Shown: positions 1 to 64,000 of the stretch, piece by piece
How the letters are laid out: each line of letters begins with the position of its first letter
Position numbering within the stretch: the first letter of the stretch is position 1
NCBI GenBank assembly: GCA_963642055.1
Contig: CAVIFQ010000005.1
Location: forward strand, 9,633 to 73,632
DNA: 64,000 nucleotides
Reading direction: 5' to 3'
Source of the DNA: Roseburia hominis
Lineage (GTDB): Bacteria > Bacillota_I > Bacilli_A > RFN20 > CAG-826
Notes under the pieces: model-generated
The model's database searches: none
What the model was told of the DNA's origin: nothing
What the model saw: the letters and a program-made list of their open reading frames with translations, nothing else
Made by a program: the position numbers and the translations under genes

Positions 1-1560
1 GGTCTGAGGGTACTCGCCGTTCTGCTTTCTCGATATTGTCTTCGTGACGGCTTTGACCGTCACTTCCCCGGTGATGTTCTCGAGGGCTGAGGCATCATCC
101 CAACCCATGAACTGGGTCACGTTTTCCTTATCGTAGGAATAAGGCAATTCATACGGATAGCTTGCCGCGTTCCCCTTTTTGAAATAATGGGAGTATAGTT
201 CGGTCTCGTCGTTCATAAAAGTGACTTTGTAACCAGTGAAAGTAGTCGACCGATATTGCGCCTTGAAGGTGGTCGGGGCGGTGATATTAGTAAGAGCGTT
301 ATCCCAGGTATTGAATGTGTAGTCGGTCACGGAATCGCCACTTACGTCCTGCTCCTTTGTTGGGGTGGCTCCGCCATAGACGGCTTTGCTCCCTTGGAAC
401 ACCAAGGTCTTATAAAGTTCCGTGCCATCGTAATTGAGGAAGGTGCACCAATAATACTTCACCTCATTGAACTTCGCGGTGAAGGTCGTGTCGGCGCTGA
501 TGTTTTTGAGCGAATTGTCCCAGCCCGCGAAAGAATAGGTCAAGACGGTGCCGCTCCCATCATCGACGCTCTCTTTCGCGGGCGTCTTCCCTCCGTATTT
601 GATGGTGTCGCCGTTCCCGCAGTAGCCGACGTAAAGAGTCGTGCCGTCATAGTTCTTGAAGGTGCAGGTATAGGCATTGGGGCAATAGAACTGCGCGGTG
701 AAGGTCGTATCCTCCTTGATGCTGGTGAGTTCCTTGTCCCAGCCGGAGAACGCCCACGTCAAGGTTGAGCTGCCAGAGACAGTGTCAGGCTTAGTAGGCG
801 TAACCCCTTTGTATTCGACGCTGTCGCCGAAATTGACTGAGGTTTTGTAGAGTTCCTCACCGTCGTAATTGACGAACGTGCATTCCACGAGCGACTCGAA
901 CTTCGCGGTGAAAATAGTCGGCTTCTGGATATTCTCCAAGGATTTGTCCCAGCCAGCGAAGGTCCAATCGACATTGTGGCCGTCAATCGTCTCGCTCGGT
1001 TTCGTTGGGGTTGGCCCATCATAGACGATAGTAGAGCCCTTCTCATAATAGAACTCATAGAGCTTGCTGCCGTCGTAGTTATTGAAGATGCAAGGGACGT
1101 AAGTGACGGCGTCTTCCCCGTCTTTGCCATTCCCTCCCTTGATGTTCCCGGACTTGCTCCAGGCCCCATCGGCTTTCACATAATAATCAAAGGTATCGGT
1201 ATCGATATAGGAATCGCCATCCTTGCCGAGCGTGTCGGCTGGGGCTTCCTTGCCGTTCAATATCGAGGATCCGTCGGCCCCATTGACGCCGTTCGTGCCG
1301 TCTTGGCCGTCTTTGCCAGGGTCGCCTTTATCCCCTTTGTCGCCTTTTTCGCCCTTCTCGCCTTTAATAGAGGCCAGCCACTCCTCATACGAGAGAGTGC
1401 CGCCGTTATCGCGGTAAGCCTGATAAACCGCCGCGATTGATGGATCCTCGCTCGAGGCGCTGGAGGGGGATGACGAGTCTCCCCCAGCGCACGCTGTAAG
1501 GGCAAAGGCTGAAGAGGCCGTCAAAAGAAGTGCCAATAGATTTCTGTTTTTGTTTTTCAT
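1..1560 (-). CDS. surface lipoprotein, C-terminal end beyond window edge: lipobox signal peptide, short collagen-like G-X-Y run, then 5 tandem ~65-aa InlB-B / Listeria-Bacteroides-type repeats
   Basis: Frame is open from the ATG (complement of 1558-1560) to position 1; it is missing from the ORF track because it has no stop in the window. N-terminus is MKNKNRNLLALLLTASSAFALTAC. It is followed by GEKGEKGDKGDKGDPGKDGQDGTNGVNGADG, then repeats of the form F.NYDG..LY...G..Y.G..PTK...W.F.GWD. AAGGAG lies ~10 nt upstream. Confidence 0.75.
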   Translation of the reverse strand, partial: MKNKNRNLLALLLTASSAFALTACAGGDSSSPSSASSEDPSIAAVYQAYRDNGGTLSYEEWLASIKGEKGEKGDKGDKGDPGKDGQDGTNGVNGADGSSILNGKEAPADTLGKDGDSYIDTDTFDYYVKADGAWSKSGNIKGGNGKDGEDAVTYVPCIFNNYDGSKLYEFYYEKGSTIVYDGPTPTKPSETIDGHNVDWTFAGWDKSLENIQKPTIFTAKFESLVECTFVNYDGEELYKTSVNFGDSVEYKGVTPTKPDTVSGSSTLTWAFSGWDKELTSIKEDTTFTAQFYCPNAYTCTFKNYDGTTLYVGYCGNGDTIKYGGKTPAKESVDDGSGTVLTYSFAGWDNSLKNISADTTFTAKFNEVKYYWCTFLNYDGTELYKTLVFQGSKAVYGGATPTKEQDVSGDSVTDYTFNTWDNALTNITAPTTFKAQYRSTTFTGYKVTFMNDETELYSHYFKKGNAASYPYELPYSYDKENVTQFMGWDDASALENITGEVTVKAVTKTISRKQNGEYPQT

Positions 1561-1640
1561 TGACGAATATCTCCTTAAAATAAAAAAGCAAGCTTTGGTC
1601 ACCCCCTAGAATACCAAGGCTTGCGTGCTTACCCTAATTC

Positions 1641-1659
1641 AAAAAAAAAAAAAAAAAAC
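1641..1659 (-). repeat. A19 homopolymer (T19 on the coding strand of the lipoprotein gene)
   Basis: 19 consecutive A read directly. The tract ends 80 nt upstream of the ATG at 1560, about 27 nt 5' of a TGG-TATTCT extended -10-like element. Confidence 0.95.
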
Positions 1660-1802
1660 AAGCCCTTTTCGAAAAAAGCAAAGGAATCATCGATGCTTTT
1701 TAACTTGTAAGGAGCAATGCGAATTCGCTTCTTAGTTGTGGAGTGATACGCTCAAAATATCTACAAAAGGGCCTAAATGACTATATTTTGGGTTGATTGA
1801 TA

Positions 1803-1830
1803 AATTAAAAGCCCCGCTTAGATGGGGGCT
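1803..1830 (-). terminator. rho-independent terminator after rbfA
   Basis: On the minus strand: AGCCCC-N9-GGGGCT followed by TTTTAATTT, just 3' of the rbfA stop. Confidence 0.55.
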
Positions 1831-1837
1831 AGTTGAT

Positions 1838-2203
1838 TCAATCCTCGTCTTTCTTGAGCGAAGAGAGCTCGCTTTCTTCTTTGGCGAGCGCCTGTTCTAG
1901 CGACTCGGCCCGCTCGAACTGGTCATCGTAGATAAAGACGATGTCCGGGGCTTTGTATAAGTCCATTTTCTTCGCTAGAGAGGAGCGGACGAAGCCTTTG
2001 CAGCGATTGAGCTCCTCCAAGTTTTGGCGCGGGTATTTCGCGCCGATGAAGGAGACATACACCTTCGCAAGCGAATTGTCGGAATTGATGACGACCTCAT
2101 TCACTGAGGGAATGCCGACACGCTTATTCTTGAGCTCGAAGGTGAGGATATCGGAGATATTCCTCCCGATGAGCGCCTTGACTCTGCCTTGCCTATCCGC
2201 CAT
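1838..2203 (-). CDS. rbfA: ribosome-binding factor A
   Basis: ~120-aa protein (RVKALIGRNISDIL...SVNEVVINSDNSLAKVYVSF) in the conserved position after infB. The ATG shares one base with the infB TGA stop; the track ORF starts one codon earlier at GTG. Confidence 0.9.
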   Translation of the reverse strand: MADRQGRVKALIGRNISDILTFELKNKRVGIPSVNEVVINSDNSLAKVYVSFIGAKYPRQNLEELNRCKGFVRSSLAKKMDLYKAPDIVFIYDDQFERAESLEQALAKEESELSSLKKDED

Positions 2204-4062
2204 CACTCTTTCTCCACGAGTTCGTAACCCTCGATGATGTCGCCTTCCTTGATGTCGTTATACCCATCGATCGAAAGGCCGCATTCATAACCTTCTTTGA
2301 CTTCTTTGACGTCGTCTTTGAAGCGCTTGAGGGAGGCTAAATCGCCTTCGTAGATTATTACGCCAGCGCGTAAGAGTCTAACTTTCTCTTTGGCCTTAAG
2401 TTCGCCTGAGGTGACATAGGATCCAGCGACGGTGCCAACATGGGTGATTTTATAGATATGTCTCACTTCGGCTTGACCGGTCACTTTCTCCACCATCTCG
2501 GCTTTATACATGCCTTTGAGAGCGGCATTCATATCATCGAGGAGTTGATAAATGATTCGATATGGCCTGATCTCGACATGCTCTTCTTTCGCTTTCTCGT
2601 TGACGCGCGCGTCAGGTCTGATATTGAAAGCGTAGATAAGCGCGTTAGAGGCACTCGCTAGAAGGACATCGCTGTCGCTGATAGCCCCAGCCGCCGCGCT
2701 GATGACGTGGATATGGACGTGCTCGTTGCTGCATTTCTCTAAGGAGGCTTTCACAGCTTCCGCGCTTCCCGCCGTATCTGCTTTAACCACGACATTGATA
2801 TCTTTGATTTTCCCGGCGTTCACGAGGTTATTGAGGTCCGACAAAGAGAGAGCTGCGCTCCCGCTTTGGGTCTGCTCTTTTTTGGCAAGCGCCCTTCTTT
2901 CGGCGATGGCTTTGGCTTCTTTCTCGGTTGGGAAAGCCATGAAGCGGTCGCCCGCGCTTGGGACGGCGCTTAAGCCGGTGACCGAGACTGGCGTGCTAGG
3001 AAGAGCAGTTCTCACGACTTGCCCGTATTCGTTGCACATCCTTCTGATTTTGCCGTATATCTCCCCCACGACGACGTAATCGCTGTTATTGAGGGTGCCG
3101 TTTTGGACAAGCAAGGTGGCTTTTGGCCCTTCGCCTTTATCGAGATTGCTCTCTAAGACGGTGCCGATCGCATAACGATTCGGGTTGGCCTTAAGTTCCA
3201 TCATCTCGGCTTTTAGGAGTATTGCATCAAGCAAATCATTGATGCCTTTCCCGGTTTTGGCGGAGAGAGGGATCATCATCGTATCGCCGCCATAATCCTC
3301 GGCGATGATGTTATGGGCCATGAGCTCTTGCTTGACCCTATCCACATTCGCGCCAGGCTTATCCATCTTGTTGATGGCCACGATTATCTCGCATCCGGCG
3401 GCTTTCGCGTGGTCGATGGCCTCCAAGGTCTGAGGCATCACTCCATCATCAGCGGCCACCACAAGCACCGTGATATCGGTGACTTGGGCGCCGCGCGCTC
3501 TCATGGCGGTGAAGGCGGCGTGCCCTGGGGTATCGATGATGGTGATTTTCTTGCCACCGTACTCTTTTTGATAAGCGCCGATCGCTTGGCTGATGCCCCC
3601 GGCTTCATGCGATGCCACATCGCTGTTTCTGATGGCATCGATAAGCGTGGTCTTGCCATGATCAACGTGCCCCATCACGGTCACGATGGAGGGGCGCTCT
3701 TCAAGATCTTTCGGGTCATCGACGATCTCGAGTTCCTCGAAGTGGTCGGCATCGACGATCTTCTCTTTCTTGAAGTCGTAGCCGTATTCCAAACATAAAG
3801 TACCTATCGTCTCATCATCGAGCAACTGGTTGATGGTGACCATCTTCCCCTGCATGAAGAGGTATTTGATGATCTGGACGCTCGGGACGTTGATGGCTTT
3901 GCTTAAATCGGCCACCGAGAGAGGTTTGGAGTAGACGAAGACCCCGCCATTGACTTTGGCGAATTCCTCTTTCTTTTTGCCCATGGGGTGCGAGGCGAAG
4001 TTTTCGATTCTCCGCTTCTGGTTGTCATTCTTTTTGGAATGGAATTGCTGCGTTTTCTTCAT
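2203..4062 (-). CDS. infB: translation initiation factor IF-2 (short N-terminal form)
   Basis: GTPase motifs [17 protein letters not shown] and NKMD, with conserved IF-2 C-terminal domains. AAAGGAGA RBS upstream. Confidence 0.95.
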
Positions 4063-4343
4063 CGTGTCTCCTTTCTTAATAATGAGGTGGCCGCTTTTTT
4101 ATCGGTTACGAGGATGAGGCTCACTTCGGGGTAGCCCAAGGCTTCCCCTAGCTCTATCTTGCTATAACGTTCGATTACGGGGATATCCTCTAGAAGATGG
4201 CTCACTTCCTTTTTGGTGTTGAGACTCGCATCGCTCGCTAGAAAGGCCAATCTCCCCTTGGAGGAATATTTGGCTTCATTCCCTATAAGAGCCTTATGGC
4301 CCTTGAAGAGGATCCCGATAAATCCGAGCGTGGAGTCATTCAT
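4059..4343 (-). CDS. ylxQ: L7Ae-family RNA-binding protein YlxQ
   Basis: 94 aa located between ylxR and infB. GFIGILFKGHKALIGNEA and the following sequence are typical of the YlxQ/L7Ae-like family. Confidence 0.8.
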   Translation of the reverse strand: MNDSTLGFIGILFKGHKALIGNEAKYSSKGRLAFLASDASLNTKKEVSHLLEDIPVIERYSKIELGEALGYPEVSLILVTDKKAATSLLRKETR

Positions 4344-4350
4344 CTTCTTT

Positions 4351-4608
4351 CTATTTTCCTTTGTATAAGCTTTTGATATCTTCTTCCTTTACCTTGACTT
4401 TGAAGGCGCGGGAGAGGAGTTTGCCGTTTTTTAAGGCCTCTAGGCTACTTTCATCCTTTTTGATATAGGCGCCTCGCCCAGGCTTTGATAAGTCAGCATC
4501 GAATTCGACATGGCCATCGATATAGACGAGACGGAGGAGCTCATCGCGGGGGAATACTTCTCCCGAGATGATATCCTTCCGATAAATCGTCTTTTTATTT
4601 GTCGTCAT
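4351..4608 (-). CDS. ylxR: YlxR/DUF448 RNA-binding protein
   Basis: The 85-aa core is MTTNKKTIYRKDIISGEVFPRDELLRLV...GRGAYI. I place the start at the internal ATG (4606-4608), which overlaps the nusA stop by 14 nt. The 154-aa track ORF is an out-of-frame run through the nusA 3' end. Confidence 0.8.
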   Translation of the reverse strand: MTTNKKTIYRKDIISGEVFPRDELLRLVYIDGHVEFDADLSKPGRGAYIKKDESSLEALKNGKLLSRAFKVKVKEEDIKSLYKGK

Positions 4609-6295
4609 CGTAATAGCTGTCGTACTGGTCGAGATCCTCGTCTTCGTCCAAATTATCGAGGTCATTCGACATATTCTCCTCTTGCTCGATCTGCTCAAGC
4701 TCTTCTTGGGAATAGATCGGCATCGCATCGACTGCAGGAGTGACTTCGCTGCTTTTGACGCGTTCCACTTCTTCTTCGGTGATCTTATGCGGACGCTTGG
4801 CCTTGGGGTTGCCACGGGTAGAGGTAGCAGCTGGCTTGCTCTTGGCTTTCTCTAGCTCTTCCTCGAGCTCAGAGAGGCTCTTCGTGGTCTTCACCTCGGC
4901 GTGTTCAACGACTTTGGCTGGCTCTTCTTCTTTGACGAGTGGAGCAACAGTCTCGACTGGTTTATCTTCGGTAGTGGCTGGTTTATCTTCGGTAACTGGA
5001 GCAACATTCTCAGTCGGAGCGACAACAGTCTCTTCCTCTTTCTTCGCTTCGGCGGCTTGCTCGCGTTTGGCGGCCTCTAAAGCGGCGCTCTTACGGGCAT
5101 ATTCCTCTCTTTCCTCGGCTTTCTTCTCTTCTTCGGCCTGTTTCTGGAGGATATCGGTTGGTGTGTAGTCGATATCTTCGTCTTTGGCGATTGATTCCTC
5201 GACGATATCGATGTTCCAGCCGGTGAGCTTATTCGCTAGACGCGCATTCGCGCCTTTTTTGCCGATGGCTAAAGAGAGCTGCTCATCGCGCACGACGGCA
5301 ATGGCCTTTGGTTTCGGGGTAACATTCGCATCAACGATCTTCACGCCGAGAACCTGCGCTGGGCGAAGAGAATCGGCGATATATAATCCTGGGTTCTTGC
5401 TATAGGCGATGATATCGATCTTCTCTTTGTCGATGCCGTTACCGAGTTGAGCGACGATTTTCTGGATCCTATTCCCGCCTTGCCCAATGCAAGCGCCGGT
5501 TGGATCAACATCGGGGTTGGAAGTATAGACGGCGACTTTGCTTCTGACGCCTGCTTCGCGCGCGATGCCTTTAATAACGACCGTGCCATCATAAATCTCA
5601 TGGATTTCCTCTTCAAAGAGGCGGCGGAGAAAGCCTTCGCTCGAGCGAGTGACTTCAATCTGGGAGCCGCGGGAGGATTTCCCGTCCTCCGCCACTTGCT
5701 TCACTTCCTGGATATAGACTTTGATGCTGTCGCCAATGCGGAAGAACTCATCGCCGATCATCTCTTTGCGGGTCAACTCGACAACCGTTCTCCCGATATT
5801 GACGGAGACGCTTCTTTCATCGGCTTTCTCCACGGTGCCAGTGATCATCTCGCCGATATGGTCTTTGTAGATATCGTAAAGCGCGCTTCTTTCGGCTTTG
5901 CCGAGCTCGTTTCTTAGATTCCCTTTGACCGCGTTAGCGAAAACCTTCGATAGTTCAGCGACGGTCGCTGGGATTGGGTAGTTATCCCCTTCTTTCCAAA
6001 TCGGTGCGCCGAGACCTTCATTGGCCTCTTCCACATCGATCTCGAGATAATCGTCTTGGACGTCTTTGACGACTTTCTTGATCTGGGCAAGATAAATGGA
6101 GCTGTTGTCGAGATCGATTTTCACCTCCACCACGGCATCGTCGCCTCCGCCTAGATACTTGACGTAAGCTTTCCTTAAAGCCTCGGTCAAAGCGGCGATG
6201 ACGCTTTCTTCGCTTAATCCTTTGGCGTTGGCGATTTCTTTCACCGCATCGATGAGTTTCGGCATGATGACGGCATTTTTCTTTTTGTTTGGCAT
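4595..6295 (-). CDS. nusA: transcription termination/antitermination factor NusA with a ~195-aa E/K/A-rich, acidic C-terminal extension
   Basis: NusA N-terminal, S1 and two KH domains are recognisable (up to GKKGANARLANKLTGWNIDIV). A low-complexity tail follows, ending DEDEDLDQYDSYYDDDK. Confidence 0.95.
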   Translation of the reverse strand: MPNKKKNAVIMPKLIDAVKEIANAKGLSEESVIAALTEALRKAYVKYLGGGDDAVVEVKIDLDNSSIYLAQIKKVVKDVQDDYLEIDVEEANEGLGAPIWKEGDNYPIPATVAELSKVFANAVKGNLRNELGKAERSALYDIYKDHIGEMITGTVEKADERSVSVNIGRTVVELTRKEMIGDEFFRIGDSIKVYIQEVKQVAEDGKSSRGSQIEVTRSSEGFLRRLFEEEIHEIYDGTVVIKGIAREAGVRSKVAVYTSNPDVDPTGACIGQGGNRIQKIVAQLGNGIDKEKIDIIAYSKNPGLYIADSLRPAQVLGVKIVDANVTPKPKAIAVVRDEQLSLAIGKKGANARLANKLTGWNIDIVEESIAKDEDIDYTPTDILQKQAEEEKKAEEREEYARKSAALEAAKREQAAEAKKEEETVVAPTENVAPVTEDKPATTEDKPVETVAPLVKEEEPAKVVEHAEVKTTKSLSELEEELEKAKSKPAATSTRGNPKAKRPHKITEEEVERVKSSEVTPAVDAMPIYSQEELEQIEQEENMSNDLDNLDEDEDLDQYDSYYDDDK

Positions 6296-6306
6296 ATATT
6301 TCCCTT

Positions 6307-6768
6307 TCAGAATTCAATGGCTAATCTGGCTTTGTCGAGGTATTCGCGCTTAATGGCGATATCCTTCTTCTTCGCTTTCTCCTTGATACGGAGAGTGATG
6401 TTATCTTCGTTCACATCGATGAGCGTACCCTCCAAGGTGTTCTTCCCTTCATAAGGATGCGAGAGATGGATATTCACGTAATGGTTGAGGTAGTGGTCTA
6501 GCTTATCTAGAGAGAGCGGCTTTTCAGCTCCTAGAGAGGAGACATCAAGCGTATAGGCTCCTTCAATCGGATCATTCTCATCTAGGATCGGATTGATGAG
6601 CTCGCTCACCTTAACTATATCATCGAGCGATATAGCTTCATCTCGATCCACCACGATCGAGAGGGTGCCTCCTGAGGAAGCCCGCGCGTAGGAGATAGAG
6701 AAGATCGAATAACCTTTTTCTCGCAATGGCCCTTCCAAAAGCTCTTTGACTTTGCTTGTTTCTTCCAT
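6307..6768 (-). CDS. rimP: ribosome maturation factor RimP
   Basis: MEETSKVKELLEGPLREKGYSIFSISY... is RimP-like and lies first in the nusA operon. Start chosen at the ATG 7 nt after GGAGG; the track ORF begins 19 codons upstream. Confidence 0.9.
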   Translation of the reverse strand: MEETSKVKELLEGPLREKGYSIFSISYARASSGGTLSIVVDRDEAISLDDIVKVSELINPILDENDPIEGAYTLDVSSLGAEKPLSLDKLDHYLNHYVNIHLSHPYEGKNTLEGTLIDVNEDNITLRIKEKAKKKDIAIKREYLDKARLAIEF

Positions 6769-6781
6769 CCATACCTCCATT

Positions 6782-6808
6782 AAAAACAAAGAGTGGCCTT
6801 TGCCACTC
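6782..6808 (-). terminator. leader hairpin plus U-tract immediately upstream of rimP (candidate attenuator)
   Basis: On the minus strand: GAGTGGC-AAAG-GCCACTC followed by TTTGTTTTT. It sits between the predicted promoter and the rimP RBS. Confidence 0.5.
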
Positions 6809-6860
6809 CACTTTTCGCGTTGCACAGCAGAACCTCTTCCGAGGGTTTTCCGCCTTGCTT

Positions 6861-6889
6861 ATGCTACCCCGACCTCTCTAGCTTTGCAA
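6861..6889 (-). promoter_or_regulatory. sigma-70-type promoter of the rimP-nusA operon
   Basis: On the minus strand: TTGCAA, a 17-nt spacer, then TAGCAT, ~95 nt upstream of the rimP ATG. Confidence 0.45.
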
Positions 6890-6957
6890 GTGCTTTTTTG
6901 CTCCGATTTGCCCCATAAACAAGGGCTTTTGAGATATGAGAATGACGCTTATCTTTT

Positions 6958-6990
6958 TAACCTGCATTTTTGAAATATCATCGTAGGTTA
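6958..6990. repeat. copy A of a 32-33-bp dyad element (TAACCTRC - AT-rich core - GTAGGTTA)
   Basis: Sequence taacctgcatttttgaaatatcatcgtaggtta overlaps the stop codon of the HipA-like gene. It has the same orientation as copies B and C upstream of that gene. Confidence 0.85.
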
Positions 6991-8291
6991 TCTTTGATAT
7001 TCTCTAGGCGCTTCTGCCCGTTTAAGAGGAAGGCGATGAGAGTAGTTTCATCGACTTTGATGGATATATCATCTAGTATCGCGCGGATATCCTTTTCGTC
7101 TATCTTCTTGATATACAAAGAAGCGAAAAGCTCGCGCGCCTTCGCGTCTTTCTTTAAGAAACGCACAAGATAATCAATCAACCCGTCGCTTTTTCTAGAG
7201 ACATCGTGCGGATAGCCGTTCACCGATAGAAGAGCGATGTTGTTATCGAAATTGGGGGATAAAGAGATGATGCGCCCACTCTTCCGATCGCGGAGGAACC
7301 CGCAGTTCTCGTTGTGGCGGTCGACATTATTGACGAGGCAGTCGAAATATAGAAGCTGTAGATACTCTTTCGTGATGTCTTCGTTGAGCTCTAGTAGGAG
7401 CGGAAAGACATGCTCATAGGTATCATCGTCTTTGCCAGCGAGCGAAGAAAGCGGCTCGAAATTGACTTCCGTCGCAAAGTTCTTCGTCTTGATGTAGCCA
7501 TCAATCAATTCATACTCGGCCGATTTTATTCCAAGAGCGATAGCCAAACGGGAGCAGAAATACTCCGAGAAGAGCTCCTTCTCATTCCCTTTCTTCACTA
7601 GATACCAACACCCATCGATTCTTTTCCAGCATTTCTCGTAGCTCCCTCCTAAAGTGAGCTCCGGGGTGAGTCGCGCTTTCGAAGGAAGATAGAAAACATC
7701 TCCTTTCAAAGCGAGACTCGCATATTCATCGGAGAAGATGGAGACATCTTTCCAGCGTAATTTGGATTTAAAGGGCTTGAACCAGTAATCGTCAGTCAAA
7801 GAGATGGCGTGGACCGCTAAAGAGGTCTCAGTTTCATTATATGAGCTGATACCGAGTATCTTCTTGAGGAGACGCGAGTTATGGCGGCTCGAGTCAATGC
7901 TCCTAGAAGAAAGCCAGCTCTCGAGATTCTTCGACTTCAATATAGATAAGGGGGCCTTTGCTTCATTGATATAGGTGAGTCCCCCTTTTTTGAAGCGCGC
8001 GACCACTTCGTCTTTCTCCATCACTTCTCCGTCGAAAGAAGAAGCGGATGGCGATAAAGGCGATAAAGGAGGCGAAGATGGTAAATCATTCAAAAGGCTC
8101 TCCAGTTCCTTTCGTCTCTCGATAGCAGCCTTTATTCGCCCCACTTCCGCTTCTTTGATGTATTCGCTTTTGACTTTATTTCCTTCGCGGCGCTGAAGAT
8201 AGTACCTCTTTTTGTTTCCGATCCTCTTGACGGAAATATAGCCTTCAGGGAGAGATGATAACTCTTTTAATATTGCATCCTTATCCATCAT
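6978..8291 (-). CDS. HipA-family serine/threonine kinase-like protein (toxin-type) with an extra ~70-aa N-terminal module
   Basis: The C-terminal half has the HipA_C-like catalytic loop LVNNVDRHNENCGFL and an upstream DDYWFKP motif. No HipB/XRE gene is adjacent. Confidence 0.65.
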   Translation of the reverse strand: MMDKDAILKELSSLPEGYISVKRIGNKKRYYLQRREGNKVKSEYIKEAEVGRIKAAIERRKELESLLNDLPSSPPLSPLSPSASSFDGEVMEKDEVVARFKKGGLTYINEAKAPLSILKSKNLESWLSSRSIDSSRHNSRLLKKILGISSYNETETSLAVHAISLTDDYWFKPFKSKLRWKDVSIFSDEYASLALKGDVFYLPSKARLTPELTLGGSYEKCWKRIDGCWYLVKKGNEKELFSEYFCSRLAIALGIKSAEYELIDGYIKTKNFATEVNFEPLSSLAGKDDDTYEHVFPLLLELNEDITKEYLQLLYFDCLVNNVDRHNENCGFLRDRKSGRIISLSPNFDNNIALLSVNGYPHDVSRKSDGLIDYLVRFLKKDAKARELFASLYIKKIDEKDIRAILDDISIKVDETTLIAFLLNGQKRLENIKDNLR

Positions 8292-8310
8292 GGAATAAGG
8301 ATATATTTTT

Positions 8311-8408
8311 TAACCTACATTTTCAAATATCATAGTAGGTTATCCGATGTTTCCTACCTTTTGTGTTTGATATTCGTAACCTACATTTTGAAATATCATC
8401 GTAGGTTA
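8311..8408. repeat. copies B (8311-8342) and C (8377-8408) of the 32-bp dyad element, 66 bp apart
   Basis: Copy B is taacctacattttcaaatatcatagtaggtta and copy C is taacctacattttgaaatatcatcgtaggtta. Copy B starts 20 nt upstream of the HipA-like ATG. Confidence 0.85.
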
Positions 8409-8506
8409 CACCCAGCAAAACCCCATAAAGGAAATCGCCGCCAGATTGACGGCGATCTAGTGGAGTCTATCGTATACAGCCTTAAGCGCCCAACGAAGCG
8501 ATTTAT

Positions 8507-10081
8507 CTATATTTCAACGTACTCAATCTTCGAGCGATGCTTCAGACTCTTCGAGTCGTAAGCGATGCCTAGGAGCATCACTTTGCCGTGATATCCATTG
8601 AGCGTCGAGACGTAGTTCCTGTCCTTGATCTGCTTTATGGCCTCATCCGGAGAGTGATCGACTTTCAGCTCGATGATAATCGGGATATAGCCGGGCGCTC
8701 TCGGTGTGAAGAGCAGATCGGCCCTGCCCGTGGGGCAGTTCGGCTCTGGCGTGATCTTGTAGCATTTTTCCGCGTATTTGTACGAGATCCTGACGATCAC
8801 CGCGAGCACGCCCTCGTCGTTCTTGTTGAAGGGGGTCACGAGGTCGGCGTGGTTCTTGTCGAAGGTCTCGTCGATGTAGTCGGTGTTGCCTTTGAGGGTC
8901 TCCTCGAGGAGTTTCTTCGACTCCTGCATCGGGTTGTAGACGTCGGGCCAGGGGATATCCTGGATGGCGTTCACGATCTCGCCTTCTATCTCCTTGTTCG
9001 GGATGAAGCATTTTTTGCTCTCTTCCTCATACCCGAGATATCCAAGGTGTATGAGGACGGTGAGGGCGGCGTCTTTGCTATTCACATTCGTTAGATCGTT
9101 TCGGAACAGCTCGACGTTGACTGGCGCCTTCTCGCCGGCAAGCATCTTTATGATCTCGCCTTTGAGCGCCCCTCCGTCATAGTTCATGTATTCCTTGACT
9201 GGATCGATGTTGCCGGTCGATGTCCAGTAATTCCCGCACAGATGGTCCGTCAAAGCCTCGACGACCGATTTCGGGTTGTAGATCTCGATTCCACTTAGCC
9301 TATATCCATCGTACCAGCTCTTTATCTCGGAGAAATCCATACTCCACTTCTCGCATAGCTCTTTCACCTCTCCCTCGGTGAAGCCGAAGGAGTCGGGGAT
9401 ATCCCGAGGGTTCAGCATGTTGTATTCCTTGAAGTTGTTGAGGTCGGATTCGGAGGAATACCTCTTGATCGGGAGGATGCCGGTCATGTAGACAAGGTCG
9501 AGATAGGATTGGGCGTCGCTCGATTTGAAAAGGGCGCTGAGGAGTTTCATGTAGGAGTCGCAGAGTTCTTTATTGCTCGCCTCTTTCCTGAAAAGAACGT
9601 CCCATTCGTCGATGAGGAAGATGAAGCGCTCCCCGGTCTCGTTGTTTATCCTGCTAAGGCATTCCATAATCGTTTTCTGGTTGCTCGTCAATATGCCGGG
9701 GAAGGCCTCGTCTAGATCCGATCTCACGAATCGCACCAGCTTGTTCAGGAAGGCTCTGCCGCTTCTGGAGTCGTTATAGATCGATGCCATGTCGATCCAT
9801 ATCACGTTGTGCTTGTTGAGATGGCTCTCGAAAGAGGGGTCATCGTATATTTTGAGCCCTTTGAATAGTTCTTTGGAGGAGCAGCCTTTCGAGTAGTAGG
9901 CGTTGAGCATGGAGAGGGCCATGCTTTTGCCGAAGCGTCGGGGGCGCGTCACGCACATGAATCTCTTCGCTTTGCCGATGGAATCGTTCGTCGCCTTGAT
10001 GAGCATCGATTTGTCCACATAGATATCGTCATGGACGTTATCCGAGAACGTTTTATTGCCCTTGTTGAGAAAAATTGGCAT
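8507..10081 (-). CDS. AAA-ATPase_like (PF09820-type) N-terminal domain fused to a PD-(D/E)XK nuclease domain (PDDEXK_9/DUF1703-type)
   Basis: N-terminal motif FMCVTRPRRFGKSMALSMLNAYYSKG. C-terminal motif GRADLLFTPR...IIIELKVD...AIKQIKDRNY. The family assignment is from memory of these motifs. Confidence 0.7.
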   Translation of the reverse strand: MPIFLNKGNKTFSDNVHDDIYVDKSMLIKATNDSIGKAKRFMCVTRPRRFGKSMALSMLNAYYSKGCSSKELFKGLKIYDDPSFESHLNKHNVIWIDMASIYNDSRSGRAFLNKLVRFVRSDLDEAFPGILTSNQKTIMECLSRINNETGERFIFLIDEWDVLFRKEASNKELCDSYMKLLSALFKSSDAQSYLDLVYMTGILPIKRYSSESDLNNFKEYNMLNPRDIPDSFGFTEGEVKELCEKWSMDFSEIKSWYDGYRLSGIEIYNPKSVVEALTDHLCGNYWTSTGNIDPVKEYMNYDGGALKGEIIKMLAGEKAPVNVELFRNDLTNVNSKDAALTVLIHLGYLGYEEESKKCFIPNKEIEGEIVNAIQDIPWPDVYNPMQESKKLLEETLKGNTDYIDETFDKNHADLVTPFNKNDEGVLAVIVRISYKYAEKCYKITPEPNCPTGRADLLFTPRAPGYIPIIIELKVDHSPDEAIKQIKDRNYVSTLNGYHGKVMLLGIAYDSKSLKHRSKIEYVEI

Positions 10082-10128
10082 AAGTGTGCCCTCCTTTCCC
10101 TATATTGTAGCACATAAATCGGCCGCTC

Positions 10129-11319
10129 CTACGGCCTCCCTTTCCAGTCGGGCGAGAGCATCGCGCCACTCATCTCGTCCCATTTAAGGCTTCTGGCGGC
10201 CCGGACCACGTCTTTCGCGATCTCTTTGTTCGGGATGAAGCATTCTTTGCTCTTCTCGTCGTAACCTAGATAACCCAGGTAAATCAGCGTGGTCAAGGCC
10301 TCGTCTCTGTCATCGATCTCGTCGAGGCCGCCCCAGAACGAGCCGACGTCAACACGCAATCTCCCGCCGTCCATGAGCGCCTCGAAATCGCCTTTGAGCT
10401 CGCCGTTATTGAAATTCATGCACTGTGCGAGGGGATCGCGCGAGGCTGTGAATATCCAGCGCCCCTCGCACCTATCCTCAATGGCGTTGTTGACCGATAT
10501 CGGGTTGTAGATGGTTACACCATCCATCAGATAGGAGCCGAACCAGCATTTGATTTCGGAGAAGTCTCTGTCCCATTTGACGCATAGATCCTTGACCTCC
10601 TCTTCCGTGTAGCCGATGGACTCCCTTGTAACGGAAGGACGAGCGGCGCTGCAATCGATGAAATTGTTCAGCTCGCATCTGAGAGCGAATCTCTCGATAG
10701 GGAAGATGCCGGTCATGTAGACGAGGTCGATGCACCGAGAGACGTCGCCCGATTTGAAAAGGCTGCTCAAAAACCGCATGTAGGAATCGCAGAGGGCCTT
10801 GTTGGTGGGCTCTTTCCTGAAGAGCACGTCCCACTCGTCGATGAGGAAGACGAAGCGCTCCCCCTTGTTGCCAAGATCTTTAAGGGCAAGAGCAAGGGAA
10901 GATGACTCATCGGCGTCATGCTCGAGATGGGCGTCCGAAAAAGCTTCCTTGAGATCGAGATAGATGTACTTTTTGAGTTTTTTGACGAAGTCCTCACCTT
11001 CATCGAGCATGTTGTAGACCGATGCCATGTCGATCGATATCACGTTGTGTTTGTTGAGATGCTCTTCGAAAGAGGGATCATCGCATATCTTGAGGTTCTT
11101 GAACAGTTCCCTTGAATCGCAACCTTTCGAGTAGTAGGCGTTGAGCATCGAGAGAGCCATGCTCTTTCCGAAGCGTCTAGGCCGCGTCACGCACATGAAT
11201 TTGTCTGGAGTTCTGATGAGCTCATTGGTCTCCTTTATGAGCATCGATTTGTCTACGTAGATATCGTTTTTGAGGTTCTTGATGAACAGCGCGTTGTCTT
11301 GGTTTAGATAGAATGGCAT
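10129..11319 (-). CDS. truncated paralog of the upstream AAA-ATPase_like protein, lacking the PD-(D/E)XK domain
   Basis: Starts MPFYLNQDNALF...FMCVTRPRRFGKSMALSMLNAYYSKG and runs parallel to the neighbour as far as LGYLGYDEKSKECFIPNKEI, then ends. Start set at the ATG 8 nt after GGAGG; the track ORF adds 57 unrelated codons. Confidence 0.65.
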   Translation of the reverse strand: MPFYLNQDNALFIKNLKNDIYVDKSMLIKETNELIRTPDKFMCVTRPRRFGKSMALSMLNAYYSKGCDSRELFKNLKICDDPSFEEHLNKHNVISIDMASVYNMLDEGEDFVKKLKKYIYLDLKEAFSDAHLEHDADESSSLALALKDLGNKGERFVFLIDEWDVLFRKEPTNKALCDSYMRFLSSLFKSGDVSRCIDLVYMTGIFPIERFALRCELNNFIDCSAARPSVTRESIGYTEEEVKDLCVKWDRDFSEIKCWFGSYLMDGVTIYNPISVNNAIEDRCEGRWIFTASRDPLAQCMNFNNGELKGDFEALMDGGRLRVDVGSFWGGLDEIDDRDEALTTLIYLGYLGYDEKSKECFIPNKEIAKDVVRAARSLKWDEMSGAMLSPDWKGRP

Positions 11320-11475
11320 CGTTTCATCCTCCTGCCGACATTCTACCGCAGCAACCTCGCCTATAAGGCGGACATCTTTTGTCCGCTTTTGGGGGCAAAT
11401 GCTGCTTTTTTGGCTCGATAACCGCTGGAAGGGAGGAAGGAAATAATCACCTTCACCGATACTTATGGGCATATG

Positions 11476-11501
11476 AAAAACCCCTCGCAATTGGGCAAGG
11501 G
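11476..11501 (-). terminator. rho-independent terminator after the DegV gene
   Basis: On the minus strand: CCCTTGC-N6-GCGAGGG followed by GTTTTTC. Confidence 0.5.
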
Positions 11502-11525
11502 AGAATTCATGATCAAAGATGCTTT

Positions 11526-12374
11526 TTATTCGTGGTCGCCGTCATTGAAGTAGAGGATGCCAAGCGTCCCTGGGCCACAGTGGCAAGAGACGGTCCCGCC
11601 GGCGAAGGTTGGGTAAATCTCCTTGAATCCCTCTTTCTTGAGGCGCTCCACGCACCAAGAGACCGCTTCATCCGTCGCCGAGCTAAAGGTGATGAAAATG
11701 ATGGAATGATCGGGATTATTGTACTCTTTGAGCGTCTCTTCGACGTAGTCTTTGACCCATTTGTTCATCGGGCCGCGGAATTTCTTCCCCTGCCCCATCT
11801 TCCCGTCTTTGACGATGATCTGCGGGCGGATGTGGAGGAGATTCGCCCCGAGCGCCGCGAGACCGGAGCATCTTCCGCCTTTATAAAGGTAATTGACCGC
11901 TTCGATCGCAAAAGAAGCTTGATCAAAGGGGATTCTCTCTTTGACTTTCGTCACTATATCTTCTGGGCTCATCCCTTTATCGGCGAGCTTTTTGGCGTAT
12001 ATCGCTTGTAATGCCACGCCCGTAGAGAGGGTCCTTGAATCCACCACGTAGACGTTCTCGAATTTCTCGGAGGCTTTGACCGCGTTTTGGTAAGAGGCGG
12101 ACATATCGCTCGAGATGGTGAAATGGATGATGGCGTCATGATCCAAGAGGAGTTTTCTGAAATGCTCCTCGCTTTGGGCTTCATTGACCGCGCTCGTGCG
12201 CGCAAGTTTACCGGTTTTCGCGGTGTAGGCGAAAAGGTCCTTGCTAGTGACCTCGCCGTCATAATATTGCTCTTCGCCCATGATGATGGCGAAGGGGACG
12301 ACGTGGATATCGTATTTCTCTATGAGTTCCTTGGTCAAATCCAAGGAGGAATCGGAACTGATGGCTATTTTCAT
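11526..12374 (-). CDS. DegV family fatty-acid-binding protein
   Basis: 282 aa starting MKIAISSDSSLDLTKELIEKYDIHVVPF, typical of the DegV/EDD fold family. Confidence 0.85.
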   Translation of the reverse strand: MKIAISSDSSLDLTKELIEKYDIHVVPFAIIMGEEQYYDGEVTSKDLFAYTAKTGKLARTSAVNEAQSEEHFRKLLLDHDAIIHFTISSDMSASYQNAVKASEKFENVYVVDSRTLSTGVALQAIYAKKLADKGMSPEDIVTKVKERIPFDQASFAIEAVNYLYKGGRCSGLAALGANLLHIRPQIIVKDGKMGQGKKFRGPMNKWVKDYVEETLKEYNNPDHSIIFITFSSATDEAVSWCVERLKKEGFKEIYPTFAGGTVSCHCGPGTLGILYFNDGDHE

Positions 12375-12499
12375 TTGTTGTTCGCTCTTTTCTTTGCAGT
12401 CGACATTTTACTAGCCTCTCCTCTATCTTTCCACAAAGACGGAAATCACCGCCGAATTATGGCGGGCACTCTATAATAAGGAAAAAGGAGATAGACATC

Positions 12500-13012
12500 A
12501 TGAATACCCTTGATTGCATTGCGGCGCGAAGAAGCATCCGCGCCTATTCGAAAAGCGAAATGAAGGAAGAGGATATAAAGAAGATCCTCAAAGCGGGATT
12601 TGAAGCCCCGAGCGCGATGAATTACCGGCCGTATGAATTCATCGTCAATACCGATAATGCGTTCTGGAAGGACTATACGAAAGAAAAACCGACCTGCGCG
12701 ACGGCCGCCACCGCTTCTCTCACCGTCTTAATCGTCGGCGATAGCAACAAAAACCCAACCCAAGAATTCCTCATCGAGGATTGCTCCGCCATCACGGAGA
12801 ATATGCTTCTTGCCGCCACTGAGCTAGGCTACGGCTCCTTATGGGCTGGCATCAGATTCGGGAGCGACTTCCAAAAGAGACTCATCGCCGATTTCGCTTT
12901 GCCAAACGGCTATCTACCGATCGCTTTGCTGATCTTTGGGAAAGGTGCCGAGAAGAAAGGGCCCACCGATAGATACGAAGAGGCGAAGGTCCATTACGGG
13001 CGCAAATTCTAG
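12500..13012 (+). CDS. nitroreductase family protein
   Basis: 170 aa with TLDCIAARRSIRAY...EAPSAMNYRPYEF...YGSLWAG, characteristic of the NAD(P)H-flavin nitroreductase fold. GGAG RBS upstream. Confidence 0.8.
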   Translation: MNTLDCIAARRSIRAYSKSEMKEEDIKKILKAGFEAPSAMNYRPYEFIVNTDNAFWKDYTKEKPTCATAATASLTVLIVGDSNKNPTQEFLIEDCSAITENMLLAATELGYGSLWAGIRFGSDFQKRLIADFALPNGYLPIALLIFGKGAEKKGPTDRYEEAKVHYGRKF

Positions 13013-13024
13013 GGATTTAGGAAT

Positions 13025-14386
13025 TTACAAGCAGAAAGTCATGTAGACGGGAAGAGCGATCGTCCCGTCTATTTTTACGCTGAGGTTTTTCGGGTGAATG
13101 ATATAGCTAGCCATGATTCGATCCTTGAACTTGGCTTTAAAAGCATCGAGGGAGCTCGTTTTGTATGATTTCCCCGATTTGACCTCGATCGGGATGAGTT
13201 TTTTCGATACTTTGCTCCCGGAAGTCAAAAGAAAATCGATTTCGATGTCGTTCCGGTGCTTCTCGGGGGAATATTGGGTATAAAAATAGAGCTTGTAGCC
13301 ATTCGCGACGAGGGATTGAGCGACGACGTTCTCGAAAAACATGCCCTTGTTTATCGATAGTTTCCCAGATAAGAGCTCCTTGTGGTAAAGAGGGTCCGCC
13401 TTCTCGCCGTCGGAGAGAGAATGCGTCAAAAGAAGGCCGGTATCGCCCATGTAGCATTTGATGTAGTTCCTTTTCTCGTTGAGCGAGAGGCCGAAATTCG
13501 GATCGGCGCACATGAAGCATTCGTTGCAGATGAGTGAATCGGCGAGCCAAAAGAAAGTCTCTTCGTAAGCGATGGCTGTATCTTCTTCCCTGATCGATTT
13601 TATCCTGACCCTTTTCTCGTGCTGGGAGAGAAAAGAGGGCAACTGATCGAAAATGGAAAGGACTTTCGCTTTATATGAGCGATCGATTTTGCCGATATCG
13701 TCCCGATAAGCGTCCAAAATATCCCTTTTCTCACTCTCGCATGCCTCGAATTGCTTGTTGTTGGCGATGAACTCATCGACGGCTTTGGGCATCCCGCCGA
13801 CCAGCATATACTGCTTGAACAAGAACATCGCTCTTTTGTGAAGCGGGTCAAGCAATGGCTCTTTTTTGTTGAAGCAGTCCTTGATGTAGTCGGTTAATCC
13901 CTTTTCGTTCAGCGCCCAGGCGAATTCCTCGAAATCCATCGGATACATCCTGAGTTTTCTCTCTTCGGAGGGGATTAGGATATTTTTCGTGTTCTCTTTT
14001 ATCGAGATGAGAGAACCAGTCTCTATATAGTCGTAACGGCCATCTTTGACTAAATGCTTGATTGCCTCTCGCGCCCTCGGGAATGATTGGACCTCATCAA
14101 AGATAAGAAGGGATTCCCGAGGATACAAGGTTGTCTGATATTCCACCGAGAGGATCATGAAAAGGGAATCCAAGGAATCGAGCATATCGAGGAAGGCGTT
14201 TTTGATGGACGGCTTAGCCTTCGAGAAATCGATCAGGATATAGCTTCTGTAATTCTCTTTCGCAAACTGCTCAACGATGGTCGATTTGCCAATGCGCCTA
14301 GCCCCCTCTATCAAGATAGCTTTCTTCCCTTGGCACTCCTTTTTCCATTCGAGCAGTTTATCGTATACCTTTCTTTTGAAAATCAT
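13025..14386 (-). CDS. AAA_14 ATPase with DUF4143 C-terminal domain
   Basis: Walker A is GARRIGKST and Walker B-like is LLIFDEVQ. The architecture is typical of the widespread 'ATP-binding protein' family of unknown function. Confidence 0.75.
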   Translation of the reverse strand: MIFKRKVYDKLLEWKKECQGKKAILIEGARRIGKSTIVEQFAKENYRSYILIDFSKAKPSIKNAFLDMLDSLDSLFMILSVEYQTTLYPRESLLIFDEVQSFPRAREAIKHLVKDGRYDYIETGSLISIKENTKNILIPSEERKLRMYPMDFEEFAWALNEKGLTDYIKDCFNKKEPLLDPLHKRAMFLFKQYMLVGGMPKAVDEFIANNKQFEACESEKRDILDAYRDDIGKIDRSYKAKVLSIFDQLPSFLSQHEKRVRIKSIREEDTAIAYEETFFWLADSLICNECFMCADPNFGLSLNEKRNYIKCYMGDTGLLLTHSLSDGEKADPLYHKELLSGKLSINKGMFFENVVAQSLVANGYKLYFYTQYSPEKHRNDIEIDFLLTSGSKVSKKLIPIEVKSGKSYKTSSLDAFKAKFKDRIMASYIIHPKNLSVKIDGTIALPVYMTFCL

Positions 14387-14432
14387 GCGATATTACCTCT
14401 CTTTTTCATATGTAATTTAACGTATTTTAGTA

Positions 14433-14528
14433 AAAAGCGCAATCATCGAAAAGGCGATTTTGCCGGAAAAGCGCAATCATCGAAATGGCTATTTTGCCGG
14501 AAAAGCGCAATCACCGATATACCGATAT
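14433..14528. repeat. 34-bp tandem repeat x2.5, then CCGATAT x2
   Basis: aaaagcgcaatcatcgaaaaggcgattttgccgg is followed by aaaagcgcaatcatcgaaatggctattttgccgg and then aaaagcgcaatcaccgatataccgatat. It starts 47 nt upstream of the ATPase ATG (14386) and lies in the divergent spacer to the XRE gene. Confidence 0.9.
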
Positions 14529-14705
14529 GAGTAAAAAAAACGCCATTATAAAGAGATGAAATTGAGTCAAAAAATCGGATGGATTTTGATGATAAAACAC
14601 CCATTTTCAGGGTCGTCCATCTTCCGCTTGTATATAGGATAGGAAAGTGTTTTAATTTGGCCTCAGGCGAATTTTGCAAGTAATAGAACAGGGGGTGATT
14701 TTTCT

Positions 14706-15098
14706 ATGAATCGAGCAACTTTCATCGACAAAAGAAGGATTGGGGAATCCATCAAATCCCTGCGCAGAAAGAAGAGGCTCACCCAAGCTGATTTAGCGGA
14801 ACGCACTGGTTATAGCGTCCGCACCTTGCGCCGGATCGAGAAGGAGGGCACGGATAACCTCTCGATCATCCTCGTCTTCGCGGAAGCATTAAAAGTCTCT
14901 CCGCTCGACATCCTGAAAGGATGTTTTCTTTTTATACGGAAAAAAGCACTGGCGGGTTTCCCCGTGCAGCGCTTACTCCCATCTGTTATTCATGCACGTT
15001 CACGCCAGGCTGAGCCTATAAGAGCTACCCATAAGCTTCTGGAATGGGCTTTCGCCGCAACAACGGAAGGAACTCGATTATCCTTCAACTTTCAGTGA
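14706..15098 (+). CDS. XRE-family helix-turn-helix regulator; only the first ~72 aa are HTH-like
   Basis: LRRKKRLTQADLAERTGYSVRTLRRIEKEG...FAEALKVSPLDIL is a classic HTH_3 domain. The remaining 58 aa have no recognisable character and run antisense to the structured-RNA candidate. Confidence 0.65.
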   Translation: MNRATFIDKRRIGESIKSLRRKKRLTQADLAERTGYSVRTLRRIEKEGTDNLSIILVFAEALKVSPLDILKGCFLFIRKKALAGFPVQRLLPSVIHARSRQAEPIRATHKLLEWAFAATTEGTRLSFNFQ

Positions 15099-15473
15099 GC
15101 TTCAGCTATTCTTTTGGGGCCATTTTCAGTAGCCAATGACTCCGGCTTTCACCTACTCGCACCCGTCAAAGCAGTTATAGGGGGTTTCCCCTCATCAAGC
15201 CGCGCACTTCCTTTGGGAACGCAGATGCGCTTTTCCCAGAAGCGCATCATCTCGTGGGACATATTTCTATGGAGCCTCTTCTCGTGCCTGCTCGGACGGT
15301 CATTTACATAAAGAAGCGCGCTGCGCCATTAGCCAAAGCGGTCTTTTGATCCCGGGTACCTAATAGGTCTTGATCGCGAGATGATATCTCATCACGTCCT
15401 CTCTCTTGGTTACGCCCCAGCCATCAAGCAAGATGACTTCACTGGGTTCCAATGCCACTCTCCGAAGAGAGCA
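14940..15473 (-). ncRNA. candidate large structured non-coding RNA (~530 nt), family unassigned
   Basis: No minus-strand ORF of 60 aa or more. It starts after an extended -10 (TGTATAAT) and ends at a GAAA-capped hairpin plus T6. Many hairpins are capped by UUCG, GAAA or GAUA loops when read on the minus strand only. Confidence 0.35.
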
Positions 15474-15479
15474 AGATGG

Positions 15480-15487
15480 ATTATACA
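15480..15487 (-). promoter_or_regulatory. extended -10 element TGTATAAT
   Basis: A perfect TGnTATAAT on the minus strand, directly after the upstream gene's terminator. No strong -35 is present. Confidence 0.4.
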
Positions 15488-15491
15488 GACG

Positions 15492-15533
15492 AAAAAGATA
15501 AAAGCGTGAGGACAGAAATTGTCCGCTTTTTTC
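15492..15533. terminator. bidirectional rho-independent terminator
   Basis: AAAAAGATAAAAGCG(TGA)GGACA-GAAAT-TGTCC-GC-TTTTTT: the hairpin is flanked by an A-rich run and a T run. It lies 3' of the DUF4143 ATPase gene. Confidence 0.55.
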
Positions 15534-15539
15534 TACTTA

Positions 15540-16727
15540 TTACCTCGAGAGCCAATCGGCGATATCGATGATTCTGATGCCTTTATAGTCGTATTCCGGA
15601 TGGGAGGTTCTCGCTAAAAGGATGCGCGGATAGAGGTCTTTGATTTTTAGAAGTGGGTCCACTTCTCTCGCGAAGGTCTCTTCGCCTGATATATCATCGG
15701 AGACCTGAATGTAGATTCTCTCGTCTCTTTTTAGGGCCACGAAGTCGATTTCCTTTTTATAGAGCATCCCCACGTAGACCTCATACCCTCTTCGTAGTAA
15801 CTCAATGGCCACGATATTCTCGTAAACTCGCCCATAATCCATATTTCTGATGCCTAGAGTAGCGTATTTCAAGGAATGGTCGCAGAGATAGTATTTGTCA
15901 GAGGAGGTGAGATACTTCCTTCCCGCGAGGTCGTAACGCTTGATTTTATAGAAGAGGAAGGATTGGCATAGACTCTCAATATAGGAGCCGACGGTCTTAT
16001 CGTTCGTCTTCATCACGTTGCTACTCAAAACTTTCCTGATATTGCTGATGGAAGTAAGACTTGCGATATTATCGATCAAAAACGAAGAAATCTTCCTCAA
16101 TAGAACCTGATTCCTGATCCGTTTTCTCTTGATCAGATCCCTCTGGATGATCGTTTCATAAACCGTCGAGATATAGTCGTATTTCCTCTTTTCATTAGGA
16201 TATAGGTAGGAGCCAGGAAATCCCCCTTCATTGACGTAACGATCAAAGGAGAAGGAAGAAGGGGTAAGCTCATGGTAATTCATGAATTCCTTGTAGGAAA
16301 AAGGGAAAACCTTTATCTCGATCGCTCTACCCGTGAAAAGGGTCGCGAGGTCGCTGCTCAATAAAAACGCGTTTGAGCCCGTGAGGTATATATCGTAATT
16401 GCCCGTGGAGTGAAGGCTATTTATCGCCTTCTCGAAGTTCTCGCATAGCTCAACTTCGTCGATGAGCAGGAAATTCTCGCTCCCCTCTTTGTATCGCGAG
16501 ACGATGTATTCATATAATTTGTGGTAATCCTGCAGCTCCTCAAATTCGATTTTGTTGAAATCGATGCAGATGAGATTCGCATCTTGACGATTCTTCACGA
16601 GATACTCGAAAAACGATTCCATGAGAATCGATTTCCCTGAGCGTCGGACGCCCGTGATGACTTTGATATCCGGCGTCCCCATGAGTTCGATTAGTTCATT
16701 CAAATAAGGCCTTTCGATTATTTTCAT
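15540..16727 (-). CDS. AAA_14 ATPase with DUF4143 C-terminal domain (second paralog)
   Basis: Walker A is GVRRSGKS and Walker B-like is FLLIDEVE. Start set at the second ATG (8 nt after GGAGG); the track ORF starts 2 codons earlier. Confidence 0.75.
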   Translation of the reverse strand: MKIIERPYLNELIELMGTPDIKVITGVRRSGKSILMESFFEYLVKNRQDANLICIDFNKIEFEELQDYHKLYEYIVSRYKEGSENFLLIDEVELCENFEKAINSLHSTGNYDIYLTGSNAFLLSSDLATLFTGRAIEIKVFPFSYKEFMNYHELTPSSFSFDRYVNEGGFPGSYLYPNEKRKYDYISTVYETIIQRDLIKRKRIRNQVLLRKISSFLIDNIASLTSISNIRKVLSSNVMKTNDKTVGSYIESLCQSFLFYKIKRYDLAGRKYLTSSDKYYLCDHSLKYATLGIRNMDYGRVYENIVAIELLRRGYEVYVGMLYKKEIDFVALKRDERIYIQVSDDISGEETFAREVDPLLKIKDLYPRILLARTSHPEYDYKGIRIIDIADWLSR

Positions 16728-16767
16728 CCTCATATCCTCCTTTTTTCCTTAGAAGAGCGAATCAGCA

Positions 16768-16920
16768 TTCATTTTCTTGAACTATTTTTGATGTTTTATT
16801 TCACGATTTCAATAATTTTTCATTTTCTTGAAGTTTGTTCACTACTTTATTTCAATATTTTGAATATTTTTCATTTTATTGAAGTTTATAAAGCGTTTTA
16901 CTTCAAAAAAATGAATGTTT
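16768..16920. repeat. 51-bp tandem repeat x3 built around TTCATTTTCTTGAA
   Basis: TTCATTTT(C/A)TTGAA occurs at 16768, 16819 and 16870, giving an exact 51-bp period. An inverted partial copy, cttcaaaaaaatgaa, lies at ~16901. The array starts 41 nt upstream of the ATPase ATG. Confidence 0.85.
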
Positions 16921-17013
16921 TTTGCCTCTTGAGACGGGCCTTCAAGGTCGTAAGGCTGACTACTGCCGTCTCAAATCTTGCACGCAAGGAAATGCCGAAT
17001 GAACGTCAGGCAA

Positions 17014-17037
17014 CAAAAAGCCCGTAAAGGGTGGGCT
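17014..17037 (-). terminator. rho-independent terminator after the serine hydrolase gene
   Basis: On the minus strand: AGCCC-N9-GGGCT followed by TTTTTG. Confidence 0.5.
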
Positions 17038-17065
17038 TTATTAAAATTGTGTTCAGTAATGCCCT

Positions 17066-17944
17066 CTAACGGAGCAGAAGCTCATTGATTGAGGAGCCTT
17101 TTCCCTCGCGATCATCGCTCACCACGGCGATGACCTCGTCTTCGAAAAGGGCGAAAAGCTGCCCGCGCATGCCGTTGCCGTGCCTTTTGCCCGATTTCTT
17201 GTTAACCCAGATGGAATAACCGTAATAAGCGTCGCCACCCGTATCGACGAGATCGTTTTTCGAGAAATCGATGTAGTTCGATGAGACGATACGCTTATCT
17301 TCGTACACTCCCTCATTAAGGAAAAGGGAGCCGATTTTCGCCACGCTCACTGAATCTAGATATACTCCCGTTGCCCCCAAAGGATGGCCCAAAGGGTCGT
17401 AGTCGAAGGAGAAATCAATAATCGAAAGAGGCGCAAAAAGGCGCTCGATTATAAATTCATCGAGCTTTTGCTGGGATTTTTCTTCCACCACTCTCCCTAA
17501 AAGGTAGTAATTGGAATCGCTGTAGACGAAGGGCTTATCCTTTTGATAATAAAGGCCTTTCTCAAAGATAATGGATAGATAATCATCGGAATAAAAAGAT
17601 GACGGAGAGTCGCAGTCCACATCAAGGAAGCCGTTTTTGATGCCGCTTCTTTGCTGAAGGAGGTCTTTGATGGAGCAGCCCTTATACGAAATGGCCGAAG
17701 GATAAGAAGATAAGAAGATATCGCTCACATCTTCGTTTAAGCTGAGCTTCCCTTCATCTAGCAAAATGCCGATGCATAAAGAAGTGAGATTCTTGCTGAG
17801 CGAATAGATATCGGTCTTGCTTTCGCTTAGAAGAGAAATTTTCTCGATTTTCCCTGCCTTAAAAGAAGCGATGTTATAGACCTTCATCGCATTATTTTCG
17901 CGAAGAATCAGCTCTTCGAGCTCTTTTAATCTTCGTGAATCCAT
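17066..17944 (-). CDS. beta-lactamase-family serine hydrolase
   Basis: S-x-x-K motif (YSLSKNLTSL) and a YSDSNYYLLG block, typical of class-C-like/esterase family members. Overlaps the GH38 gene by 19 nt. Confidence 0.65.
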   Translation of the reverse strand: MDSRRLKELEELILRENNAMKVYNIASFKAGKIEKISLLSESKTDIYSLSKNLTSLCIGILLDEGKLSLNEDVSDIFLSSYPSAISYKGCSIKDLLQQRSGIKNGFLDVDCDSPSSFYSDDYLSIIFEKGLYYQKDKPFVYSDSNYYLLGRVVEEKSQQKLDEFIIERLFAPLSIIDFSFDYDPLGHPLGATGVYLDSVSVAKIGSLFLNEGVYEDKRIVSSNYIDFSKNDLVDTGGDAYYGYSIWVNKKSGKRHGNGMRGQLFALFEDEVIAVVSDDREGKGSSINELLLR

Positions 17945-20892
17945 AAGGTTTTGATCTCGAATGGACGGAAAGATAAAACGGAATCGGAGATATCTTCCTC
18001 TTTGATATCCTCCAAAAAGTTCACAAGCGAGATGCGTTTGCCCGCGAAACGGGTTTTGGAGAGATCAAGTTTTGCTTTCTTCCCGCTCCGCTCGTAGAGG
18101 CGGAGAATCATCCCCTCGCCCTTGTATTTGTTTTTAAGGCATGAGTATTCAAGATCGTCATTATGGAAGAGCTTTTCGCCTAGATTCATTTTCTTGCTTG
18201 AGGAAGTGAATTCACTGTTGAAGATATAGGCAAGTTGATCCACTTTGGCCTTCTTATCATCGCCAAAGTGCACGTAAAGAGCGTATTCGTAAGATGTTTC
18301 CCCGATATCGCTGTCGCGACAAGGATAAGAAGTTGAGCGCAATAAATCGAGCTCAAGGTCATCGCCTTTGATGTAGTAGCCGCATTTGGTCTTGTTGATT
18401 AAAGCGGCGCCCAAATCTTGTTTTGCATCATACACATCGACATATTGCTGCGCGCACACTTCATACTGTGCCTTTTCGTGAGTGGTGTCCTCTTTTCTAC
18501 TCCGTTTGAGTTTTCCGAACTGGATATCGCAGGTAGCGGAGGAAGAGGAGATGGCGAGATTGAAGTTGCTCCTCAGCATCCTCTTATTGTCTTTCCAGTC
18601 GACTTCGTGCTTGAAGGATATTACATCTTTGTCGGAGACTACCATGGTCTCTTTGACTCTCGATTCGTGGTAGCCATATTCGGACACTACTTCGTAAACG
18701 GGCCCATATTTCCTGATCTTTCTATTCAAAAGAGTCATATAGACCTCATCTTGGTTCCGGTAGCTCTCGCATATATTCCATCCATCGCCATGGTCGATAA
18801 ATACCCGTAACCTGTTGGCCCCTGCTTTCACCACTTCTTTCCCTAGCTTCTTCGCGTAGATTGAGGCGATATAGCCTTTTTCATCGAAGCGGATCTTGAA
18901 AGAAAGAGTCTCAATCGTATCCCCTTTAATTTCCCTTTCGTATGGGTAGGCGGCCTTTGCTTTCGCGCATTCAAAAGGAGACAAAGAGATAAGGTAATAC
19001 TTATTCTCTTCCTTGAAGAGCCTATTCACTTCGTAATTGAGGTGATTGAAATAGAAAGAGGAGGAAAGGTAGTCTTTCTGGTAACCTTTCACCGCTTTCT
19101 TATAGAGGTTATCAAGTTCACGTTCGATGGATAGATATTCCTCTTTCGATTCATCGTATACCCGTTTGATGGCGGAACCTGGCAAGATATCGTGGAATTC
19201 GAGCAATAAGACGCGGCGATAAAGAGCGTCGATCTCTGCATCGTAAGCGTGATTGCCCGTCAAGGCCAAGATGGTCTCTAAGCGCTTAATTTTCTCCTCC
19301 ATCTTGCGGTTATACTGCTTATTGAAGGAGATCGAGGTATAGGTGCCGGTGTGGTTTTCGAGATATAGCTCCCCTTGATAAGAAGGAAGCTCATCTTTGC
19401 TCTTTTCTAGAATGGAGAAGAAATTAAACACCGTATCGATCTCGACTTTGTTAAGGCCCATCAAAGAATCGATTCTTCTGATATTCTCAAGATGCTCTTC
19501 GCTCGGTCCTCCTCCCCCGTCGCCGATGCCGTAGATGAGGAGAGAATCCATGTTCTTCTTGTCGAGTTTGCTCAATCTCTTATTGCCAGCGAAAAGCGAT
19601 TTCGCGCTGGCGCCGGAATTGTATTCCCCCTCAAGCGGGAGATGGGTGAGCACCTCGCTCCCATCGATTCCTTTCCAAATAAAGGTATGGAAGGGGAAAT
19701 CCGTGAAGCGGTTCCAGGAGAGCTTGATGGTGAGGAAATAATCCATGCCGCCTTCTTTGATGAGCTGAGGGAGATTGCCGTTATAGCCAAAGGTATCGGG
19801 AAGCCAAAGATTATTCACGTAATGGGAGAAATTCTCGAGATAGAATTTCTGGCCGTACAGCATTTGCCTTGCAAGTTCCTCTTCCCCCGAGATATTGGTG
19901 TCGAATTCCACAAACGCCCCGCCGACGAGCTCAATCCGCCCTTCTTTCTCGTATTCTTTGAGTTTTTCAAAAAGAGCTGGGGCTTTTTCTTTAATCCAGA
20001 TGATCTGCTGAGGCTGCGAGATCACATAATGGAATTCGGGATAACGCTCCAAAAGGTAAAAAACGTTCGTGATAGTCCTGATGGCTTTTCTTTCGCTTTC
20101 TCTTACTGGCCAAAGCCATGCCAAATCAAGATGAGCATGCCCTACGGCGTGCATAATGGGCAGTTTATCGCTCGTATCCTCTTTAATAGAGAGGAGTCTA
20201 TCGAGAATCTCTCGAGACTCTCTCATCTTGTTTTTCCGGTCGTACCAGAATAAATCACGGACGGCGATCACGCCTTCATATAACGTTACAAAATACGGGC
20301 AAGTTGGCGAAATGTTCTCCAAAAGCGTCAAAAGCGCTTCATAATCGAAGCAAATGCGGCGCATTTCTTCGTCTCGTTCGACAAGAGCGATGCTTTTCAC
20401 GAGTCCTTTTTCTTGAATATTCCCAAACAGATCGTTATAGCCGCAGTCGAAATAGAGATCGAGTTTACCTTCTTCAACAAGGTCTTTGACCGGATAATAC
20501 TTTTTCCCCGGCTCGCCGAGGTTGCGGTCGAACACGCTCGAGCCGTTCGTGAAGCCCTTTACGGGCGTTCCGTCTTTATCGACGAGGAGCGCTTCCCCAT
20601 TGATATCGAATTCGATATAGGTATGCTCATTTATCAAGCATCCCTTTAAATCCTTATATACATGGAACCAGGCGCAGTCGAAAACCTCTTCCCCCCAGCT
20701 AGACTCTTTCTTTATCTTCTTGAAGCGGAGCTTGCTGATTTCTTGGAACGGCACTGGCTCTTTGGAGGTGGCCACTTCGTAATCCAGCTCGAGGATATGC
20801 GTATGTGACAGGGGGCGCATAATGCACTCGAGAATGTTTCTGGCGTCCCTTATTCCGTCTTTCTTATCGACATTGTTCGCTTCAAATTTCAT
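17926..20892 (-). CDS. GH38 alpha-mannosidase
   Basis: 988 aa with the GH38 N-terminal signature HAVGHAHLDLAWLWP, plus the central and C-terminal domains typical of bacterial cytosolic alpha-mannosidases. Confidence 0.9.
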   Translation of the reverse strand: MKFEANNVDKKDGIRDARNILECIMRPLSHTHILELDYEVATSKEPVPFQEISKLRFKKIKKESSWGEEVFDCAWFHVYKDLKGCLINEHTYIEFDINGEALLVDKDGTPVKGFTNGSSVFDRNLGEPGKKYYPVKDLVEEGKLDLYFDCGYNDLFGNIQEKGLVKSIALVERDEEMRRICFDYEALLTLLENISPTCPYFVTLYEGVIAVRDLFWYDRKNKMRESREILDRLLSIKEDTSDKLPIMHAVGHAHLDLAWLWPVRESERKAIRTITNVFYLLERYPEFHYVISQPQQIIWIKEKAPALFEKLKEYEKEGRIELVGGAFVEFDTNISGEEELARQMLYGQKFYLENFSHYVNNLWLPDTFGYNGNLPQLIKEGGMDYFLTIKLSWNRFTDFPFHTFIWKGIDGSEVLTHLPLEGEYNSGASAKSLFAGNKRLSKLDKKNMDSLLIYGIGDGGGGPSEEHLENIRRIDSLMGLNKVEIDTVFNFFSILEKSKDELPSYQGELYLENHTGTYTSISFNKQYNRKMEEKIKRLETILALTGNHAYDAEIDALYRRVLLLEFHDILPGSAIKRVYDESKEEYLSIERELDNLYKKAVKGYQKDYLSSSFYFNHLNYEVNRLFKEENKYYLISLSPFECAKAKAAYPYEREIKGDTIETLSFKIRFDEKGYIASIYAKKLGKEVVKAGANRLRVFIDHGDGWNICESYRNQDEVYMTLLNRKIRKYGPVYEVVSEYGYHESRVKETMVVSDKDVISFKHEVDWKDNKRMLRSNFNLAISSSSATCDIQFGKLKRSRKEDTTHEKAQYEVCAQQYVDVYDAKQDLGAALINKTKCGYYIKGDDLELDLLRSTSYPCRDSDIGETSYEYALYVHFGDDKKAKVDQLAYIFNSEFTSSSKKMNLGEKLFHNDDLEYSCLKNKYKGEGMILRLYERSGKKAKLDLSKTRFAGKRISLVNFLEDIKEEDISDSVLSFRPFEIKTLWIHED

Positions 20893-20915
20893 GTTGGTGA
20901 GTAAATTGTCTTTCT

Positions 20916-22214
20916 TTAAAGGCTATCTTTCAAGGCGAGCAAGGCGAAAGTCTCCGCGGAACTCGCGACGTCCATGATATCAAGATTGGTGTCTTTGTCT
21001 AATCCATATTGCCATCCGCTGATCCAATTCACCGGCAGAGTGTTATCGTAAAGATAGTTATTGTAGGCAAAATCGATGCTTTTTTGGACCTCCCCTAGAT
21101 AGCTGGAGGCTGAAGAATCGAACTTCAATAAGTCGTAATAGCCTTGGAACAAGGTGAGGTTGAACCAGATCGTGGTCCCAAGCGGGAACTGGTAGTAGCC
21201 TTCGATCAATTCATCGTTCCCGAAATAGGAAAGAGATGAAGCCATCGATTTTTTCGCTTGGGTGAGATAGCTCTCCTCATTGGTGGCGTGATATAAATAG
21301 GCCCCGCCCGAGATCATCGTGCCGGTGTTATAGGTATAGGCTGTGGTATCGAGAGTGCCATGGGTAATCGTCACTCCGCCCTTTTTCTCCGTCCCGATCA
21401 TATCGCCATAGAGGTTATTGTTCATCTTAAAAGTGGCAAGGGAGAAATCGTAGACGTCTTTAGCCCACGTTAGATAGCTGCGGCCGAAGACTTCCTCATT
21501 CGGGAAAAGTTCCGAGAGACGGACCAAAGTGGCGATGATGGGGCCATTGCTACAAGCGTGCTTGCTGTTATAATCGGGGCCCCAGAAGATGCCGCCCCAC
21601 TCTTTGCCAGTGTCGTTATTGAGTGAGGAATCCCAGCCCGAGAGGCAGTATTTGATGGTATCCACGCACTTCGTCAAAAGACTGTCGTCACCCAAAACCT
21701 CATAGGCGTTGAGGAATTCGCGCGCGATCCACATATTGTCGTCATATACATCTGCCATATAGCCGCTTCCGGCTTTATTTGCTCTCACCCCGCGCTTCAC
21801 GGCGTAGGCGCGGAAGCCGTCTTTCCTATCCTCATGATAGTATTCAAGCCCGTCAATAATCGTAAGGAGACGCTTTTTGATGGTCTCGTCATTTGGGTTG
21901 TTCCTTAATAGTTTGACGTATAAAGAGAAGAGGCTAGTGAAATGCCAAGCTGAGCATATTTCCTCGGTATCATCGACGGCGGGATAATAGTTATAGGCGC
22001 CGTTTAGCTCTTCATCGTAATAACGCTCCCACAACGAGTTCGCAATAACTTTGGAGCGCGCGTTATTCCTAGAGAAAGAAGTGAGCCCATCATCGGGGTT
22101 ATTCATGATGGAGCCGGCCTTATAACTGCTATAAGAGGTAGTGGTATTCCCACAGCTTGCTAGCATACCCATCGATAAGCCAGCCAAAGCTATTTTCGTC
22201 ATTTTCTTTTTCAT
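20916..22214 (-). CDS. GH76-like alpha-1,6-mannanase lipoprotein
   Basis: Lipobox LASCGN. GH76-type blocks are VYDDNMWIA, GGIFWG and YTYNTGTMISG. Confidence 0.7.
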   Translation of the reverse strand: MKKKMTKIALAGLSMGMLASCGNTTTSYSSYKAGSIMNNPDDGLTSFSRNNARSKVIANSLWERYYDEELNGAYNYYPAVDDTEEICSAWHFTSLFSLYVKLLRNNPNDETIKKRLLTIIDGLEYYHEDRKDGFRAYAVKRGVRANKAGSGYMADVYDDNMWIAREFLNAYEVLGDDSLLTKCVDTIKYCLSGWDSSLNNDTGKEWGGIFWGPDYNSKHACSNGPIIATLVRLSELFPNEEVFGRSYLTWAKDVYDFSLATFKMNNNLYGDMIGTEKKGGVTITHGTLDTTAYTYNTGTMISGGAYLYHATNEESYLTQAKKSMASSLSYFGNDELIEGYYQFPLGTTIWFNLTLFQGYYDLLKFDSSASSYLGEVQKSIDFAYNNYLYDNTLPVNWISGWQYGLDKDTNLDIMDVASSAETFALLALKDSL

Positions 22215-23485
22215 GCTTTTTCTCCTATGATCAGATCTTTTTCCTGAAGCAACAAATAGGCAAAGAGGGAATTGGACCAGGCAAACCAGCTCCTCGTGTA
22301 GTTATTTGGATTATCTTTGTCTACACCTTCGTGGGTGTAATTAGTACCAGCATCGCTCCTTTTCACCATTTCGATGAGCTCTTTTTTCTCTTTCTCACTA
22401 GAAGAGGTCAGAGCTTGGAGCGTCACCCCGATATGCCAGACGTAGCCTTCTTCGGTATGCGGGGAGCCAATCCCTTTTAAATATTTCCCCTCGAAATAGT
22501 AGGGATTGGAGAAACTGAGGCAGTAATTCCGGGTGTTTTTGTAAATCGGGTCAGTAGCATCAGCATAGCCAAAATAGGGAATGGATAAAAGCGAAGGGAC
22601 ATTGGCATCATCCATGAGGAGATAATTCCCGAGCCCATCCACCTCGAAAGCGTAGATATCGCCGAATTCCGGATGGTTGATGATGCCGTATTTTTCTATG
22701 CCCTCGTCTATTTCTTCTTTGAGGGTCTTGGCTTTAAGAGCAAGCTCTTTTTCGTTTATCTCAAGGAAGAGTTCCTCGAGTTCACGGAGAATCACGACCG
22801 CGAACATATTCCCTGGCACGAAGTAGCCGTATTTGCAGGCGTCATCGCTTGGACGATACCCGCTCCAAATCATGCCGGTATAAGCGACTTCCCCGCCTTT
22901 CCCGTGATTTGGGATATTAAAGCCCTCTTTCTCGCCAGGTCTATAATGCATATAGTCGCTACGCTCATGATGATGCTGCTCGGTGATGAAAGTATCCATG
23001 ATGATATTCGCGATTTTTACAAAGCGCGGGCTTAGTAGGCTCTTATCGCCCGTGACTTTGTAAAGGCGATATAGGAGCCAAACGGGATAGCAGAGCGAAT
23101 CGATCTCGAATTTCCTCTCCCAGGTATAAGGCGTCCTTAAGCCCTCATCGTCTTTATGGCCATGGCCATTCGGCTCTTTGTTGAAGGAATTCGCGTAAGG
23201 GTCGACCTCGATATAGAAGAATTGGCGCTTAATCAAACCCTTGATGAGGTTATAGACATCCTTATCGTCTTTCGCAAAATCGATATATTGGATGACGGAA
23301 GCGCTGGAATCGCGAAGCCACATCGCGGGGATATCGCCCGTGAGCATATACACTTCCTCATTCGGTAGATATTCAACGGTCGTATCGAGGCTATTGTAGA
23401 AGCAGTTATGGAACATCTTCCTGAGTTTTTCGTCAACGATCCTCTCCTCGAAAAGAGTAATCTCGCCTTTCATTACCTCGTACAT
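22211..23485 (-). CDS. GH125 exo-alpha-1,6-mannosidase (metal-independent alpha-mannosidase)
   Basis: The signature TGDIPAMWLRDSSA and an overall length of 424 aa fit GH125/DUF1237. Confidence 0.85.
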   Translation of the reverse strand: MYEVMKGEITLFEERIVDEKLRKMFHNCFYNSLDTTVEYLPNEEVYMLTGDIPAMWLRDSSASVIQYIDFAKDDKDVYNLIKGLIKRQFFYIEVDPYANSFNKEPNGHGHKDDEGLRTPYTWERKFEIDSLCYPVWLLYRLYKVTGDKSLLSPRFVKIANIIMDTFITEQHHHERSDYMHYRPGEKEGFNIPNHGKGGEVAYTGMIWSGYRPSDDACKYGYFVPGNMFAVVILRELEELFLEINEKELALKAKTLKEEIDEGIEKYGIINHPEFGDIYAFEVDGLGNYLLMDDANVPSLLSIPYFGYADATDPIYKNTRNYCLSFSNPYYFEGKYLKGIGSPHTEEGYVWHIGVTLQALTSSSEKEKKELIEMVKRSDAGTNYTHEGVDKDNPNNYTRSWFAWSNSLFAYLLLQEKDLIIGEKA

Positions 23486-23487
23486 AC

Positions 23488-25191
23488 TTATTTACCGTTC
23501 TTTGCCTTTTTCTTTTTCGCTTTCACGAAGAAGAAGGTGGCTCCCCCTAGAAGGATTGCGGCTACAGGAATGGAAATCCCCAAAATGAGAGGGAGAGAGG
23601 AAGAAGAAGGGATTTTTATCTCCACTTCCACGGTTTTCCCGTATGTCGGTTTCTCATAGTTGTTCCTTCCTTCGACATACTCTTCGTAGGTCCCATCATA
23701 TAGGAAAGAGGTATCGACGTTATTGCGGAGTATCACTAGTAGTCCGCCTTCAAAACGCTGGAAGACGTCCCCATCGACCTCAAAAGCATCGTCAAGCGGA
23801 GCTCCGTAACCGTTGTAGTCTTTGTTCCAGAGATAAAGCGCGTTATTGGCAAGAAGCACCACTTTATCATCGGTTTTGTTATAGACAAGGGCGGCAACAT
23901 TGGTTCTCGCGTCTCCCCAGGGGTTTGCCGAGGAGTCGCCCAAGATGAACTGCTGCGCATCAATCCCGTTCCAGTTGCCGTGGAAGTTTTGCTCCTTGAA
24001 GCCGACGAAGAAGCCGTTCTTATATAGATCCTTGTATTTCTTCTTGAGCTTGAGGGAGATTTTCTCGGCGTCTTCGTAATCGCCTTCGATCTTATCGCCC
24101 ACATCATTGAGGAAATCATTGACGTTATACCAGTCGAATTCCGTGAGGCTCTTGTAGATTCTCGCTGGGCGATATGTGTAGGAATATTCGCCATTTTCGA
24201 GGGTACAGATGACTGAGCCTTTCTTATGGACTTTGATGATCGTGCTCTTATCTTCAGAAGCGAATTCCTGTTGGAAAGCTCCATATTTGGAATCGACATA
24301 CGGGGTGGCGGAAGCGATGAAAATCTTGCTCGTTTCATCGTATGTGTAGCCGTTTTTATAGTTCACGGCACCAGTTGCATCGCGATATAGGAGCCCGCCT
24401 TCAAACATCTGGAAGGTGGTCTCGGAAGCTTCGCTTTCCCCTGGCAGAGTCACTGTATCGGTGATGAGATTACTGAGCGGATAACCTAATTGCGTCTTAT
24501 TCGAATCCCAGTAAGCGGCCTCCACTCCCGATAAAGCGAAGCATTCGCCTTTCGTCTCATCATCATTCACTTTGTAGTTATAGAAAATGAAGGACATTCC
24601 GTATCGATTGCCGTCGAAAGTGAAGGAGGAATCCCCGAAGGCGAAATCCTGGACGATATAGCCATCCCAGCATTTGACATAGGAGTTTTTAACCCCAAGG
24701 ATGATGTCTTTGTTGTAGAACTCCGTATATAGAGCCTTCATCTTCGTCTCGATGATGGGCTTTGTAGCCGAGGCATTGCTGAGGTTTTTGGAAAAATCAT
24801 CGCCACCGCTCGTGCAGAAATCATCGGCGACGTATTTTAATAAGAGGTCGAGCGCGACTTTGCTCCTTTTCCCGTCTTTGTCGATAGTGCGGCCGGCGTA
24901 GTTTTTGACGGTATGGCTTTTCTCGGTCAAAGTTATCACGCGGTAGCCAGCCTCAAAGTTTTGGTAGTATTTGTCATCCAGCGAGAAATAATCCCCCACT
25001 TTCTGTCCGAATTCGGTGGGCACGTTATCGAGAAAATAGTCGCTGAGATTCTTTTCATCGTCATTCGCCCGCAAGACGGTCTTGGAGAGTAAAGGAGCTG
25101 AGTAAGAAGAAACATCCTTTTTCTCTACCTTCCCTCCGTAGAGGAAGAGAGAGGCGAGTAGCGGCAAGAAAAGTAACTGTTTTGCTTTCAT
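23488..25191 (-). CDS. extracellular, C-terminally membrane-anchored protein with LGFP-like repeats; function unknown
   Basis: N-terminal signal peptide. C-terminal TM segment plus basic tail (PVAAILLGGATFFFVKAKKKKAKNGK). Repeats include QLGYPLS...FQMFEGGLLY and YGAPLD...FQRFEGGLLV. Confidence 0.5.
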   Translation of the reverse strand: MKAKQLLFLPLLASLFLYGGKVEKKDVSSYSAPLLSKTVLRANDDEKNLSDYFLDNVPTEFGQKVGDYFSLDDKYYQNFEAGYRVITLTEKSHTVKNYAGRTIDKDGKRSKVALDLLLKYVADDFCTSGGDDFSKNLSNASATKPIIETKMKALYTEFYNKDIILGVKNSYVKCWDGYIVQDFAFGDSSFTFDGNRYGMSFIFYNYKVNDDETKGECFALSGVEAAYWDSNKTQLGYPLSNLITDTVTLPGESEASETTFQMFEGGLLYRDATGAVNYKNGYTYDETSKIFIASATPYVDSKYGAFQQEFASEDKSTIIKVHKKGSVICTLENGEYSYTYRPARIYKSLTEFDWYNVNDFLNDVGDKIEGDYEDAEKISLKLKKKYKDLYKNGFFVGFKEQNFHGNWNGIDAQQFILGDSSANPWGDARTNVAALVYNKTDDKVVLLANNALYLWNKDYNGYGAPLDDAFEVDGDVFQRFEGGLLVILRNNVDTSFLYDGTYEEYVEGRNNYEKPTYGKTVEVEIKIPSSSSLPLILGISIPVAAILLGGATFFFVKAKKKKAKNGK

Positions 25192-25200
25192 AAAACTCCT

Positions 25201-26064
25201 TTATTTGATTCCTGTGTATTTGGTTTCCTTTAAGAAATACTTCTGGGTGAAGATGAAGAGGATGATGATGGGGAGGATGCTCAATAAAGACCCCGCCATC
25301 ATCTCGCCGGTGGAGGCGCTCGTCTGGAACTCATTCAAAGCCTGGCCAAGGGTGAATTTGCTCTCATCGAAGAGGATCAATGATGGCCATAAATAGGCGC
25401 TCCACGTCGAAACAAAGGTGAAGAGTCCAAGCGTTGTGACCCCAGGAAGAGCCATCCCTAGATATATAAGGAAGACGCGGAAGCCACTCGCTCCATCAAT
25501 TCGCGCCGCATCGCCAATATCATCGGAGAGATTGGTGAAGAACTGGCGGAGGAAGAGGATGCCGTAAATCGAGACCGCATTAGGCAAAATGACGCCGAAG
25601 AGCGAGTTATATAAGCCTGGGCCTAACTCATTCCCGAAGATATCTTTCGGGAAGAAAGGGAGAGAGGTAGTGACGATAAACTGCGGGATGAGGGTGATGA
25701 TCCCAGGAAGCATCATCGAGAAAAGGAAGATCTTGTATAAGACGGCTTTCCCGTAGAAATCGAATTTGGCGAAAACGTAAGCCGCCATCGAGCAAAAGAG
25801 AAGCTGGAGGAAAATCTCCATGAAAGCGATGAAGAGGGTATTGAAGATATATAGAGCCCAGTTATTCTCAAAAAGCGATGTCCAGTTAGAGAAAGTAAAA
25901 TCCCCATAAAAGAACTTGAAGCCATTCCCTTCCAGGTTATAGGCCGGCGTGAAAGAAGCGATAACCGACCAAATGAAAGGCACCATGAAAAGGAGAGCCA
26001 CCGCACTCAAGATGACAACGAGAACGATCTGCGGCACGGAAAGATGCCTATTTTTGATTTTCAT
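25201..26064 (-). CDS. carbohydrate ABC transporter permease (MalG-like)
   Basis: Six TM segments and an EAA-type loop (DAARIDGASGFRVFLIYLGMALP). Start uncertain: ATGs at 26064 and 26076; the track ORF reaches 26130 inside the upstream gene. Confidence 0.8.
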   Translation of the reverse strand: MKIKNRHLSVPQIVLVVILSAVALLFMVPFIWSVIASFTPAYNLEGNGFKFFYGDFTFSNWTSLFENNWALYIFNTLFIAFMEIFLQLLFCSMAAYVFAKFDFYGKAVLYKIFLFSMMLPGIITLIPQFIVTTSLPFFPKDIFGNELGPGLYNSLFGVILPNAVSIYGILFLRQFFTNLSDDIGDAARIDGASGFRVFLIYLGMALPGVTTLGLFTFVSTWSAYLWPSLILFDESKFTLGQALNEFQTSASTGEMMAGSLLSILPIIILFIFTQKYFLKETKYTGIK

Positions 26065-26980
26065 TCCAGCGTTCATACTTTTGCCTGTATTTATCTTTCT
26101 TGCCTTTGAATAAGCGCTTCTGGTTGTCATTCTCTTTCACGAATAGCTGCGTCAAGACGGTCACGATCATTATCAAGATGAATAGAAGCGTCGCCATCGC
26201 GCTGCCGTAGCCGAATCTCAGTTCCTTCGCGCTTAAATAAATCTCCACGACCGGGGTGATGGCTTTATCGTTGTTATATAAGCCAAGGAGATAGACCAGA
26301 TCGAAGAGCTGGAAGCTCCCGATGAGAGTCGTCGTGAAGATGAAATAGGTCGATGGACGAAGGAGAGGCACTGTGATATGGATGAACTGATTGAATTTAT
26401 TCGCCCCATCGATATCGGCGGCCTCATAGATTTTCGAGTCGATGCCAGTCATCGCCGCGAGGTAGATGAGCATGTTCCCGCCGAGCGCGCCATATAAAGA
26501 GATAGCGACAATCACCACCAGCGCCATATAGCCCATATTGAGCTCAACGCTTGCGGCCGAAAGAAGCGATTTCCAGACAAAGATCATCGCCGCCCCGCTC
26601 GTGAGCGAGGGGATATAGAGGATGACTTTGAGGAAATTGTGCTTGAGTTTGACCTTCGACACCAAGAAGGCGACCACTAGGCTAGTGATGATGGATAAAG
26701 GCACATAGAAGAGAGCGAAAATGGCGACATTCTTGAGCGAATTGAGGAAATATTTGTCCTCGAGTATCTTCCTAAAATTGTCGAAGCCGATGAAACCCGA
26801 GAATTTGACCCCGTCATAATCGGTGAAGGAGAAGACGAGGGAAAGGATAAAAGGGACGACGGTGAAGACGATAAAGAGGAGCAAAGCGGGCAGCAAAAAA
26901 GAATAGGATGTGATGGTATCGTTCCTCTTCTTTCTGGATGGGAGAGCGAAAACTTCGCTCTTCTTTGCTGCTTTTGCCAT
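26048..26980 (-). CDS. carbohydrate ABC transporter permease (MalF-like)
   Basis: EAA loop EAADIDGANKFNQFIHITVPLL. First ATG at 26980; the track start at 26989 is TTG. Confidence 0.8.
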   Translation of the reverse strand: MAKAAKKSEVFALPSRKKRNDTITSYSFLLPALLLFIVFTVVPFILSLVFSFTDYDGVKFSGFIGFDNFRKILEDKYFLNSLKNVAIFALFYVPLSIITSLVVAFLVSKVKLKHNFLKVILYIPSLTSGAAMIFVWKSLLSAASVELNMGYMALVVIVAISLYGALGGNMLIYLAAMTGIDSKIYEAADIDGANKFNQFIHITVPLLRPSTYFIFTTTLIGSFQLFDLVYLLGLYNNDKAITPVVEIYLSAKELRFGYGSAMATLLFILIMIVTVLTQLFVKENDNQKRLFKGKKDKYRQKYERWNENQK

Positions 26981-26985
26981 AAAAA

Positions 26986-28278
26986 TCAATACCTGTCGAT
27001 GATTTTCTGCGTCTCGACCGCTAACTCGGAGATGAGCGTATCGAGGGTGCCATCATATTGGCCTTTGTAGTATTCCTGGATGTATTTGTTGTAGACGTTG
27101 ATCTGGATATTCACGAATCCTGGGATCGAAGGGCGGGTGGCGTAATTATCCGCGTAGCTCGCGGCGTCTTTGAGCACTTCGGTATTCTGGATCCACTCAT
27201 CGTTATAGAGGGAAGTTAAAGCTGGCAAGGTATTGGAGGTTTTACTCCACTCTAAAGAGGTATCTTCATCGAGAAGCCAGGATTTCATGAATTCCCAGGC
27301 TTTCTCTTTCTTCTCTTTCCAGCTATCGGTCTGGTATTTCTCGATCGGGTTAGGAAGAGCGATACCAAATCCCCCGATCATGCCGCCGTTTTTACCGTTT
27401 GCGCCGGTATAAGCTGGCTGAGGGAGGAACTTATAGTGGAGGTCAGGGGCATACTTCTTGAGGTAAGAAGAAAAGTAGACAGGCTGATTGATCATCGCTA
27501 GGCGCCCATTCTTGAAGGCGTCTTTGCCGCTGTAGCTCGAATTGCAGACCTCATCCGCCCCGAAATCCTTGAAGTAATTGAGCACGGCGCGGGTCTCATC
27601 ATTATCGTATTCGATTGTCCCATTCGCCCCGAAATCGTTGCCCGTGGAGACCATGAACTTGAAGAAATGCTCGTGGAGGTCATCGGCCGAATAGCCAGCC
27701 GGGTTAAAGCCATCGCTCGTCTTATTGCTCACGCCATGAGCGACTTCTTTCAAATCGTCCCACGTCCAATTGGCGTTGATTTTGCTCTTGTATTCCTCGC
27801 TGATGAGATCGGTATTCACGTAGATTCCCCAGATATCGAGGTCTAGAGGGAGCCCGTACTGGTGACCCTTGTAAGTGAGCTCATCGTAAGCCTGTTTCTG
27901 GAAGATACCACTATCAACGGAATCGCGAGCGATGTATTCATCGATCGGCAAAAGGTATTCTTGGGCGGCGTAAGTTGGGGTATTGAAGCGGTCCCAGATG
28001 ACTAAATCAGGCTGCTTGCCCACAAGCAAAGCCGAGGCAAAAGAGGTCTCGAATTCCGCCTTGATGGTGAGTTTGATTTGGATATCGTGCTTGCTGTTGT
28101 AGCTAGCGATAAACGCTTTGAGGTTCTCGGCATCATGCTGGACCCATTGTCCGCCCGCCCACATCGTGAGGGTCGTAGTCCCCGAATTTCCGCTTTCGCT
28201 GTTCCCACCATTGCAGCTAGTGAGCCCCAATAACGAAAAAGCGGCCAGGGAAGCGATTAAGAGTTTTCTTTTCTTCAT
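26986..28278 (-). CDS. ABC sugar-binding lipoprotein (extracellular solute-binding protein family 1)
   Basis: MKKRKLLIASLAAFSLLGLTSCNG contains a lipobox. Size and composition are typical of a sugar SBP. ATG lies 6 nt after GGAG. Confidence 0.8.
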   Translation of the reverse strand: MKKRKLLIASLAAFSLLGLTSCNGGNSESGNSGTTTLTMWAGGQWVQHDAENLKAFIASYNSKHDIQIKLTIKAEFETSFASALLVGKQPDLVIWDRFNTPTYAAQEYLLPIDEYIARDSVDSGIFQKQAYDELTYKGHQYGLPLDLDIWGIYVNTDLISEEYKSKINANWTWDDLKEVAHGVSNKTSDGFNPAGYSADDLHEHFFKFMVSTGNDFGANGTIEYDNDETRAVLNYFKDFGADEVCNSSYSGKDAFKNGRLAMINQPVYFSSYLKKYAPDLHYKFLPQPAYTGANGKNGGMIGGFGIALPNPIEKYQTDSWKEKKEKAWEFMKSWLLDEDTSLEWSKTSNTLPALTSLYNDEWIQNTEVLKDAASYADNYATRPSIPGFVNIQINVYNKYIQEYYKGQYDGTLDTLISELAVETQKIIDRY

Positions 28279-28475
28279 AACTTTCTCCATCAATGAGTTT
28301 AGGGTGAAGGCTGCTCCTTTTGAGTTGGAAAACCGCCTTTATCCTCCGAGTCGAGAGTAATATAGCACAATGAGCGAATAACATATTTCGCGCGTCCGAT
28401 TATATATCTTATTTAAGCCAAATATGATTTGACGTAGACAAAGTAAAAGTTCGACATTATCTAAGGTTTTTCTAT

Positions 28476-28504
28476 TTGCAATATGGTTATCGCTCTCTTA
28501 TGAT
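28476..28504 (+). promoter_or_regulatory. sigma-70-type promoter of the MsmX-like ATPase gene
   Basis: TTGCAA, a 17-nt spacer, then TATGAT, 25 nt upstream of the ATG at 28529. Confidence 0.45.
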
Positions 28505-28528
28505 GAACTAAAATCAAGGAAAAGAAAT

Positions 28529-29830
28529 ATGTCTACCGTAAAGCTCGTAAACCTCAATAAAATCTACCCTAACGGGGTGCAGGCCGTTTATGATTTCTCC
28601 CTCGAAATAAACGATAAGGAATTCATCGCTTTCGTGGGGCCATCGGGGTGTGGGAAAACCACCACTCTCCGGATGATCGCCGGATTAGAGGAAATCACAA
28701 GCGGGATGCTCTTCATCGATGACCAGCTCTACAATGACGTGCCACCGAAAGACCGTCACATCGCGATGGTCTTCCAAAGCTATGCCCTCTACCCCCACAA
28801 AAACGTTTTCGAGAACATGGCTTTTGGTCTCAAGATGCGGAAAATCCCCGTCCCGAAACTCGATAAGGAAGGCAAGGAAATCAAGAAGATCGACAAGAAA
28901 GCCATCAAGAAATACGAGAAGCAATTAAAAATCTTCGAGGCGCAGTTAGAGATCGCCAAAAAGAACAATCCTGTTTCCATTGAGGAAGTCGAGCGCAACA
29001 TCAAAGCCACCAAAGAGAAAATCGAATATTATTCTTCCACCCCCGTCACTCTCTATAAATACGTTCACCGCCCCAAGAAAGAGATCGAGGAGCGTGTCTT
29101 CAAAGCCGCGAAGATCCTCCAGCTGGAGGATTATCTCGACCGCAAACCCGACGCTTTATCGGGTGGGCAGCGTCAGCGCGTCGCGCTCGGTAGAGCAATC
29201 GTAAGGAACGCCAAAGTCTTCCTCATGGATGAGCCGCTCTCCAATCTTGACGCCAAACTCCGCGTCCAGATGCGCACCGAGATCATCAAGCTCCACCAGC
29301 AAATGGGATCTATCACGATTTACGTCACCCACGACCAGACCGAAGCGATGACGATGGCTAGCAGAATCGTCGTCATGAAAGACGGCTATATCCAGCAAAT
29401 CGGCACCCCGAAAGAGATTTACGCTCACCCAGTCAACAAGTTCGTCGCCAGCTTCATCGGCTCCCCCGCGATGAACTTCATTGAGGCCACATATGATGGC
29501 GATAAACTCATTTATGGCAATGAGAAAATCCCGTTGAGAGCCGAGCAAATCAAAATCCTCAACGAGAAAAACGCCAAAAAAGACGTCATTATCGGTATCA
29601 GGCCCGAGAATATCATCTTGAAGCCAGTAAAAGAGGGAACTTCTACAATCGGCATCATCGAAACCCTCGGCAGCGAATTCCTTATCCACTTCAATCTCGA
29701 AAACGGGAGTAGCCTCTGCGCAAAAACGATGAGCGACAAAGATCTATCCGTCGGCTCTTCCATCTCTTACGAGTTCGATTTAGAGAAGCTCCACCTCTTC
29801 GACAAGGAGAGTGAAGTCGCCTACTTCTAA
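28529..29830 (+). CDS. MsmX/MalK-type sugar ABC transporter ATPase with a ~75-aa K/E-rich insertion
   Basis: Walker A is GPSGCGKTT, Q-loop is MVFQSYALYPH, signature is LSGGQRQRVA, Walker B is FLMDEPLS, followed by a MalK-like regulatory C-domain. The insert lies between FGLKMRK and PKKEIEERV. Confidence 0.9.
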   Translation: MSTVKLVNLNKIYPNGVQAVYDFSLEINDKEFIAFVGPSGCGKTTTLRMIAGLEEITSGMLFIDDQLYNDVPPKDRHIAMVFQSYALYPHKNVFENMAFGLKMRKIPVPKLDKEGKEIKKIDKKAIKKYEKQLKIFEAQLEIAKKNNPVSIEEVERNIKATKEKIEYYSSTPVTLYKYVHRPKKEIEERVFKAAKILQLEDYLDRKPDALSGGQRQRVALGRAIVRNAKVFLMDEPLSNLDAKLRVQMRTEIIKLHQQMGSITIYVTHDQTEAMTMASRIVVMKDGYIQQIGTPKEIYAHPVNKFVASFIGSPAMNFIEATYDGDKLIYGNEKIPLRAEQIKILNEKNAKKDVIIGIRPENIILKPVKEGTSTIGIIETLGSEFLIHFNLENGSSLCAKTMSDKDLSVGSSISYEFDLEKLHLFDKESEVAYF

Positions 29831-29845
29831 AAACAAGATACAAGC

Positions 29846-29874
29846 AAAAAAGCGCGACCGTCCGCGCTTTTTTC
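29846..29874. terminator. bidirectional terminator between convergent genes
   Basis: AAAAA-AGCGCG-ACCGTC-CGCGCT-TTTTTT. Confidence 0.6.
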
Positions 29875-29875
29875 T

Positions 29876-30985
29876 TTACTCCTTTTTTCTTAAATCCTTG
29901 ATGGAATTGCCTTCGTGGATCTTATAGGAACTGAATAGCTTGAGAGCCACATTCTCCTTTCGAATGAGCTTATCGAGGACAGAGACGGCGATTTTGCCCA
30001 TCTCGCTCTGATTTTGGATGATGCGGGCTATATTTGGATTAACAAGGCCATAATTGTAATCGAAAGTTATAAGGGAGTAGTCCTCCGGAATCGATTTCTT
30101 CATTTTCCTGATGGCTTCATAGATGATTTTGCACACCATGAATTCGCTCGAGAAGAGGCAAGTTATCTCTTTCTCCTTGTTGAGGAATTTGATCACCGCT
30201 TCCACGTCATTATCGAAATCCTCCACGCTGCAATTGGTGTTTGGGCACTTTAAGAAGTTCCCGACATATTGCTCTTTTAAAAATTTCTGATTGTAGAAGA
30301 AAGCGGACTGGAAGCCGTTCTTGCGGTTCTCGATCGAAGAGACTCCCGAGTCTTTGCCGCATAAAAAGGCGATTTTCTCGTGTCCTTTGTCAAAGAGGAG
30401 CTTCGTTGCTTTCTGCGTGGCCTCGAAATTATCCGTGCGGACGCAGTGCAGCTGCATGCCCGTGAAATCGCGGTCGAGGAGAACAATCGGAAAACCGTTG
30501 AAATGATGGAAGATGAGGCGCTCATTGTAGTATTCATCATGCACGGGCTGGATGATGATCCCCTTGCATCCCATCCCGATGAGCTCATCGACGTATTTGG
30601 ACTCTAGCTCGATATTGCCTTTGGAATTCTTGAACACCATGTTGTAGCCTAAAGCCGATAACTCGCGCTCCACGCTTATAAGGAGCTCAAGCCCGAAAGC
30701 TGGAGAAATATTGCTCAAAATGAGGCCGATGAGATTCAGTTTGCTGCTTTCAAGGGCATTATCTTTGACTTTCTTCGAGACGAAGGTCCCGCGCCCAGGG
30801 TAGCGGACGACATACCCTTCCGCCACCAAAATCTGCATCGCTTTCTTGATGGTGATCCTGCTAGTGAAATACTCTTTGGTGAGCTCATCTTCCGTAGGCA
30901 AACAGTCATCGATTTTATAGACCCCGTCGATGATTTTCTTCTTCAGGTCTTTGTAAATGCTTCGATAAAGCGAATCGCTGCTCAT
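29876..30985 (-). CDS. transcriptional regulator: GntR-type wHTH fused to a LacI/PBP1-type sugar-binding domain
   Basis: N-terminus is LPTEDELTKEYFTSRITIKKAMQILVAEGYVVRYPGRGTFV (GntR HTH). The remainder is periplasmic-binding-protein-like (NLIGLILSNISPAFG...). Confidence 0.75.
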   Translation of the reverse strand: MSSDSLYRSIYKDLKKKIIDGVYKIDDCLPTEDELTKEYFTSRITIKKAMQILVAEGYVVRYPGRGTFVSKKVKDNALESSKLNLIGLILSNISPAFGLELLISVERELSALGYNMVFKNSKGNIELESKYVDELIGMGCKGIIIQPVHDEYYNERLIFHHFNGFPIVLLDRDFTGMQLHCVRTDNFEATQKATKLLFDKGHEKIAFLCGKDSGVSSIENRKNGFQSAFFYNQKFLKEQYVGNFLKCPNTNCSVEDFDNDVEAVIKFLNKEKEITCLFSSEFMVCKIIYEAIRKMKKSIPEDYSLITFDYNYGLVNPNIARIIQNQSEMGKIAVSVLDKLIRKENVALKLFSSYKIHEGNSIKDLRKKE

Positions 30986-31025
30986 AAGTTCCCTTCCAAG
31001 AAAACGGTCGCTTCAAGCCCCCACG

Positions 31026-31039
31026 AAAGACCGGTCTTT
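31026..31039. promoter_or_regulatory. perfect 14-bp palindrome AAAGACCGGTCTTT (candidate operator)
   Basis: Read directly. It lies 41 nt upstream of the regulator ATG (30985) and is followed by a tandem ttgttatat x2. Confidence 0.3.
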
Positions 31040-31151
31040 GTTATATATTGTTATATTTAATAATAATACAGCCCATTAAATATATTTCATATAGAAAAAT
31101 AACCTTTTTCTGAACGTTTTACCGGAACCGGTAGCTCAGTCAAAAGGCCCA

Positions 31152-31208
31152 TAAAAAAACGAAAAGCATGGTTTCCGCATAGGGGGTGAAAAGGGAAACC
31201 ATGCTTCC
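31152..31208 (-). terminator. rho-independent terminator after the 955-aa lipoprotein gene
   Basis: On the minus strand: a 13-bp stem AAGCATGGTTTCC / GGAAACCATGCTT followed by TTCGTTTTTTTAT. Confidence 0.65.
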
Positions 31209-31226
31209 GTTAACGAGAGAGGGAAA

Positions 31227-34094
31227 TTATTCGCCGACAGTCACACTTAAGCCGGTTAAGACAATTTTGTAATTTCTCGAAGGAATGTGAACTCCAAGAT
31301 TGACGTTTTTGCCATTCTCAGTTCCAGCGAGTTGGCTCAAATCAAATTCGAATTCTGTAACGTTCTCGTTGATAGAGACAGTTTTTGTGTCCTTCAACTC
31401 GCCATTGAGAAGAAGTTGGAAGGTTGTGTTTTCTCCATCTGACTTAAAATTTCTCATGCCAACTTTGACTTTGACGGCTTTGCCGCTGAGCGTAGTATCA
31501 CTCAAATCGAAGCTGCGGGTGAAGCCGCTTGCGAAATCCTGAGTGCGGAAATTGATGCCTTCGTTATAGATGGAATAAGGTCCAACCGGAATAACCTGGA
31601 GAGCCGTATTGTCACCAAGTTTTTTGACGTCGCTCGCATCCCAACTCAGCGATTCCTTAACTTTGAGGATGCTTGAGAAGCCGATGGAGGAAAGGACTAA
31701 GCGATCATCATATCCGCCAGTGTCTTTATTATCTCCAGTTATATCTCCAGCGAGATTTTTGATTGAAATAGTCACTTCTTTGTTAAGATAGCTTGAGAGG
31801 TCGTAGACGTACATGACGGCGTTTTGGCAGTCATCACCATCATTAACGAATTTAGTGACAGCACCATTTTTGGTGAAATAGTCGGTATCGTAACCGATGG
31901 CTTTAAGCTTCACGGCTTCGTTTTCGCCTTCTTTGACGGTGACTTCGCCTTTGAAATCATTACCGAACGTACGGGCACCAAAAGCCATGGTTGCATGCTT
32001 TTCGTCAATCGTCATGGTTTTACTGATAGTAGAGCCATGACCAATCTTCAAGCCTTCATTATACTCACTGACGCCATCATCGCTCTTTGTCCAACCATTA
32101 TCGAGAACAGTTTCGTATTTGAGGTTGTCCTCGCCCATTTCCTCACGCCAGTTATCCTTGTAGTTACGGCCCCAGGTGAATTCACCATTAGATTGACTAG
32201 TATCTTTTTTATCTGCAGTCGCTGGATAAGAGAGTTTATCGTCAGCGATCTCATCATCGCTTACAACATATTCAATCTTCGAGAGGACAGCGCGATAGTT
32301 GCGGCTTGGGACATGGATGCTCCAGTTCGCGACTTTTCCGACTTCACTCGTCAAATCTATGCCGACGACCGCGAAATTGTCGGATTTATCTCTTGTCAAA
32401 TAGTCTTTATAGGTGTTTTTAAGAGCACCATTGACCATCGTTTGGAAGGTCGCCTTCACATTATCATCACAGAGTGAACGCCAGTAGGTTTGGGCATAGA
32501 CGTGCTTGCCTTCAGTGATACTCGATAAGTCAATCTGCTCGGAAATGCCGCCCGCGAAATCGTTCGTGCGGAAACTGACGCCTTCATTGAAGATAGTCCA
32601 AGCACCAGCCATCATGAGTGATGATTCAGTTTCGAAAGAAGCGATGTCGGTCGTATTGAAGGTTGTAGTCTCAGTGAGCGTTCTCTTGCCAGCAAAACTG
32701 ACGGAACCGATAACCAAATCTTCGTTCCCACCGGCCGCGTAGCATTTGAGGTTCACGATTGAAACCCAAACCGTTTTCCCGATATAGCTAGAGAGATCAT
32801 AGGTTCTTTGGGTTGCAACTTCGCAGCCGTCCCCCGCTCCTTCGAAATAACTCGGCGAAGTTTTCTTGGTGAAGTAATCGTTCGTATCGCCAATAGCCTT
32901 GATGAGAGTGCCATTCACCATCACACCACCGGCAAAATCTTCATCAGCGTTTCCGAAATTTCTGACGCCAATCGTCATATAGCAATTCTTCTCGATGATG
33001 CTGACCAGCTTCATGACCGACGATTCTTTTTGAAGTTTGTAGCCTTCATTGATGTCATCGCAATCGCCGACTTTGATCCAGCTTGCATCACCAGCGATAT
33101 TCGTTGGCTTGTCGACATTATCTTTAGGATTCATTTCGCCGCCCCAATTGCTCGTGAAATCGTGGCCCCAGTAATTGGCTTTGGTCGCTGTAGCGATTGT
33201 ATCTTTCAAAGTTTTATCAACGAAAGCGGCTTTGATAACAACGCAGTGATTGGAATAAGAGGAGGTCTCAGCAATGCGTACGACGTGCGGTTTGCTGTAG
33301 TCAAAGTCCTTGAGGTCGCTCAAATCATAAATACCCAAGGTTGTGCGTCCGCAGTTCTTATCCAAGGTGATGGTATCGGTATCGTGATTCATGGCTTGAA
33401 TAACAGTGCCATCGATCATCACTTTCACTTTCGCGCCGGTTTCACCTTCTTCTTGCCCTTCGAAATCGCGGAGAGCGATCTGCAAATAAGGCTTATCCGT
33501 GGAAATAGTCTTGAGAATCGCCATGCTTTGGCCAGCCTTGAGGTCAAGGCCTTCGTTCACGCTGGAGAGAACATCAGTCGATGCTGACCACTCCTCTTTA
33601 AAATCATCGGCGCTGCTCCAGGCGTCTTTGGTAGTGGCAATGTAATTGACCGTCACAGCAGCAGAGAAATCACTATCGAGGTAATCCTCGTCTTTTTCAT
33701 CGGCAATGGCCTTGACTTTGACGGTGGCAGCCGCGCCTTTATCGGTGAGCGGCACTTTATAAGATGTCGTAGAGACTTTCACGCCCGTCGTATCGTCATT
33801 GACGAAGACGAGGTAATAGAAGGCACCCTCGATATCTTCCCAGTTCACTTCGCCTGAGACGGTGGTCGAGGCCGTGACGACTGGGGCAGGCAAAGCGGTC
33901 TTCACTTTGACTGAAGAGTCTTCGGCTTTCGATGAAGACGAGGACGAGGATGAGGATTTGGTTGAGGATGCCGACGAGGAGGCGGATGAAGAGGCTTCCT
34001 CCTTTGAAGAGGCAGCGCTTGAAGTAGCATCTGGGCTGCACCCAGTGAGCGTCATCAAAGCGGCAACCGCAATTAAAGCAACTTTCTTTTTCAT
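31227..34094 (-). CDS. 955-aa surface lipoprotein with poly-Ser linker and five paralogous ~140-170-aa modules; function unknown (carbohydrate binding suspected)
   Basis: Lipobox LTGCS and an S-rich linker. The modules share NEG(L/Y/V/I) and YDLS(S/D) motifs and end in HVPSRNYRAVLSKIEYVV / HIPSRNYKIVLTGLSVTV. AAGGAGA RBS upstream. Confidence 0.7.
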   Translation of the reverse strand: MKKKVALIAVAALMTLTGCSPDATSSAASSKEEASSSASSSASSTKSSSSSSSSSKAEDSSVKVKTALPAPVVTASTTVSGEVNWEDIEGAFYYLVFVNDDTTGVKVSTTSYKVPLTDKGAAATVKVKAIADEKDEDYLDSDFSAAVTVNYIATTKDAWSSADDFKEEWSASTDVLSSVNEGLDLKAGQSMAILKTISTDKPYLQIALRDFEGQEEGETGAKVKVMIDGTVIQAMNHDTDTITLDKNCGRTTLGIYDLSDLKDFDYSKPHVVRIAETSSYSNHCVVIKAAFVDKTLKDTIATATKANYWGHDFTSNWGGEMNPKDNVDKPTNIAGDASWIKVGDCDDINEGYKLQKESSVMKLVSIIEKNCYMTIGVRNFGNADEDFAGGVMVNGTLIKAIGDTNDYFTKKTSPSYFEGAGDGCEVATQRTYDLSSYIGKTVWVSIVNLKCYAAGGNEDLVIGSVSFAGKRTLTETTTFNTTDIASFETESSLMMAGAWTIFNEGVSFRTNDFAGGISEQIDLSSITEGKHVYAQTYWRSLCDDNVKATFQTMVNGALKNTYKDYLTRDKSDNFAVVGIDLTSEVGKVANWSIHVPSRNYRAVLSKIEYVVSDDEIADDKLSYPATADKKDTSQSNGEFTWGRNYKDNWREEMGEDNLKYETVLDNGWTKSDDGVSEYNEGLKIGHGSTISKTMTIDEKHATMAFGARTFGNDFKGEVTVKEGENEAVKLKAIGYDTDYFTKNGAVTKFVNDGDDCQNAVMYVYDLSSYLNKEVTISIKNLAGDITGDNKDTGGYDDRLVLSSIGFSSILKVKESLSWDASDVKKLGDNTALQVIPVGPYSIYNEGINFRTQDFASGFTRSFDLSDTTLSGKAVKVKVGMRNFKSDGENTTFQLLLNGELKDTKTVSINENVTEFEFDLSQLAGTENGKNVNLGVHIPSRNYKIVLTGLSVTVGE

Positions 34095-34167
34095 GGATTC
34101 TCCTTGTTGTGCCTATTGCTTTGGGCTTTTAAGTTTGGTGATTTTTTAACAAAGAGGAAAAACAAAG

Positions 34168-34647
34168 TCAAATTGCCTTCATCACATAGAGAGCGAAAAT
34201 AATACTTATTAAATAAGTATTAAATTTTGATTGCTCATATAAATGTCCTATTTGGTATAGCATTTTATAACAAAGAAAAAGGGCGTTTTTCAGCCCTTGA
34301 GCACCTATTGAACAGCGGATAGAAAACCAAAAGATGAAGGATGAAGGATGGGTGACCACCGCTTCAGCCCTTTTGCCGCAATCGAATAACGAGTTCGGCT
34401 TTCTAGCCACCAAAAAGCGATGCCTCTTATCGCTAAATAGCCCCTTCAAGTGAGTGTTTAACTCAGGTGCCTTCTCCAAAGCGTCCATAACGATCGCACG
34501 GTCAGATGAAGATAAGACAAGCTGTTCTTCTTCTGTCGCATCTTCTTTCGCATCTTTCATCGCCGCAAAGATGATGTAACGATTAAGGCTGACTCCTTTG
34601 CAAGCGGAGGCTTCTTCAAGCAACGTCTTATCGTCTTTCTCCACCAT
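34168..34647 (-). pseudogene. degenerate DUF1778/TacA-like antitoxin remnant without a GNAT toxin partner
   Basis: The first ~75 aa (KTLLEEASACKGVSLNRYIIFAAMKDA...LSSSDRAIVMDALEKAPELNTHLKGLF) resemble the TacA helix region and C-terminal tail. The ORF then runs through a terminator-like hairpin (~34270-34300) as featureless sequence. Confidence 0.35.
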
Positions 34648-34957
34648 CAGCTCTATCCTTATATATTTATTGTTCCTAGATATATGCTATCCCCTTTTTC
34701 TTATGAGGATATTTCCTCAGTTTTTCCACCCTCTTTGAGGCGGATCCTCTCCCTATTCTATCCTCTTCCAAGCGTTTACTTTGCTCACTCTCGATAAGAT
34801 AATCTAAGAAAGCGAGCGTAAATATGACCAAGAAAAAGAAAATAACCACCATCATTGTTTCGAGCCTATCCGCCCTTCTTATCGCCACCACGATCGGTCT
34901 TCTCGTCAGGGATACAAATACGGCATCCCGCCTTTTGGTAATCTCAAGGAAGAACGC

Positions 34958-35632
34958 TTGAAGAAGCTCGAAGGCAATGGCGAAGCATATGCCTTGGAGG
35001 AAGTGGAAGAACTGCCAAGCTCCCCCATCAAAGGGTGGAAAGTCGCTTATCTAGGCTCTTCGGTCACTTACGGGGCTTCCTCTTTAGGCACCTCCTTCGT
35101 GGAATATATAAGCAAAAGGAACGGCAATCCCTATATCAAAGAAGCGGTCTCTGGCACCACGCTCGCGGATATAAATGACTCCTCTTACGTGAAGCGTCTA
35201 GCGAATATCGATAAGAAAAAGGAAATCGATATCTTCGTCTGTCAATTATCCACGAATGATGCGAGCAAGAAACTCGAGCTCGGCGATATCTCCTCCACTG
35301 ACACCAAGACTACGTGCGGCGCGATCAACTACATCATCGATTACGTCCATAAGACTTGGGGGTCCCTACTACTCTTCTACACGAACTCTTATTACGAAAA
35401 CTCCTATTACAAGCAAAGCGTTGATGCCTTGAATGAGATCGCCAAAAAGAAATACATCGGCGTCATCGATTTATATTCGGATGAAGAATTCAATAACATC
35501 AGCGAGAAGAAGCGCTCCCTCTATATGGAGGATAACATCCATCCGACAAAAGCCGGCTACTTGAAATGGTGGACCCCTAAGATGGAAAAGGGCATCTACG
35601 ATTTCGTGGAGAGATCGAAAGAAGCCTTTTGA
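34958..35632 (+). CDS. SGNH/GDSL-family hydrolase; catalytic domain only, N-terminal anchor in another frame
   Basis: Block I is VAYLGSSVTYG and block V is DNIHPTKAGY. The track start is TTG and there is no in-frame ATG nearby. A 45-codon ORF (34824-34958; MTKKKKITTIIVSSLSALLIATTIGLLV) encodes a signal anchor in a different frame. Confidence 0.7.
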   Translation: MKKLEGNGEAYALEEVEELPSSPIKGWKVAYLGSSVTYGASSLGTSFVEYISKRNGNPYIKEAVSGTTLADINDSSYVKRLANIDKKKEIDIFVCQLSTNDASKKLELGDISSTDTKTTCGAINYIIDYVHKTWGSLLLFYTNSYYENSYYKQSVDALNEIAKKKYIGVIDLYSDEEFNNISEKKRSLYMEDNIHPTKAGYLKWWTPKMEKGIYDFVERSKEAF

Positions 35633-35675
35633 TCAAAAATCCCCGCATTCCCCCTTTTATTTCAAGGATTGAGCC

Positions 35676-37103
35676 TCATTTGACGAGGTATTTTCTGCCA
35701 CTCGTTGGAAGATTGTTCGATTCGATGAATCCTCCCTCCTGGAGCTCTTTGATGATATTGTTCACGTAGGTCCTCGAAAAACCCAGATGGTCCTGGATGT
35801 CCTTTGGCCTAACGCCAGCTTTCCCTTTGGAGGCGATGTATTCAAGGGCCTTTCGCTTATTCACGGAGAGCTCATCTCCCTCTTTTTCCTTTTTCTTTAG
35901 ATAGATAATGAAGGAGGTTTCCTCTGGATGGGCTTGTTCAGTTAGTAAGGGCGTAGGCAAAGAAAGAGTTTCGGCGGAAGAGAAGAGGTTCGGTATCCCC
36001 GTGCCCGCTTTATCGGAAATGCCCAAAAGCCGGAAAAAGGTGTGTATTTGGGCATTCCTTGGCCCGCTTTTCCCGCCTTTTAAGGCTTGCTTCAATCCGA
36101 CCTTAACTCGCCCAGCGTTTCTTTCGATGAGCTTATCCCCCGTCAAAAGAATGGTTAACCCGCCATATAGCAAAACGGCATAATTGCTTAAGGCATTCAC
36201 GAGGAGCTCCCGCAAAATCGCTTGGCCTTTCAAAGCGCCGATATCCTGGTCTTTTGAGGCTATATAGGGCTTAGGCATAAAAGGCTCCGCCCTTTGATAC
36301 ACCAAAGAATAGAAATCGAACATATTCCCTGACCAGCCCATATCATCGGCGACGATGCGGTAATTCCATTTATCCTCGAAGGAAGAGGCTTCCCGATAAT
36401 CGAGAAGATAATCCTGAAAGACGGAGACGATCTTGAAGTAGTTGCTAAACATAAGGAGAGCCCCATTCGTCAAGACAGGTTCACCGTTACTATTTTTGGC
36501 GAAAGCGCCGATGGCATTAAGGAAATCCTTGTCGCTCAACGATGAATAATAGCTTCTAGGATGAACAATTTCGTATTTCTCCCTGAAAGAGTGAAGAGTC
36601 TCTATGTTCACGTCCTCGAAACCGTAATTCATCTTATTGGGGAGATAGTCGTAATTCTCGGTGGAATTATCGATGAGCATGGAGCGTATCTCATTCACCT
36701 CGGCCTTATGATCCCCTTCCCCTACTCTGATATAGGAATCAGCGAGATTGGAATTCAGAAAGACGGGCTTTTCGTTCCTTGGGGCTTCGTGAATATCAAC
36801 TTTGATTATTTGCTTGCCCTCTATTTCGATAACCTCGATATTCGATTCATTGATGAGAGGAAGAGAGACCTTCGTCTTGTTTCTCGATGTAGCGAGAATC
36901 GCATCGATCATCTGTTTAGGATTCTTTACGCCGATAACCTCATTCCCGTTTGTTACCTCCTTGATTCCTAGATAAATGGTTCCTCCTTCCGTATTCGCGA
37001 AAGAAGAATATGTATCCCAAAAAGAAAGAGGGAGCCCGTGCTCCGCCCCTTTAAGCTCAAGGGTTTCGCTTTCTTTCAGTTCACTTATATCTCTTAGTGT
37101 CAT
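35676..37103 (-). CDS. AlbA_2 (Schlafen-like) + HATPase_c_4-like + C-terminal wHTH protein (putative DNA-binding ATPase/regulator)
   Basis: N-terminus is ESETLELKGAEHGLP...SSFANTEGGTIYLGI. The middle contains LRELLVNALSN. The C-terminus is ALEYIASKGKAGVRPKDIQDHLGFSRTYVNNIIKELQEGGFI. Confidence 0.75.
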   Translation of the reverse strand: MTLRDISELKESETLELKGAEHGLPLSFWDTYSSFANTEGGTIYLGIKEVTNGNEVIGVKNPKQMIDAILATSRNKTKVSLPLINESNIEVIEIEGKQIIKVDIHEAPRNEKPVFLNSNLADSYIRVGEGDHKAEVNEIRSMLIDNSTENYDYLPNKMNYGFEDVNIETLHSFREKYEIVHPRSYYSSLSDKDFLNAIGAFAKNSNGEPVLTNGALLMFSNYFKIVSVFQDYLLDYREASSFEDKWNYRIVADDMGWSGNMFDFYSLVYQRAEPFMPKPYIASKDQDIGALKGQAILRELLVNALSNYAVLLYGGLTILLTGDKLIERNAGRVKVGLKQALKGGKSGPRNAQIHTFFRLLGISDKAGTGIPNLFSSAETLSLPTPLLTEQAHPEETSFIIYLKKKEKEGDELSVNKRKALEYIASKGKAGVRPKDIQDHLGFSRTYVNNIIKELQEGGFIESNNLPTSGRKYLVK

Positions 37104-37122
37104 AGGCTTTATCTCTTAAACA

Positions 37123-37230
37123 AACTATACAACTAAATTCGCAAACTATACAACTTTTCTTTAAAACTATACAACTAAACTTTGCAACTATACAACTAAA
37201 CTTGTCAACTATACAACCAAACTATAAAAC
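37123..37230 (-). repeat. 21-bp tandem repeat x5 (plus 1 degenerate) with core AACTATACAAC (GTTGTATAGTT on the coding strand)
   Basis: Cores at 37123, 37144, 37165, 37186 and 37207 give an exact 21-bp period; a degenerate copy lies at 37220. On the gene strand each core contains TGTATAGT, an extended -10-like octamer. The first core is 20 nt upstream of the ATG. Confidence 0.9.
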
Positions 37231-37429
37231 AAGAGCCTCATTCAAGTGCCATCCAAAAACGGCCAAACCGGTAAAAAATATGGCATCGCTCTTATTGTTT
37301 TAATACGTCGAGGCAAGAAAAAGAGCAATCGTAATGGCGAACATCAAGATACGTGTATTTCATACGGGCGAAGTGTGCGTGGCGGTGGAAATTCGCGAAA
37401 AAGATCAGCAAGTAATAGCACAACGTCAA

Positions 37430-37463
37430 TAAAAGCCACCGCGTATTTCATCGGTGGCTTTTA
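37430..37463. terminator. bidirectional terminator 3' of the beta-helix-like lipoprotein gene
   Basis: AAAAGCCACCG-N10-CGGTGGCTTTT. Confidence 0.6.
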
Positions 37464-37479
37464 TGAATGTAGGGGGCAT

Positions 37480-38790
37480 CTATTTGTAGCTAATAGAGGA
37501 AGTTGAGCCGTAATAGGTCTTGCTCGTATCCCAATCTTGGTCATTGAGCTTGACACTGACGCTCGCTCCGTTTTTGCCGGTCGTCCCCCATTGATTAGTG
37601 GCTTCCGCCACCATGAGGTAATCGGAAGAGGAGGCTTGAGTGAAGCTGTTATCGCTTAAGGTAACGACGGCCGTGATATTGGTGAGATAGAACATCGGGA
37701 CATCGCTCGTGGTGACTATAAAAGAGCAGGAGGTGGCGTAGAAATAGTCGGTGCCTTCGCTTGAATCGCCAGAGAAGGACTGATAGATGAAGATGCCACC
37801 GCGATCGATGACGTGAGTCGAGGAAGAAGAATCGCTTGTGCCGCTTCTATTGCCATCCCCTGAGCAAGAGAATGAGCAATCAGTGAGCGTCGCGCTTGAC
37901 CCGCCCTCCACCACGACCATCTGGGCTTTATTGGCGGTGCCAGAGGAAGAAGAGACGGTGATGGAATCGGTGCTATAAATAAGAGGAGAGCCATTCGAAT
38001 TGGTCTCGAGTTCCATATTGCTTGCGACGATACTGCCTCCACCCCTATCATTGGCGAGAGCCGCGCAAGAAGCGCCTTGTGTGGTTATCTTGACATTATT
38101 CGCCGTGATATCGCCGCCATAAGTGGTATGTAATCCCCTTGAGCCCGCGGAACCGCTGGTGCTGATCGAAGAAGAGGAAATCGTGATTTGACCATCATTT
38201 GTAGCCACAACAGCATTGGAGCCATTGCTCGAAGTTACGATATCCGCGTATTCGATCGTCGCTGAGGAGGCAGAGCCCGAAACCACGATTCCCGAGTTGA
38301 TGCCGTAGAAATTGTAATCATCGGACACTTGGCCGTTGCTCGCCGCGCTGCCGCTTTTATTCACGCTGACGTAGTTATCGCTGCTGCCTTTGATAGAGAG
38401 AGTGCCGCCATTGACGACGAGGAAGACAACTTGGTTAGAAGAAGAAGAGGCACTTATGTATTCCCCAGAGGTGATTTCGACTTTCACCCCATCGATAAGA
38501 TAGGCAGCTGAGATCGTCTTCGTGGTCGTTTGTCTCCCGTAGACGAATGAGAGGGAGGCACTGCCGCTTTTTATCTCATTGCCCGATGTGTCATAGAGTT
38601 TATCGGAGGTAGTACTCGCTGAATTTGAGGTGCCTGAAGAAGTGCTGGTAGATGAGCTGCCTTTAGATGACGAGCTACTCTCAGTTGATGAAGAAGCGGT
38701 GTTGCCACTGCTGCTACCTATATTCGCTGAGCAAGAGGCGCAGAGCAGCGTAACCGCGAGAGCTGGAATCAATAATCTGGATTTTTTCAT
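37480..38790 (-). CDS. surface lipoprotein, Ser/Gly/Thr-rich with parallel-beta-helix-like repeats; function unknown
   Basis: Lipobox LLCASCS and a poly-S/T linker. Repetitive blocks such as GGDITANNVKITTQGASCAALANDRGGGSIVASNMELETNS suggest a beta-helix fold. Confidence 0.55.
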   Translation of the reverse strand: MKKSRLLIPALAVTLLCASCSANIGSSSGNTASSSTESSSSSKGSSSTSTSSGTSNSASTTSDKLYDTSGNEIKSGSASLSFVYGRQTTTKTISAAYLIDGVKVEITSGEYISASSSSNQVVFLVVNGGTLSIKGSSDNYVSVNKSGSAASNGQVSDDYNFYGINSGIVVSGSASSATIEYADIVTSSNGSNAVVATNDGQITISSSSISTSGSAGSRGLHTTYGGDITANNVKITTQGASCAALANDRGGGSIVASNMELETNSNGSPLIYSTDSITVSSSSGTANKAQMVVVEGGSSATLTDCSFSCSGDGNRSGTSDSSSSTHVIDRGGIFIYQSFSGDSSEGTDYFYATSCSFIVTTSDVPMFYLTNITAVVTLSDNSFTQASSSDYLMVAEATNQWGTTGKNGASVSVKLNDQDWDTSKTYYGSTSSISYK

Positions 38791-38979
38791 AAGAGGTTCT
38801 CCTTTGCTGGATGAAACAACAATAAAAGAGCAACCTTAAAGGAACCTTAAGGATGTAGAAAAAATCCGGAAAAGTTATTTTTGATGAGATTCAGCGGATC
38901 GGAAACACAAAACCAACCAGCCATAAGTGACCTTATAGTGGCGATTTATCGTTACCGAAGATGGCGGATTTGACGCAAA

Positions 38980-39045
38980 AGTTTTGGGAATGAATTCCAA
39001 AAACTTTCTGAAATCGCATAGTTTTTGGAATTAATTCCAAAAACT
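38980..39045. repeat. two 26-bp palindromes 40 bp apart (AGTTTTTGGAATTAATTCCAAAAACT perfect; AGTTTTGGGAATGAATTCCAAAAACT imperfect)
   Basis: Read directly at 38980-39005 and 39020-39045. They lie in the 411-bp spacer between the AlbA_2 gene 3' end and the lipoprotein gene start, and may act as terminators. Confidence 0.85.
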
Positions 39046-39201
39046 TTTTAAGATTCTGATAAAGCATTGACGACGTTATTGGCATTCAATCGACGACATT
39101 TCTCGTCAAAAAATGAATCAAGCCTGTGTTTTTTATAACCGTGAGAAAAACGAACGATTATCAAAATGTTTCAGTAGAGAATCTTCAGCAAAAGTTAATA
39201 A

Positions 39202-40608
39202 TCAACGCGAAATTCGCCAATATCCTCTTGTGCCACCGATTCTTTCAATGATCTTTTTGTCTTTCAAAGAGTCGAGCGCTCGTTGAATGGTTCTAGCCGA
39301 TCTGCCAGATTTCTCAGTGATTTCGTATTTAGTAATGCGCGGATTATCCTCTATTTCTTGAAGGATTATCTTTTCAAATTCGGACAACGAATCGGTGGCA
39401 TCGTTAGCGACATCATTGGTGATGTCATTGGCGACATCATTACTGGCGCCATCATCGACATCATTGGTGACATCGATAACGTCATTGGTGCCATTGTTGG
39501 TATTGTTGCGATAAAAAACAAACCAAAATCCATCGATTTCTTTTTCGTAACCGACCTTGACATTGCTCTTCTTACAATATGAATAAGTCTTCGAAAAGCC
39601 AGTGCCCCACTTCTCGATGGCTTTGCATCTAAATAAGACATCGCAAATCAATTCGTTTCTGACCTTGGAAGAGATGGCTTTGTTCACGAAATCCTCGGGG
39701 TTATAGCCATCGGGAAAAGCGCCTGGGTTATAAATTGCGATTCTATTTGGAAATATATCGATTTCGTTCTTGCTCCACCCTACGTAATTGGCGTGAGCAA
39801 AAGAATTGACGATGATCTCCCTTAAAGCGTCGAGCGGCACTTCAGGCACGTCAGTCCTATCGAAGCCCTTGATTTGGACGCTCCAGTGTATGTTCTTTTT
39901 GATGTATTTCTCAGATTCTTCGATCAAGCTGAAAATATTTCCTTTAATAGGCGATATATCGATAAATGTCCTCTTTTCATTGGTGGCGAAAACCGCCATT
40001 TTAAGCTCAATCGGCCCTTTATTCGAAAACAAGAAGCGGCCAGCGTTATTCAAATGGAATTTATCGGCCGCTAGTAAACCAAGTTGCTCAAGAAGAGCGG
40101 GCTTATCGTATTTCATGGTCCCGATTCTTCCGCATGAAATGGCTTTATCGAAGAATTTGGCCAATTGGTCTTCGTCAACATCATCGATGGTGTCTTCCGA
40201 TTTTTGCTTTTCCCAGGATTTATAATTCACTTCAATGATCATTCTGGTGAGCTCATCGGGAGTCATTTCCCTGCTTTCGTCAGAAACGCGGACATAGTAT
40301 CTCCCGAAAGCGGAATACGGCCTTTCGTTTCCTTCGAAGGTGACTTTGATGATTCTTGAATCAGGAACTTCTTCTATGACGGGGAAAATCTGTGGCTTGA
40401 GCTTTTCGAATATTCTTCTGGAGATATCTCTTTGGGTATCTTGGCCAATGTCGAAACCGATGGCATCGCCGTTATTTTTAACGCCAAAATACAAAATGCC
40501 GCGCCCATGCTTATTGAGAATGGCTGCTATATCGATGATTGAGTCATCGAGCTCATTCGTCGTTTCTTTGAATTCCAGTAATTCCGATTCTTTTCCAAGG
40601 TTCATCAT
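39202..40608 (-). CDS. AlbA_2 + HATPase_c_4-like + C-terminal wHTH protein (second paralog) with an (N-D-V/I-x)n linker
   Basis: N-terminus is ESELLEFKETTNELDD...GRGILYFGV. The middle is LREIIVNSFAHANY...IAIYNPGAF. The linker is NDVIDVTNDVDDGASNDVANDITNDVANDATDS. The C-terminus is a wHTH (ITEKSGRSARTIQRALDSLKDKKII). Confidence 0.75.
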   Translation of the reverse strand: MMNLGKESELLEFKETTNELDDSIIDIAAILNKHGRGILYFGVKNNGDAIGFDIGQDTQRDISRRIFEKLKPQIFPVIEEVPDSRIIKVTFEGNERPYSAFGRYYVRVSDESREMTPDELTRMIIEVNYKSWEKQKSEDTIDDVDEDQLAKFFDKAISCGRIGTMKYDKPALLEQLGLLAADKFHLNNAGRFLFSNKGPIELKMAVFATNEKRTFIDISPIKGNIFSLIEESEKYIKKNIHWSVQIKGFDRTDVPEVPLDALREIIVNSFAHANYVGWSKNEIDIFPNRIAIYNPGAFPDGYNPEDFVNKAISSKVRNELICDVLFRCKAIEKWGTGFSKTYSYCKKSNVKVGYEKEIDGFWFVFYRNNTNNGTNDVIDVTNDVDDGASNDVANDITNDVANDATDSLSEFEKIILQEIEDNPRITKYEITEKSGRSARTIQRALDSLKDKKIIERIGGTRGYWRISR

Positions 40609-40637
40609 GTTGCTTTACCCGCTCATATTATAGCAAG

Positions 40638-40781
40638 TGGCACAAATTTGGCACTAATAATGGCACTAATGGCACTAATGTGGCACCAATTTGGCACAAA
40701 TTTGGCACTAATAACACCAATTTGGCACTAATCGTGGCACTAATGTGGCACTAATGGCACTAATCATGGCATCAATGGCAC
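40638..40781 (-). repeat. array of 13 TGGCA(C/T) hexamers plus 1 degenerate copy, mean spacing 10.6 bp (TTAGTGCCA on the gene strand)
   Basis: Hexamer starts are 40638, 40649, 40661, 40670, 40681, 40692, 40703, (40713), 40723, 40735, 40746, 40755, 40767 and 40776. The array starts 30 nt upstream of the ATG and overlaps the -35 position of a TGCTATAAT promoter (-10 at 40627-40632). Confidence 0.9.
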
Positions 40782-40878
40782 AAATACCTTTTCGGCCATT
40801 TGTCATATCGGAAGATAGTTCCCTCATATCCCGATATCAAAAAAAGCCTGACCATTTGATCAAGCCTTTAAATTCTAT

Positions 40879-40952
40879 TGGTGCCCCGCCGCAGAGTCGA
40901 ACTACGGATTGGTCCTTACCATGGACCCGTTATACCGTTTAACTAGCGGGGC
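40879..40952 (-). tRNA. tRNA-Thr (anticodon GGU), CCA encoded
   Basis: Hand-folded cloverleaf. Acceptor is GCCCCGC/GCGGGGC. D arm is GTTA-AACGGTA-TAAC. Anticodon arm is GGTCC-AUGGUAA-GGACC. T arm is CGTAG-TTCGACT-CTGCG, then ACCA. Confidence 0.85.
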
Positions 40953-40982
40953 GTCTCTCTCGCAGATTTCGCTGCGAGAGTG

Positions 40983-41011
40983 ATTATAGGTTAGTGATAT
41001 CCCCCTTGCAA
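40983..41011 (-). promoter_or_regulatory. consensus-like sigma-70 promoter driving tRNA-Thr
   Basis: On the minus strand: TTGCAA, a 17-nt spacer, then TATAAT, ~30 nt upstream of the tRNA 5' end. Confidence 0.55.
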
Positions 41012-41029
41012 GAAGGAATGAAGCATTCC

Positions 41030-42331
41030 TCACTCCTTTTTCGCGAGAAACTCCCCATATAAATCGTAAGTGGAGCTAGAGATAATCTTCACAGAAGCGA
41101 TATCCCCTTCTTTTAAGGGCGTATCGCTCGTAAAGAAGATATTGCCATCGATCTCATCCGGGGCGTTCCAGTAGCTGCGGAGCGAGTAACGCTTTCTCTC
41201 ATTATCATACCCTGTGACGATGCCTTCCATGCTCTCGCCGATGTGCCTCTCGTTATGCTCCTTGGAGATAGAGGCGGCAAGGGCCATGACTTCCTTTTGC
41301 CTGCGCTTTTTGGTGCTATAAGGGACTTGGTCCTTATAGGAATAAGCGGCGGTCCCTTCTTCCCGGGAATAGGTAAAATCGCCTAGATGGTCAAAGCCGA
41401 CCTCTTTGATGAAGGAAAGAGTGGCTTTATGGTCTTCCTCATTCTCCCCTGGGAAGCCGCTGATCAAAGTGGTGCGGAGCACCGCTTTCGGCATGAGCTC
41501 CTTGATGCGCTTAAATAGAGCAAGCATTGAAGCGACATCCCCATGCCTATTCATTAATTTAAGAAGATGATCGCTCGCGCATTGGATCGGCACATCGAAA
41601 TACGGGGCAATCGATTTTGAGGAAGCGATGAAGAGGAGCTCCTCTTCCGTTATTTCCTCAGGGTAAAGATAAAGGAGTCTAATCGAATAGAAGCCCAAAG
41701 AATCGAGCATCTTGAGCAAGTCCAGCATATCGGGCTTCTTGTTTACAAAGTCGCACCCATAATGCATCGGATCCTGGGAGATGATGCTGATTTCCTTGAT
41801 TCCTTCACTTTTCAGTTTCTTCGCTTCTTCTTCGATTTCTTCAAAGGGGCGAGAGAGATATCTTCCTCTTATATAAGGTATCGCGCAGAAAGAGCACATA
41901 TTGTTGCACCCCTCGCTGATCCTTAAATAGGCTGAATAAGAGCCTGTTGAGACCACCCGATGGAGCGGAGAGATAGGCAAAATGTCTTTCGTCCCAAGCA
42001 TCTCTCCGATTATCTCATGGAGATGCGGGTAATCGCTTATCCTCGCCCACTTGTCCACTTCGGGGAGTGCTTTCTTTAGCTCTTCGTAGTTTCTTTCCAC
42101 GAAGCACCCGGAAGCGAGGAGCTTCCCTTTATAGGCGCTCATCTCGAGGATTTTGTCGATCGCCTCTTTCTTTGCATCGGCGATGAAACCGCACGTATTG
42201 ACGATGATTAAATCGGCTTCCGCGGGATTGTTCGTTATTTGATAATCCCCATCGCGAAACATCGCGAGCATCATCTCGCTGTCGACGAGGTTCTTGCTGC
42301 ATCCTAAAGATACGATTCCGATTTTCTTCAT
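41030..42331 (-). CDS. rimO: ribosomal protein S12 methylthiotransferase RimO
   Basis: N-terminus is IGIVSLGCSKNLVDSEMM. Radical-SAM motif is CNNMCSFCAIP. C-terminal TRAM domain present. Its ATG overlaps the malQ stop (ATGA). Confidence 0.85.
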   Translation of the reverse strand: MKKIGIVSLGCSKNLVDSEMMLAMFRDGDYQITNNPAEADLIIVNTCGFIADAKKEAIDKILEMSAYKGKLLASGCFVERNYEELKKALPEVDKWARISDYPHLHEIIGEMLGTKDILPISPLHRVVSTGSYSAYLRISEGCNNMCSFCAIPYIRGRYLSRPFEEIEEEAKKLKSEGIKEISIISQDPMHYGCDFVNKKPDMLDLLKMLDSLGFYSIRLLYLYPEEITEEELLFIASSKSIAPYFDVPIQCASDHLLKLMNRHGDVASMLALFKRIKELMPKAVLRTTLISGFPGENEEDHKATLSFIKEVGFDHLGDFTYSREEGTAAYSYKDQVPYSTKKRRQKEVMALAASISKEHNERHIGESMEGIVTGYDNERKRYSLRSYWNAPDEIDGNIFFTSDTPLKEGDIASVKIISSSTYDLYGEFLAKKE

Positions 42332-43797
42332 AGACGCTTGTATTTGCTTAAAAGGGTCCTTAATTCCGGGATCCTCTTCTCGAATTCGTCGAAGGAGGTG
42401 ATTCTATAGGTCCAATTGACATCATCGATGACGCTTGGCACGTTGATTCGAGCCTCACTCCCCTCTTTTAAGACATCTTGGAGCGAGATAAGGGCGTAAG
42501 AGGCGGGCAAAGAGAGCTCGTATTCGATCATCTTGTCGACGATATCGCCCTCTTTGAAGCCGAGCTCCTCGAGCTTAGCTAGCCAGCTCTTCTGCTCTTC
42601 TTCCTTCAAAGAGAGGAAGTAGCCTTTCATGGTGTCATTATCGTGGGTCCCTAAATAAGCGACGAGATGCTCTTTCTTCCACTGCTCATTATGATTGAAC
42701 TCAGCATCGAAGAAAGTGAACTCGACGACGTTCATGCCGGGGAAATTATAATGGTCGCGGAGCGTCAATACCTCTGGGCGGAGATCGCCTAAATCCTCGG
42801 CGATGATATCCACATTCGGCACCTTTTTCCATAAAGTGTCGAAGAATTCATACCCTGGCGCCTCTATCCAAGCCCCGTCAATGGCGGTCGGACAAGAAGA
42901 AGGAATCTTCCAATAGGTATCGAAAGCCCTAAAGTGATCAAGACGCAAAATATCGTAAAGAGAGGCATTCAGCTTGATGCGGTTAATGAGAAAACTGTAA
43001 TGCTCGTCTTTGAAGCGCTCCCAGTTATAGATAGGATTGCCCCATCTTTGCCCAGTCGGCGAGAAATAATCCGGCGGGACGCCCGCGATCCAGGCGGGTT
43101 TTTTATCGGCGTCTAGTAGGAACTCATTCTGCGCCTCATAGACATCGCACGAATCGTAACCCACGTAGAAAGGAAGATCGCCGATGATGCGTATGCCTTT
43201 CTTATTCGCGTAGTCCTTCAGCTTCAGCCACTGCTCATAAAGCGTTTTCTGGAGCCAAATCTCGTAATCGGCGGCCTCTTTCTCGCTTTTATTGAGCCCT
43301 TCGTATCCGCCTTTTATTTTCTCTTGCTTCTCCTTGGGCCAGTTGTCCCAGCTAGCGAGCCTCTCGCTCCGCTTTAACGACATAAAAACCGACCAATTCT
43401 TCACCCAAGGGTGGGTGGAGATAAAGCCTTCAAGGCATTTTGGGTCTTTTTCTACGGCCTTATGGAAAGCCTTATAGAGATATGGGGTTTTATAGACCCT
43501 GATATCCTCGTAGTGTACCTTATCCATCTTCTCGTTATAGGAAGTGAGATTATCGATGAGGCCGTCTTGCTCTAGAGCTAGCAAATCGATATAGAGCTCA
43601 TCGAGAGCAAAGGAGGAAAACGGCTGATACGGGGAATGGCCATAACCAAGCGGATTAAGCGGCAAAATCTGCCACAAGGAGAATCCGCCCTTATATAGCA
43701 AATCGACGAAACGGTAGGAGTTCTCCCCAAAATCGCCGATCCCAAAGCGCGAAGGAAGCGCGCTTATTGGGCACAGAATGCCAGAGCTTCTTTTCAT
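42328..43797 (-). CDS. malQ: 4-alpha-glucanotransferase (amylomaltase, GH77)
   Basis: RSSGILCPISALPSRFGIGDFG at the N-terminus, 489 aa, with GH77 blocks (DHFRAF, GTHDND). Confidence 0.9.
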   Translation of the reverse strand: MKRSSGILCPISALPSRFGIGDFGENSYRFVDLLYKGGFSLWQILPLNPLGYGHSPYQPFSSFALDELYIDLLALEQDGLIDNLTSYNEKMDKVHYEDIRVYKTPYLYKAFHKAVEKDPKCLEGFISTHPWVKNWSVFMSLKRSERLASWDNWPKEKQEKIKGGYEGLNKSEKEAADYEIWLQKTLYEQWLKLKDYANKKGIRIIGDLPFYVGYDSCDVYEAQNEFLLDADKKPAWIAGVPPDYFSPTGQRWGNPIYNWERFKDEHYSFLINRIKLNASLYDILRLDHFRAFDTYWKIPSSCPTAIDGAWIEAPGYEFFDTLWKKVPNVDIIAEDLGDLRPEVLTLRDHYNFPGMNVVEFTFFDAEFNHNEQWKKEHLVAYLGTHDNDTMKGYFLSLKEEEQKSWLAKLEELGFKEGDIVDKMIEYELSLPASYALISLQDVLKEGSEARINVPSVIDDVNWTYRITSFDEFEKRIPELRTLLSKYKRL

Positions 43798-43806
43798 AAA
43801 CGTCTC

Positions 43807-44991
43807 CTATTTCTCGATGTGGGCACCAAAGGAGGGTATCACCACTTTCACGATGGAGCTAGAAGGATAATATTGCTCCATTTCCTTTATGAAGGCTTCT
43901 TCTTCATCTTTGTAGACGAAATTGATGGTGGTTCCCACTAACCCTCCTCCCATCACGCGAGAAGCGCCTTTGCTTAAGAAGAGATTCGCGCGTAAGACCG
44001 CTTCCAGTGGGCTCCCGGCGAATTTGCCAGGGATCATCGCGTTTTTAAGGAGTGTCTCTTGCGAGATCTCAGTCGCTCTTTCTAGCTCCAAGAAAGCCTC
44101 GAGGTTCTTCTCTTTGATGGCTTTATAGGCCCGGTCTACGCGTCTCTCCTCTTCATAGAAGTGGCGGGCGCGGAGTTTGGCTCTGACGGAGACTTCTTTC
44201 CAATCGCCTTTAGAGAGCATATCGACAAAATCCTTCTCATCGACTTCGCGTAAAACCTCTTTATCGAACATCTTTTTGGCGACTTCCTTCATATCAAGGG
44301 GCATTTCGCTGTAGAGGTCGCTTAAGCCGGCGTGAGAGGCGCCAGGATTGACCAAGATGATGGATAAAGGCCATTCGCTTGGGAAAGCAATCGGCTCCAC
44401 CACGGCTTTCTCCGGGTTTGCAAAATCGAGGTAGCAGACGCCACCGAAGGCGCTGCCGCATTGGTCAAGTAAGCCGCTCGCTTTCCCAAAGTAGACGTTT
44501 TCGGCGTATTTGCCAGCAAGCGCCATATCCAAACGCGAAATCTTATCGTCATTATATAAATAGGATATAGCCTCGGCGATGAATAGCTCATAAGCGGCTG
44601 AAGAAGAAACCCCAGCCCCCGGGAAGATGTCACTCACAAGCGCAGCCGAGAATCCCCCGACCTTATATCCCATCTTCGCGAGAGCGCTGATGACGCCACG
44701 CGTGAGGGATTTGGCACTGTACCCGTCCGCCTTATTGAAGCGGAGATCATTGACGGAGAAAGAGAAGAGAGGGTAACCGTCGCTATGGATGGAGACGAGC
44801 TCATCGCTCTTCTCGATGTAGCCGCGGATGCCAAGGCTACAGGTAGCCACAAGGCACTTCCCGTGTTGGTGGTCAGTGTGATTGCCGAGTATCTCCAGCC
44901 GCCCATAGGAGATTTCCTTGATGGTCGGTTTCTTTTTGAATGTGTCGAGATATATTTTCTCCGCTTTAGCAAAAGCCTCTTCGTTAGTCAT
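43807..44991 (-). CDS. galK: galactokinase (GHMP kinase)
   Basis: GRLEILGNHTDHQHG galactokinase signature and GHMP motif PGAGVSSSAA. Operon context with galT and galM. Confidence 0.85.
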   Translation of the reverse strand: MTNEEAFAKAEKIYLDTFKKKPTIKEISYGRLEILGNHTDHQHGKCLVATCSLGIRGYIEKSDELVSIHSDGYPLFSFSVNDLRFNKADGYSAKSLTRGVISALAKMGYKVGGFSAALVSDIFPGAGVSSSAAYELFIAEAISYLYNDDKISRLDMALAGKYAENVYFGKASGLLDQCGSAFGGVCYLDFANPEKAVVEPIAFPSEWPLSIILVNPGASHAGLSDLYSEMPLDMKEVAKKMFDKEVLREVDEKDFVDMLSKGDWKEVSVRAKLRARHFYEEERRVDRAYKAIKEKNLEAFLELERATEISQETLLKNAMIPGKFAGSPLEAVLRANLFLSKGASRVMGGGLVGTTINFVYKDEEEAFIKEMEQYYPSSSIVKVVIPSFGAHIEK

Positions 44992-46474
44992 TGAGAGCCT
45001 CCTTCAAGAATCTGTCTAAGCCCTTACGGCCCTTTTCGTCGTTTTTATAAACCGCGACGTTATTAAGAATGCCACGGCATACCTCATTGATGTATTCGCG
45101 GGAGGAGATATGCTTCTCCTTCATCTCTTTGATCATATCCCCGAAGATGGATAAATCCGGATAAAGGGCAAGATATTCTTCTTCGCTGTAGCCTTTTTCG
45201 ATGACTTCTTCCACTTCCTTGCATTGACGCTTTAATCGCGCTGGGAGGATGAATAAGCCAGCCGCCTCGATTAATCCGATACCCTCTTTCTTGATGTGAT
45301 GGTATTCAGGATGGGCGTGGAAGATACCGTCAGGATAAGTTTCATTACACTTGTTATTGCGGAGAAGGATCGTCATCTCGTAATTCTCGCCGTTTTTCCT
45401 CACGATCGGGGTGAGGGCGTTGTGGCGTCCTTCTTCATCATGCGAGATGATGGAATTCTCGGAATCATCATAATGGAGCCACTTATCGAGGATACGGGAA
45501 GCAATTAGGAGCATTTCATCCCTGTCTTTGCCTTTTAATCTAATCGCGGTGTCATAGAAATCGACGATCGAGACCTCGGTGTTTTTATAGCGGCTAGGCA
45601 CCACTTTACGGTCTTTCGCTAGAAGAAGCGGCAAAAGGTGCTCGCCACCTTGGAAATGCTCGTGATTGAGAATAGAGCCCCCGACGATTGGGAGATCGCT
45701 GTTGCTCCCGATGAAATAATGCGGGAAAAGGTCCACGAAATCGAAGAGGCAAGTGAAGGTCCAAGGGGAGATTTCCATCGGCACGTGCTTCTCGTAGAAG
45801 AGGATGCAGTGCTCGTTATAGTAGACGTAAGGGGAATACTGGAAATACCATCTTCCACCGGCCAGCGTCAAAGGGATCGTGCGGATATTCTCGCGGGCTG
45901 GATGATGACTATTGCCCTCAAAGCCAAGGTTCTCTTTGCAAAGGACGCACTTCGGGTAAGAGGTGGAGACTGGGGCCTTAAGGAGTTTGGCGATATCCTT
46001 GTTGTTTTTCTCAGGTTTCGAGAGATTGATGGATATCTCTAAAGGCGAGCCGTCTTTGTAAGTAGCGAGCCAAAGCTCGTTTTTGTCGACTTTGCTTTTG
46101 GCGATGTAGTCATTCGCGATCGATAGACGGTAAAGATAATCGGTCGCGCTCTTTTTGTCAGTTTTATAAAGCGAGAAGAAAGTCTCATTGACGGCGCTTG
46201 GAAGAGGGCTCAATAAACCCATGACGTAGGTGGCTTTTCTAGACGCTGCCCCTTCTTCTTCGCCTTGGCTCACGAAATAAGCGACGATCTCATTCACGAT
46301 CTCATCGGGCACTTTCATCTCATCGATGTGCTTGTAGTCGATTTCCCCTTCGAATGGCGCTTCGAGCTTAAAATAGGATAAAAGGAAATTGGTGAGGTAA
46401 ATCTCATCATCCTCTTTCATCCCCAAATGCTTTTTCGCGTAATAAATGGCTTTCGCGACGGTTTCACTGATCAT
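44984..46474 (-). CDS. galT: UDP-glucose--hexose-1-phosphate uridylyltransferase (family 2 GalT)
   Basis: 496 aa, the long Firmicutes-type GalT, with GGSILNHEHFQGG. Overlaps galK by 8 nt. Confidence 0.85.
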   Translation of the reverse strand: MISETVAKAIYYAKKHLGMKEDDEIYLTNFLLSYFKLEAPFEGEIDYKHIDEMKVPDEIVNEIVAYFVSQGEEEGAASRKATYVMGLLSPLPSAVNETFFSLYKTDKKSATDYLYRLSIANDYIAKSKVDKNELWLATYKDGSPLEISINLSKPEKNNKDIAKLLKAPVSTSYPKCVLCKENLGFEGNSHHPARENIRTIPLTLAGGRWYFQYSPYVYYNEHCILFYEKHVPMEISPWTFTCLFDFVDLFPHYFIGSNSDLPIVGGSILNHEHFQGGEHLLPLLLAKDRKVVPSRYKNTEVSIVDFYDTAIRLKGKDRDEMLLIASRILDKWLHYDDSENSIISHDEEGRHNALTPIVRKNGENYEMTILLRNNKCNETYPDGIFHAHPEYHHIKKEGIGLIEAAGLFILPARLKRQCKEVEEVIEKGYSEEEYLALYPDLSIFGDMIKEMKEKHISSREYINEVCRGILNNVAVYKNDEKGRKGLDRFLKEALND

Positions 46475-46478
46475 CTTC

Positions 46479-47450
46479 TTATCTCTCCTTAAAGAAACTA
46501 TATGTTATCGTATCGACTTTTTTAACGCCTTTTTCAACCTTCATCCCCGCAAAATCGTTTGGCGGGTATTCAGGCTCGATAGCCACGCTGCTCCGCGTAT
46601 GAAGAGGCTTATTATCGATCCCGATAATCGAGGAATCGGCGTAATTGCTTGAATATATGACGGTCGAGGGGAAGCTTGTGGATATCTCCAGCCGGTATTT
46701 ATCGCCACGTAAGAGGATTGGTGCCTCATCTTCTTTCTTCTCATCGAGGATGAAGCAATGGTCATACCCTTGGGCGTTGGTTTCATATAAATACGGGTCA
46801 TTTATATCGCGCCCGATTTTCTTCTCAGTCCGGAAATCTAGGCATGACGGCGCTTTTTCTTCGCCTTTGATCGATAAATCCTTCTCGTAAGTGAGGATCT
46901 TAGAGGACGCTAGACGGAGCGAGAGATTCTTGCAATCGCTTTCTCCAAGCGTGAAATAGGAGTGATTGGTGAGATTGACGGGCGTAGAGATATCGCTGCT
47001 TGTTTCATAGACAATCGACAAAGCATCGCCGACAAGCGCATAAATGATATTGACCTCCAGATTCCCTGGGTAGCCGTTATCCCCATCCTTCGAGAAGATG
47101 GATAGCACAAGTTTATCGCCTTCGATTTTGTCAGAGAAATATCGGAAAGAGAATGCGCCTTTCCCGCCGTGCAAAGAGTTACCGCCTTCATTGATAGAGA
47201 CATGATAGAGCTTACTCTCGAAATAAAGCTCGCCGTTTTTGACTCGTCCAGCGACACGGCCAACGCTTTTGCCAAAGTAGGCATCGCTCGTACAATACGC
47301 GCGGTAATCAAGCGGCCTCATTATCATCTCTTCGCCGTAATACTTAAGCGAATAGATGCCAGCGCCGAGAGTAGTAATTATTACCTCTAGGTGCTCGTTA
47401 GTGAGCAGATATGCCTTATCCCCTTCGATTGCTATCTCTTTGATTTCCAT
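46479..47450 (-). CDS. galM: aldose 1-epimerase (mutarotase)
   Basis: GNSLHGG, NLTNHSYF and YDHCF blocks. Start set at MEIKEIAIEG (ATG 47450); the track ORF extends into the cls 3' end. Confidence 0.8.
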   Translation of the reverse strand: MEIKEIAIEGDKAYLLTNEHLEVIITTLGAGIYSLKYYGEEMIMRPLDYRAYCTSDAYFGKSVGRVAGRVKNGELYFESKLYHVSINEGGNSLHGGKGAFSFRYFSDKIEGDKLVLSIFSKDGDNGYPGNLEVNIIYALVGDALSIVYETSSDISTPVNLTNHSYFTLGESDCKNLSLRLASSKILTYEKDLSIKGEEKAPSCLDFRTEKKIGRDINDPYLYETNAQGYDHCFILDEKKEDEAPILLRGDKYRLEISTSFPSTVIYSSNYADSSIIGIDNKPLHTRSSVAIEPEYPPNDFAGMKVEKGVKKVDTITYSFFKER

Positions 47451-47475
47451 ATATGACCTTCTTTCTTTTATCCAT

Positions 47476-49041
47476 TTATAGAAGCGGCGCGATGAGCTTA
47501 AGAAGCGGCCAGTGCCAGCCATACTTCTTCTTGATGGCGCGCCAATCGTCTTTTTTGACCTCTTTCGATTCCGCGAACATCTGTTCGAAGTCGTTTTTGA
47601 TATCTAAGCAAGCTGAGGAATCGGCGATGAAGACCGCGTTCTCGTAGTGGAGGTAAAGCGATCTGTAGTCGAGATTGATGGTGCCGGTGACCGCGAGGTG
47701 GTCGTCCGCCAAAAAGCTCTTTTCGTGGATGAAGCCTGGCGAATATTCGTAAATCCTTACGCCGGCGATAAGTAATTCCCGATAGTAGCTTCTCGATAAA
47801 GAATACACCTGTTTCTTGTCGGGGATGCCAGGCGTGATGATTCTGACATCGACTCCGCTTAAGGCGGCCCGCTTAATGGCTTCGCTCATCTCCCGATTCA
47901 AGATGAGATATGGGGTAGTGATATAGCAATATCTTTCCGCTCGAGCAAGGAGCGAGAGATAGACGTTTTGGCCGACTGCGCTATAAGAAAAGGGGATATC
48001 GCCATAAGGCTGGATGAAGCCGTCGCTACTGGGGAAACCGCCAATCTCATTGATGAAAGTCTTCGGCGAATAGTAATAGATATCGATATTGAAGCTCTTC
48101 TCGAAATTGTCTTTCCATTGGCTTAAGAAATCCAACGTGAGATTGCTGACCGCCTCTCCTTCCAAGCGGACGGCATTATCCTTCCAAACGCCGAAGCGCT
48201 TTTTCTCGTTGATATACTCATCGGCGATATTGATGCCACCCGTATAGCCAGTATGGCCATCGATGACCAAAATCTTGCGGTGATCGCGGTTATTGAGCTT
48301 GACCGAGATAAAGGGCTTGATGGGACGAAAAGAATAAGCCTTGATGCCTTTTTTCCGGAGCTCTTTATCGTAATTTTTCGGGAGCGTCGTCAAAGAGCCA
48401 AAATCATCATAGATGAGGCGGACATCCACCCCTTCTTGCACTTTCTCAAGGAGGATCGAGAGAATCTCACTCCACATCCTCCCTTCAGCGATGATGAAAT
48501 ACTCTAGGAAGATGTAGTGCTTGGCTTTCTTTAAATCGATGAGCATGCTCTTAAAAGCCTCTTCGCCAAGGGGATAATAGGTCACTTTGGTGCGCTCATA
48601 AATCCCGTTCCCTGAGCCTTCCTCGATATAGGAAGAGATGGCGTAAGAAGATAAGTCAGTGCTCTTTAATTTCTCTTTCGTATCGGTATCGGTGGCTGGA
48701 ATCTGCAAGCTCTTCAACAGGCGTATGGACTCTTTTTGCTGGCGCGGCGAGATTCTCTTATTCGCGAAGAGCACAAAAAAGAGGATGCCGACCACCGGCA
48801 AGACGCCGATGGCGAGAATCCAAGCGATTTTGTATTCGCTTTCGGTATTCGTGAAGAAAGCGTAAAGCTCGAAAAAAGCCTGCGCCGCCAGATAAGAGAA
48901 AATCATCGGGATATAGGTCTCTTTGGTCAAAGTCGCGCTGGTGAGTAGATAAAGAAAGGCGACCAGCAGCGCGATTTGGAGGAATATGAGAAAAAGAGCG
49001 AGTATCTTTTGCCATCTCCCGCCCGCCAGAATCCTTTTCAT
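47476..49041 (-). CDS. cls: cardiolipin synthase (PLD family, two HKD motifs)
   Basis: N-terminal TM helices. HKD motifs are NRDHRKILVIDG and IHEKSFLADD. First ATG at 49041; the track start at 49047 is GTG. Confidence 0.9.
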   Translation of the reverse strand: MKRILAGGRWQKILALFLIFLQIALLVAFLYLLTSATLTKETYIPMIFSYLAAQAFFELYAFFTNTESEYKIAWILAIGVLPVVGILFFVLFANKRISPRQQKESIRLLKSLQIPATDTDTKEKLKSTDLSSYAISSYIEEGSGNGIYERTKVTYYPLGEEAFKSMLIDLKKAKHYIFLEYFIIAEGRMWSEILSILLEKVQEGVDVRLIYDDFGSLTTLPKNYDKELRKKGIKAYSFRPIKPFISVKLNNRDHRKILVIDGHTGYTGGINIADEYINEKKRFGVWKDNAVRLEGEAVSNLTLDFLSQWKDNFEKSFNIDIYYYSPKTFINEIGGFPSSDGFIQPYGDIPFSYSAVGQNVYLSLLARAERYCYITTPYLILNREMSEAIKRAALSGVDVRIITPGIPDKKQVYSLSRSYYRELLIAGVRIYEYSPGFIHEKSFLADDHLAVTGTINLDYRSLYLHYENAVFIADSSACLDIKNDFEQMFAESKEVKKDDWRAIKKKYGWHWPLLKLIAPLL

Positions 49042-49284
49042 ACGCACCCTATTCTACTTGCCTATATCGCTACGCGATAGAAATTTTACGCTTTTAAAAA
49101 GCAAACGCATTAGAATTCGGAAGCGATTCAAAGCATCATCGATAAATGCAGAAATCGTTCCTGATGGAGATATTAGAAGCGCCACGAATACCCTATTTGT
49201 TGCCTAATTTGTCGCCGAAAATCTAGGTTGTTCTTGGCGCAAAACTCGCCAATTATTTCATTTTTACGGGCGCATATTTCAGGG

Positions 49285-49377
49285 CAAAATACAAATTTTC
49301 CATGTTTTTAAAGGCTCCCAAATACAAGTTTTTCATGTTTTTGGAGGCCTCCAAATACAAGTTTTTCATGTTTTTGG
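49285..49377. repeat. 33-bp tandem repeat x3 (CCAAATACAAGTTTTTCATGTTTTTGG)
   Basis: Units start at 49285 (diverged), 49318 and 49351. Each has CCAAA...TTTGG terminal dyads. The array is an orphan in the 564-bp spacer between the cls start and the SDR gene 3' end. Confidence 0.85.
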
Positions 49378-49565
49378 CGTTTATGGCGCTTCAGCTCTTT
49401 TACGAAAGGCGTATACAAAAATGGGGAAAATGCGTCACGAGACAAAATAAGATAATGGAGAAAATCCTCTCAAAACCGACTTTCTTTTGTGATTTTCGTA
49501 AAATAAGGAGATTTTGCTAAGAATATCAAAATCCCTACAAAAGCCCTTTGTTTTGCTCGTTAAGT

Positions 49566-49595
49566 GAAAAAGACGCGGGTTTTCCGCGCCTTTTT
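49566..49595. terminator. bidirectional terminator 3' of the SDR gene
   Basis: AAAAA-GACGCGGG-TTTT-CCGCGCC-TTTTT. Confidence 0.6.
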
Positions 49596-49611
49596 GAGCT
49601 GAGTTTATGAA

Positions 49612-50454
49612 TCAAACGCCCGAATAGGAAGAGAAGCCGCCATCGATCGGGAGAACGACGCCGGTGATGAAGGAAGAAGCTTCCTCGCTCGATAAGAAGA
49701 GCGTGGCTCCCACTAACTCATCGACTTCCCCAAAGCGACCCATCGGGGTGTTATTGATGATCTTATGGGCGCGCGCTGTCGGAGTGCCATCTTCTTTCCA
49801 TAGCAAACTCTTATTCTGCGTGGTGCTGAAGAAACCTGGCGCGATGGCATTAACTCTGATTCCCTCTTTTGAGAAATAGGTGGCAAGCCATTTGGTGAAA
49901 TTGCTCACGCTCGCTTTCGCGCCTGAATAAGCTGGGATCTTCGTAAGTGGAGTGAAGGCGTTCATGCTCGAGATATTGAGGATGGAGCAGCTTTTTCTCC
50001 CAATCATGTCTTTGGCGAAAACCTGGGTTACTAAAAGAGCAGAAAGGAAATTGAGATTGAAGACGAATTCGATGCCAGAAGCATCAAGATCGAAGAATGT
50101 TTTGAGTCCTTCTTTGGAAGCGTCGAAGAATTCATCGTCGGTGCTGGCTTTGGGGTTATTGCCTCCCGCGCCATTGACGAGAATATCGACTTTGCCGAGT
50201 TTCTCATTCACGGCTTGATGGCACGCGACGATTTCCTCCTTTTTGAGGCAATTGACCGCGAAAGAGGCGGCGACTCCGCCTTTATCCCTGATCTTTTTGG
50301 CGACCTCTTCCGCTTTCTCAGCGTTGAGGTCAAGGACGGCGACTTTGGCTTTCGCAGCTGAAAAAGCTTCGGCAAGAGCTGAGCAAATGATGCCTCCAGC
50401 GCCCGTGATGGCGACGACTTTTCCTTCAAAATCCGTAATTGATGGCAATTTCAT
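49612..50454 (-). CDS. SDR-family oxidoreductase, UxuB/YjmF-like (probable D-mannonate/fructuronate oxidoreductase)
   Basis: Rossmann motif is VVAITGAGGIICSALAEAF and the catalytic motif is YSGAK. It lies directly upstream of uxuA in the same operon. ATG lies 8 nt after AAGGAG. Confidence 0.7.
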   Translation of the reverse strand: MKLPSITDFEGKVVAITGAGGIICSALAEAFSAAKAKVAVLDLNAEKAEEVAKKIRDKGGVAASFAVNCLKKEEIVACHQAVNEKLGKVDILVNGAGGNNPKASTDDEFFDASKEGLKTFFDLDASGIEFVFNLNFLSALLVTQVFAKDMIGRKSCSILNISSMNAFTPLTKIPAYSGAKASVSNFTKWLATYFSKEGIRVNAIAPGFFSTTQNKSLLWKEDGTPTARAHKIINNTPMGRFGEVDELVGATLFLSSEEASSFITGVVLPIDGGFSSYSGV

Positions 50455-50466
50455 ATTTATCACTCC

Positions 50467-51504
50467 TTATTTAAGTTCGGCCATTTCGAATAAACCGTTG
50501 ATATATGTGGCTCCTAGAGCCCTATCGTATAAGCCGTAGCCCGGCTTTTCGTCCTCTCCCCAGATGTTTCTTCCATGGTCTGGGCGGACGTAACTATTAA
50601 AACCATTATCGACGAGCGCCTTTACGATCGCCCCCATATTGAGGCTTCCGGAGAAGCTGTTATGCCCCACTTCCACGAAGGAGCCATCTTTACCTGTATA
50701 GAGGATATTCCTTAGATGCGCGAAATGGATTCTTCCGTCTTTCGCGTATTTCGCGGCCATTTTCACAAGGTCGTTTTTTCTGCTAGCTCCTAATGAGCCG
50801 GTACAGAAAGTGAGGCCGTTGCGCTTAGAAGGAATGGCAGAAAATAAACGATCGAGGTCTTCTTCCGAAGAAATGATGCGCGGAAGAGAGAAGATATCCC
50901 ATGGCGGATCGTCAGGATGAATAGCCATATTGATGCCCACTTCCTCGCATACCGGAATTATTTTATTTAAGAAATAAATGAGGTTATCGAATAACTGTTC
51001 ATGGCTGATATCTTTGTAAATCCCAAGCAAATTCTGCAATTCCCCTTCCGAATACGATTCATCCCACCCTGGGAGATGGAGCTTATTCGGGTCGACTTTC
51101 GCAAAATCGCGATAGGAATAGGAGAGCGAATTGCTCCCGTCAGGATTCTTATGATGCATATCGGTCCGCAGCCAATCGAAAACCGGCATGAAGTTGTAGC
51201 AGATTACTTTGACCCCGACTTTCGCGCATAAACGGATATTCTCCGCGTAATTTGCGATATACCTATCTCTATCCGGAGAACCATATTTGATCTCTTCAAC
51301 GACCGGGATCGATTCGATAACTTCCATCGTTAAGCCGTTTTTTATCGCCACTTCTTTTAAGGCCAATAAGGAACTCTCTTTCCACACTTCGCCCGGCTTC
51401 ACGTCATACGGGGCGGTCACGATCGATTTCATGTTGGGGATTTGGCGGATTTGTTCAAGAGTTATCACATCGTCGAATCCATACCATCTAAAAGAAAGCT
51501 TCAT
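50467..51504 (-). CDS. uxuA: mannonate dehydratase
   Basis: MKLSFRWYGFDDVITLEQIRQIP and the following sequence are the characteristic UxuA N-terminus; 345 aa. Confidence 0.9.
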   Translation of the reverse strand: MKLSFRWYGFDDVITLEQIRQIPNMKSIVTAPYDVKPGEVWKESSLLALKEVAIKNGLTMEVIESIPVVEEIKYGSPDRDRYIANYAENIRLCAKVGVKVICYNFMPVFDWLRTDMHHKNPDGSNSLSYSYRDFAKVDPNKLHLPGWDESYSEGELQNLLGIYKDISHEQLFDNLIYFLNKIIPVCEEVGINMAIHPDDPPWDIFSLPRIISSEEDLDRLFSAIPSKRNGLTFCTGSLGASRKNDLVKMAAKYAKDGRIHFAHLRNILYTGKDGSFVEVGHNSFSGSLNMGAIVKALVDNGFNSYVRPDHGRNIWGEDEKPGYGLYDRALGATYINGLFEMAELK

Positions 51505-51704
51505 CTTTTTTCCTCGCTTCCAGAGTAATTATGCGCGAAAACATTCTAAAAAGAATTGCAAAATCTATTCAAATACATTGCATTTCTTTTATTAGATTTC
51601 CGCTTCAAAGGGGCAAAATCAAAAATTATTGCAATGTTTAATCAAAAAAATGGCAATTGTTATTCCATCATTCCTTTCTTAGACTCTTATAGGCAGGAGG
51701 CAAT

Positions 51705-53108
51705 ATGAAATATCTAGACGAAGACTTTTTGCTTCAAAACTCATACGCGAAAACCTTATATCACGATTACGCCGAGAAAATGCCGATATTCGATTTCCAT
51801 AACCATCTTGAGGCGGAGGAAATCTATCTCGACAAGAAATTCTCTTCTATCACCAGTTTCTGGCTCATCGATGAAAATAAGCATGGCGACCATTATAAGT
51901 GGCGATTGATGCGGGCTAACGGGGTGGATGAAGCCTATATAACTGGCGATGCGCCCGAAAAAGACAAATTCATCAAATGGATGGAAACGCTCAGGGTGGC
52001 GTATGGAAATCCGCTTTATGAGTGGTCGTTGCTCGAATTAAAACGCTACTTCGGGTTGGACGATCCTCTCTCATATGAGGATTCAGAGCTTTATGACATC
52101 ATCAATGGAAAATTGGCTTCCTTAAGCGTCCGCTCTTTGTTGCACAAATCTAACGTCAAAGTGCTAGCCACTACCAATGACCCAACGGATGATCTGCGCT
52201 TCCACCACCTCTTGAAAGAGGATCCTATTAACGACATCGAAGTCGTGGCCACTTATCGTCCCGATAAGATGGCCAACATCAACGATCCTTCTTATTCCTT
52301 ATATATAAAGAGGTTAGGAGAGAGTGCCAATATCGTCATCGATAGTTACGATAAACTTCTCGAAGCCGCGGAAAGAAGGCTTCTCTATTTCAAAGAGTGC
52401 GGCACTTTCATCAGCGATCACTCCATCGAATCGCTCCTCTTCCGCCCTTTGAATAAAGAAGAGAAAAATAAGATTTTCAAGAAAGCCATCGATAAGCAAA
52501 ATCTCGATGAAGAAGAGGCACTCCTCTTTAAGAGCAATCTAATCGTCGATCTCGCTAGAGTATACAAAAAGCACGATATTGCGATGCAGCTTCACTTAAA
52601 AGCCTCAAGGAACAATTCGAAGAGGATGTTCGCCAAACTTGGTCCCGATTCCGGATTCGATGCCATCAATGGCGGCGATTCCATCATCGGGCTCAGCAAG
52701 ATGTTCACGCTGCTTGATGAAACGGAGGAACTGCCAAAAACAATCCTCTATTCCTTGGACCAGAATGACTGGGCCGCTTTAACGGCTCTTGCTTACTCTT
52801 TCCAAGAAAAAGGAATCAAGGGCAAGATGCAGCTAGGTGCTGCCTGGTGGTTCTTCGATAATGCTGAAGGGATGAAACGTCAGCTCTCCACCATCAGCAA
52901 TATCGGACTGCTGTCCTCTTTCATCGGCATGGTCACCGATTCGAGAAGCTTCCTCAGTTTCACGCGCCACGAATATTTCCGCCGCGTGCTCTGCTCTTAT
53001 TTGGGTGAGCTCATCGAAAGCGGCCATATCCCCTTCGATAAAGAGGGCCTAGGGAAAATGATCCAAGGCATTTGCTACAATAACGCCAAAACCTATTTCG
53101 GGAGATAA
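51705..53108 (+). CDS. uxaC: glucuronate isomerase
   Basis: YLDEDFLLQNSYAKTLYHDYAEKMPIFDFHNHL is the characteristic UxaC N-terminus; 467 aa. Confidence 0.9.
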   Translation: MKYLDEDFLLQNSYAKTLYHDYAEKMPIFDFHNHLEAEEIYLDKKFSSITSFWLIDENKHGDHYKWRLMRANGVDEAYITGDAPEKDKFIKWMETLRVAYGNPLYEWSLLELKRYFGLDDPLSYEDSELYDIINGKLASLSVRSLLHKSNVKVLATTNDPTDDLRFHHLLKEDPINDIEVVATYRPDKMANINDPSYSLYIKRLGESANIVIDSYDKLLEAAERRLLYFKECGTFISDHSIESLLFRPLNKEEKNKIFKKAIDKQNLDEEEALLFKSNLIVDLARVYKKHDIAMQLHLKASRNNSKRMFAKLGPDSGFDAINGGDSIIGLSKMFTLLDETEELPKTILYSLDQNDWAALTALAYSFQEKGIKGKMQLGAAWWFFDNAEGMKRQLSTISNIGLLSSFIGMVTDSRSFLSFTRHEYFRRVLCSYLGELIESGHIPFDKEGLGKMIQGICYNNAKTYFGR

Positions 53109-53111
53109 ATC

Positions 53112-53729
53112 ATGAATAACGCCTTAAACAAAATCAAAGAATGCAAACTGGTGCCGGTCATCGTCGTGAATGACCTTGATGAAACGCGCGCCTTATTGAG
53201 CGCATTAGAAGAAGGTGACGTCCATGTCGCCGAAATCACTTTCCGCACCGCTTTAGCGAAAGATGCCATCGCCATCTTTAAGAAAGAATTCCCGTCTTTC
53301 CTTTTCGGGGCTGGGACCGTCTTAAATGCGGAACAAGCTAACTCCGCCATTGAAGCCGGCGCCGAATTCATTGTCTCCCCAGGCTACGCCGAAGAAGTCG
53401 ATGAAGTGGCAAAAAATGCCGATATTCCCTATATTCCTGGGGCCGTCACGCCTACGGAGATCACTACTCTTCTCCTGAAAGGTTTCACCTACCTCAAGTT
53501 CTTCCCTGCCGATGTCTATGGCGGATTAAAAGCCATCAAGGCCCTTTCCTCGGTCTTCAAAGACGTGAGCTTCATGCCTACAGGCGGGGTGAATCTCGAT
53601 AATCTAGCGGACTTCGCCAAATGCAAAAAAGTGTTCGCGATCGGTGGCAGTTTCCTCACGAAAGGGAGCCATGAAGAAATCGTGAATAATTGCAAACACG
53701 CAATGAATATCATCAAGGAGAATCAATAA
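53112..53729 (+). CDS. eda: 2-dehydro-3-deoxy-phosphogluconate (KDPG) aldolase
   Basis: 205 aa with LVPVIVVNDLDETRAL...VAEITFRT...KFFPA...GGV. Confidence 0.85.
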   Translation: MNNALNKIKECKLVPVIVVNDLDETRALLSALEEGDVHVAEITFRTALAKDAIAIFKKEFPSFLFGAGTVLNAEQANSAIEAGAEFIVSPGYAEEVDEVAKNADIPYIPGAVTPTEITTLLLKGFTYLKFFPADVYGGLKAIKALSSVFKDVSFMPTGGVNLDNLADFAKCKKVFAIGGSFLTKGSHEEIVNNCKHAMNIIKENQ

Positions 53730-53730
53730 T

Positions 53731-54753
53731 ATGAGCAAAATCGTCACTTTCGGCGAAATCATGCTTCGCCTTTCTTCCCCACTCAATTCGCGACTAATCC
53801 AATCGCAGTCTTTCGATGTGCATTATGGCGGAGGGGAAGCCAATGTCGCGGTGAGTCTTTCTAATTACGGGCATAAGGTGAGCTTCCTGAGCAAATTGCC
53901 CGATAATCCCTTGGGAGATGCGGCGCTCAATTCGCTCCGGAAATACGGCGTCGATACCTCTTTCATCAGCCGCGGTGGCGATAGATTAGGCATCTATTAT
54001 TTGGAGACTGGCGCCTCAATGAGAGCGTCAAACGTCATTTATGACCGCAAATACTCATCCATTTATGAGGCTAAAGAAGGCGATTTCGACTTCGATAAGG
54101 TTTTTGAAGGCGCCGATTGGTTCCATTTCACGGGCATCACCCCAGCTCTTAATGACAACATCGCGCATCTAGTCGAACTTGCTTGCATCGCCGCGAAAAA
54201 AGCCGGGTGCACCATCTCCTGCGATCTCAATTTCCGCAAGAAACTCTGGTCGAGCGAGAAAGCGATCAAGGTGATGAGCAACCTCATGAAATACGTCGAC
54301 GTCTGCATTGGCAACGAAGAAGATGCCGAGAAATGCTTAGGTTTCAAAACCAAAGACACCGATGTAACAAAAGGCGTCATCTCCACTGCTTCTTACGAAA
54401 GCATCTTCAAGCAGATGGAAGAGAAATACCATTTTAAATACATCGCCACTTCCTTGCGCGAATCGATTTCCGCAAGCGACAACAACTGGAGTGGGCTCCT
54501 ATATGATGGCTCTTCCTTCGCTCTCTCGAAAAAATACAGCATTCATATCGTCGACCGGGTTGGGGCGGGCGATGCTTTCGCCGCCGGTATCATCCACGGC
54601 TTATTGACGTATAAGGATATCAACAAAGCCATCGAATTCGCGGTGGCCGCCAGTGCGCTTAAGCACACCATCCCTGGCGATTTCAATCATGTCAGCGTGA
54701 AAGAAGTCGAAACCCTCATGAACGGCGATGGCTCAGGAAGGGTGCAACGTTAG
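53731..54753 (+). CDS. kdgK: 2-dehydro-3-deoxygluconokinase (PfkB family)
   Basis: PfkB motifs are GGGEANVAV and DRVGAGDAFAAGIIHG. Operon context uxaC-eda-kdgK. Confidence 0.85.
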   Translation: MSKIVTFGEIMLRLSSPLNSRLIQSQSFDVHYGGGEANVAVSLSNYGHKVSFLSKLPDNPLGDAALNSLRKYGVDTSFISRGGDRLGIYYLETGASMRASNVIYDRKYSSIYEAKEGDFDFDKVFEGADWFHFTGITPALNDNIAHLVELACIAAKKAGCTISCDLNFRKKLWSSEKAIKVMSNLMKYVDVCIGNEEDAEKCLGFKTKDTDVTKGVISTASYESIFKQMEEKYHFKYIATSLRESISASDNNWSGLLYDGSSFALSKKYSIHIVDRVGAGDAFAAGIIHGLLTYKDINKAIEFAVAASALKHTIPGDFNHVSVKEVETLMNGDGSGRVQR

Positions 54754-55526
54754 TCCTTCTTTAAACCGCTCGGCGATTCGCCAAACGTCTTGACGTAAAG
54801 CCGGTAAAAGGTTGAATAATTCTCGAACGAGTAGCGTAAGGCGACCTCGTTCTTTTTTTCTCCCGCCTCGATTGCTTTCCTGGCGGCGATGAGCTTTTTC
54901 ATCTTGATCATCTTCATGATCGATATCTTCATGCTGCGTTTGAAGGCGTTGCAGATTTGCGATGAGGAATAATGGAAAGTGGAGGCAATCCTTTCTAGCG
55001 AGATCGGCTCTTCGATATGGAGGTCTATCCACTCTACGATTTTGGCGATCGTCTCATCGTATTCGCTCACGATTTCCTCTTCATCGTTGAGGAGGAAAAC
55101 CAGAAGTTTCATGAGCTCGCTCTCGAAAAGGACCGCTACTTCCTCCTTATCGTACTTCTCGTAATATTCATCCAACATCGGGAAAATCGAGAGAATCGCA
55201 GGTGAAGCGATATGAAAGACGCGTAACGATGATAAACGCGCTTTGACGGAAGAAGGCAAAGAAGAATCGTCGAATTTGAGCACGTAACGCTCATAACGTT
55301 CCTCCGAATCCACTTCCGCGAAGTGGTTTCTTCCCGCTCTCACGAAAACGATATCGCCATTATTGAGGCGTTTCTTTTGCCCTTCGACGTGATAAGTCAC
55401 TTTGCCTTTTTTGAAGAAGACGATCTCATGAAAATAATGAAGATGCTTCTCATAGCTCTCCGTCGGTTTCTTTTTATCGTCGAATTTATGGGCGAAATCT
55501 AATCCCGGGCACTGAAAAGAGAACAT
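54750..55526 (-). CDS. AraC-family transcriptional regulator (cupin N-domain plus HTH_18)
   Basis: C-terminus is IASTFHYSSSQICNAFKRSMKISIMKMIKMKKLIAARKAI...YSTFYRLYVKTFGESP. First ATG at 55526; the track start is TTG. Confidence 0.8.
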   Translation of the reverse strand: MFSFQCPGLDFAHKFDDKKKPTESYEKHLHYFHEIVFFKKGKVTYHVEGQKKRLNNGDIVFVRAGRNHFAEVDSEERYERYVLKFDDSSLPSSVKARLSSLRVFHIASPAILSIFPMLDEYYEKYDKEEVAVLFESELMKLLVFLLNDEEEIVSEYDETIAKIVEWIDLHIEEPISLERIASTFHYSSSQICNAFKRSMKISIMKMIKMKKLIAARKAIEAGEKKNEVALRYSFENYSTFYRLYVKTFGESPSGLKKD

Positions 55527-55705
55527 AGGCAAAGTATATAGCGTTCTCCCACAAAAAGCGCTGAAACCGCGATGAATTTCTAATCTCTCATATCATCGTC
55601 AATGCCTATTTGCGTTGTATTTCTAGGCTCAAGTAACCAATAGTTCTCGTTCGAATCATGCCTATGATCGCTTATACGATACTTAACGATTTCGAATAAT
55701 CGATA

Positions 55706-55812
55706 AAACTGTTCACTCTCACTGAACACTTTCGCGATTTTGCCAAAAAACTGTTCACTGCCACTGAACACTTTTGCGGTCTATCGTGAAACTGTTCACT
55801 AGGACTGAACAA
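55706..55812. repeat. 41-42-bp tandem repeat x3 with dyad core AAACTGTTCACT-NNN-ACTGAACA
   Basis: Cores at 55706, 55748 and 55789. The array lies 180-290 bp upstream of the AraC gene start, in a 394-bp ORF-free spacer. Confidence 0.85.
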
Positions 55813-55920
55813 TATTCATCTTTTATCAGATACGATTAAAGGACCGGTAAAGGACAACCATCTAAATGTGCTCACACTTAAAAAGGAGCGATAATCCCGC
55901 TCCTTTTCAATGCTGTTTGC

Positions 55921-56184
55921 TTATTTAATCGCTTGGATAGAAGGATCGCTTTCGTAGGTCTCAAGCATCTCGGAAGCTTCTTCCAATTCCTCTTCGCTCG
56001 GCTCTTCAAGCGAAGTGCCATCGGATGAGGTCACCACGAGTAAATCATCTGGGCTCTCATCCTTGAAGATGAAATAGAAGGTCTTCTTTCTTTCCGGATT
56101 CTCGTAGAAGAAGAGGATTTTCCAAGTCTCTTCATTGCCTTCTTCATCGCTGATGATGATCGAATTGTCGGTTATCTCTGCCAT
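55921..56184 (-). CDS. DUF1292 family protein
   Basis: 87 aa; ITDNSIIISDEEGNEETWKILFFYENPERKKTFYFIF and an acidic tail are typical of DUF1292. Conserved position next to alaS. Confidence 0.7.
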   Translation of the reverse strand: MAEITDNSIIISDEEGNEETWKILFFYENPERKKTFYFIFKDESPDDLLVVTSSDGTSLEEPSEEELEEASEMLETYESDPSIQAIK

Positions 56185-56199
56185 ATCTTTCTCCTTTTA

Positions 56200-58803
56200 T
56201 CACAAACTGGCCTTTATCTCATCGACGATAGAAGAGAAGCCGTTGCTACTTTTAACTTGGCCTGTTGCCATTTCGGGTCTTCCTCCGCCACCGCCGCCGA
56301 GCGCTTTGGCGAATTTCTTCACGATATCGCCGGCTTTGGCTTTCTTTAAGGTCTCTCCGCCGATCATGACGACGAGCGGACGTGCCCCTTCTTTACCTCC
56401 TAAAAGGATCAAGAAGTAGTCTTTGTCTTTGCTCTTGATGGTATCGGAGAGAGTCAAGAGATCGTCTTTGCTCGCCCCTTCCTTCACCAAAGAGAGGAAG
56501 CGGATACCGTTAATGAGAGGAGAGGAAGCCACGTCTTTTGCTTCAAGAGCAGCTATTTTGCCTTTCAAAGCCACATTGTCGCGGGATAGAGCCTTCTTCT
56601 CTTCGCTCTCTTTCTTTAAACGAGAGAGGAAAGAGGCTTCATTGACATCGTATACCTTCAAAGCTTCCGCGAGAATATCGGCCTTTTTCCTGAAATAGGA
56701 GATGGCTCCTAAAGAGGTATAGGCTTCGATGCGGCGGATGCCACTTGAGATGGCTTCATCACTTGCGATCACGAATAAGCCGATTTCGCTCGTGTTCTTT
56801 ACGTGGGTCCCGCCGCAGAATTCCTTGCTGTAGTCAGAGAAAGTGACAACGCGGACGGTCTTTCCGTACTTATCGGCGAACTCCATCTCGGCGCCGAGTT
56901 TTTGGGCCTCTTCGATAGGCAAGATCAAGGTCTTTTCCTCGATTCCTATCTCGATATAGTGATTCACCTCATCTTCGATTTTCTTGATCTCCTCTTCGCT
57001 GAGCTTTCTATCGGCATCGTAATCGAAGCGGAGATAATCCTTATCGACATAGGAGCCTTTTTGCTCGACGTGACGAAGCAAGACGTTAGAGAGAGCGCTG
57101 TGAAGGAGGTGGGTGGCGCTGTGATTGCGCTCGATGAGGCGGCGCGCCTCTTTATCGATGGACAAAAGCAATTCATCGCCTTCTTTTATCGTCCCAAAAC
57201 GAGCCTTCACGTGATGGAGATGTTGCCCGTTCGGGGCCTTTTTGACGGAGATAACAGAGAAAGAGGCATCGGAACTCGAGACGATTCCAGTATCACTCAC
57301 TTGTCCGCCCATCTCGGCGTAGAAAGGCGTCTCATCGAAGATGATATCGCCTTCTTCTTCGATGCTATCGACTCTCACCCCGTCGACGAATAAGCCGATG
57401 GCTTTCGCCTTGAGTTCATCTTTGTCGTAACGGAATTCGCTTGGGGTTTTGAAATCCAATAAATCCTTGGACTGCTTATGGAAGGAATCGATTTCCCCAC
57501 GCGCCGCGCGGGCTCTTTCTCTTTGCTCTTCCATCGCTTTCGCAAAACCGTCTTTGTCACATTTCACGCCATATTCCTCGGCGATTTCATAAGTGAGGTC
57601 GCTCGGGAAGCCATAGGTATCGTAAAGCTTGAAGATTTCTTCGCCCGTGAGTTCTTTCTTCTCTTCGATCATCTCTTTGAGGAGAGCTTCACCGCTTGAA
57701 AGCGTGCGGAGGAATTTGCTCTCTTCGCTTTTGATCATCTTGGCTACTTCTTCTTGCTTATCGAGCAGATATGGATAGAAGTCTTTGTATTTGCTCACTA
57801 CCGCTTCCACCATCTTGTACATGAATTCGCCTTCAATGCCGAGCTTTCTCCCGTATCGCATGGCTCTTCTTATGATGCGGCGAAGAACATACCCTCTCCC
57901 TTCATTCGAGAAAGAGGCGCCGTCGCTGAGCGCGAAGGTGAGACAACGCGAATGATCGGCGATCACACGGAAAGCCATGAGATTGTCGCCTTCGTATTTC
58001 TTGCCGGACAAAGCGGCGATTTTCTCGATGAGCGGCGCGAATAAATCGGTCTCGAAATTGGTTTTCGCCCCTTGAAGGATACAAGCGATTCTCTCTAATC
58101 CTGAGCCCGTATCGATGTTTTTGCTTGGAAGCTCTTTATATTCGCTTCTTGGAATGGAGGGGTCGCAGTTATATTGACTGAAGACGATGTTCCAGATTTC
58201 GATGTAACGGTCATTATCGATGTCGTCGGCGATGAGTTTGGTTCCTAAACCCTCAGGATCGTATTCTTCGCCACGGTCGAAGAACATCTCGGTGTCTGGT
58301 CCGCCTGGGCCTTTGCCGATTTCCCAGAAATTGCTCGCCATCGGGATGAGGTGGTCTTCTTTCATTCCACATTTCACCCACAGTGAAAAGGTCGCTTTAT
58401 CGTGCGGTTCATAGGTGATATAGAGCTTGTCTTTATCAATTCCAAAACCAGTTTCTTCATTCGTGAGGATCTCGTAAGCCCAGGGAATGACCTCATCGCG
58501 GAAATAATCGCCGATCGAGAAATTGCCGAGCATCTCGAAGAAAGTATGGTGACGCGCCGTGTGGCCAACATTCTCGATATCATTGGTGCGGAGGGATTTC
58601 TGCACGTTCACGATGCGGCGGGATGGCGGCACTTCGCTCCCGTCGAAATACTTCTTTAGGCCCGTGACTCCGGCATTGACCCACAAAAGCGATTTGTCCT
58701 CTTTCGAAGGCACCAAAGAGACGCCTGGGATGTATTTATGCCCTTTGCTCTCGAAGAAAGAGATCCATCTCTCCCTGATTTCTTGACCAGTCAGCGCTTT
58801 CAT
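56200..58803 (-). CDS. alaS: alanine--tRNA ligase
   Basis: 867 aa. N-terminus is LTGQEIRERWISFFESKGH and class II motifs are present. The editing-domain zinc motif has HSATHLLH near the start and C..GGTH at CGGTHV. C-terminal DHHA1 domain present. Confidence 0.95.
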   Translation of the reverse strand: MKALTGQEIRERWISFFESKGHKYIPGVSLVPSKEDKSLLWVNAGVTGLKKYFDGSEVPPSRRIVNVQKSLRTNDIENVGHTARHHTFFEMLGNFSIGDYFRDEVIPWAYEILTNEETGFGIDKDKLYITYEPHDKATFSLWVKCGMKEDHLIPMASNFWEIGKGPGGPDTEMFFDRGEEYDPEGLGTKLIADDIDNDRYIEIWNIVFSQYNCDPSIPRSEYKELPSKNIDTGSGLERIACILQGAKTNFETDLFAPLIEKIAALSGKKYEGDNLMAFRVIADHSRCLTFALSDGASFSNEGRGYVLRRIIRRAMRYGRKLGIEGEFMYKMVEAVVSKYKDFYPYLLDKQEEVAKMIKSEESKFLRTLSSGEALLKEMIEEKKELTGEEIFKLYDTYGFPSDLTYEIAEEYGVKCDKDGFAKAMEEQRERARAARGEIDSFHKQSKDLLDFKTPSEFRYDKDELKAKAIGLFVDGVRVDSIEEEGDIIFDETPFYAEMGGQVSDTGIVSSSDASFSVISVKKAPNGQHLHHVKARFGTIKEGDELLLSIDKEARRLIERNHSATHLLHSALSNVLLRHVEQKGSYVDKDYLRFDYDADRKLSEEEIKKIEDEVNHYIEIGIEEKTLILPIEEAQKLGAEMEFADKYGKTVRVVTFSDYSKEFCGGTHVKNTSEIGLFVIASDEAISSGIRRIEAYTSLGAISYFRKKADILAEALKVYDVNEASFLSRLKKESEEKKALSRDNVALKGKIAALEAKDVASSPLINGIRFLSLVKEGASKDDLLTLSDTIKSKDKDYFLILLGGKEGARPLVVMIGGETLKKAKAGDIVKKFAKALGGGGGGRPEMATGQVKSSNGFSSIVDEIKASL

Positions 58804-59005
58804 AATTTGCTCCTTTAAATAAATAAAACACCCTTCACGAAGGAACGCTTGCGCGCGGTACCATCCTTCTTCACCTATGGGTGCTCTCTTCTCTTCTTAA
58901 CGCGAAGACGCGACGGGGATTATCCGCATTGTCGTAGGAGTGGCGCGCCCAAAAATCTGGGCTTAGTTCCTACCGCCGAAAGTTTATCACGCGCGCAAGG
59001 AAAGA
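58804..59005 (-). promoter_or_regulatory. T-box riboswitch leader of alaS
   Basis: The minus strand carries the T-box sequence GAAGGAUGGUACCGCG (complement of ~58853-58870). The terminator is CACCC...GAAGGA-loop-UCCUUC...GGGUG plus UUUUAUUU, just before the RBS. A GC-rich Stem I base is present. The specifier codon is not confidently assigned. Confidence 0.6.
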
Positions 59006-59076
59006 CAAGAAAGAGCGGAGATATCGCCGCTCATAACCAGCAAGCAAATTGACGGAGAAGAGCTCATTTAACACCC

Positions 59077-59113
59077 AAAAAAAGCCGTTTTCTGAAATTT
59101 AAACGGCTTTTTG
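59077..59113. terminator. bidirectional terminator
   Basis: AAAAAAA-GCCGTTT-N10-AAACGGC-TTTTT. Confidence 0.55.
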
Positions 59114-59276
59114 CGGGGATATCAGTTATTTGTGCTTGATGGAAATGATAATGGAGAGAGTTCAATCCCTTCTTCCATCTTCTTTAAATGCAATTTGCAC
59201 AGTGTCCATGGGAAAGTTAGGATTTATCGATATTTTTGATCAGATGACTGATGATTTTATACAAATTTCTATTCTA

Positions 59277-59436
59277 TTCGTAAAATGTTATTCGATACGC
59301 ATTACGATTTCGTAAAATGCGATTCATTACACAATACGTATTCGTAAAATGTAATCCATTACACATTACGATTTCGTAAAATGTGATTTGATGCACATTA
59401 CGTGTTCGTAAAATGTGATTTTTGACATGTTACGAA
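59277..59436. repeat. 32-bp tandem repeat x5, each unit an imperfect dyad TTCGTAAAATG-N~12-ACATTACGA
   Basis: TTCGTAAAATG occurs at 59277, 59309, 59341, 59373 and 59405, an exact 32-bp period. The array is an orphan in a ~700-bp ORF-free spacer (59114-59811). Confidence 0.9.
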
Positions 59437-59811
59437 GATTTTTAAACCGCGATGAAACTCAATCGAGAATGCAAATGATTGTATGGGGGCCGCCTTCAAT
59501 AAATAGATTCAATTTCTATTTCAGAAAGGTGAGAAGCACCGTCAGGATTGATTGCGAAGAGTGTCTTTTGATGATCACCCTAGCTTCATAGCAAAACAAG
59601 TTTTAACCAAGATTTTCGCATAATTACCGAGCGTTATGAGTGCTGGGAATTAGGTTCTAATCGAGCATATTCACGCAAATTCCGATTAAATGCCTAGTCG
59701 ACTCGTCATTTAATCGAAAGTCCTTAAAAATGTAGGCTTTATCGAAAGAAAAAACGCGATCAAGTTTTCAGTTTTTGCCAAAAAAGCTCTTTTTAGTCTA
59801 TAAAACGAGGC

Positions 59812-60687
59812 TTAGCTGAGAGTTACTGCTAATTCTCTTTGGGCCCCGTTAGCCCCCGTAAAGCTCTTGCTCCAGCCACCATAATAATTCAGGTATTCTT
59901 TGAAGTTTGCGTAGTGATCAGTCGTATAGAAGCACACCGCATCATAACCGCCCTCTTCATTCGGATAAGAGGTCGACGATTCCGAGGGCAAAATCACAAG
60001 ACGCGCCACTCCTCGATTTATTTTGTATCCATTGTTGTAGCCGACATTCACCGTTTCTGTAGCGATATCGAGTTCGTAATATGGCGTCTTTTCTCTGCTC
60101 CATGGCCCGATAGAGGTCGAATAGTCGGAAGACCCTTTATAATTCCCATACAAATAAACGGAATAGCAGCGCCCCTCTTTTCCGATTTTGAGAGCCTCGG
60201 TTTTGGAAACGGCGTAATTGGAAGGAAAAGAAGAGAAAGCCTCGTAATAAGCCGCCACTTCTTCTGGTTCGATGTAGCTATTTCCGCGCGTGAGGGTCAA
60301 TGCGACCGTATATTCCAAGGAACCATCGGATAATTGACTGACTTTATATACGTCCGCTGTATCCTCATCGCTCTTTCTTTGCTTGACCCTGAAAGAAGAA
60401 AGAATCGGATTAGAAGACGATGAAGATGATTTCCCTTCTGAAGTAGATTTGCTTGAAGAGGCGGAAGAAGAACTATCACGACTAGACGATGAAGAAGAGC
60501 TTGATTGGGAAGAACTGCTAGAGCTAGACGATGAAACAGTACTCGAAATTGAGGAACTTTCGGAGTTGGAAGATGAACTCGAAAAAGATGAACTTTCAGA
60601 AGAAAAGGGCTCGAAATCAAAAGGAGAACAGGAAAAAAGAGTTGAGGCGAGAGAAAAAGAGAAGGCTATCAATCTTTTCTTCTTCAT
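59812..60687 (-). CDS. secreted lipoprotein with a barnase / RNase N1-T1-Sa family ribonuclease domain
   Basis: Lipobox LFSCS and a poly-Ser linker. EEVAAYYEAFSSFPSNYAVSKTEALKIG parallels the barnase N-terminal helices. YYELDI...NRGVARLVI...FYTTDHYANF matches the catalytic E/R/R/H blocks. Confidence 0.7.
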   Translation of the reverse strand: MKKKRLIAFSFSLASTLFSCSPFDFEPFSSESSSFSSSSSNSESSSISSTVSSSSSSSSSQSSSSSSSSRDSSSSASSSKSTSEGKSSSSSSNPILSSFRVKQRKSDEDTADVYKVSQLSDGSLEYTVALTLTRGNSYIEPEEVAAYYEAFSSFPSNYAVSKTEALKIGKEGRCYSVYLYGNYKGSSDYSTSIGPWSREKTPYYELDIATETVNVGYNNGYKINRGVARLVILPSESSTSYPNEEGGYDAVCFYTTDHYANFKEYLNYYGGWSKSFTGANGAQRELAVTLS

Positions 60688-60690
60688 TGC

Positions 60691-61905
60691 TTATTTCCAG
60701 TTTTCGGGCATCGTGCGATTGTTTTTCATCCAATCGCTATCCTTGAGTTTCTTCGAGCTCGCGCTTCCTTTGACGGTCTTTTCGCCGGTTTTATCGTATT
60801 TCACCTCGATATCGCCATTCAGATCGCTGAGCTTCCCGATATTTCCTGCTACACCCGTAGAAACGGCACTTGAGGTCACATAAACATCGTCCGTCCATTT
60901 GGCCCAATTATTTATTGTTTCTTGATAAGGCATCGTTCTGTCGTTGTTTTTGGTGTATTCATTGCTGCCAGCAACGCAGCAAGTGCAAATCGTTTCCGGT
61001 TTAATGGAAGAAAGGAAAGAATCGGGGTTTGCATTGATTGAACCATGATGCCCACCTTTATAAAGGCTCACGGTGCCTATATCGTTATTCGCGAGTAAGC
61101 TCGCACACCCACTTTCCTCAAGATCACCGGTAAAAAGCATTTTCTTCTCGCCTTGCTTAAAAAGGAGGCAAACGCTTTGGTTATTTTCGCAACTCTTATC
61201 GATGCTATCGTAATACTTCTGATAAAGAACGCTCATCGACAAACCTTCGCCGAGCGTATAAGTTCTCTGAGCGCCATTCGTTTCGCTGTAGCATTCTTTC
61301 GCGGTGTAATGTTTTGCCCCATTTTTGATGGCATAATCGCGCGCAGTGCAATAATTTTGATAGACATAGGTCGTTTTGCTAGTCAAAGGAAAATCGATTA
61401 AGGTATCAACCTTGTATTGATATAAGATACCCGATTTATTGTTATACCCACCACTGAAAGCTGCGATGTGATCCTGATCAGCATGGGTAGCGATGACGTA
61501 TTCAAGTTTCCCATCCGTGCAATACTCATCAATTTTGTTTTTGAGCGTAGAAGCACTGTCGTATCTACTCCCGGCATCGATCAAGATATCGTTTTCGCCA
61601 GCCTTGATATAAATGGAATCGCCATTATATTGATTGCCAAGCGTCAGAAAATGGAAGGATATCTCCGCAAAATCCCCTTCTTTTTCATTTGCGCTCGAAG
61701 AATCGCTTGATGATGAACTTGATTCACTTGAAGACGAACTCGCTTCGCTCGACGATGAACTTGGCTCGCTAGAAGAGGAAACCTTTGGGAAAAAGCCATC
61801 AAGGTCGCAGCTTGTCAGAGCGATTGAAGATAAAAGAGGAGAGAAAAGGAAAAGGGCCTTCCTAAGAAAATGCCCCCGCTTCTTATTTCTTCTTCCCTTT
61901 TCCAT
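60691..61905 (-). CDS. secreted lipoprotein with a ComEC-type MBL-fold metallo-hydrolase domain
   Basis: Lipobox LTSCD and a poly-Ser linker. MBL motifs are ILIDAGS, ATHADQDHIAAF, FTGDLEE and GGHHGS. Confidence 0.7.
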   Translation of the reverse strand: MEKGRRNKKRGHFLRKALFLFSPLLSSIALTSCDLDGFFPKVSSSSEPSSSSSEASSSSSESSSSSSDSSSANEKEGDFAEISFHFLTLGNQYNGDSIYIKAGENDILIDAGSRYDSASTLKNKIDEYCTDGKLEYVIATHADQDHIAAFSGGYNNKSGILYQYKVDTLIDFPLTSKTTYVYQNYCTARDYAIKNGAKHYTAKECYSETNGAQRTYTLGEGLSMSVLYQKYYDSIDKSCENNQSVCLLFKQGEKKMLFTGDLEESGCASLLANNDIGTVSLYKGGHHGSINANPDSFLSSIKPETICTCCVAGSNEYTKNNDRTMPYQETINNWAKWTDDVYVTSSAVSTGVAGNIGKLSDLNGDIEVKYDKTGEKTVKGSASSKKLKDSDWMKNNRTMPENWK

Positions 61906-61907
61906 TG

Positions 61908-63044
61908 TTAGATATCGCTCCTAGTTCCTTTATAGAAAGTCTTATCGATGATCCCACCGCCAATCATGCGCCCATCTTCAAGATAAAAGGCGGCGAATTG
62001 ACCTGGGGTGACGGCTTTATAAGGCGCAAGATATTCGAGTTTCACATTCTCGCCCTCGAAAGAAAGATAACATGGCTGATCCTCTTGCCTATATCTGAAT
62101 TTCACGCCGACTTTAATCGGAGCGGTCGGTTTTTCACCGATCCAGTTGATGTCGGTCACAAGGCAAGAATCGCTGTTGAGGTGATCATCTTCATTGCCGT
62201 TTGCGACATAAAGGATGTTCTTATTGACGTCTTTTTTGCAGACAAACCACGCTTCATCCCCGAGCCCTTTGACCCCGCCGACCCCGAGTCCTTTATGCTG
62301 ACCCAAGGTGTAATAAAGCACACCCATATGGGTGCCGATCACTTTTTTCGTCTCAATGTCCACGATATCGCCTTTCGTGGCGGGGAAATAATTGTGAAGG
62401 AACTGCCTGAAATTCCGCTCGCCGATGAAGCAAACGCCGGTCGATCCATGCTTTGAGGCCACTTCGGTCAAGCCGAGTTTCTCCGCCAAAGTGCGCGATT
62501 CCACTTTCGTGATATCCTCCATCGGGAAAAGGGAGTGAGAAAGTTGCTCTTCACTCACTTCGCAGAGGAAATAAGTCTGGTCTTTGTTCTTATCGAGTGG
62601 CTTAGATAAATAAACATGGCCGTCTTTCTCGACTTTTTTGGCGTAATGCCCCATCGCGATGTAATCGAAGCCTTTATTGAGGGCAAAGGAAAGGAAACTA
62701 TCGAATTTGATGTATTTGTTGCAGAGGACGTCAGGATTAGGGGTCCTGCCTTTTTTGTATTCGTTGAGGAAGTACTCGAAAACGTTATCCCAATACTCCT
62801 TGATGAAGTCCATTCTTAGTAACGGAATACCAAGTTTCTCCGCCACTTTCACGGCGTCATGGTAATCGGCTTCCTGGGGGCAAACATTGTCATTGATGGT
62901 GGGATTGCCGAGATAATCGTTATTCGCGGCCGCATCCCAGTTCCGCATGAAGCAGCCTGTCACATCGTAGCCTTGCTCTTTGAGTTTATAGGCGGCGATC
63001 GCACTGTCAACGCCACCGCTTAAGCCAAGCAGCACCTTTTTCAT
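61908..63044 (-). CDS. mnmA: tRNA 2-thiouridine(34) synthase
   Basis: PP-loop motif VLLGLSGGVDSA and a conserved MnmA body; 378 aa. Confidence 0.9.
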   Translation of the reverse strand: MKKVLLGLSGGVDSAIAAYKLKEQGYDVTGCFMRNWDAAANNDYLGNPTINDNVCPQEADYHDAVKVAEKLGIPLLRMDFIKEYWDNVFEYFLNEYKKGRTPNPDVLCNKYIKFDSFLSFALNKGFDYIAMGHYAKKVEKDGHVYLSKPLDKNKDQTYFLCEVSEEQLSHSLFPMEDITKVESRTLAEKLGLTEVASKHGSTGVCFIGERNFRQFLHNYFPATKGDIVDIETKKVIGTHMGVLYYTLGQHKGLGVGGVKGLGDEAWFVCKKDVNKNILYVANGNEDDHLNSDSCLVTDINWIGEKPTAPIKVGVKFRYRQEDQPCYLSFEGENVKLEYLAPYKAVTPGQFAAFYLEDGRMIGGGIIDKTFYKGTRSDI

Positions 63045-63496
63045 AAGTTGAAGAGCTCCTTGCTATCGAGCAATAAAGTGAAAGGCCCATCGTTCTCGAG
63101 ATCGACTTTCATATCAGCTTGGAAGACGCCGGTCTCAACTTTTGGATAACGTTCTTTCAGAAGATTGTTCCATAAGGCATACATGGCTTTGGCATCTTCT
63201 ATCCCCATCGCTTCAACAAAAGATGGGCGGTTCCCTTCTTTGGCGTTCCCGTAAAGAGTGAACTGGCTCACTGAAAGGAAAGAGCCATCGACATCGCTTA
63301 TCGATTTATTGGTCTTGCCATTCTCGTCCTCAAAAATGCGGAGTTTGCTCACCTTATCGGCCATTTTCTTAAGTGTTGCGATATTGTCGCCATGCGTGAA
63401 GCCGACGAAGAGTAAAACGCCACGGCCGATCGAAGAAAATAACTCACCATCGATGGTGACGGAAGCCCTATTTACGCGCTGAAGCAAAATTCTCAT
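63041..63496 (-). CDS. dtd: D-aminoacyl-tRNA deacylase
   Basis: MRILLQRVNRASVTIDG...SQFTLYGN...GNRPSF is the classic Dtd sequence; 151 aa. Confidence 0.9.
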   Translation of the reverse strand: MRILLQRVNRASVTIDGELFSSIGRGVLLFVGFTHGDNIATLKKMADKVSKLRIFEDENGKTNKSISDVDGSFLSVSQFTLYGNAKEGNRPSFVEAMGIEDAKAMYALWNNLLKERYPKVETGVFQADMKVDLENDGPFTLLLDSKELFNL

Positions 63497-64000
63497 TTTT
63501 TGATGTACTCGTGGATAATCGAAGGTAGCCTTATCGGCGTATCACTATATAGGAAAGCGGAGCGGATGTCTCTAAGAACATCCTCAATCCCCTCTTTATT
63601 CGTGTAGGCTTTCGCGAGTTCCTCGCCTTTTTCGACATGATCGCCGACTTTTTTGTTGAGGACTATGCCGGCGGCATTATCGATTTTATCATCCATTGTC
63701 GCTCTTCCAGCCCCGAGCTTCATTGCCCCGATACCGATAGAGAGGGAGTCGATACGCTTGATATAGCCGCTTTCTTCGCTCGTAATGGAAATGGCATATT
63801 TGGCTTTCTCGAATTTATCGAGATCATCTAAATAGGAGGTATCTCCGCCCTGCGCCTTGAAGAGCTCTTTGAGTTTCTCGAAACCTTCCCCGTTAGCGAT
63901 ATTCGCTTCGATCATCTTCCGCCCTTCTTCGTAGCTAGAGGCAATATGGGCTTGCTCTAGCATGATGGCTCCAGCGCCCGTGACGAGCTCGACGAAATCT
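63493..64000 (-). CDS. pdp: pyrimidine-nucleoside phosphorylase, C-terminal part (5' end beyond window)
   Basis: The frame is open to the window edge (...DFVELVTGAGAIMLEQAH...). The C-terminal domain, with KLGAGRATMDDKIDNAAGIVLNKKVGDHVEKGE, is typical of PyNP/thymidine phosphorylase. Confidence 0.8.
   Translation of the reverse strand, partial: DFVELVTGAGAIMLEQAHIASSYEEGRKMIEANIANGEGFEKLKELFKAQGGDTSYLDDLDKFEKAKYAISITSEESGYIKRIDSLSIGIGAMKLGAGRATMDDKIDNAAGIVLNKKVGDHVEKGEELAKAYTNKEGIEDVLRDIRSAFLYSDTPIRLPSIIHEYIKK

Follow-up and report, generated by a model that had tools for sequence, protein, structure and literature searches.

Five tandem repeat arrays in the window, the whole 64-kb stretch of DNA analysed here, probably act as cognate operators through which the self-contained gene cassettes that they adjoin would be negatively autoregulated. 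The initial annotation had proposed that each array may offer several cognate sites to the adjoining protein's winged helix-turn-helix (wHTH) and so may serve autoregulation, and this gains comparative support from the anatomy of the arrays and from their portability, enrichment, promoter register, co-variation and stability. Binding, repression and cooperativity at the arrays, and likewise the link between protein and array, we infer from these features. The five adjoining genes encode a HipA-like kinase, two AAA_14/DUF4143 ATPases and two Schlafen(AlbA_2)-HATPase_c_4-wHTH proteins (Pfam).

8311..8408, minus strand: array of two 32-bp palindromes, TAACCTAC-N16-GTAGGTTA, 66 bp apart (repeat family D11)
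6978..8291, minus strand: HipA-like kinase (HipA_C; Pfam)
14433..14534, minus strand: array of three 34-bp units (repeat family D7)
13025..14386, minus strand: DUF4143 ATPase 1, AAA_14 + DUF4143 (Pfam; PADLOC PDC-S01, E=2e-104)
16768..16920, minus strand: array of three 51-bp units (repeat family D5)
15540..16733, minus strand: DUF4143 ATPase 2 (Pfam; PADLOC PDC-S01, E=4e-145)
37123..37230, minus strand: array of the 21-bp unit TTTAGTTGTATAGTT (gene strand), 5-6 copies (TRF and repeat family D3)
35676..37103, minus strand: AlbA_2 protein 1, AlbA_2 + weak HATPase_c_4 + C-terminal MarR/HTH_24 wHTH (Pfam)
40637..40786, minus strand: array of ~13-14 units of ATTAGTGCCA on the gene strand, mean period ~10.6 bp (TRF and repeat family D1)
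39202..40608, minus strand: AlbA_2 protein 2, Schlafen/AlbA_2 nuclease domain + HATPase_c_4 + C-terminal MarR-like wHTH (Pfam)

All nine repeat sets reported in the window were recovered by TRF and a repeat-family search, with their positions and periods (9 of 9). Using TRF with a period of at least 8 and a score of at least 60, arrays were found in 6 of the 21 window intergenic gaps of at least 60 nt, against a mean of 0.01 in 100 dinucleotide shuffles. The distances from array to minus-strand start codon, claimed to be 20-47 nt, were re-measured as 20 nt (HipA-like), 47 nt (DUF4143 ATPase 1), 35 nt (DUF4143 ATPase 2), 20 nt (AlbA_2 protein 1) and 29 nt (AlbA_2 protein 2) and beyond these five accessory genes no strong array was found less than 200 nt from the start of a window gene; the initial annotation had noted the lack of arrays immediately before housekeeping and sugar-catabolic genes. 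The units are tandem, as described, but those of the HipA, DUF4143, 38980, 55705 and 59275 sets are tandemly repeated palindromes rather than plain direct repeats. A match to helical turns stood in part: the nine sets of the window have periods close to multiples of 10.5 bp (p=0.003, n=9, post-hoc test), whereas the modal period of the AlbA_2 family is 12 bp, and the helical phasing of the arrays is approximate only.

The array of AlbA_2 protein 2 lies upstream of the predicted promoter of its gene and overlaps it.

40627..40654, minus strand: predicted sigma-70 promoter of AlbA_2 protein 2 (consensus match)

This predicted promoter reads GTGCCA-16 nt-TGnTATAAT, with 10 of 12 consensus matches and the TG present. 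Its -35 is itself a GTGCCA repeat unit, in agreement with the placement first proposed, and the 16-nt spacer contains the last unit; the array cores end at -6, -17, -29 and so on to -144 relative to TATAAT. The wHTH of the protein (residues ~405-465, encoded at ~39202-39400) gives PDB profile matches to 3lmm and to MarR-family proteins. AlbA_2 protein 1 is 22% identical to AlbA_2 protein 2 and belongs to a different subfamily.

The same design recurs in our comparative set of ~160 related loci, which relates to the AlbA_2 protein 2, DUF4143 ATPase 2 and HipA-like cassettes; scans of viral contigs for relatives of AlbA_2 protein 1 and DUF4143 ATPase 1 were empty. Orthologs of AlbA_2 protein 2 (40-91% identity) occur in hosts from Bacteroidaceae to Methanocorpusculum and in unrelated settings (following tRNA-Thr, AbiEii or Fic, among many others), and nearly always retain the upstream array, with homology beginning at the array and ending at the stop codon. 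An upstream TRF score of at least 50 was found for 23 of 63 AlbA_2-family genes (36.5%) and for 14 of the 420 remaining genes of those loci (3.3%), an odds ratio of 16.7 (p=1.4e-13); at a score of at least 30 the proportions were 63.5% and 15%. Across 74 orthologous loci the repeat cores end at -6/-8, -18, -30, -42/-43 and -54 relative to the -10 hexamer, the -18 copy occupying the expected place of the -35. Arrays do not vary freely: they are identical across samples with identical or 98%-identical protein (L005-L008, L003/L004, the window and L171), and no copy-number variation was seen among samples with identical proteins.

A neutral origin, in which slipped-strand expansion of AT-rich intergenic sequence left arrays with no function, has in its favour the 3.3% of unrelated control genes with upstream repeats at the higher threshold and the wide copy-number differences between lineages. 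It is nevertheless strongly disfavoured, its chances being very slight, by the enrichment over neighbouring genes (10- to 17-fold for the DUF4143 and AlbA_2 families), by a design kept across phyla at 40% protein identity, by the fixed register to the -10, by co-variation with the protein and by identical arrays in independent samples.

Co-variation of array and recognition helix across orthologs, which the initial annotation had put forward as a check, was seen for both the AlbA_2 and the DUF4143 families. Among AlbA_2 proteins, GTGACA repeats accompany the recognition helix RT[IV]QR, GGGACA repeats KTVQR, CCGCCA/TCGCCA repeats ERT[IV]SR and TAGCCA/TGGCCA repeats QRTITR; furthermore L030, which lies inside the GGGACA/KTVQR clade, has R together with GGTGACA repeats. 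Mutual information between repeat class and protein column is high along the whole protein because the repeat classes follow phylogeny, and the case for co-variation therefore consists of such specific switches rather than a phylogeny-corrected statistic. Paralogs within one genome carry different units (the window, L003, L005), so that their circuits would run without cross-talk.

The window copy of AlbA_2 protein 2 and that of L002 are ~95% identical and differ mainly in array and wHTH, with 7 of 382 N-terminal residues changed compared to 16 of 65 wHTH residues (Fisher p=8e-10). The array is TTAGTGCCA in ~14 units in the window and TTGGTGACA in 4-5 units in L002, and between the array and the wHTH-coding end lies ~1.1 kb of DNA that is mostly 92-100% identical. 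The wHTH divergence adjoins a synteny breakpoint and the 3' end of the gene could have been replaced by recombination; a matching change in the 5' array would still be required.

The switching of core and wHTH residues together also bears on a protein-independent promoter architecture, in which tandem -35-like/-10-like or UP-like tracts provide multiple or stronger promoters and slippage tunes expression. The units are AT-rich, GTGACA and GTGCCA resemble TTGACA, with one copy at the -35 position, and the 37123 array has a unit, TGTATAGT, that looks like an extended -10. However, the cores of many lineages (CCGCCA, TAGCCA, GCGACA) are unlike any sigma-70 element, these lineages have a separate TTGAT/TTGACA -35, and copy number is constant across samples with identical proteins, which makes such an architecture very improbable.

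DUF4143 and HipA-like relatives have palindromes surrounding the -35 instead of head-to-tail arrays. An AT-rich inverted repeat (arm of at least 11) occurs at 43% of 56 genes of DUF4143 relatives and at 6.8% of 250 controls (odds ratio 10, p=3e-10). Roughly half of the positive controls are divergent neighbours that have their palindrome in common with the DUF4143 gene. In the 16768 array each unit contains the half-site ACTTCAAGAAAATGAA (gene strand), with one inverted copy upstream, and the units are homologous to the TTTCGAGAAAAT palindromes of two relatives (L172 and L173, 74-75% identical); this array is a triplicated palindromic predicted operator of DUF4143 ATPase 2, which probably starts at 16727. 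A model of the protein comprises AAA+, lid, winged-helix and PD-(D/E)xK-like domains; its top Foldseek match is Orc1/Cdc6 bound to origin DNA (2qby), and it also resembles STAND NTPases. Site and protein again change together: TTTCCCAAAA with NHKT, TTTCGCAAAA with NDKT, CTTTCAAAA with NHVT and TTCCTCAAAA with TNKT, residues that the model places immediately ahead of the predicted winged-helix recognition helix. L126 and L099, which have a common palindrome and a differing winged helix, count against co-variation.

Every unit of the 14433 array contains an imperfect palindrome, GCGnTTTT-CCGG-AAAAnCGC. On its opposite side lies an ORF absent from the initial annotation, whose 3' limit is uncertain because it runs into ROOL RNA.

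14706..14930, plus strand: Xre-type HTH ORF, divergent from DUF4143 ATPase 1 (3' limit uncertain)

Four further arrays are orphans, with no strand assigned.

38980..39054: two 35-nt palindromes, TTTTGGAAT(N)AATTCCAAAA, 40 bp apart (repeat family D10), 190-265 nt upstream of a 436-aa gene (37480-38790) with no Pfam match
49287..49385: 3x33 bp (repeat family D8), ~240 nt upstream of a PLD/cardiolipin-synthase-like gene
55705..55819: three 32-nt palindromic units, TGTTCA-N7-TGAACA, spaced 41-42 bp (repeat family D9), 170-290 nt upstream of an AraC-family gene
59275..59434: 4.5x32 bp, palindromic units (TCGTAAAATGTG...CACATTACGA; repeat family D2), in a 1008-nt gap upstream of alaS

These had been taken to mark lost partner genes, but none of the four had a recognisable partner gene, tblastn detected no remnant, and they fall outside the autoregulation reading. 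As repeat sets with no adjoining wHTH gene they fit arrays bound by a separate trans-acting regulator, either the Xre-type HTH or a host factor. The Xre-type HTH is a possible alternative binder of the 3x34 array that it flanks together with DUF4143 ATPase 1, which counts against autoregulation there, and defence islands are often under separate repressors such as BrxR and CapW-type proteins. Yet no conserved neighbouring regulator accompanies the AlbA_2, DUF4143 ATPase 2 and HipA-like cassettes in their unrelated contexts (~160 loci), and the site sequence follows the adjoining protein's own recognition-helix residues. A separate regulator is hence rather improbable.

Relatives of the HipA-like kinase have an N-terminal DUF6788 and an invariant catalytic DRHxxN motif, and no hipB-like gene lies upstream of the window kinase. 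The palindrome TAACCTA-N14-16-TAGGTTA is retained in relatives of 71% and 43% identity. In the latter (L174, L175) its right arm and TATAAT overlap, and the loop of L175 contains TTGATT.

Our data are consistent with a model where the protein of the adjoining gene recognises each array as its own set of cognate operators, through a DNA-binding domain that differs between the families. Schlafen-HATPase_c_4 proteins would use their C-terminal MarR-like wHTH (from Pfam), AAA_14/DUF4143 ATPases their internal winged helix (from the model) and the HipA-like kinase presumably, by inference only, its N-terminal DUF6788 region. The sites would be embedded in the gene's own sigma-70-type promoter, as predicted by consensus: for AlbA_2-family genes head-to-tail units that recur every 12 bp would reach up to and through the -35 and spacer, and for DUF4143 and HipA-like genes a palindrome, often duplicated or triplicated, would surround the -35 and abut the -10. 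Protein on these sites would exclude RNA polymerase and hold the gene at a low, self-limited level, with cooperativity of repression set by site number. Array, promoter and gene would travel between genomes as one cassette; these stand-alone accessory genes (Schlafen-type nuclease, AAA+ ATPase, HipA-like kinase) are horizontally mobile.

The 13-14 sites at AlbA_2 protein 2, against ~3 needed for simple repression, count against autoregulation. Arrays might instead be platforms for ATP-dependent oligomer or filament assembly, on which an effector is parked in an inactive form until infection alters DNA state or provides a trigger that releases or activates it, with autoregulation as a by-product. 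Copy numbers of 8-14 in several lineages (the window, L052, L066, L053, L030) are far above what promoter occlusion needs, window periods are near helical-turn multiples, the proteins carry GHKL-like or AAA+ modules, and the DUF4143 model resembles both Orc1/Cdc6 on origin DNA and STAND NTPases. Both families are also defence-linked (bacterial Schlafens, PMC13056530; DUF4143 ATPases as PDC-S01, a PADLOC candidate defence system). We nonetheless consider a platform unlikely: the family norm is a median of 3 sites, a number usual for ordinary operators, and large arrays turn up sporadically without being conserved. With a modal period of 12 bp, adjacent protomers would not share one DNA face.

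Autoregulation of the binder's own gene through repeated, often palindromic operators over the -35/-10 is familiar from hipBA, other toxin-antitoxin systems and transcription factors. hipBA is negatively autoregulated via four TATCC-N8-GGATA operators in its own promoter, comparable to the two palindromes ending 20 nt before the start codon of the window HipA-like gene. Unlike hipBA, the window cassettes have no separate HipB or antitoxin gene, and site numbers reach 13-14. A single polypeptide would serve as regulator and effector at once, with its presumed DNA-binding module joined to a kinase, nuclease or ATPase. Pho boxes, sites for PhoB/OmpR-type winged helices, stand in for the -35 and consist of direct repeats spaced 11 bp; the AlbA_2 family likewise combines a wHTH with ~11-12-bp head-to-tail repeats (conserved hexamer and AT-rich spacer) at the -35 position and a fixed distance from the -10. 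In contrast to PhoB, AlbA_2 proteins have no receiver domain, their wHTH is MarR/Lrp-like by profile, and the predicted effect is repression of the own gene rather than activation of a regulon.

The parC units (~11 bp) and iterons (~22 bp), bound by ParR and Rep, form sets of at least ten tandem units around or over the promoter of the binder's operon, where binding is cooperative and autorepressing, and they share with our arrays a private sequence per element and a position at the promoter of the binder, which for our arrays is a presumed one. The window loci differ in having no partition or replication genes nearby; loci of this type lie on chromosomes, consist of one gene and usually have 3 copies, and in place of RHH ParR or two-WH Rep the presumed binders are a nuclease-ATPase and an AAA+ protein. 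Archaeal Orc1/Cdc6-ORB resembles the DUF4143 cassettes in its AAA+ domain followed by a winged helix (2qby as top Foldseek match) and in a gene next to inverted-repeat sites, but DUF4143 ATPases have bacterial hosts, many paralogs per genome and an additional PD-(D/E)xK-like domain, and their sites surround a promoter, not a DNA-unwinding element.

Bacterial Schlafens (pSlfn) defend against phage, and pSlfn-HisKinase-HTH, the domain composition of both window AlbA_2 proteins, is their second most common class (19.2%), according to a recent report (Nat Microbiol 2026, PMC13056530). Text searches of that report gave no mention of upstream repeat arrays, DNA-binding or autoregulation, and the HTH class is outside the architectures that it tested; the window genes are candidate defence genes. 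Collectively, the initial remark that no described system of this kind was known is not supported, as hipBA, the pho boxes of PhoB and ParR-parC already follow this logic; the novelty lies in the protein families involved and in the size of some of the arrays.

All nine repeat sets described in the initial annotation were recovered in place by Tandem Repeats Finder (TRF) and repeat-family analysis of the window. They are listed here by start position, the five array-bearing genes all lying on the minus strand.

Repeat sets in the window
8311, HipA-like kinase gene: two 32-bp units, spacing 66 bp
14433, DUF4143 ATPase 1 gene: 3 x 34 bp
16768, DUF4143 ATPase 2 gene: 3 x 51 bp
37123, AlbA_2 protein 1 gene: 5 x 21 bp
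38980, orphan: 2 x 35 bp, spacing 40 bp
40637, AlbA_2 protein 2 gene: ~13-14 units of ~10.6 bp each
49287, orphan: 3 x 33 bp
55705, orphan: 3 x 32 bp, spacing 41-42 bp
59275, orphan: 4.5 x 32 bp

A TRF array score of at least 60 was reached in 6 of the 21 gaps of the window, compared with a mean of 0.01 after dinucleotide shuffling. Five arrays lie 20-47 nt before minus-strand start codons, as had been proposed, and Pfam agrees with the families assigned to their partners, namely HipA_C, two AAA_14+DUF4143 proteins and two AlbA_2+HATPase_c_4+wHTH (winged helix-turn-helix) proteins; within the window no comparable array is found within 200 nt of any other start. The HipA, DUF4143, 38980, 55705 and 59275 units are tandemly repeated palindromes rather than plain direct repeats. 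The periods in the window are indeed close to helical (p=0.003, post hoc), although this is not a general family rule since the modal period of AlbA_2-family arrays is 12 bp (median copy number 3). Judged from sequence comparison with relatives of AlbA_2 protein 2, DUF4143 ATPase 2 and the HipA-like kinase, the five gene-linked arrays most likely serve as cognate operators, by which each protein would repress the promoter of its own gene; array, promoter and gene would together form one portable, insulated cassette.

Both AlbA_2 proteins carry an N-terminal PF04326 Schlafen/AlbA_2 domain (Pfam, 55.9 and 64.6 bits; cut-off 25.3), and the N-terminal residues E7, E12 and K14 are invariant across 36 homologs. 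In AlbA_2 protein 2, PF13749 (59 bits) and HTH_24 (28.6 bits) are both over the Pfam cut-off; in AlbA_2 protein 1, HATPase_c_4 scores 24.2 against a cut-off of 26 and HTH families are also slightly under theirs. The AlbA_2 profile search matched 3lmm and MarR-family structures. The predicted domain composition of both proteins is that of pSlfn-HisKinase-HTH, given as the second most common bacterial Schlafen class (about one fifth) in a 2026 Schlafen defence paper (PMC13056530), in which text searches for upstream repeats, DNA-binding or autoregulation gave nothing.

Orthologs of AlbA_2 protein 2 first turned up in three unrelated contexts (after tRNA-Thr, AbiEii and Fic), all with an array of ATTGGTGACAT-type units ending at a TATAAT box, and the arrays of paralogs on these contigs are distinct from theirs. 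When species-representative genomes were scanned, 79 AlbA_2 loci were obtained from Bacteroidaceae, Bacilli, Clostridia, Succinivibrionaceae, Spirochaetales, Planctomycetaceae and Methanocorpusculum, nearly all with 2-13 or more direct repeats comprising an AT-rich stretch and a hexamer (GTGACA, GGGACA, GTGCCA, ATGCCA, CCGCCA or TAGCCA). The proposed association of arrays with this family held when compared with 420 other 5' regions from the same loci: 36.5% of the AlbA_2 family scored at least 50 in TRF versus 3.3% of controls (odds ratio 16.7, p=1.4e-13), and 63.5% versus 15% scored at least 30. Several control positives are divergent neighbours sharing one array with the AlbA_2 gene. Strong unrelated repeats were also seen among controls, with a 60-bp unit upstream of a GMP-synthase-like gene (L087 ~8376-8552) and a CGGCAGTTTGGCCG repeat upstream of a secreted-looking 587-aa ORF (L084 ~18510-18700).

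One AlbA_2 subfamily (loci L011-L089), with orthologs of 40-75% identity, reaches into the archaeon Methanocorpusculum as well as seven or more bacterial lineages. Gut and rumen samples are the source of nearly all these orthologs, and such a spread implies frequent horizontal transfer. In the window, a variable island (35676-40608) adjoins tRNA-Thr. A mobile cassette with terminal repeats was rejected, there being no conserved sequence downstream of the stop codon among orthologs. Single-query searches of viral contigs with AlbA_2 protein 1, the HipA-like protein and DUF4143 ATPase 1 gave zero relatives.

Counted from the -10 hexamer, repeat cores at 74 AlbA_2 loci have their ends at -6/-8, -18, -30, -42/-43 and -54, forming a 12-bp ladder locked to the predicted core promoter. 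The -18 copy takes the -35 position, or alternatively a separate TTGAT/TTGACA lies between two units; in the window, the predicted promoter of AlbA_2 protein 2 reads GTGCCA, 16 nt, TG-TATAAT. Repeated sites likewise overlap the predicted -35/-10 in relatives of the HipA-like gene and, by inspection, in relatives of DUF4143 ATPase 2.

Co-variation of array and protein, anticipated for cognate pairs, was seen in two families and speaks indirectly for binding and self-repression by the gene products. The AlbA_2 repeat core follows the wHTH recognition helix, and in DUF4143 proteins the variable half-site bases follow the residues directly before the winged-helix recognition helix.

Array sequence and corresponding protein residues
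AlbA_2 core GTGACA: helix RT[IV]QR
AlbA_2 core GGGACA: helix KTVQR
AlbA_2 core CCGCCA/TCGCCA: helix ERT[IV]SR
AlbA_2 core TAGCCA/TGGCCA: helix QRTITR
DUF4143 half-site CCC (TTTCCCAAAA): residues NHKT
DUF4143 half-site CGC (TTTCGCAAAA): residues NDKT
DUF4143 half-site CTTTC: residues NHVT
DUF4143 half-site CCTC: residues TNKT

Within the GGGACA clade, one locus (L030) has gone back to R, and its repeats are GGTGACA. The sharpest apparent case of an array-protein link is the comparison of the window with L002, the syntenic ortholog of AlbA_2 protein 2: the array has ~14 TTAGTGCCA units in the window versus 4-5 TTGGTGACA units in L002, and 16 of 65 wHTH residues differ compared with only 7 of 382 in the N-terminal part (p=8e-10). 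The array and wHTH changes lie ~1.1 kb apart, the intervening DNA being mostly 92-100% identical. As the wHTH adjoins the synteny breakpoint, recombination may have been involved. Identity of ~95% with L002 breaks off precisely at the AlbA_2 protein 2 stop codon (window 39202; also 40879-40952).

Mutual information of repeat class with the protein alignment, computed column by column, was discarded as uninformative, being high everywhere because repeat classes follow phylogeny. Loci L099 and L126 share nearly identical TTAGCCAAAA palindromes and promoters with differing winged helices (KIHHTT vs EITRKT), and represent either an exception to co-variation or a chimeric contig. Within the coding sequence of AlbA_2 protein 2, a 12-nt repeat (window 39396-39485) specifies an (N/D)DV(A/T) linker ahead of the wHTH, and L002 differs here by 18 aa in length. 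Read on the antisense strand the repeat is TTGGTGACATCATT, which the L002 and L011 orthologs have as their predicted operator unit.

The DUF4143 ATPases have AAA_14 and DUF4143 domains over the Pfam cut-off, and the PADLOC profiles assign them to candidate PDC-S01 (E=2e-104 and 4e-145). PDC systems are candidates only, and AAA_14/DUF4143 (PDC-S01) is the most frequent single defence-candidate locus across 6530 rumen genomes (PMC13356809). An AlphaFold model of ATPase 2 (pLDDT 82.5) comprises an AAA+ core with a lid, a winged helix at residues ~209-283 and, C-terminally, a PD-(D/E)xK-like domain; among PDB structures it most resembles origin-bound Orc1/Cdc6, with STAND NTPases next. Relatives of ATPase 2, found at 80 loci in a metagenome scan, have an upstream 34-40-bp palindrome, e.g. 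CTATTTCCCAAAAT-N12-ATTTTGGGAAATAG, with TTGATT within the loop or right arm, then TATAAT, and often a second copy between the -10 and the start codon. AT-rich inverted repeats were enriched at DUF4143 genes (43% of 56 versus 6.8% of 250 controls, p=3e-10). Another DUF4143 gene (L180) has a further private array. Upstream of an AAA-ATPase_like/PDDEXK_9 gene (L005 279-1946, minus strand) we observed a private array of ~eight TGTTGTGAA repeats, making this a fourth accessory-ATPase family of the same design.

Further features beside the DUF4143 and HipA-like genes
Window 14706-~14930, plus strand: unannotated Xre-type HTH ORF (...LTQADLAERTGYSVRTLRRIEKEG...), divergent to DUF4143 ATPase 1
Window 14934-15470, minus strand: full-length ROOL RNA (Rfam RF03087, 174 bits versus gathering score 99), between the two DUF4143 ATPase genes
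Window 6307-6825: 172-aa ORF downstream of the HipA-like gene

The Xre-type HTH encoded at 14706 is a rival candidate binder of the 14433 array. The reading frame of this ORF continues into the ROOL RNA of the opposite strand.

The HipA-like protein matches HipA_C (Pfam, 45 bits; cut-off 30.5) and its catalytic DRHxxN loop is intact, D324, R325, H326 and N329 being invariant across 36 homologs; its relatives have an N-terminal DUF6788. No ORF that could encode a HipB/HipS partner separates the array from the convergent gene upstream (8292-8506), and the relatives likewise stand alone. TAACCTA-N14-16-TAGGTTA is kept in relatives of 71% and 43% identity; in the latter (L174, L175) TATAAT overlaps the right palindrome arm, and TTGATT lies in the loop of L175.

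Neutral slipped-strand expansion was the alternative raised initially. Where proteins are identical, so are the arrays (L005-L008 from four samples, L003/L004 from two), and the array of the window recurs at L171, from a different sample, where the relative of ATPase 2 is 98% identical. This identity between samples argues against free slippage. Contingency (phase-variable) repeats were also rejected, as the copy-number variation among close relatives expected of them was not seen.

The suggestion that the four orphan arrays had lost their partner genes was not upheld: tblastn of ~500 family proteins against the long spacers found neither partner nor decayed remnant at these arrays, the sole significant match being the Xre-type ORF at 14706. 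Exact-pattern scans with the 55705 and 59275 units gave zero matches, and matches to the 38980 palindrome, all inside coding sequences and mostly in one recurring phage gene, were taken to be chance. The 436-aa gene at 37480-38790, without Pfam, NCBIfam or PADLOC matches, was rejected as a hidden DUF4143 relative (hhalign probability 0.1%). At 49287, each 33-nt repeat unit equals 11 codons of an in-phase 38-aa ORF (49253-49369, minus strand), and the units contain an ATG preceded at 11 nt by a GGAGG-like (or GGGAG) motif. A bidirectional terminator-like hairpin (59078-59113) lies ~160 nt from the 59275 array, so that the array could give rise to a short minus-strand transcript of ~190 nt upstream of alaS. 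The divergent promoter region 51505-51704, between 50467-51504 (minus) and 51705-53108 (plus), has four dispersed ATTGCA(A/T)-like sites, one reading TGGCAAT, which are probably ordinary regulator sites.

The arrays might instead be assembly platforms: many copies of each defence-type ATPase or nuclease would be kept in a sequence-specific nucleoprotein complex on the promoter array of its own gene, until infection or a change of DNA state releases or activates it. We consider this improbable; the features that speak for it specifically are the high unit numbers of some arrays and the ATPase folds. Were it true, the wHTH-array pair would be a sensor and safety catch, beyond a repressor and its operator, and lineages with 8-14 units would have enlarged storage capacity.

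Schlafen-HisKinase-HTH proteins, AAA_14/DUF4143 proteins and stand-alone HipA-like kinases are very abundant and poorly understood in gut and rumen microbes. If the arrays are autoregulatory operators, all three families would gain a sequence-specific DNA-binding activity with an identifiable target, and a readable code relating helix residue to operator base. Inter-phylum transfer of potentially toxic single-gene modules with safe expression would also be explained, because the modules would carry their own promoter and repressor sites. Cloning with '100-150 bp of native promoter' would keep or truncate the arrays depending on lineage.

ParR-parC and iterons are expected beside partition (ParM/ParA) or replication genes on plasmids, whereas the neighbours of the window arrays are tRNA-Thr, housekeeping genes and other accessory genes. 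HipA toxins are expected to have a HipB/HipS operon partner, unlike the HipA-like gene on its upstream side. The hipBA operators, PhoB pho boxes and ParR-parC already follow this regulatory logic; as far as we could tell from the literature searched, what is new here is the set of protein families concerned, the presence of effector and regulator fused within a single polypeptide, and the expansions to 8-14 sites.

Follow-up and report, generated by a model that had tools for sequence, protein, structure and literature searches.

The interval 15470..14934 on the minus strand of the window (the whole 64-kb stretch of DNA analyzed here) is, with high confidence, a gene for ROOL RNA, and this identification, taken together with the conclusions on transcription, cage assembly and regulation drawn below, is the best overall explanation of the region. 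A cmscan search against Rfam matched the ROOL family (RF03087) to this interval over model positions 1-574 of 574, with a score of 174.3 bits (E 2.4e-37) where the Rfam gathering score is 99.1. It is the sole gathering-level Rfam match in the 64-kb window. The first-pass annotation of this DNA had proposed a large structured minus-strand RNA of the OLE/ROOL/GOLLD class and an Rfam scan to check it; the scan returned a full-length ROOL, well above threshold and on the expected strand. The RNA adds one member to an already known family, described by Weinberg et al. 2017 (PMC5737381). The OLE and GOLLD readings were rejected, as neither Rfam model matches in the window, nor does that of raiA. Like ROOL, GOLLD and OLE are non-coding, large and highly structured, and they assemble into homo-oligomers of RNA only; GOLLD likewise forms a cage and shares with ROOL the usual phage/tRNA context (PMC12286853), but the sequences and secondary structures of both are unrelated to the window RNA.

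By size, ROOL transcripts are non-coding RNAs of ~520-660 nt without a conserved ORF. The interval is 537 nt long and its longest minus-strand ORF is 37 aa. The description of the unit as ORF-free therefore holds for the minus strand; it does not hold for the plus strand, where the ORF of a helix-turn-helix (HTH) protein (14706-15098) overlaps it. The window copy shares with the family its length (~535 nt), the multi-junction architecture, the variable internal linker, the covarying L8-J6/8 contact, and the conserved motifs AACCCAGUGAAG...GCUGGG, UAUAAC, GUAG, UCAGCC, and GAAUAAC. It differs in its score, 174 bits compared with 215-363 bits for phage copies and the lowest in its own group, in its G+C content of 51%, in a shortened P3b, and in an extra 5' UUCG hairpin. 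The cmscan alignment is weak over model positions 106-165, and the MFE z-score, calculated for the single sequence, is only -2.3, so that the deciding support for a structured RNA comes from the comparative evidence. A RAGATH-12 match over the ROOL 3' domain (20 bits, gathering score 75) was treated as noise.

For the comparison we used 27 sequences, the window ROOL and 26 relatives that are 65-76% identical to it and come from genomes and metagenomes of the gut and rumen. The relatives from genomes lie at 7 loci and score 188-216 bits; a loose pattern scan of the genome collection gave at least 7 true ROOLs among the 119 matches listed, which are mostly due to chance. The metagenomes provided 20 full-length copies, and a BLASTN search of plasmids with the window ROOL gave no match. 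Across the 27 sequences, 97.9% of the pair cells are paired, as against 36-42% in slid controls, and compensatory double changes are found at 73 of the 133 pairs, as against 13-21 in the same controls. None of 500 shuffles reached the observed pairing or covariation values, and in the window copy itself 129 of the 133 consensus pairs are canonical. When the Rfam pairing was laid on an independent MAFFT alignment of 8 sequences, 74.6% of the cells were paired (~42% after sliding), while RNAalifold, run on the 27 sequences with no Rfam input, recovered the same architecture with 124 pairs, 67 of them compensatory. The ROOL helices and the L8-J6/8 contact are kept by compensatory changes among the 27 sequences. 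The first-pass annotation had expected a genuine structured RNA to show homologues and covariation, and both are present.

These data bear on two other readings of the interval. The first is that GUGCG at 15207 marks the 5' end, or a domain I fragment, of a group II intron, a suggestion of the first-pass annotation drawn only from this short motif and several GNRA loops. We consider it extremely improbable. The models Intron_gpII and group-II-D1D4 have no gathering-level match in the window and none between 14600 and 15800 at E <= 1, neither a domain V nor an intron-encoded protein was found, ROOL accounts for the entire interval, and the GUGC at 15207 forms the 3' side of a ROOL helix that covaries (15287-15284/15207-15204). 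The second is that the interval is a decayed or mis-called protein gene, such as a C-terminal extension of the HTH protein or the 65-aa plus-strand ORF at 15114-15311, with the hairpins being incidental. The 130-aa HTH ORF does overlap the interval by 165 nt, and the ROOL locus of Ligilactobacillus salivarius was formerly annotated as a hypothetical protein (PMC5643018). Against this, substitutions between the relatives maintain base pairs and not reading frames, the HTH tails past residue 76 mirror the ROOL antisense strand and agree neither in frame nor in length, and the tail comes after an intrinsic terminator. A protein gene is accordingly given next to no weight here.

Several parts of the ROOL RNA could be located in this copy. 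The loop L8 (UGGGA, 15238-15234) is complementary to J6/8 (UCCCA, 15218-15214); this contact is 98.5% paired in the 27 sequences, and two of its pairs alternate between G-C and A-U with ratios of 20:7 and 9:18. The variable linker (15149-15098) cannot be aligned and varies in length among the relatives, while the helix that closes it (15153-15150/15097-15094) covaries. At the 3' end (14964-14940) are the P19 hairpin CGGG-GAAA-CCCG (14964-14953), the 3' strand of P1, CAGUG (14951-14947), and U6 (14945-14940), recognized from the sequence and from covarying helices 1 and 24. This end is a probable site of intrinsic termination. Most relatives share it in type; a few instead carry an extra canonical terminator hairpin.

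The hairpins reported by the first-pass annotation at the 3' end, at 15393-15380 (GAUGA-GAUA-UCAUC), and in the 5' leader at 15471-15458 (CUCUC-UUCG-GAGAG) are all present. Two others, GCGC-AGC-GCGC and GGU-GAAA-GCC, are not local hairpins; their bases belong to long-range conserved helices, at 15324-15313/14979-14966 and in the linker-closing helix. The 5' leader hairpin was found in the window copy only. At two related loci (L080 and L109) there is a 5' extension of other sequence, and the remaining relatives have none, the promoter sitting there instead. In the subclade to which the window ROOL belongs, P3b and P3c are present yet trimmed: P3b has 4 bp (ACCU/AGGU) compared with 11 bp in the family consensus, and P3c has 3 bp (CGG/CCG) with an A-rich loop. 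The L18 hairpin is also present and its stem (helix 23) covaries, the loop in the window copy being GUAGCUC. Pairing of a leader GAGCG with an L18 loop CGCUC was considered and dropped, as the window and L080 copies have the loop UAGCUC, and the leaders of these two copies lack the GAGCU that would match it.

The ROOL cage, as shown in 2025, is larger than the ribosome. Cryo-EM structures of ROOL were reported by Kretsch et al. 2025 (PMC12286853) and by Ling et al. 2025, as summarized in PMC12515178, and a homo-octameric RNA-only nanocage is established for three other ROOLs (PMC12286853 and, in summary, PMC12515178). The L8-J6/8 pairing corresponds to the covarying tertiary contact of Weinberg et al. 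2017 and to the inter-subunit bridge B4 of the cryo-EM octamer, and the region equivalent to the variable linker is disordered and lies inside the cage in the solved ROOLs (PMC12286853). By analogy with the three cryo-EM ROOLs, the ~535-nt window RNA would fold into a flat multi-junction monomer, eight copies of which would assemble into a hollow RNA-only cage, with bridges such as L8-J6/8 holding it together and the variable linker in its interior.

One more ROOL gene is in itself routine, and three features of its context looked more interesting to us than the RNA: a chromosomal subclade, the linkage to an HTH gene, and a palindrome upstream. The subclade of the window ROOL is chromosomal and lies outside prophages and tRNA islands. 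A phage or tRNA context is frequent for ROOL (PMC12286853); the family definition does not require a prophage, phage or tRNA-island setting, and the window copy is without one. It could be argued that this ROOL is ordinary phage cargo, residing in a prophage or its remnant next to tRNA genes. Such a setting is the usual one, all 7 ROOLs found in viral contigs sit in tRNA islands, and the neighbors in the window include candidate defense genes (PADLOC PDC-S01) and a HipA-like kinase, of kinds that often occur in mobile islands. Nevertheless, no phage structural, integrase or replication gene is found within ~15 kb on either side of ROOL, the only tRNA gene of the window is 25 kb away, and no viral contig carries this subclade. 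What is more, rimP-nusA-infB follow downstream of ROOL and the HTH gene both in the window and in L080, a shared order that points to vertical inheritance on the chromosome. We consider phage cargo very unlikely.

The window ROOL probably has its own promoter. The extended -10 element TGTATAAT noted in the first-pass annotation is found at 15487-15480 on the minus strand, and transcription is predicted, from sequence alone, to start ~7 nt past it, near 15473. In the relatives a TAnAnT box lies a constant 7 nt upstream of a conserved CAUUGG. A -35 element is not recognizable at the ROOL promoter, where a generic promoter scan found nothing. The transcript probably extends from ~15473 to ~14938-14940 on the minus strand.

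Upstream of the promoter is the palindrome GGACA-ATTTC-TGTCC followed by TCAC (15524-15506, minus strand). The predicted ROOL start lies ~44 bp downstream of its center, and the centers of its half-sites are 10 bp apart. It is conserved across the subclade, being found at all loci that have enough upstream DNA; a search for the pattern GGACA-N5-TGTCC-TCAC gave a single match in each of 22 subclade loci and no match in 135 other loci. The phage-borne ROOLs that we examined lack both the palindrome and the convergent HTH gene of the window lineage. A second perfect GGACA-N5-TGTCC palindrome in the window (11370..11384, minus strand) is followed after 24 nt by TAGAAT, upstream of a gene for a PF09820 AAA-ATPase. 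Its spacing equals that at the ROOL promoter, and a 64-kb sequence should contain ~0.06 exact matches by chance, suggesting that the ATPase gene may belong to the same regulon as ROOL.

The palindrome looks like an operator, and expression of the ROOL lineage may be controlled through this site, which would overlap the -35 region. Alternatively, it could act only at the RNA level, as a hairpin or terminator that shields ROOL from transcription coming from upstream, with the HTH protein regulating something else. In the window it sits inside a longer stem (AAAGCG...CGCUUU) with a U-rich tract after it, and in L109 it is followed by T7, so that in both it could terminate the upstream gene. The first-pass annotation had indeed assigned the hairpin at 15524-15510 to the end of the DUF4143 ATPase gene. 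This assignment does not survive the comparison, as the hairpin is kept upstream of ROOL next to unrelated upstream genes and is therefore part of the ROOL unit. Most loci have no U-run after the palindrome, but TCACAC and a promoter. The spacer differs between loci whereas the half-sites are conserved; where a half-site does deviate (GGTCA...TGTCC, GGACA...CGTCC), pairing is lost and the other arm shows no compensating change. The -10 box always lies 23-24 nt away, also at the second window promoter and on the RtcB side of L162. A simple hairpin or terminator is on these grounds unlikely, though of the alternatives discussed here it deserves the most attention.

The likeliest protein to bind this putative operator is the XRE-family HTH protein whose gene is convergent to ROOL, acting as a dimer, a proposition for which we see the case as evenly balanced. 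The HTH-operator link is one of co-location, the palindrome also occurs at three loci (L136, L150, and L156) with no HTH gene nearby, and the region upstream of the HTH gene itself showed no copy of it. This gene (14706..15098, plus strand) encodes 130 aa with a match to Pfam HTH_3 (PF01381) at residues 16-67 (E 9.8e-9); the 755 related HTH clusters are labelled at most 'XRE-family HTH'. It lies beside ROOL in the window, in at least 16 of the 20 full-length metagenome loci, and in 3 of the 7 genome loci, where the downstream flank is missing in at least 3 of those without it, and its orientation is convergent in most loci. When the search was made from the protein side, the linkage to ROOL held for 4 of 4 HTH proteins. 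The conserved protein comprises residues 1-76 (14706-14933), and the other 54 codons read ROOL antisense, the ORF extending into the 3' end of the oppositely encoded ROOL. The sequence identity of homologues, 48-72%, ends at a DIL.G..FLF motif, beyond which the tails vary in frame and length.

Within the HTH ORF is a terminator-like hairpin, GACAUCC-UGAAA-GGAUGU, with a U-run (14907..14935, plus strand), detected by a terminator scan. The hairpin (14907-14925) and T-run precede any stop codon and end where ROOL ends. All 17 loci examined retain them, while the amino acids encoded by the 3' arm are variable, and HTH 3' ends, that on the megaplasmid pMP118 described below among them, are the only places where the GACAUCC...GGAUGU motif was found. 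In brfA of B. subtilis and arfA of E. coli the mRNA ends before the stop codon (PMC6881298). The HTH gene resembles these in having a rho-independent terminator in the coding region ahead of the stop, an arrangement that in brfA and arfA makes the protein level dependent on trans-translation (PMC6881298). The likeness is one of gene architecture only, since the HTH protein is an XRE DNA-binding protein and not a ribosome rescue factor; by this analogy we infer that its mRNA may likewise end before the stop codon.

The convergent arrangement could also mean that ROOL acts mainly in cis, as an antisense control of the HTH gene, and not as a trans-acting cage. In most loci the HTH ORF and the 3' end of ROOL share 35-165 nt, and antisense reads were reported at the L. 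salivarius ROOL locus (PMC5643018). However, a covarying multi-junction fold of 535 nt far exceeds the needs of antisense pairing, and on pMP118 the HTH gene is in tandem with ROOL, not convergent. The ROOL and HTH terminators end within ~10 nt of each other, so that the mature transcripts need not overlap. Antisense control as the main role appears highly doubtful.

To our knowledge, no function, partner or regulatory signal of ROOL is known. The chromosomal lineage offers three conserved features that can be tested: the operator-like site, the linked XRE-type gene, and the terminator before its stop codon. They could be combined, speculatively and with a rather low probability, into a dedicated circuit in which an XRE regulator, its non-stop mRNA reporting on trans-translation, and ROOL cages act in a damage response. 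In such a circuit the XRE-type regulator would bind GGACA-N5-TGTCC at about -44 of the ROOL promoter and at other promoters, those of an RtcB RNA ligase (L162) and of the PF09820 ATPase in the window. Its mRNA would terminate before the stop codon, and its level would therefore report how well trans-translation is coping, as with BrfA/ArfA. The making of cages would then belong to a response to damage in translation or RNA, such as the cleavage of tRNAs under phage attack. The circuit, if true, would for the first time give access to the physiological role of ROOL. Should the regulator control ROOL, the inducing signal would show when the cage is made, a direct route to its function.

The closest known parallel to the HTH linkage is on the megaplasmid pMP118 of Ligilactobacillus salivarius UCC118, which carries a ROOL lncRNA and the HTH gene LSL_1884 (Cousin et al. 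2017, PMC5643018). The authors proposed that the HTH protein may influence expression or stability of the lncRNA (PMC5643018). As in the window, this ROOL (130 bits) is outside a prophage, and directly downstream is an HTH gene, of 90 aa, which has the GACAUCC...GGAUGU hairpin and U-run before its stop and encodes a C-terminal DIL..G..FLF motif similar to that of the window HTH protein. It differs in its tandem orientation, in its plasmid location, and in having no GGACA-N5-TGTCC upstream. The idea that the FLF tail is a mere by-product of the overlap with ROOL was dropped, as pMP118 has the tail without the overlap. Homology between the two proteins is not established (BLASTP E 0.005; hhalign probability 6%), and a tblastn search of plasmids with the window HTH protein gave only generic XRE matches and missed LSL_1884. 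The shared nucleotide hairpin is a stronger link between the window HTH gene and LSL_1884 than is protein similarity.

When the full 64 kb of the window were scanned with Rfam 15, one match alone passed the gathering threshold: ROOL (RF03087), at 15470..14934 on the minus strand (174.3 bits, gathering score 99.1; E 2.4e-37; model coverage 1-574 of 574). The first-pass annotation had proposed a large structured minus-strand RNA in this interval and had called for an Rfam scan with ROOL among the families; the full-length match supports that proposal, and the anatomy it listed is as described. Read from the sequence on the minus strand, an extended -10 box (TGTATAAT, 15487-15480) precedes a 5' hairpin, CUCUC-UUCG-GAGAG (15471-15458), and numerous GNRA-capped stems follow, up to a CGGG-GAAA-CCCG stem-loop (14964-14953) and U6 (14945-14940); no minus-strand ORF longer than 37 aa lies within the ROOL interval. 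The locus is a genuine ROOL RNA gene, a further member of an already known family, and a specialist would find nothing unusual in the RNA as such.

Some details were read differently on comparison. The interval had also been likened to a group II intron 5' end or domain I fragment. We reject this idea, since a permissive Rfam scan of the region gave no match to a group II intron, nor to OLE or GOLLD. The GUGC at 15207, taken as a possible intron 5' end, is the 3' strand of a helix (15287-15284 with 15207-15204). The sole addition to ROOL in the permissive scan, a 20-bit RAGATH-12 match, was treated as noise. Two local hairpins drawn by eye, GCGC-AGC-GCGC and GGU-GAAA-GCC, are not conserved; their bases sit in two long-range helices that covary, one joining 15324-15313 to 14979-14966 and the other, which encloses a variable linker, joining 15153-15150 to 15097-15094. 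The 5' UUCG hairpin is peculiar to the window copy, the extension in two relatives, L080 and L109, being different in sequence.

Relatives were gathered by exact-pattern scans of genomes and metagenomes. The genome scan gave mostly chance matches, with at least seven true relatives among the matches listed, and these seven are all full-length ROOLs by Rfam (188-216 bits). A pattern specific to the subclade, the chromosomal ROOL lineage that includes the window copy, identified 25 metagenome loci in gut and rumen samples, 20 of them with full-length copies. Three tests on these sequences support the fold. When the Rfam pairing, taken from the cmscan alignment to the window, was projected on an independent MAFFT alignment of 8 sequences, 74.6% of cells were paired, vs ~42% in slid controls. 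RNAalifold, run on 27 sequences without Rfam input, recovered the same multi-junction architecture with 124 pairs, 67 of them showing compensatory change. In a refined count over 27 sequences, 97.9% were paired (36-42% in slid controls) and double changes occurred in 73 of 133 pairs (13-21 in controls), values reached by none of 500 shuffles. The window copy keeps 129 of the 133 pairs at only 65-76% identity to its relatives; its single-sequence MFE z-score, -2.3, is unremarkable. The cmscan alignment is weak at model positions 106-165 because P3b (4 bp) and P3c (3 bp) are short in the subclade.

ROOL forms a D4 homo-octameric cage of ~280 Å, in which the conserved bridge B4 between subunits consists of L8-J6/8 base pairs (Kretsch et al., PMC12286853). 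We matched the B4 segments of the solved ROOL to UGGGA in L8 (15238-15234) and UCCCA in J6/8 (15218-15214), both on the minus strand. In the 27-sequence set the contact is paired at 98.5%, and at two of its pairs G-C alternates with A-U (ratios 20:7 and 9:18), which indicates that selection acts in this lineage on the element by which solved ROOLs build their cage.

All loci were anchored on the conserved CAUUGG. GGACA-N5-(T/C)GTCC followed by TCAC precedes ROOL in every locus with sufficient upstream DNA, whatever the upstream gene. In the window it lies at 15524-15506 (minus strand), where the first-pass annotation had seen the terminator of the ATPase gene; its recurrence 5' of ROOL instead assigns this hairpin to the ROOL unit. 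Palindromes were likewise located just upstream of ROOL in L023, L050, L078, L080, L082, L109, L133-L157 and L160-L167. Each of 22 subclade loci has the pattern once, and 135 other loci lack it. Its half-sites are conserved and its spacer variable, variants are uncompensated, half-site centres are 10 bp apart, and the distance to the -10 box is fixed at 23-24 nt, which places the centre at about -44. This combination favours a binding site on DNA for a protein dimer over an RNA hairpin, and the palindrome is probably an operator. In most relatives (alignment A2, columns 8-30; for example L133 and L151) TTGACA stands just 6 nt 5' of the TATAAT-like -10 box, too close to act as its -35; it is absent from the window, L080 and L109.

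A second perfect GGACA-N5-TGTCC was found at 11370-11384, 5' of a gene for a PF09820 AAA-ATPase whose ATG lies near 11318, and is followed after 24 nt by a -10-like TAGAAT, a spacing that matches the ROOL promoter; one regulator may act on both. In locus L162 (and equally in L163) the palindrome, at 4782-4796, lies between ROOL and a divergent gene for the RNA ligase RtcB (4848-6053), with TATAAT 23 nt away on the RtcB side too, so that this RNA-repair gene may share the ROOL operator.

A small XRE/HTH_3 gene (14706-15098, plus strand) is convergent with ROOL. In L080, L109 and L082 a homologue with 48-72% identity stands in this position; of the remaining four genome loci, at least three are truncated in the downstream flank. 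Among the 20 metagenome loci with full-length copies, at least 16 show the same arrangement. When the search was instead begun with the protein, its profile matched 755 related clusters; contigs of four members were retrieved, and in each of them a full-length ROOL of the subclade lies downstream and convergent. No HTH gene of this kind was found at phage ROOL loci. The linked HTH protein may bind the palindrome; some loci carry the palindrome with no HTH gene nearby. An HTH gene adjoining ROOL has been reported once previously, on the L. salivarius megaplasmid pMP118, where it was suggested that it might influence the lncRNA (PMC5643018). We confirmed that locus (ROOL, 130 bits; a 90-aa HTH gene, LSL_1884, 78 nt downstream). 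There, however, the HTH gene is tandem to ROOL, its protein is only weakly similar to that of the window, and GGACA-N5-TGTCC is lacking.

The HTH proteins are homologous as far as the motif DIL.G..FLF; the tails that follow vary in frame and length and are the antisense of the ROOL 3' end. The DIL.G codons form a hairpin, GACAUCC...GGAUGU, followed by a U-run (14907-14925 in the window, plus strand, with the U-run to ~14935), in 17 of 17 loci examined. The residues encoded by the 3' arm vary (GC, GVS, GDV, GGC) with pairing retained, and the D-I-L codons are invariably GAC AUC CUN despite A+T-rich genomes. The motif is confined to HTH 3' ends, including that of pMP118, whose gene does not face ROOL. 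Since hairpin and U-run are conserved within the reading frame, the HTH mRNA probably ends ahead of any stop codon. Such a terminator-before-stop architecture is known from brfA and, in effect, arfA, whose products are held low by trans-translation (PMC6881298); the likeness lies in the architecture, and trans-translation control of the HTH gene is putative. Provided that the two terminators function, transcription of ROOL and of the HTH gene would stop within ~10 nt of each other without overlap. A further 22 loci, L159 (pMP118) among them, have in-frame terminators at equivalent positions. Three leads that we infer from sequence conservation only, namely the operator-like site, the reciprocal linkage with the HTH gene and the terminator before the stop, could make ROOL regulation experimentally approachable and, through regulation, open a route to ROOL function.

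Several HTH leaders (L082, L133-L137, L146, L148, L160, L164, L166) have a CGCUC...GAGCG hairpin ~90 nt 5' of the ATG, of which the window shows no clear counterpart. The hairpin loop complements the segment that separates the Shine-Dalgarno site from the start codon, in at least five covarying sequence classes, and mean complementarity is 5.9 nt within a locus vs 4.35 nt for cross-locus pairs; the hairpin may be an anti-RBS element of translational control. Upstream of the window HTH gene an intergenic 34-nt unit, AAAAGCGCAATCATCGAAAAGGCGATTTTGCCGG, is repeated in tandem 2.5 times with 94% matches (14433-14517). No family matched the 78-aa ORF called there (14443-14679, minus strand), a probably spurious call.

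The neighbours of the window ROOL are chromosomal genes, with no phage gene among them, and the sole tRNA of the window is 25 kb away. In this it is unlike the ROOLs of viral contigs, seven of seven of which lie in tRNA islands (215-363 bits) and none of which belongs to the subclade; in one such contig, L124, the tRNA island contains a group I intron (11331-11582, 97 bits). ROOLs outside prophages have been noted previously (Weinberg et al., PMC5737381). On one side of the window ROOL is rimP-nusA-infB (2203-6825) and on the other are mannoside-utilisation genes; further neighbours encode a nitroreductase, a DegV protein, two PF09820 ATPases and a HipA-like kinase. L080 carries its ROOL and HTH genes immediately 5' of the same rimP-nusA-infB-rbfA operon (infB 78% identical), and this common synteny indicates that the position of the pair is inherited. 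Between the HTH gene and rimP the window has ~8 kb of additional genes compared with L080. Among them are the HipA-like kinase gene (6978-8291) and a PF09820 ATPase fused to a PD-(D/E)XK nuclease domain (8507-10081), in whose place L080 has no genes; the segment resembles an island, carrying genes of toxin or defence type, that was inserted there. L080 (CAVIJE010000014.1), the closest relative among the matches listed, is binned as Sodaliphilus, a Bacteroidota genus. The rimP-nusA-infB-rbfA operon on its contig is in Bacillota style, the Shine-Dalgarno sites are strong and the promoters are of sigma-70 type, and the label is probably a binning error.

Two AAA_14+DUF4143 ATPase genes flank the window pair (13025-14386 and 15540-16733), both strong matches to the PADLOC candidate defence family PDC-S01 (E 1e-104 and 4e-145 for the two). 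Genes of this type recur beside the ROOL-HTH module, at 1599-2927 and 3416-4714 in locus L142 and at 2349-3641 in L162. In L142, and likewise in L145, a decaying ~135-nt duplicate of the operator, promoter and first ~85 nt of ROOL (3150-3260) sits 1.7 kb 5' of the intact copy and is separated from it by an ATPase gene, which suggests that the ATPase gene was inserted at the ROOL 5' end.

Follow-up and report, generated by a model that had tools for sequence, protein, structure and literature searches.

Prokaryotic Schlafens (pSlfn) are phage-defence tRNases that carry an Ex4(E/D)xK catalytic motif (Perez Taboada et al., Nat Microbiol 2026, PMC13056530). HisKinase-HTH fusions represent 19.2% of 5,930 pSlfn proteins and are the second most common architecture of the family; this class was catalogued but lay outside the seven constructs tested, and the fused domains were regarded as likely phage sensors, with upstream repeats unmentioned (PMC13056530). 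The only genetics that we found on this architecture concern TrlG of Photorhabdus, encoded at a locus that restricts growth at high temperature, and our literature searches retrieved no published description of private repeat arrays before pSlfn-HisKinase-HTH genes.

Arrays of short phased direct repeats (4-12 copies) are found upstream of the binder's own operon in ParR/parC (R1, pSK41), TubR/tubC and omega/heptads, where cooperative binding on one face of the DNA represses the operon; TubR is itself a winged helix. LytTR regulators in Firmicutes bind 9-bp direct repeats separated by a 12-bp spacer (a 21-bp period), with the consensus [TA][AC][CA]GTTN[AG][TG]. LytTR boxes, such as those of AgrA, ComE and PlnC/D, usually comprise two repeats located upstream of the -35 element and serve as activator sites.

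The window, by which we mean the whole 64-kb stretch of DNA that was analysed, is chromosomal, containing infB, nusA, rimP, alaS, a MiaB/RimO-type radical-SAM gene, tRNA-Thr and sugar-use genes. It carries two paralogous Schlafen genes, each preceded by a repeat array, and several defence-like genes nearby (PDC-S01-type AAA_14/DUF4143, HipA, TacA-like). The main features of the region, apart from the array of the first gene, are the following:

35676-37103, minus strand: first Schlafen gene, 475 aa, with Schlafen/AlbA_2, HATPase_c_4-like and winged-helix domains (Pfam, structure model, Foldseek)
35679-35873, minus strand: region coding for the C-terminal winged helix-turn-helix (aa ~411-475), the candidate array reader, with recognition helix SRTYVNNIIKEL and wing NNLPTSGRKY
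37431-37462, minus strand: hairpin and T-run that end the upstream gene (37480-38790), read from the sequence and conserved in strains
39202-40608, minus strand: second paralog gene, 468 aa, with the same AlbA_2/HATPase_c_4/wHTH architecture and ~26% identity to the first in the N-terminal domain
40638-40784, minus strand: array of the second paralog, ~13 copies of TT[AGT]GTGCCA (TTAGTGCCA) at 9-12 bp spacing, with one spacing of 20-21 bp

The first Schlafen gene is monocistronic, with a convergent GDSL-lipase gene coming next; its other neighbour is an unknown 436-aa gene. Since the upstream gene ends in a hairpin and T-run, the Schlafen gene needs a promoter of its own within 37104-37430, and the array occupies the final 110 bp of this ~320-bp intergenic space.

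Domain searches and structure comparison gave a consistent picture of the encoded protein. The Schlafen/AlbA_2 domain spans aa 11-134 (Pfam SLFN_AlbA_2, E=7.9e-15, 55.9 bits against a cutoff of 25.3), and this N-terminal domain had profile matches to 2KYY and SLFN12/14 and Foldseek matches to 2KYY and human SLFN14. The sequence KESETLELK contains E11-x4-E16-x-K18, residues that are nearly invariant across 21 homologs and that correspond to the Ex4(E/D)xK motif of the pSlfn class. The histidine-kinase-like domain (aa ~323-390) scored 24.2 bits with HATPase_c_4, just under the cutoff of 26; HATPase_c_4 is on record for nearly all homologs, and in Foldseek the middle domain matched the catalytic domains of ZraS, YycG and CusS. 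The C-terminal HTH was borderline in Pfam (MarR_2, 26.6 bits, cutoff 27; HTH_24, 20.6 bits), and the last 62-70 residues matched ArsR, MarR and IscR winged helices at 1.3-2 A in Foldseek. In the AlphaFold model, which was built from 21 homologs and has a pLDDT of 89, residues ~402-413 form a flexible linker, with low pLDDT at 407-410. The only whole-chain Foldseek match was 3LMM, an uncharacterised structural-genomics protein. With PADLOC, both Schlafen proteins had weak partial matches only, to pAgo-associated Schlafen and CasR/CARF winged helices, and an NCBIfam search of these proteins yielded nothing useful. Judged by its sequence and predicted fold, the first gene product belongs to the catalogued pSlfn-HisKinase-HTH class, and the model indicates that its C-terminus is a genuine winged helix of the repressor type.

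The array in front of this gene consists of the following elements:

37104-37122, minus strand: 19-nt stretch between core and ATG, identical in four strains, with a weak Shine-Dalgarno-like AAGAGA (37117-37112)
37123-37133, minus strand: core copy 1, gene-proximal, GTTGTATAGTT (motif search)
37144-37154, minus strand: core copy 2, GTTGTATAGTT (motif search)
37165-37175, minus strand: core copy 3, GTTGTATAGTT (motif search)
37186-37196, minus strand: core copy 4, GTTGTATAGTT (motif search)
37207-37217, minus strand: core copy 5, distal, GTTGTATAGTT (motif search), reading GTTGTATAGTG in three other strains
37178-37209, minus strand: weak interleaved copies GTTGCAAAGTT (37178-37188) and GTTGACAAGTT (37199-37209), offset by 8/13 bp, in the distal half of the array
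37220-37230, minus strand: sixth, degenerate copy GTTTTATAGTT, with one mismatch, kept in 4/4 strains

The 11-mer GTTGTATAGTT is thus present on the gene strand in five exact copies between 37123 and 37217, at an exact period of 21 bp. This regularity had been noted in a preliminary description of the DNA, and both the motif search and an independent detection by TRF (period 21, 4.9 copies) agree with it. The coordinates also bear out its statement that the proximal octamer TGTATAGT ends 20 nt ahead of the ATG (37103); the proximal 11-mer itself ends at 19 nt. The longer repeat unit that it had proposed, (T)TTAGTTGTATAGTT, holds for three of the five copies, the 11-mer being the only invariant part. 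As for the degenerate sixth copy, it does exist upstream of the others, but it lies 13 bp from the fifth and therefore outside the 21-bp phase. The alternation of strong and weak copies recurs in orthologs (GTTGTATAGTT / TCATAGTTT).

No match to GTTGTATAGTT with up to one mismatch was found outside the array in the 64 kb, where 0.33 would be expected, and the nearest matches with two mismatches are ~2 kb or more away, inside other genes. None of 100 shuffles reached six matches of the motif. In Rfam, searched at gathering thresholds, nothing matched at the array, and the sole match in the 64-kb window was a ROOL RNA. The cores of the five copies are 100% identical, and the 10-nt spacers between them have a mean pairwise identity of 37%. 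This combination of identical cores with diverged spacers points to selection on the cores and not to recent slippage or duplication.

Comparison between genomes revealed that the gene keeps its array when the genomic context changes. In four conspecific strains (the window included), the 5+1 copies and the leader are essentially unchanged, and the sequence immediately upstream of the array has diverged strongly. Four orthologs with 74%, 68%, 66% and 62% identity have other neighbours and related arrays before the start codon (GTTTAATAGTT/TCATAGTTTA, GTTG[TC]A[TA]AGTT/TCA[TA]AGTTT and GTTGTAAAGTT). In these orthologs the 21-bp unit visibly consists of two half-units of 10-11 bp, so that all sites would lie on one side of the helix. 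More distant relatives, at 48% and 44%, carry the cores GAACATGTT/GACATATT and TTAGACAAG in an unchanged 21-bp double-unit geometry. Only two degenerate copies precede a gene at 53% identity, which is probably truncated, and on one metagenome contig all that remains of the gene after the array is 28 codons. This contig was one of 21 stretches retrieved when metagenomes were scanned for two cores 21 bp apart; two of the stretches were linked to the gene family, the second being the same as the 68% ortholog, and the others were unrelated tandem repeats, including 21/24-bp units from termite gut that are probably coding. The metagenome scan for paired cores thus yielded no further regulon sites, and the corresponding scan of viral contigs gave 0 hits.

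We then asked how widely such arrays occur before homologs of the gene. Using 80 loci of species-representative genomes, we compared the 200-nt upstream regions of homologs with those of other genes in the same loci, an array being called where at least three copies of a 9-mer, with at most one mismatch, occurred at helical-phase spacing. Phased upstream repeats were found for 29 of 77 homologs and, in the raw comparison, for 16 of 125 controls (p=5e-5). Eleven of these 16 control positives were unclean: two were mis-called family genes, six were AAA_14/DUF4143 genes, one was a Fic-wHTH gene, one a Rep3 gene and one merely contained the downstream copy of a Schlafen array. Together with these a twelfth control gene, also located just downstream of a Schlafen array, was removed, and the cleaned contrast was 29/77 homologs against 5/113 controls (Fisher p=6.5e-9). 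The Rep3 initiator has true iterons, and its detection by the repeat metric serves as a positive control. Spacings before the homologs showed a sharp peak at 20-21 bp, and no such peak was seen in the controls.

The arrays are unevenly distributed within the family. Of the 26 nearest relatives, 19 satisfy the strict test, and in the remaining seven arrays are visible by eye; of the more distant and mostly longer relatives (484-560 aa), 10/51 pass (~20%). The array rule therefore applies to particular subfamilies of ~470 aa and not to each member. An HTH was found in 79/83 proteins, and nearly all distant relatives have a winged helix, so that a winged helix alone does not predict an array. Upstream arrays also precede three archaeal homologs, with the archaeal core ATTCATTTAAATGTCA.

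The core sequences differ between lineages, including CCGAAAGA, TGGAAGA, CGAGAGA, TAATGAAT, TTAGACAAG, TTGAACATGTT, GCTCGTGATTT, CCGGGAGA and AGCGTTGATA. In almost every pair of homologs compared, divergence is faster over the C-terminal 70 aa than over residues 1-400, and particular recognition helices go with particular cores (SRTY[IV]N with GTTGTA[TA]AGTT, KNSST with TGGAAGA, K[NT]TVT with CCGAAAGA, KNTLT with CGAGAGA), a covariation that is confounded by phylogeny, close relatives having both in common. It is consistent with the winged helix reading the cores but does not prove it. Gene-specific cores would be needless for a shared host factor, which makes such a factor an unlikely reader. 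The second paralog in the window leads to the same view, since two paralogs 3.5 kb apart carry two different arrays. Its array stops 5 nt short of a TATAAT (40632-40627) and 29 nt short of the ATG, and varies in copy number between strains (13, 12 and ~5). At two further loci the same protein is preceded by cores GTGACA and GTGCCA, which differ at one position, in very different copy numbers; given such differences behind one protein, either recognition is tolerant or the array is not tightly constrained.

On balance, these comparisons lead us to favour the view that the five phased GTTGTATAGTT cores and the weaker copies form a private operator array of the downstream protein, most likely for negative autoregulation. 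The reader would be the C-terminal ArsR/MarR-type winged helix of the encoded Schlafen protein. With direct repeats two turns apart, all sites would face one side of the DNA, and several 54-kDa protomers could bind there head-to-tail, probably cooperatively, each with its winged helix on a flexible linker. Occupancy of the array would control or limit the access of RNA polymerase, because the proximal core holds the only usable -10-like hexamer (TATAGT, 37129-37124, the only one at a workable distance from the ATG) and no other promoter is detectable. In other clades, where the -35 and -10 elements flank or overlap the last core, polymerase would be limited likewise. Negative autoregulation of this kind would keep the amount of a potentially toxic RNase low and buffered. 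A less likely variant of the operator model is positive autoregulation, and the array could be read by the AlbA_2 domain or by another factor in place of the winged helix.

A second, unlikely explanation is that the array is a docking, looping or movable-cassette element, with an oligomeric Schlafen parked on the repeats that flank its own gene, for example as an inactive DNA-bound filament or loop that is released upon a perturbation caused by phage, or with the repeats delimiting a gene cassette that can move. In 12-13 related loci the array is indeed repeated 2-41 bp after the stop codon, over 36-78 bp, in the same orientation and with 88-100% identity; these copies come without a -10 or ribosome site, resulting in an array-gene-array layout. 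One related locus has, in addition, direct repeats of ~75 bp further out, several relatives on viral contigs have 11-bp arrays with a distal cluster and proximal copies, and an antisense array with a 12-bp period lies within the linker-coding region of the second paralog. The gene also occurs in varied contexts, beside a tRNA gene and defence-like genes, and domains fused to prokaryotic Schlafens have been seen as sensors (PMC13056530). We regard it as similarly doubtful that the Schlafen winged helix is a tether to a co-evolving private array at its own locus and not a phage sensor, the oligomeric RNase being assembled on the chromosome as a one-faced filament or loop, with occupancy gating its expression and possibly also its activity. 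If this were true, the array could stand upstream of the gene, on both its sides or inside it; changes induced by infection, such as DNA degradation, altered supercoiling or the presence of a competitor, would release or activate the RNase; and the array-gene-array unit might move or be lost as a cassette. Against a docking, looping or cassette role, the first Schlafen gene and its flanks contain no second array, internal or downstream, even at three mismatches, no recombinase is linked to it, and activation by release is conjecture. Docking and operator functions are, moreover, compatible with each other.

It is quite unlikely that the repeats are sites for another trans-acting regulator, chiefly a LytTR-type response regulator. 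The period of the array is exactly 21 bp, the 9-mers starting from ATAGTT partly fit the LytTR consensus, and the host looks like a Bacilli-type Firmicute, as judged by the ROOL RNA and the nearest homologs. However, position 2 of the consensus is violated in 5/5 copies and position 9 in 4/5, and the five or six copies continue across the -10 up to a point 19 nt short of the ATG, unlike the two repeats upstream of the -35 that are normal for LytTR promoters. No LytTR or response-regulator gene was found among ~48 ORFs of the window that were scanned, nor does the GTTGTATAGTT motif occur elsewhere in the 64 kb. The presence of the 20-21-bp geometry, with different cores, before relatives in many taxa including archaea points instead to the family's own protein.

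The preliminary description had offered three readings: a multi-start promoter, an RNA polymerase/sigma trap, and an operator array that is bound by the encoded winged helix and masks its own -10 elements. The last of these is the one favoured by comparison, and the other two are left with the resemblance of TATAGT to a -10 element. We consider it very unlikely that the repeats act as four or five promoters stacked in phase, or as a polymerase/sigma trap, without a dedicated binding protein. TATAGT matches TATAAT in 5/6 positions, each unit sets TTG 18 nt ahead of the next TATAGT, and the intergenic region shows no sign of another promoter. The clade variants TATAGT, TAAAGT, CATAGT and AATAGT all retain the key -11 A and -7 T, so that in the GTTGTATAGTT clade the cores may be promoter elements as well. 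On the other hand, TGTATAGT is not one mismatch from the extended -10 consensus TGnTATAAT, as had been proposed: in GTTG-TATAGT the TG abuts the hexamer with no base between, which places the TGn out of register by one, and an extended -10 (TG at -15/-14) was accordingly rejected.

A -35 element needs 16-18 nt to its -10. The TTGACA between the distal copies, also reported earlier, is present (37208-37203), but 10 nt separate it from the next TATAGT, and in three other strains the sequence is TGGGCA; with this misplaced spacing and its restriction to one strain, it was rejected as a -35 element. A simple sigma-70 scan of 36900-37600, in which a -35/-10 pair 16-18 nt apart with at least 9/12 matches was sought, returned 0 sites, and the best pairing was TTGTAT (3/6), 18 nt and TATAGT (5/6). 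The AGTT part of the core, which is invariant, is not a -10 feature.

The family comparison also argues for the operator over the promoter stack. The array follows the gene, and its cores change with the C-terminal winged helix. Most cores in the family, among them CCGAAAGA, TTAGACAAG, TTAGTGCCA and GCTCGTGATTT, are not -10-like; downstream of them come, in order, a distinct TATAAT-type box, a short leader containing a ribosome site, and the start codon ATG. In these relatives the last repeat abuts or overlaps the -35 or spacer of the TATAAT box; in the first Schlafen gene, the last core contains the -10-like hexamer. Since arrays are found before archaeal homologs and are in some cases repeated 3' of the stop codon, where a promoter would not be expected, a stack of bacterial -10 elements does not fit. 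Finally, a functionless minisatellite produced by replication slippage is extremely unlikely, for although tandem arrays can expand by slippage and the second paralog array does vary among strains, the array studied here has identical cores with diverged spacers, is fixed in copy number and sequence in four strains with diverged flanks, is kept across orthologs of 62-98% identity in different contexts, and belongs to a family-wide enrichment.

If the operator reading is correct, the private phased arrays provide a concrete candidate ligand for the HTH of the pSlfn-HisKinase-HTH class, and they suggest how a potentially toxic effector may be held in check. They may also offer natural orthogonal protein/operator pairs, two different ones being located 3.5 kb apart in the window. 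The array-gene-array layouts, together with similar arrays before AAA_14/DUF4143 (PDC-S01) genes, suggest a wider regulatory habit of solitary defence-island genes.

Compared with described systems, the first gene resembles the pSlfn-HisKinase-HTH class in having Schlafen/AlbA_2 (with E11, E16 and K18), HATPase_c_4 and a C-terminal HTH in the same order, and differs in that its HTH appears to have a cognate ligand in the gene's own promoter. Iterons with winged-helix Rep proteins (Rep_3/RepA/RepE/Pi) likewise comprise 4-7 direct repeats at about two helical turns, adjoining the gene of a winged-helix binder that autoregulates, and the five repeats at 21 bp fall within the ~17-22 bp range of phased iterons. 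In contrast to iterons, the present repeats overlap the promoter and start region and not an origin, and they stand in a chromosomal housekeeping context (infB, nusA, rimP, alaS) before an RNase-type effector that has no Rep domain. With partition centromere/operators the locus seems to share a repeat array upstream of the presumed binder's own gene; the NTPase of those systems (ParM/ParA/TubZ) was not found linked here, where a single gene encodes a 54-kDa multidomain enzyme-like protein. LytTR boxes have the 21-bp architecture and a partial core likeness (xxAGTTxxx) in common with the array, but no LytTR gene was found among the window ORFs scanned and the Schlafen-family cores are gene-specific. 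In the pho boxes of OmpR/PhoB, winged helices bind head-to-tail on direct repeats, with half sites of 10-11 bp and units of 20-22 bp that replace the -35; these proteins belong to another winged-helix subtype and are driven by phosphorylation, whereas the fold here is ArsR/MarR-like and there is no receiver domain. By analogy, the closest functional counterparts would be iterons with winged-helix Rep, the ParR-parC and TubR-tubC arrays, and the PhoB/OmpR tandem sites, although the locus falls outside the defining features of all of them. As an autoregulatory direct-repeat operator, the array would be of a known kind, and the protein family that appears to carry it is new.

The second Schlafen paralog of the window (gene 39202-40608, minus strand, 468 aa), which has the same AlbA_2/HATPase_c_4/wHTH architecture as the first, is associated with two repeat arrays, one upstream that differs from the array of the first gene and one inside the coding sequence:

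40638-40784, minus strand: upstream array of about 13 copies of TT[AGT]GTGCCA, spaced 9-12 bp apart (one spacing is 20-21 bp), with TATAAT next
39396-39493, plus strand, antisense to the gene: internal array of ATTGGTGACATC-like units with a 12-bp period

The copy number of the upstream array varies between strains, with about 13 copies in the window, 12 in locus L091, and about 5 in locus L090, where the core of this counterpart array reads TTGGTGACA. The proteins encoded in L090 and L091 are identical except for a 6-residue N-terminal extension at the called start of the former. The units of the internal array terminate in TTGGTGCCA, which is the upstream core of this same paralog in inverted orientation, and are found in the part of the gene that codes for the (NDV)n linker, whose length is strain-dependent (protein of 468 vs 450 aa). 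The internal antisense array may represent a second binding array, or it may be the origin of the low-complexity linker.

Examination of the fetched Schlafen homolog loci revealed an array-gene-array layout in L010, L015, L018-L024, L026, L028, and L029. The downstream array in these loci begins 2-41 bp past the stop codon of the homolog, in the same orientation as the upstream array, and the two arrays share 88-100% identity over 36-78 bp. The downstream arrays carry neither a −10 element nor a ribosome site; in L018 and L029 the array is followed by a terminator-like hairpin, and in L028 by a class II aminoacyl-tRNA synthetase gene. Direct repeats of about 75 bp were also found in L004, farther out. 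Two additional loci carry broken genes: in the relative L088 (about 2300-2500) the Schlafen gene is probably truncated and the array is down to two degenerate copies, and in the metagenome contig L093 (about 6480-6660) a 28-codon remnant is all that remains of the gene, leaving the array stranded. L088 and L093 therefore suggest that the array and the Schlafen gene are lost in step.

Several AT-rich contigs with close homologs (L011, L012, L018, L024, and others) belong to 'cleanbin' MAGs labelled Escherichia coli, Parasutterella, Alistipes, or Phocaeicola. These contigs look mis-binned, or are possibly mobile DNA, and taxon labels are therefore unreliable for this Schlafen family.

Scanning for two window cores 21 bp apart also retrieved contigs (L096, L098, L099, L102, L108, and L110-L112) that, judged by their sample IDs, look like they come from termite-gut metagenomes. 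These contain long tandem arrays of TTGTTGTATAGTTAATAGA.ATTG-type units of 21/24 bp, in up to several dozen copies. We rejected these arrays as kin of the window array, the 11-mer of the window being common to both by chance; they are probably coding repeats, since their unit lengths are multiples of three and the reverse frame is open.

Other repeats in the window lie upstream of genes of different types:

59275-59420: 4.5 copies of a 32-bp, internally palindromic, CACATTTTACGAA.CGTAATGTG-like unit, within the long spacer that precedes alaS
49287-49377: 2.8 copies of a 33-bp unit (89% matches), upstream of the PLD/cardiolipin-synthase-like gene 47476-49047

The 32-bp repeats are followed by TATAAAAT, by about 190 bp in which no ORF is convincing, and, near 59075-59110, by a hairpin that resembles a terminator. 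The T-box-like stretch GGTACCGCG, on the alaS-proximal side of the spacer, received no Rfam call.

The habit of carrying upstream repeats may reach past the Schlafen family, to AAA_14/DUF4143 genes. Both such genes in the window (13025-14386 and 15540-16733, minus strand) are preceded by direct repeats, with a ROOL RNA positioned between the two genes:

14433-14517: three copies of TGATTGCGCTTTT spaced at 34 bp, upstream of gene 13025-14386
14934-15470, minus strand: full-length ROOL RNA (Rfam RF03087, 174 bits, E=2e-37)
16768-16922: 2.4 copies of a 51-bp unit, upstream of gene 15540-16733

Six more AAA_14/DUF4143 genes with their own upstream direct repeats were found in the fetched loci L001, L007, L030 (two genes), L052, and L055. 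In L001, a conspecific strain, an AAA_14/DUF4143 gene sits where the window has the second Schlafen paralog, and upstream of it (about 430-630) recurs a motif that the window also contains:

38977-39054: palindromic unit AGTTTTTGGAAT..ATTCCAAAAACT, present twice with 40 bp between the copies, in front of gene 37480-38790 (436 aa)

The segment adjoining tRNA-Thr looks like a variable island.

The two AAA_14/DUF4143 genes of the window adjoin three further genes:

6978-8291: HipA-like kinase gene
8507-10081: AAA-ATPase_like gene with a PDDEXK_9 nuclease domain
10129-11490: AAA-ATPase_like gene

Together these form a cluster of solitary toxin/defence-like genes inside a housekeeping region, in which the two AAA_14/DUF4143 genes match the PADLOC candidate defence family PDC-S01 (E=1e-104 and 1e-145).
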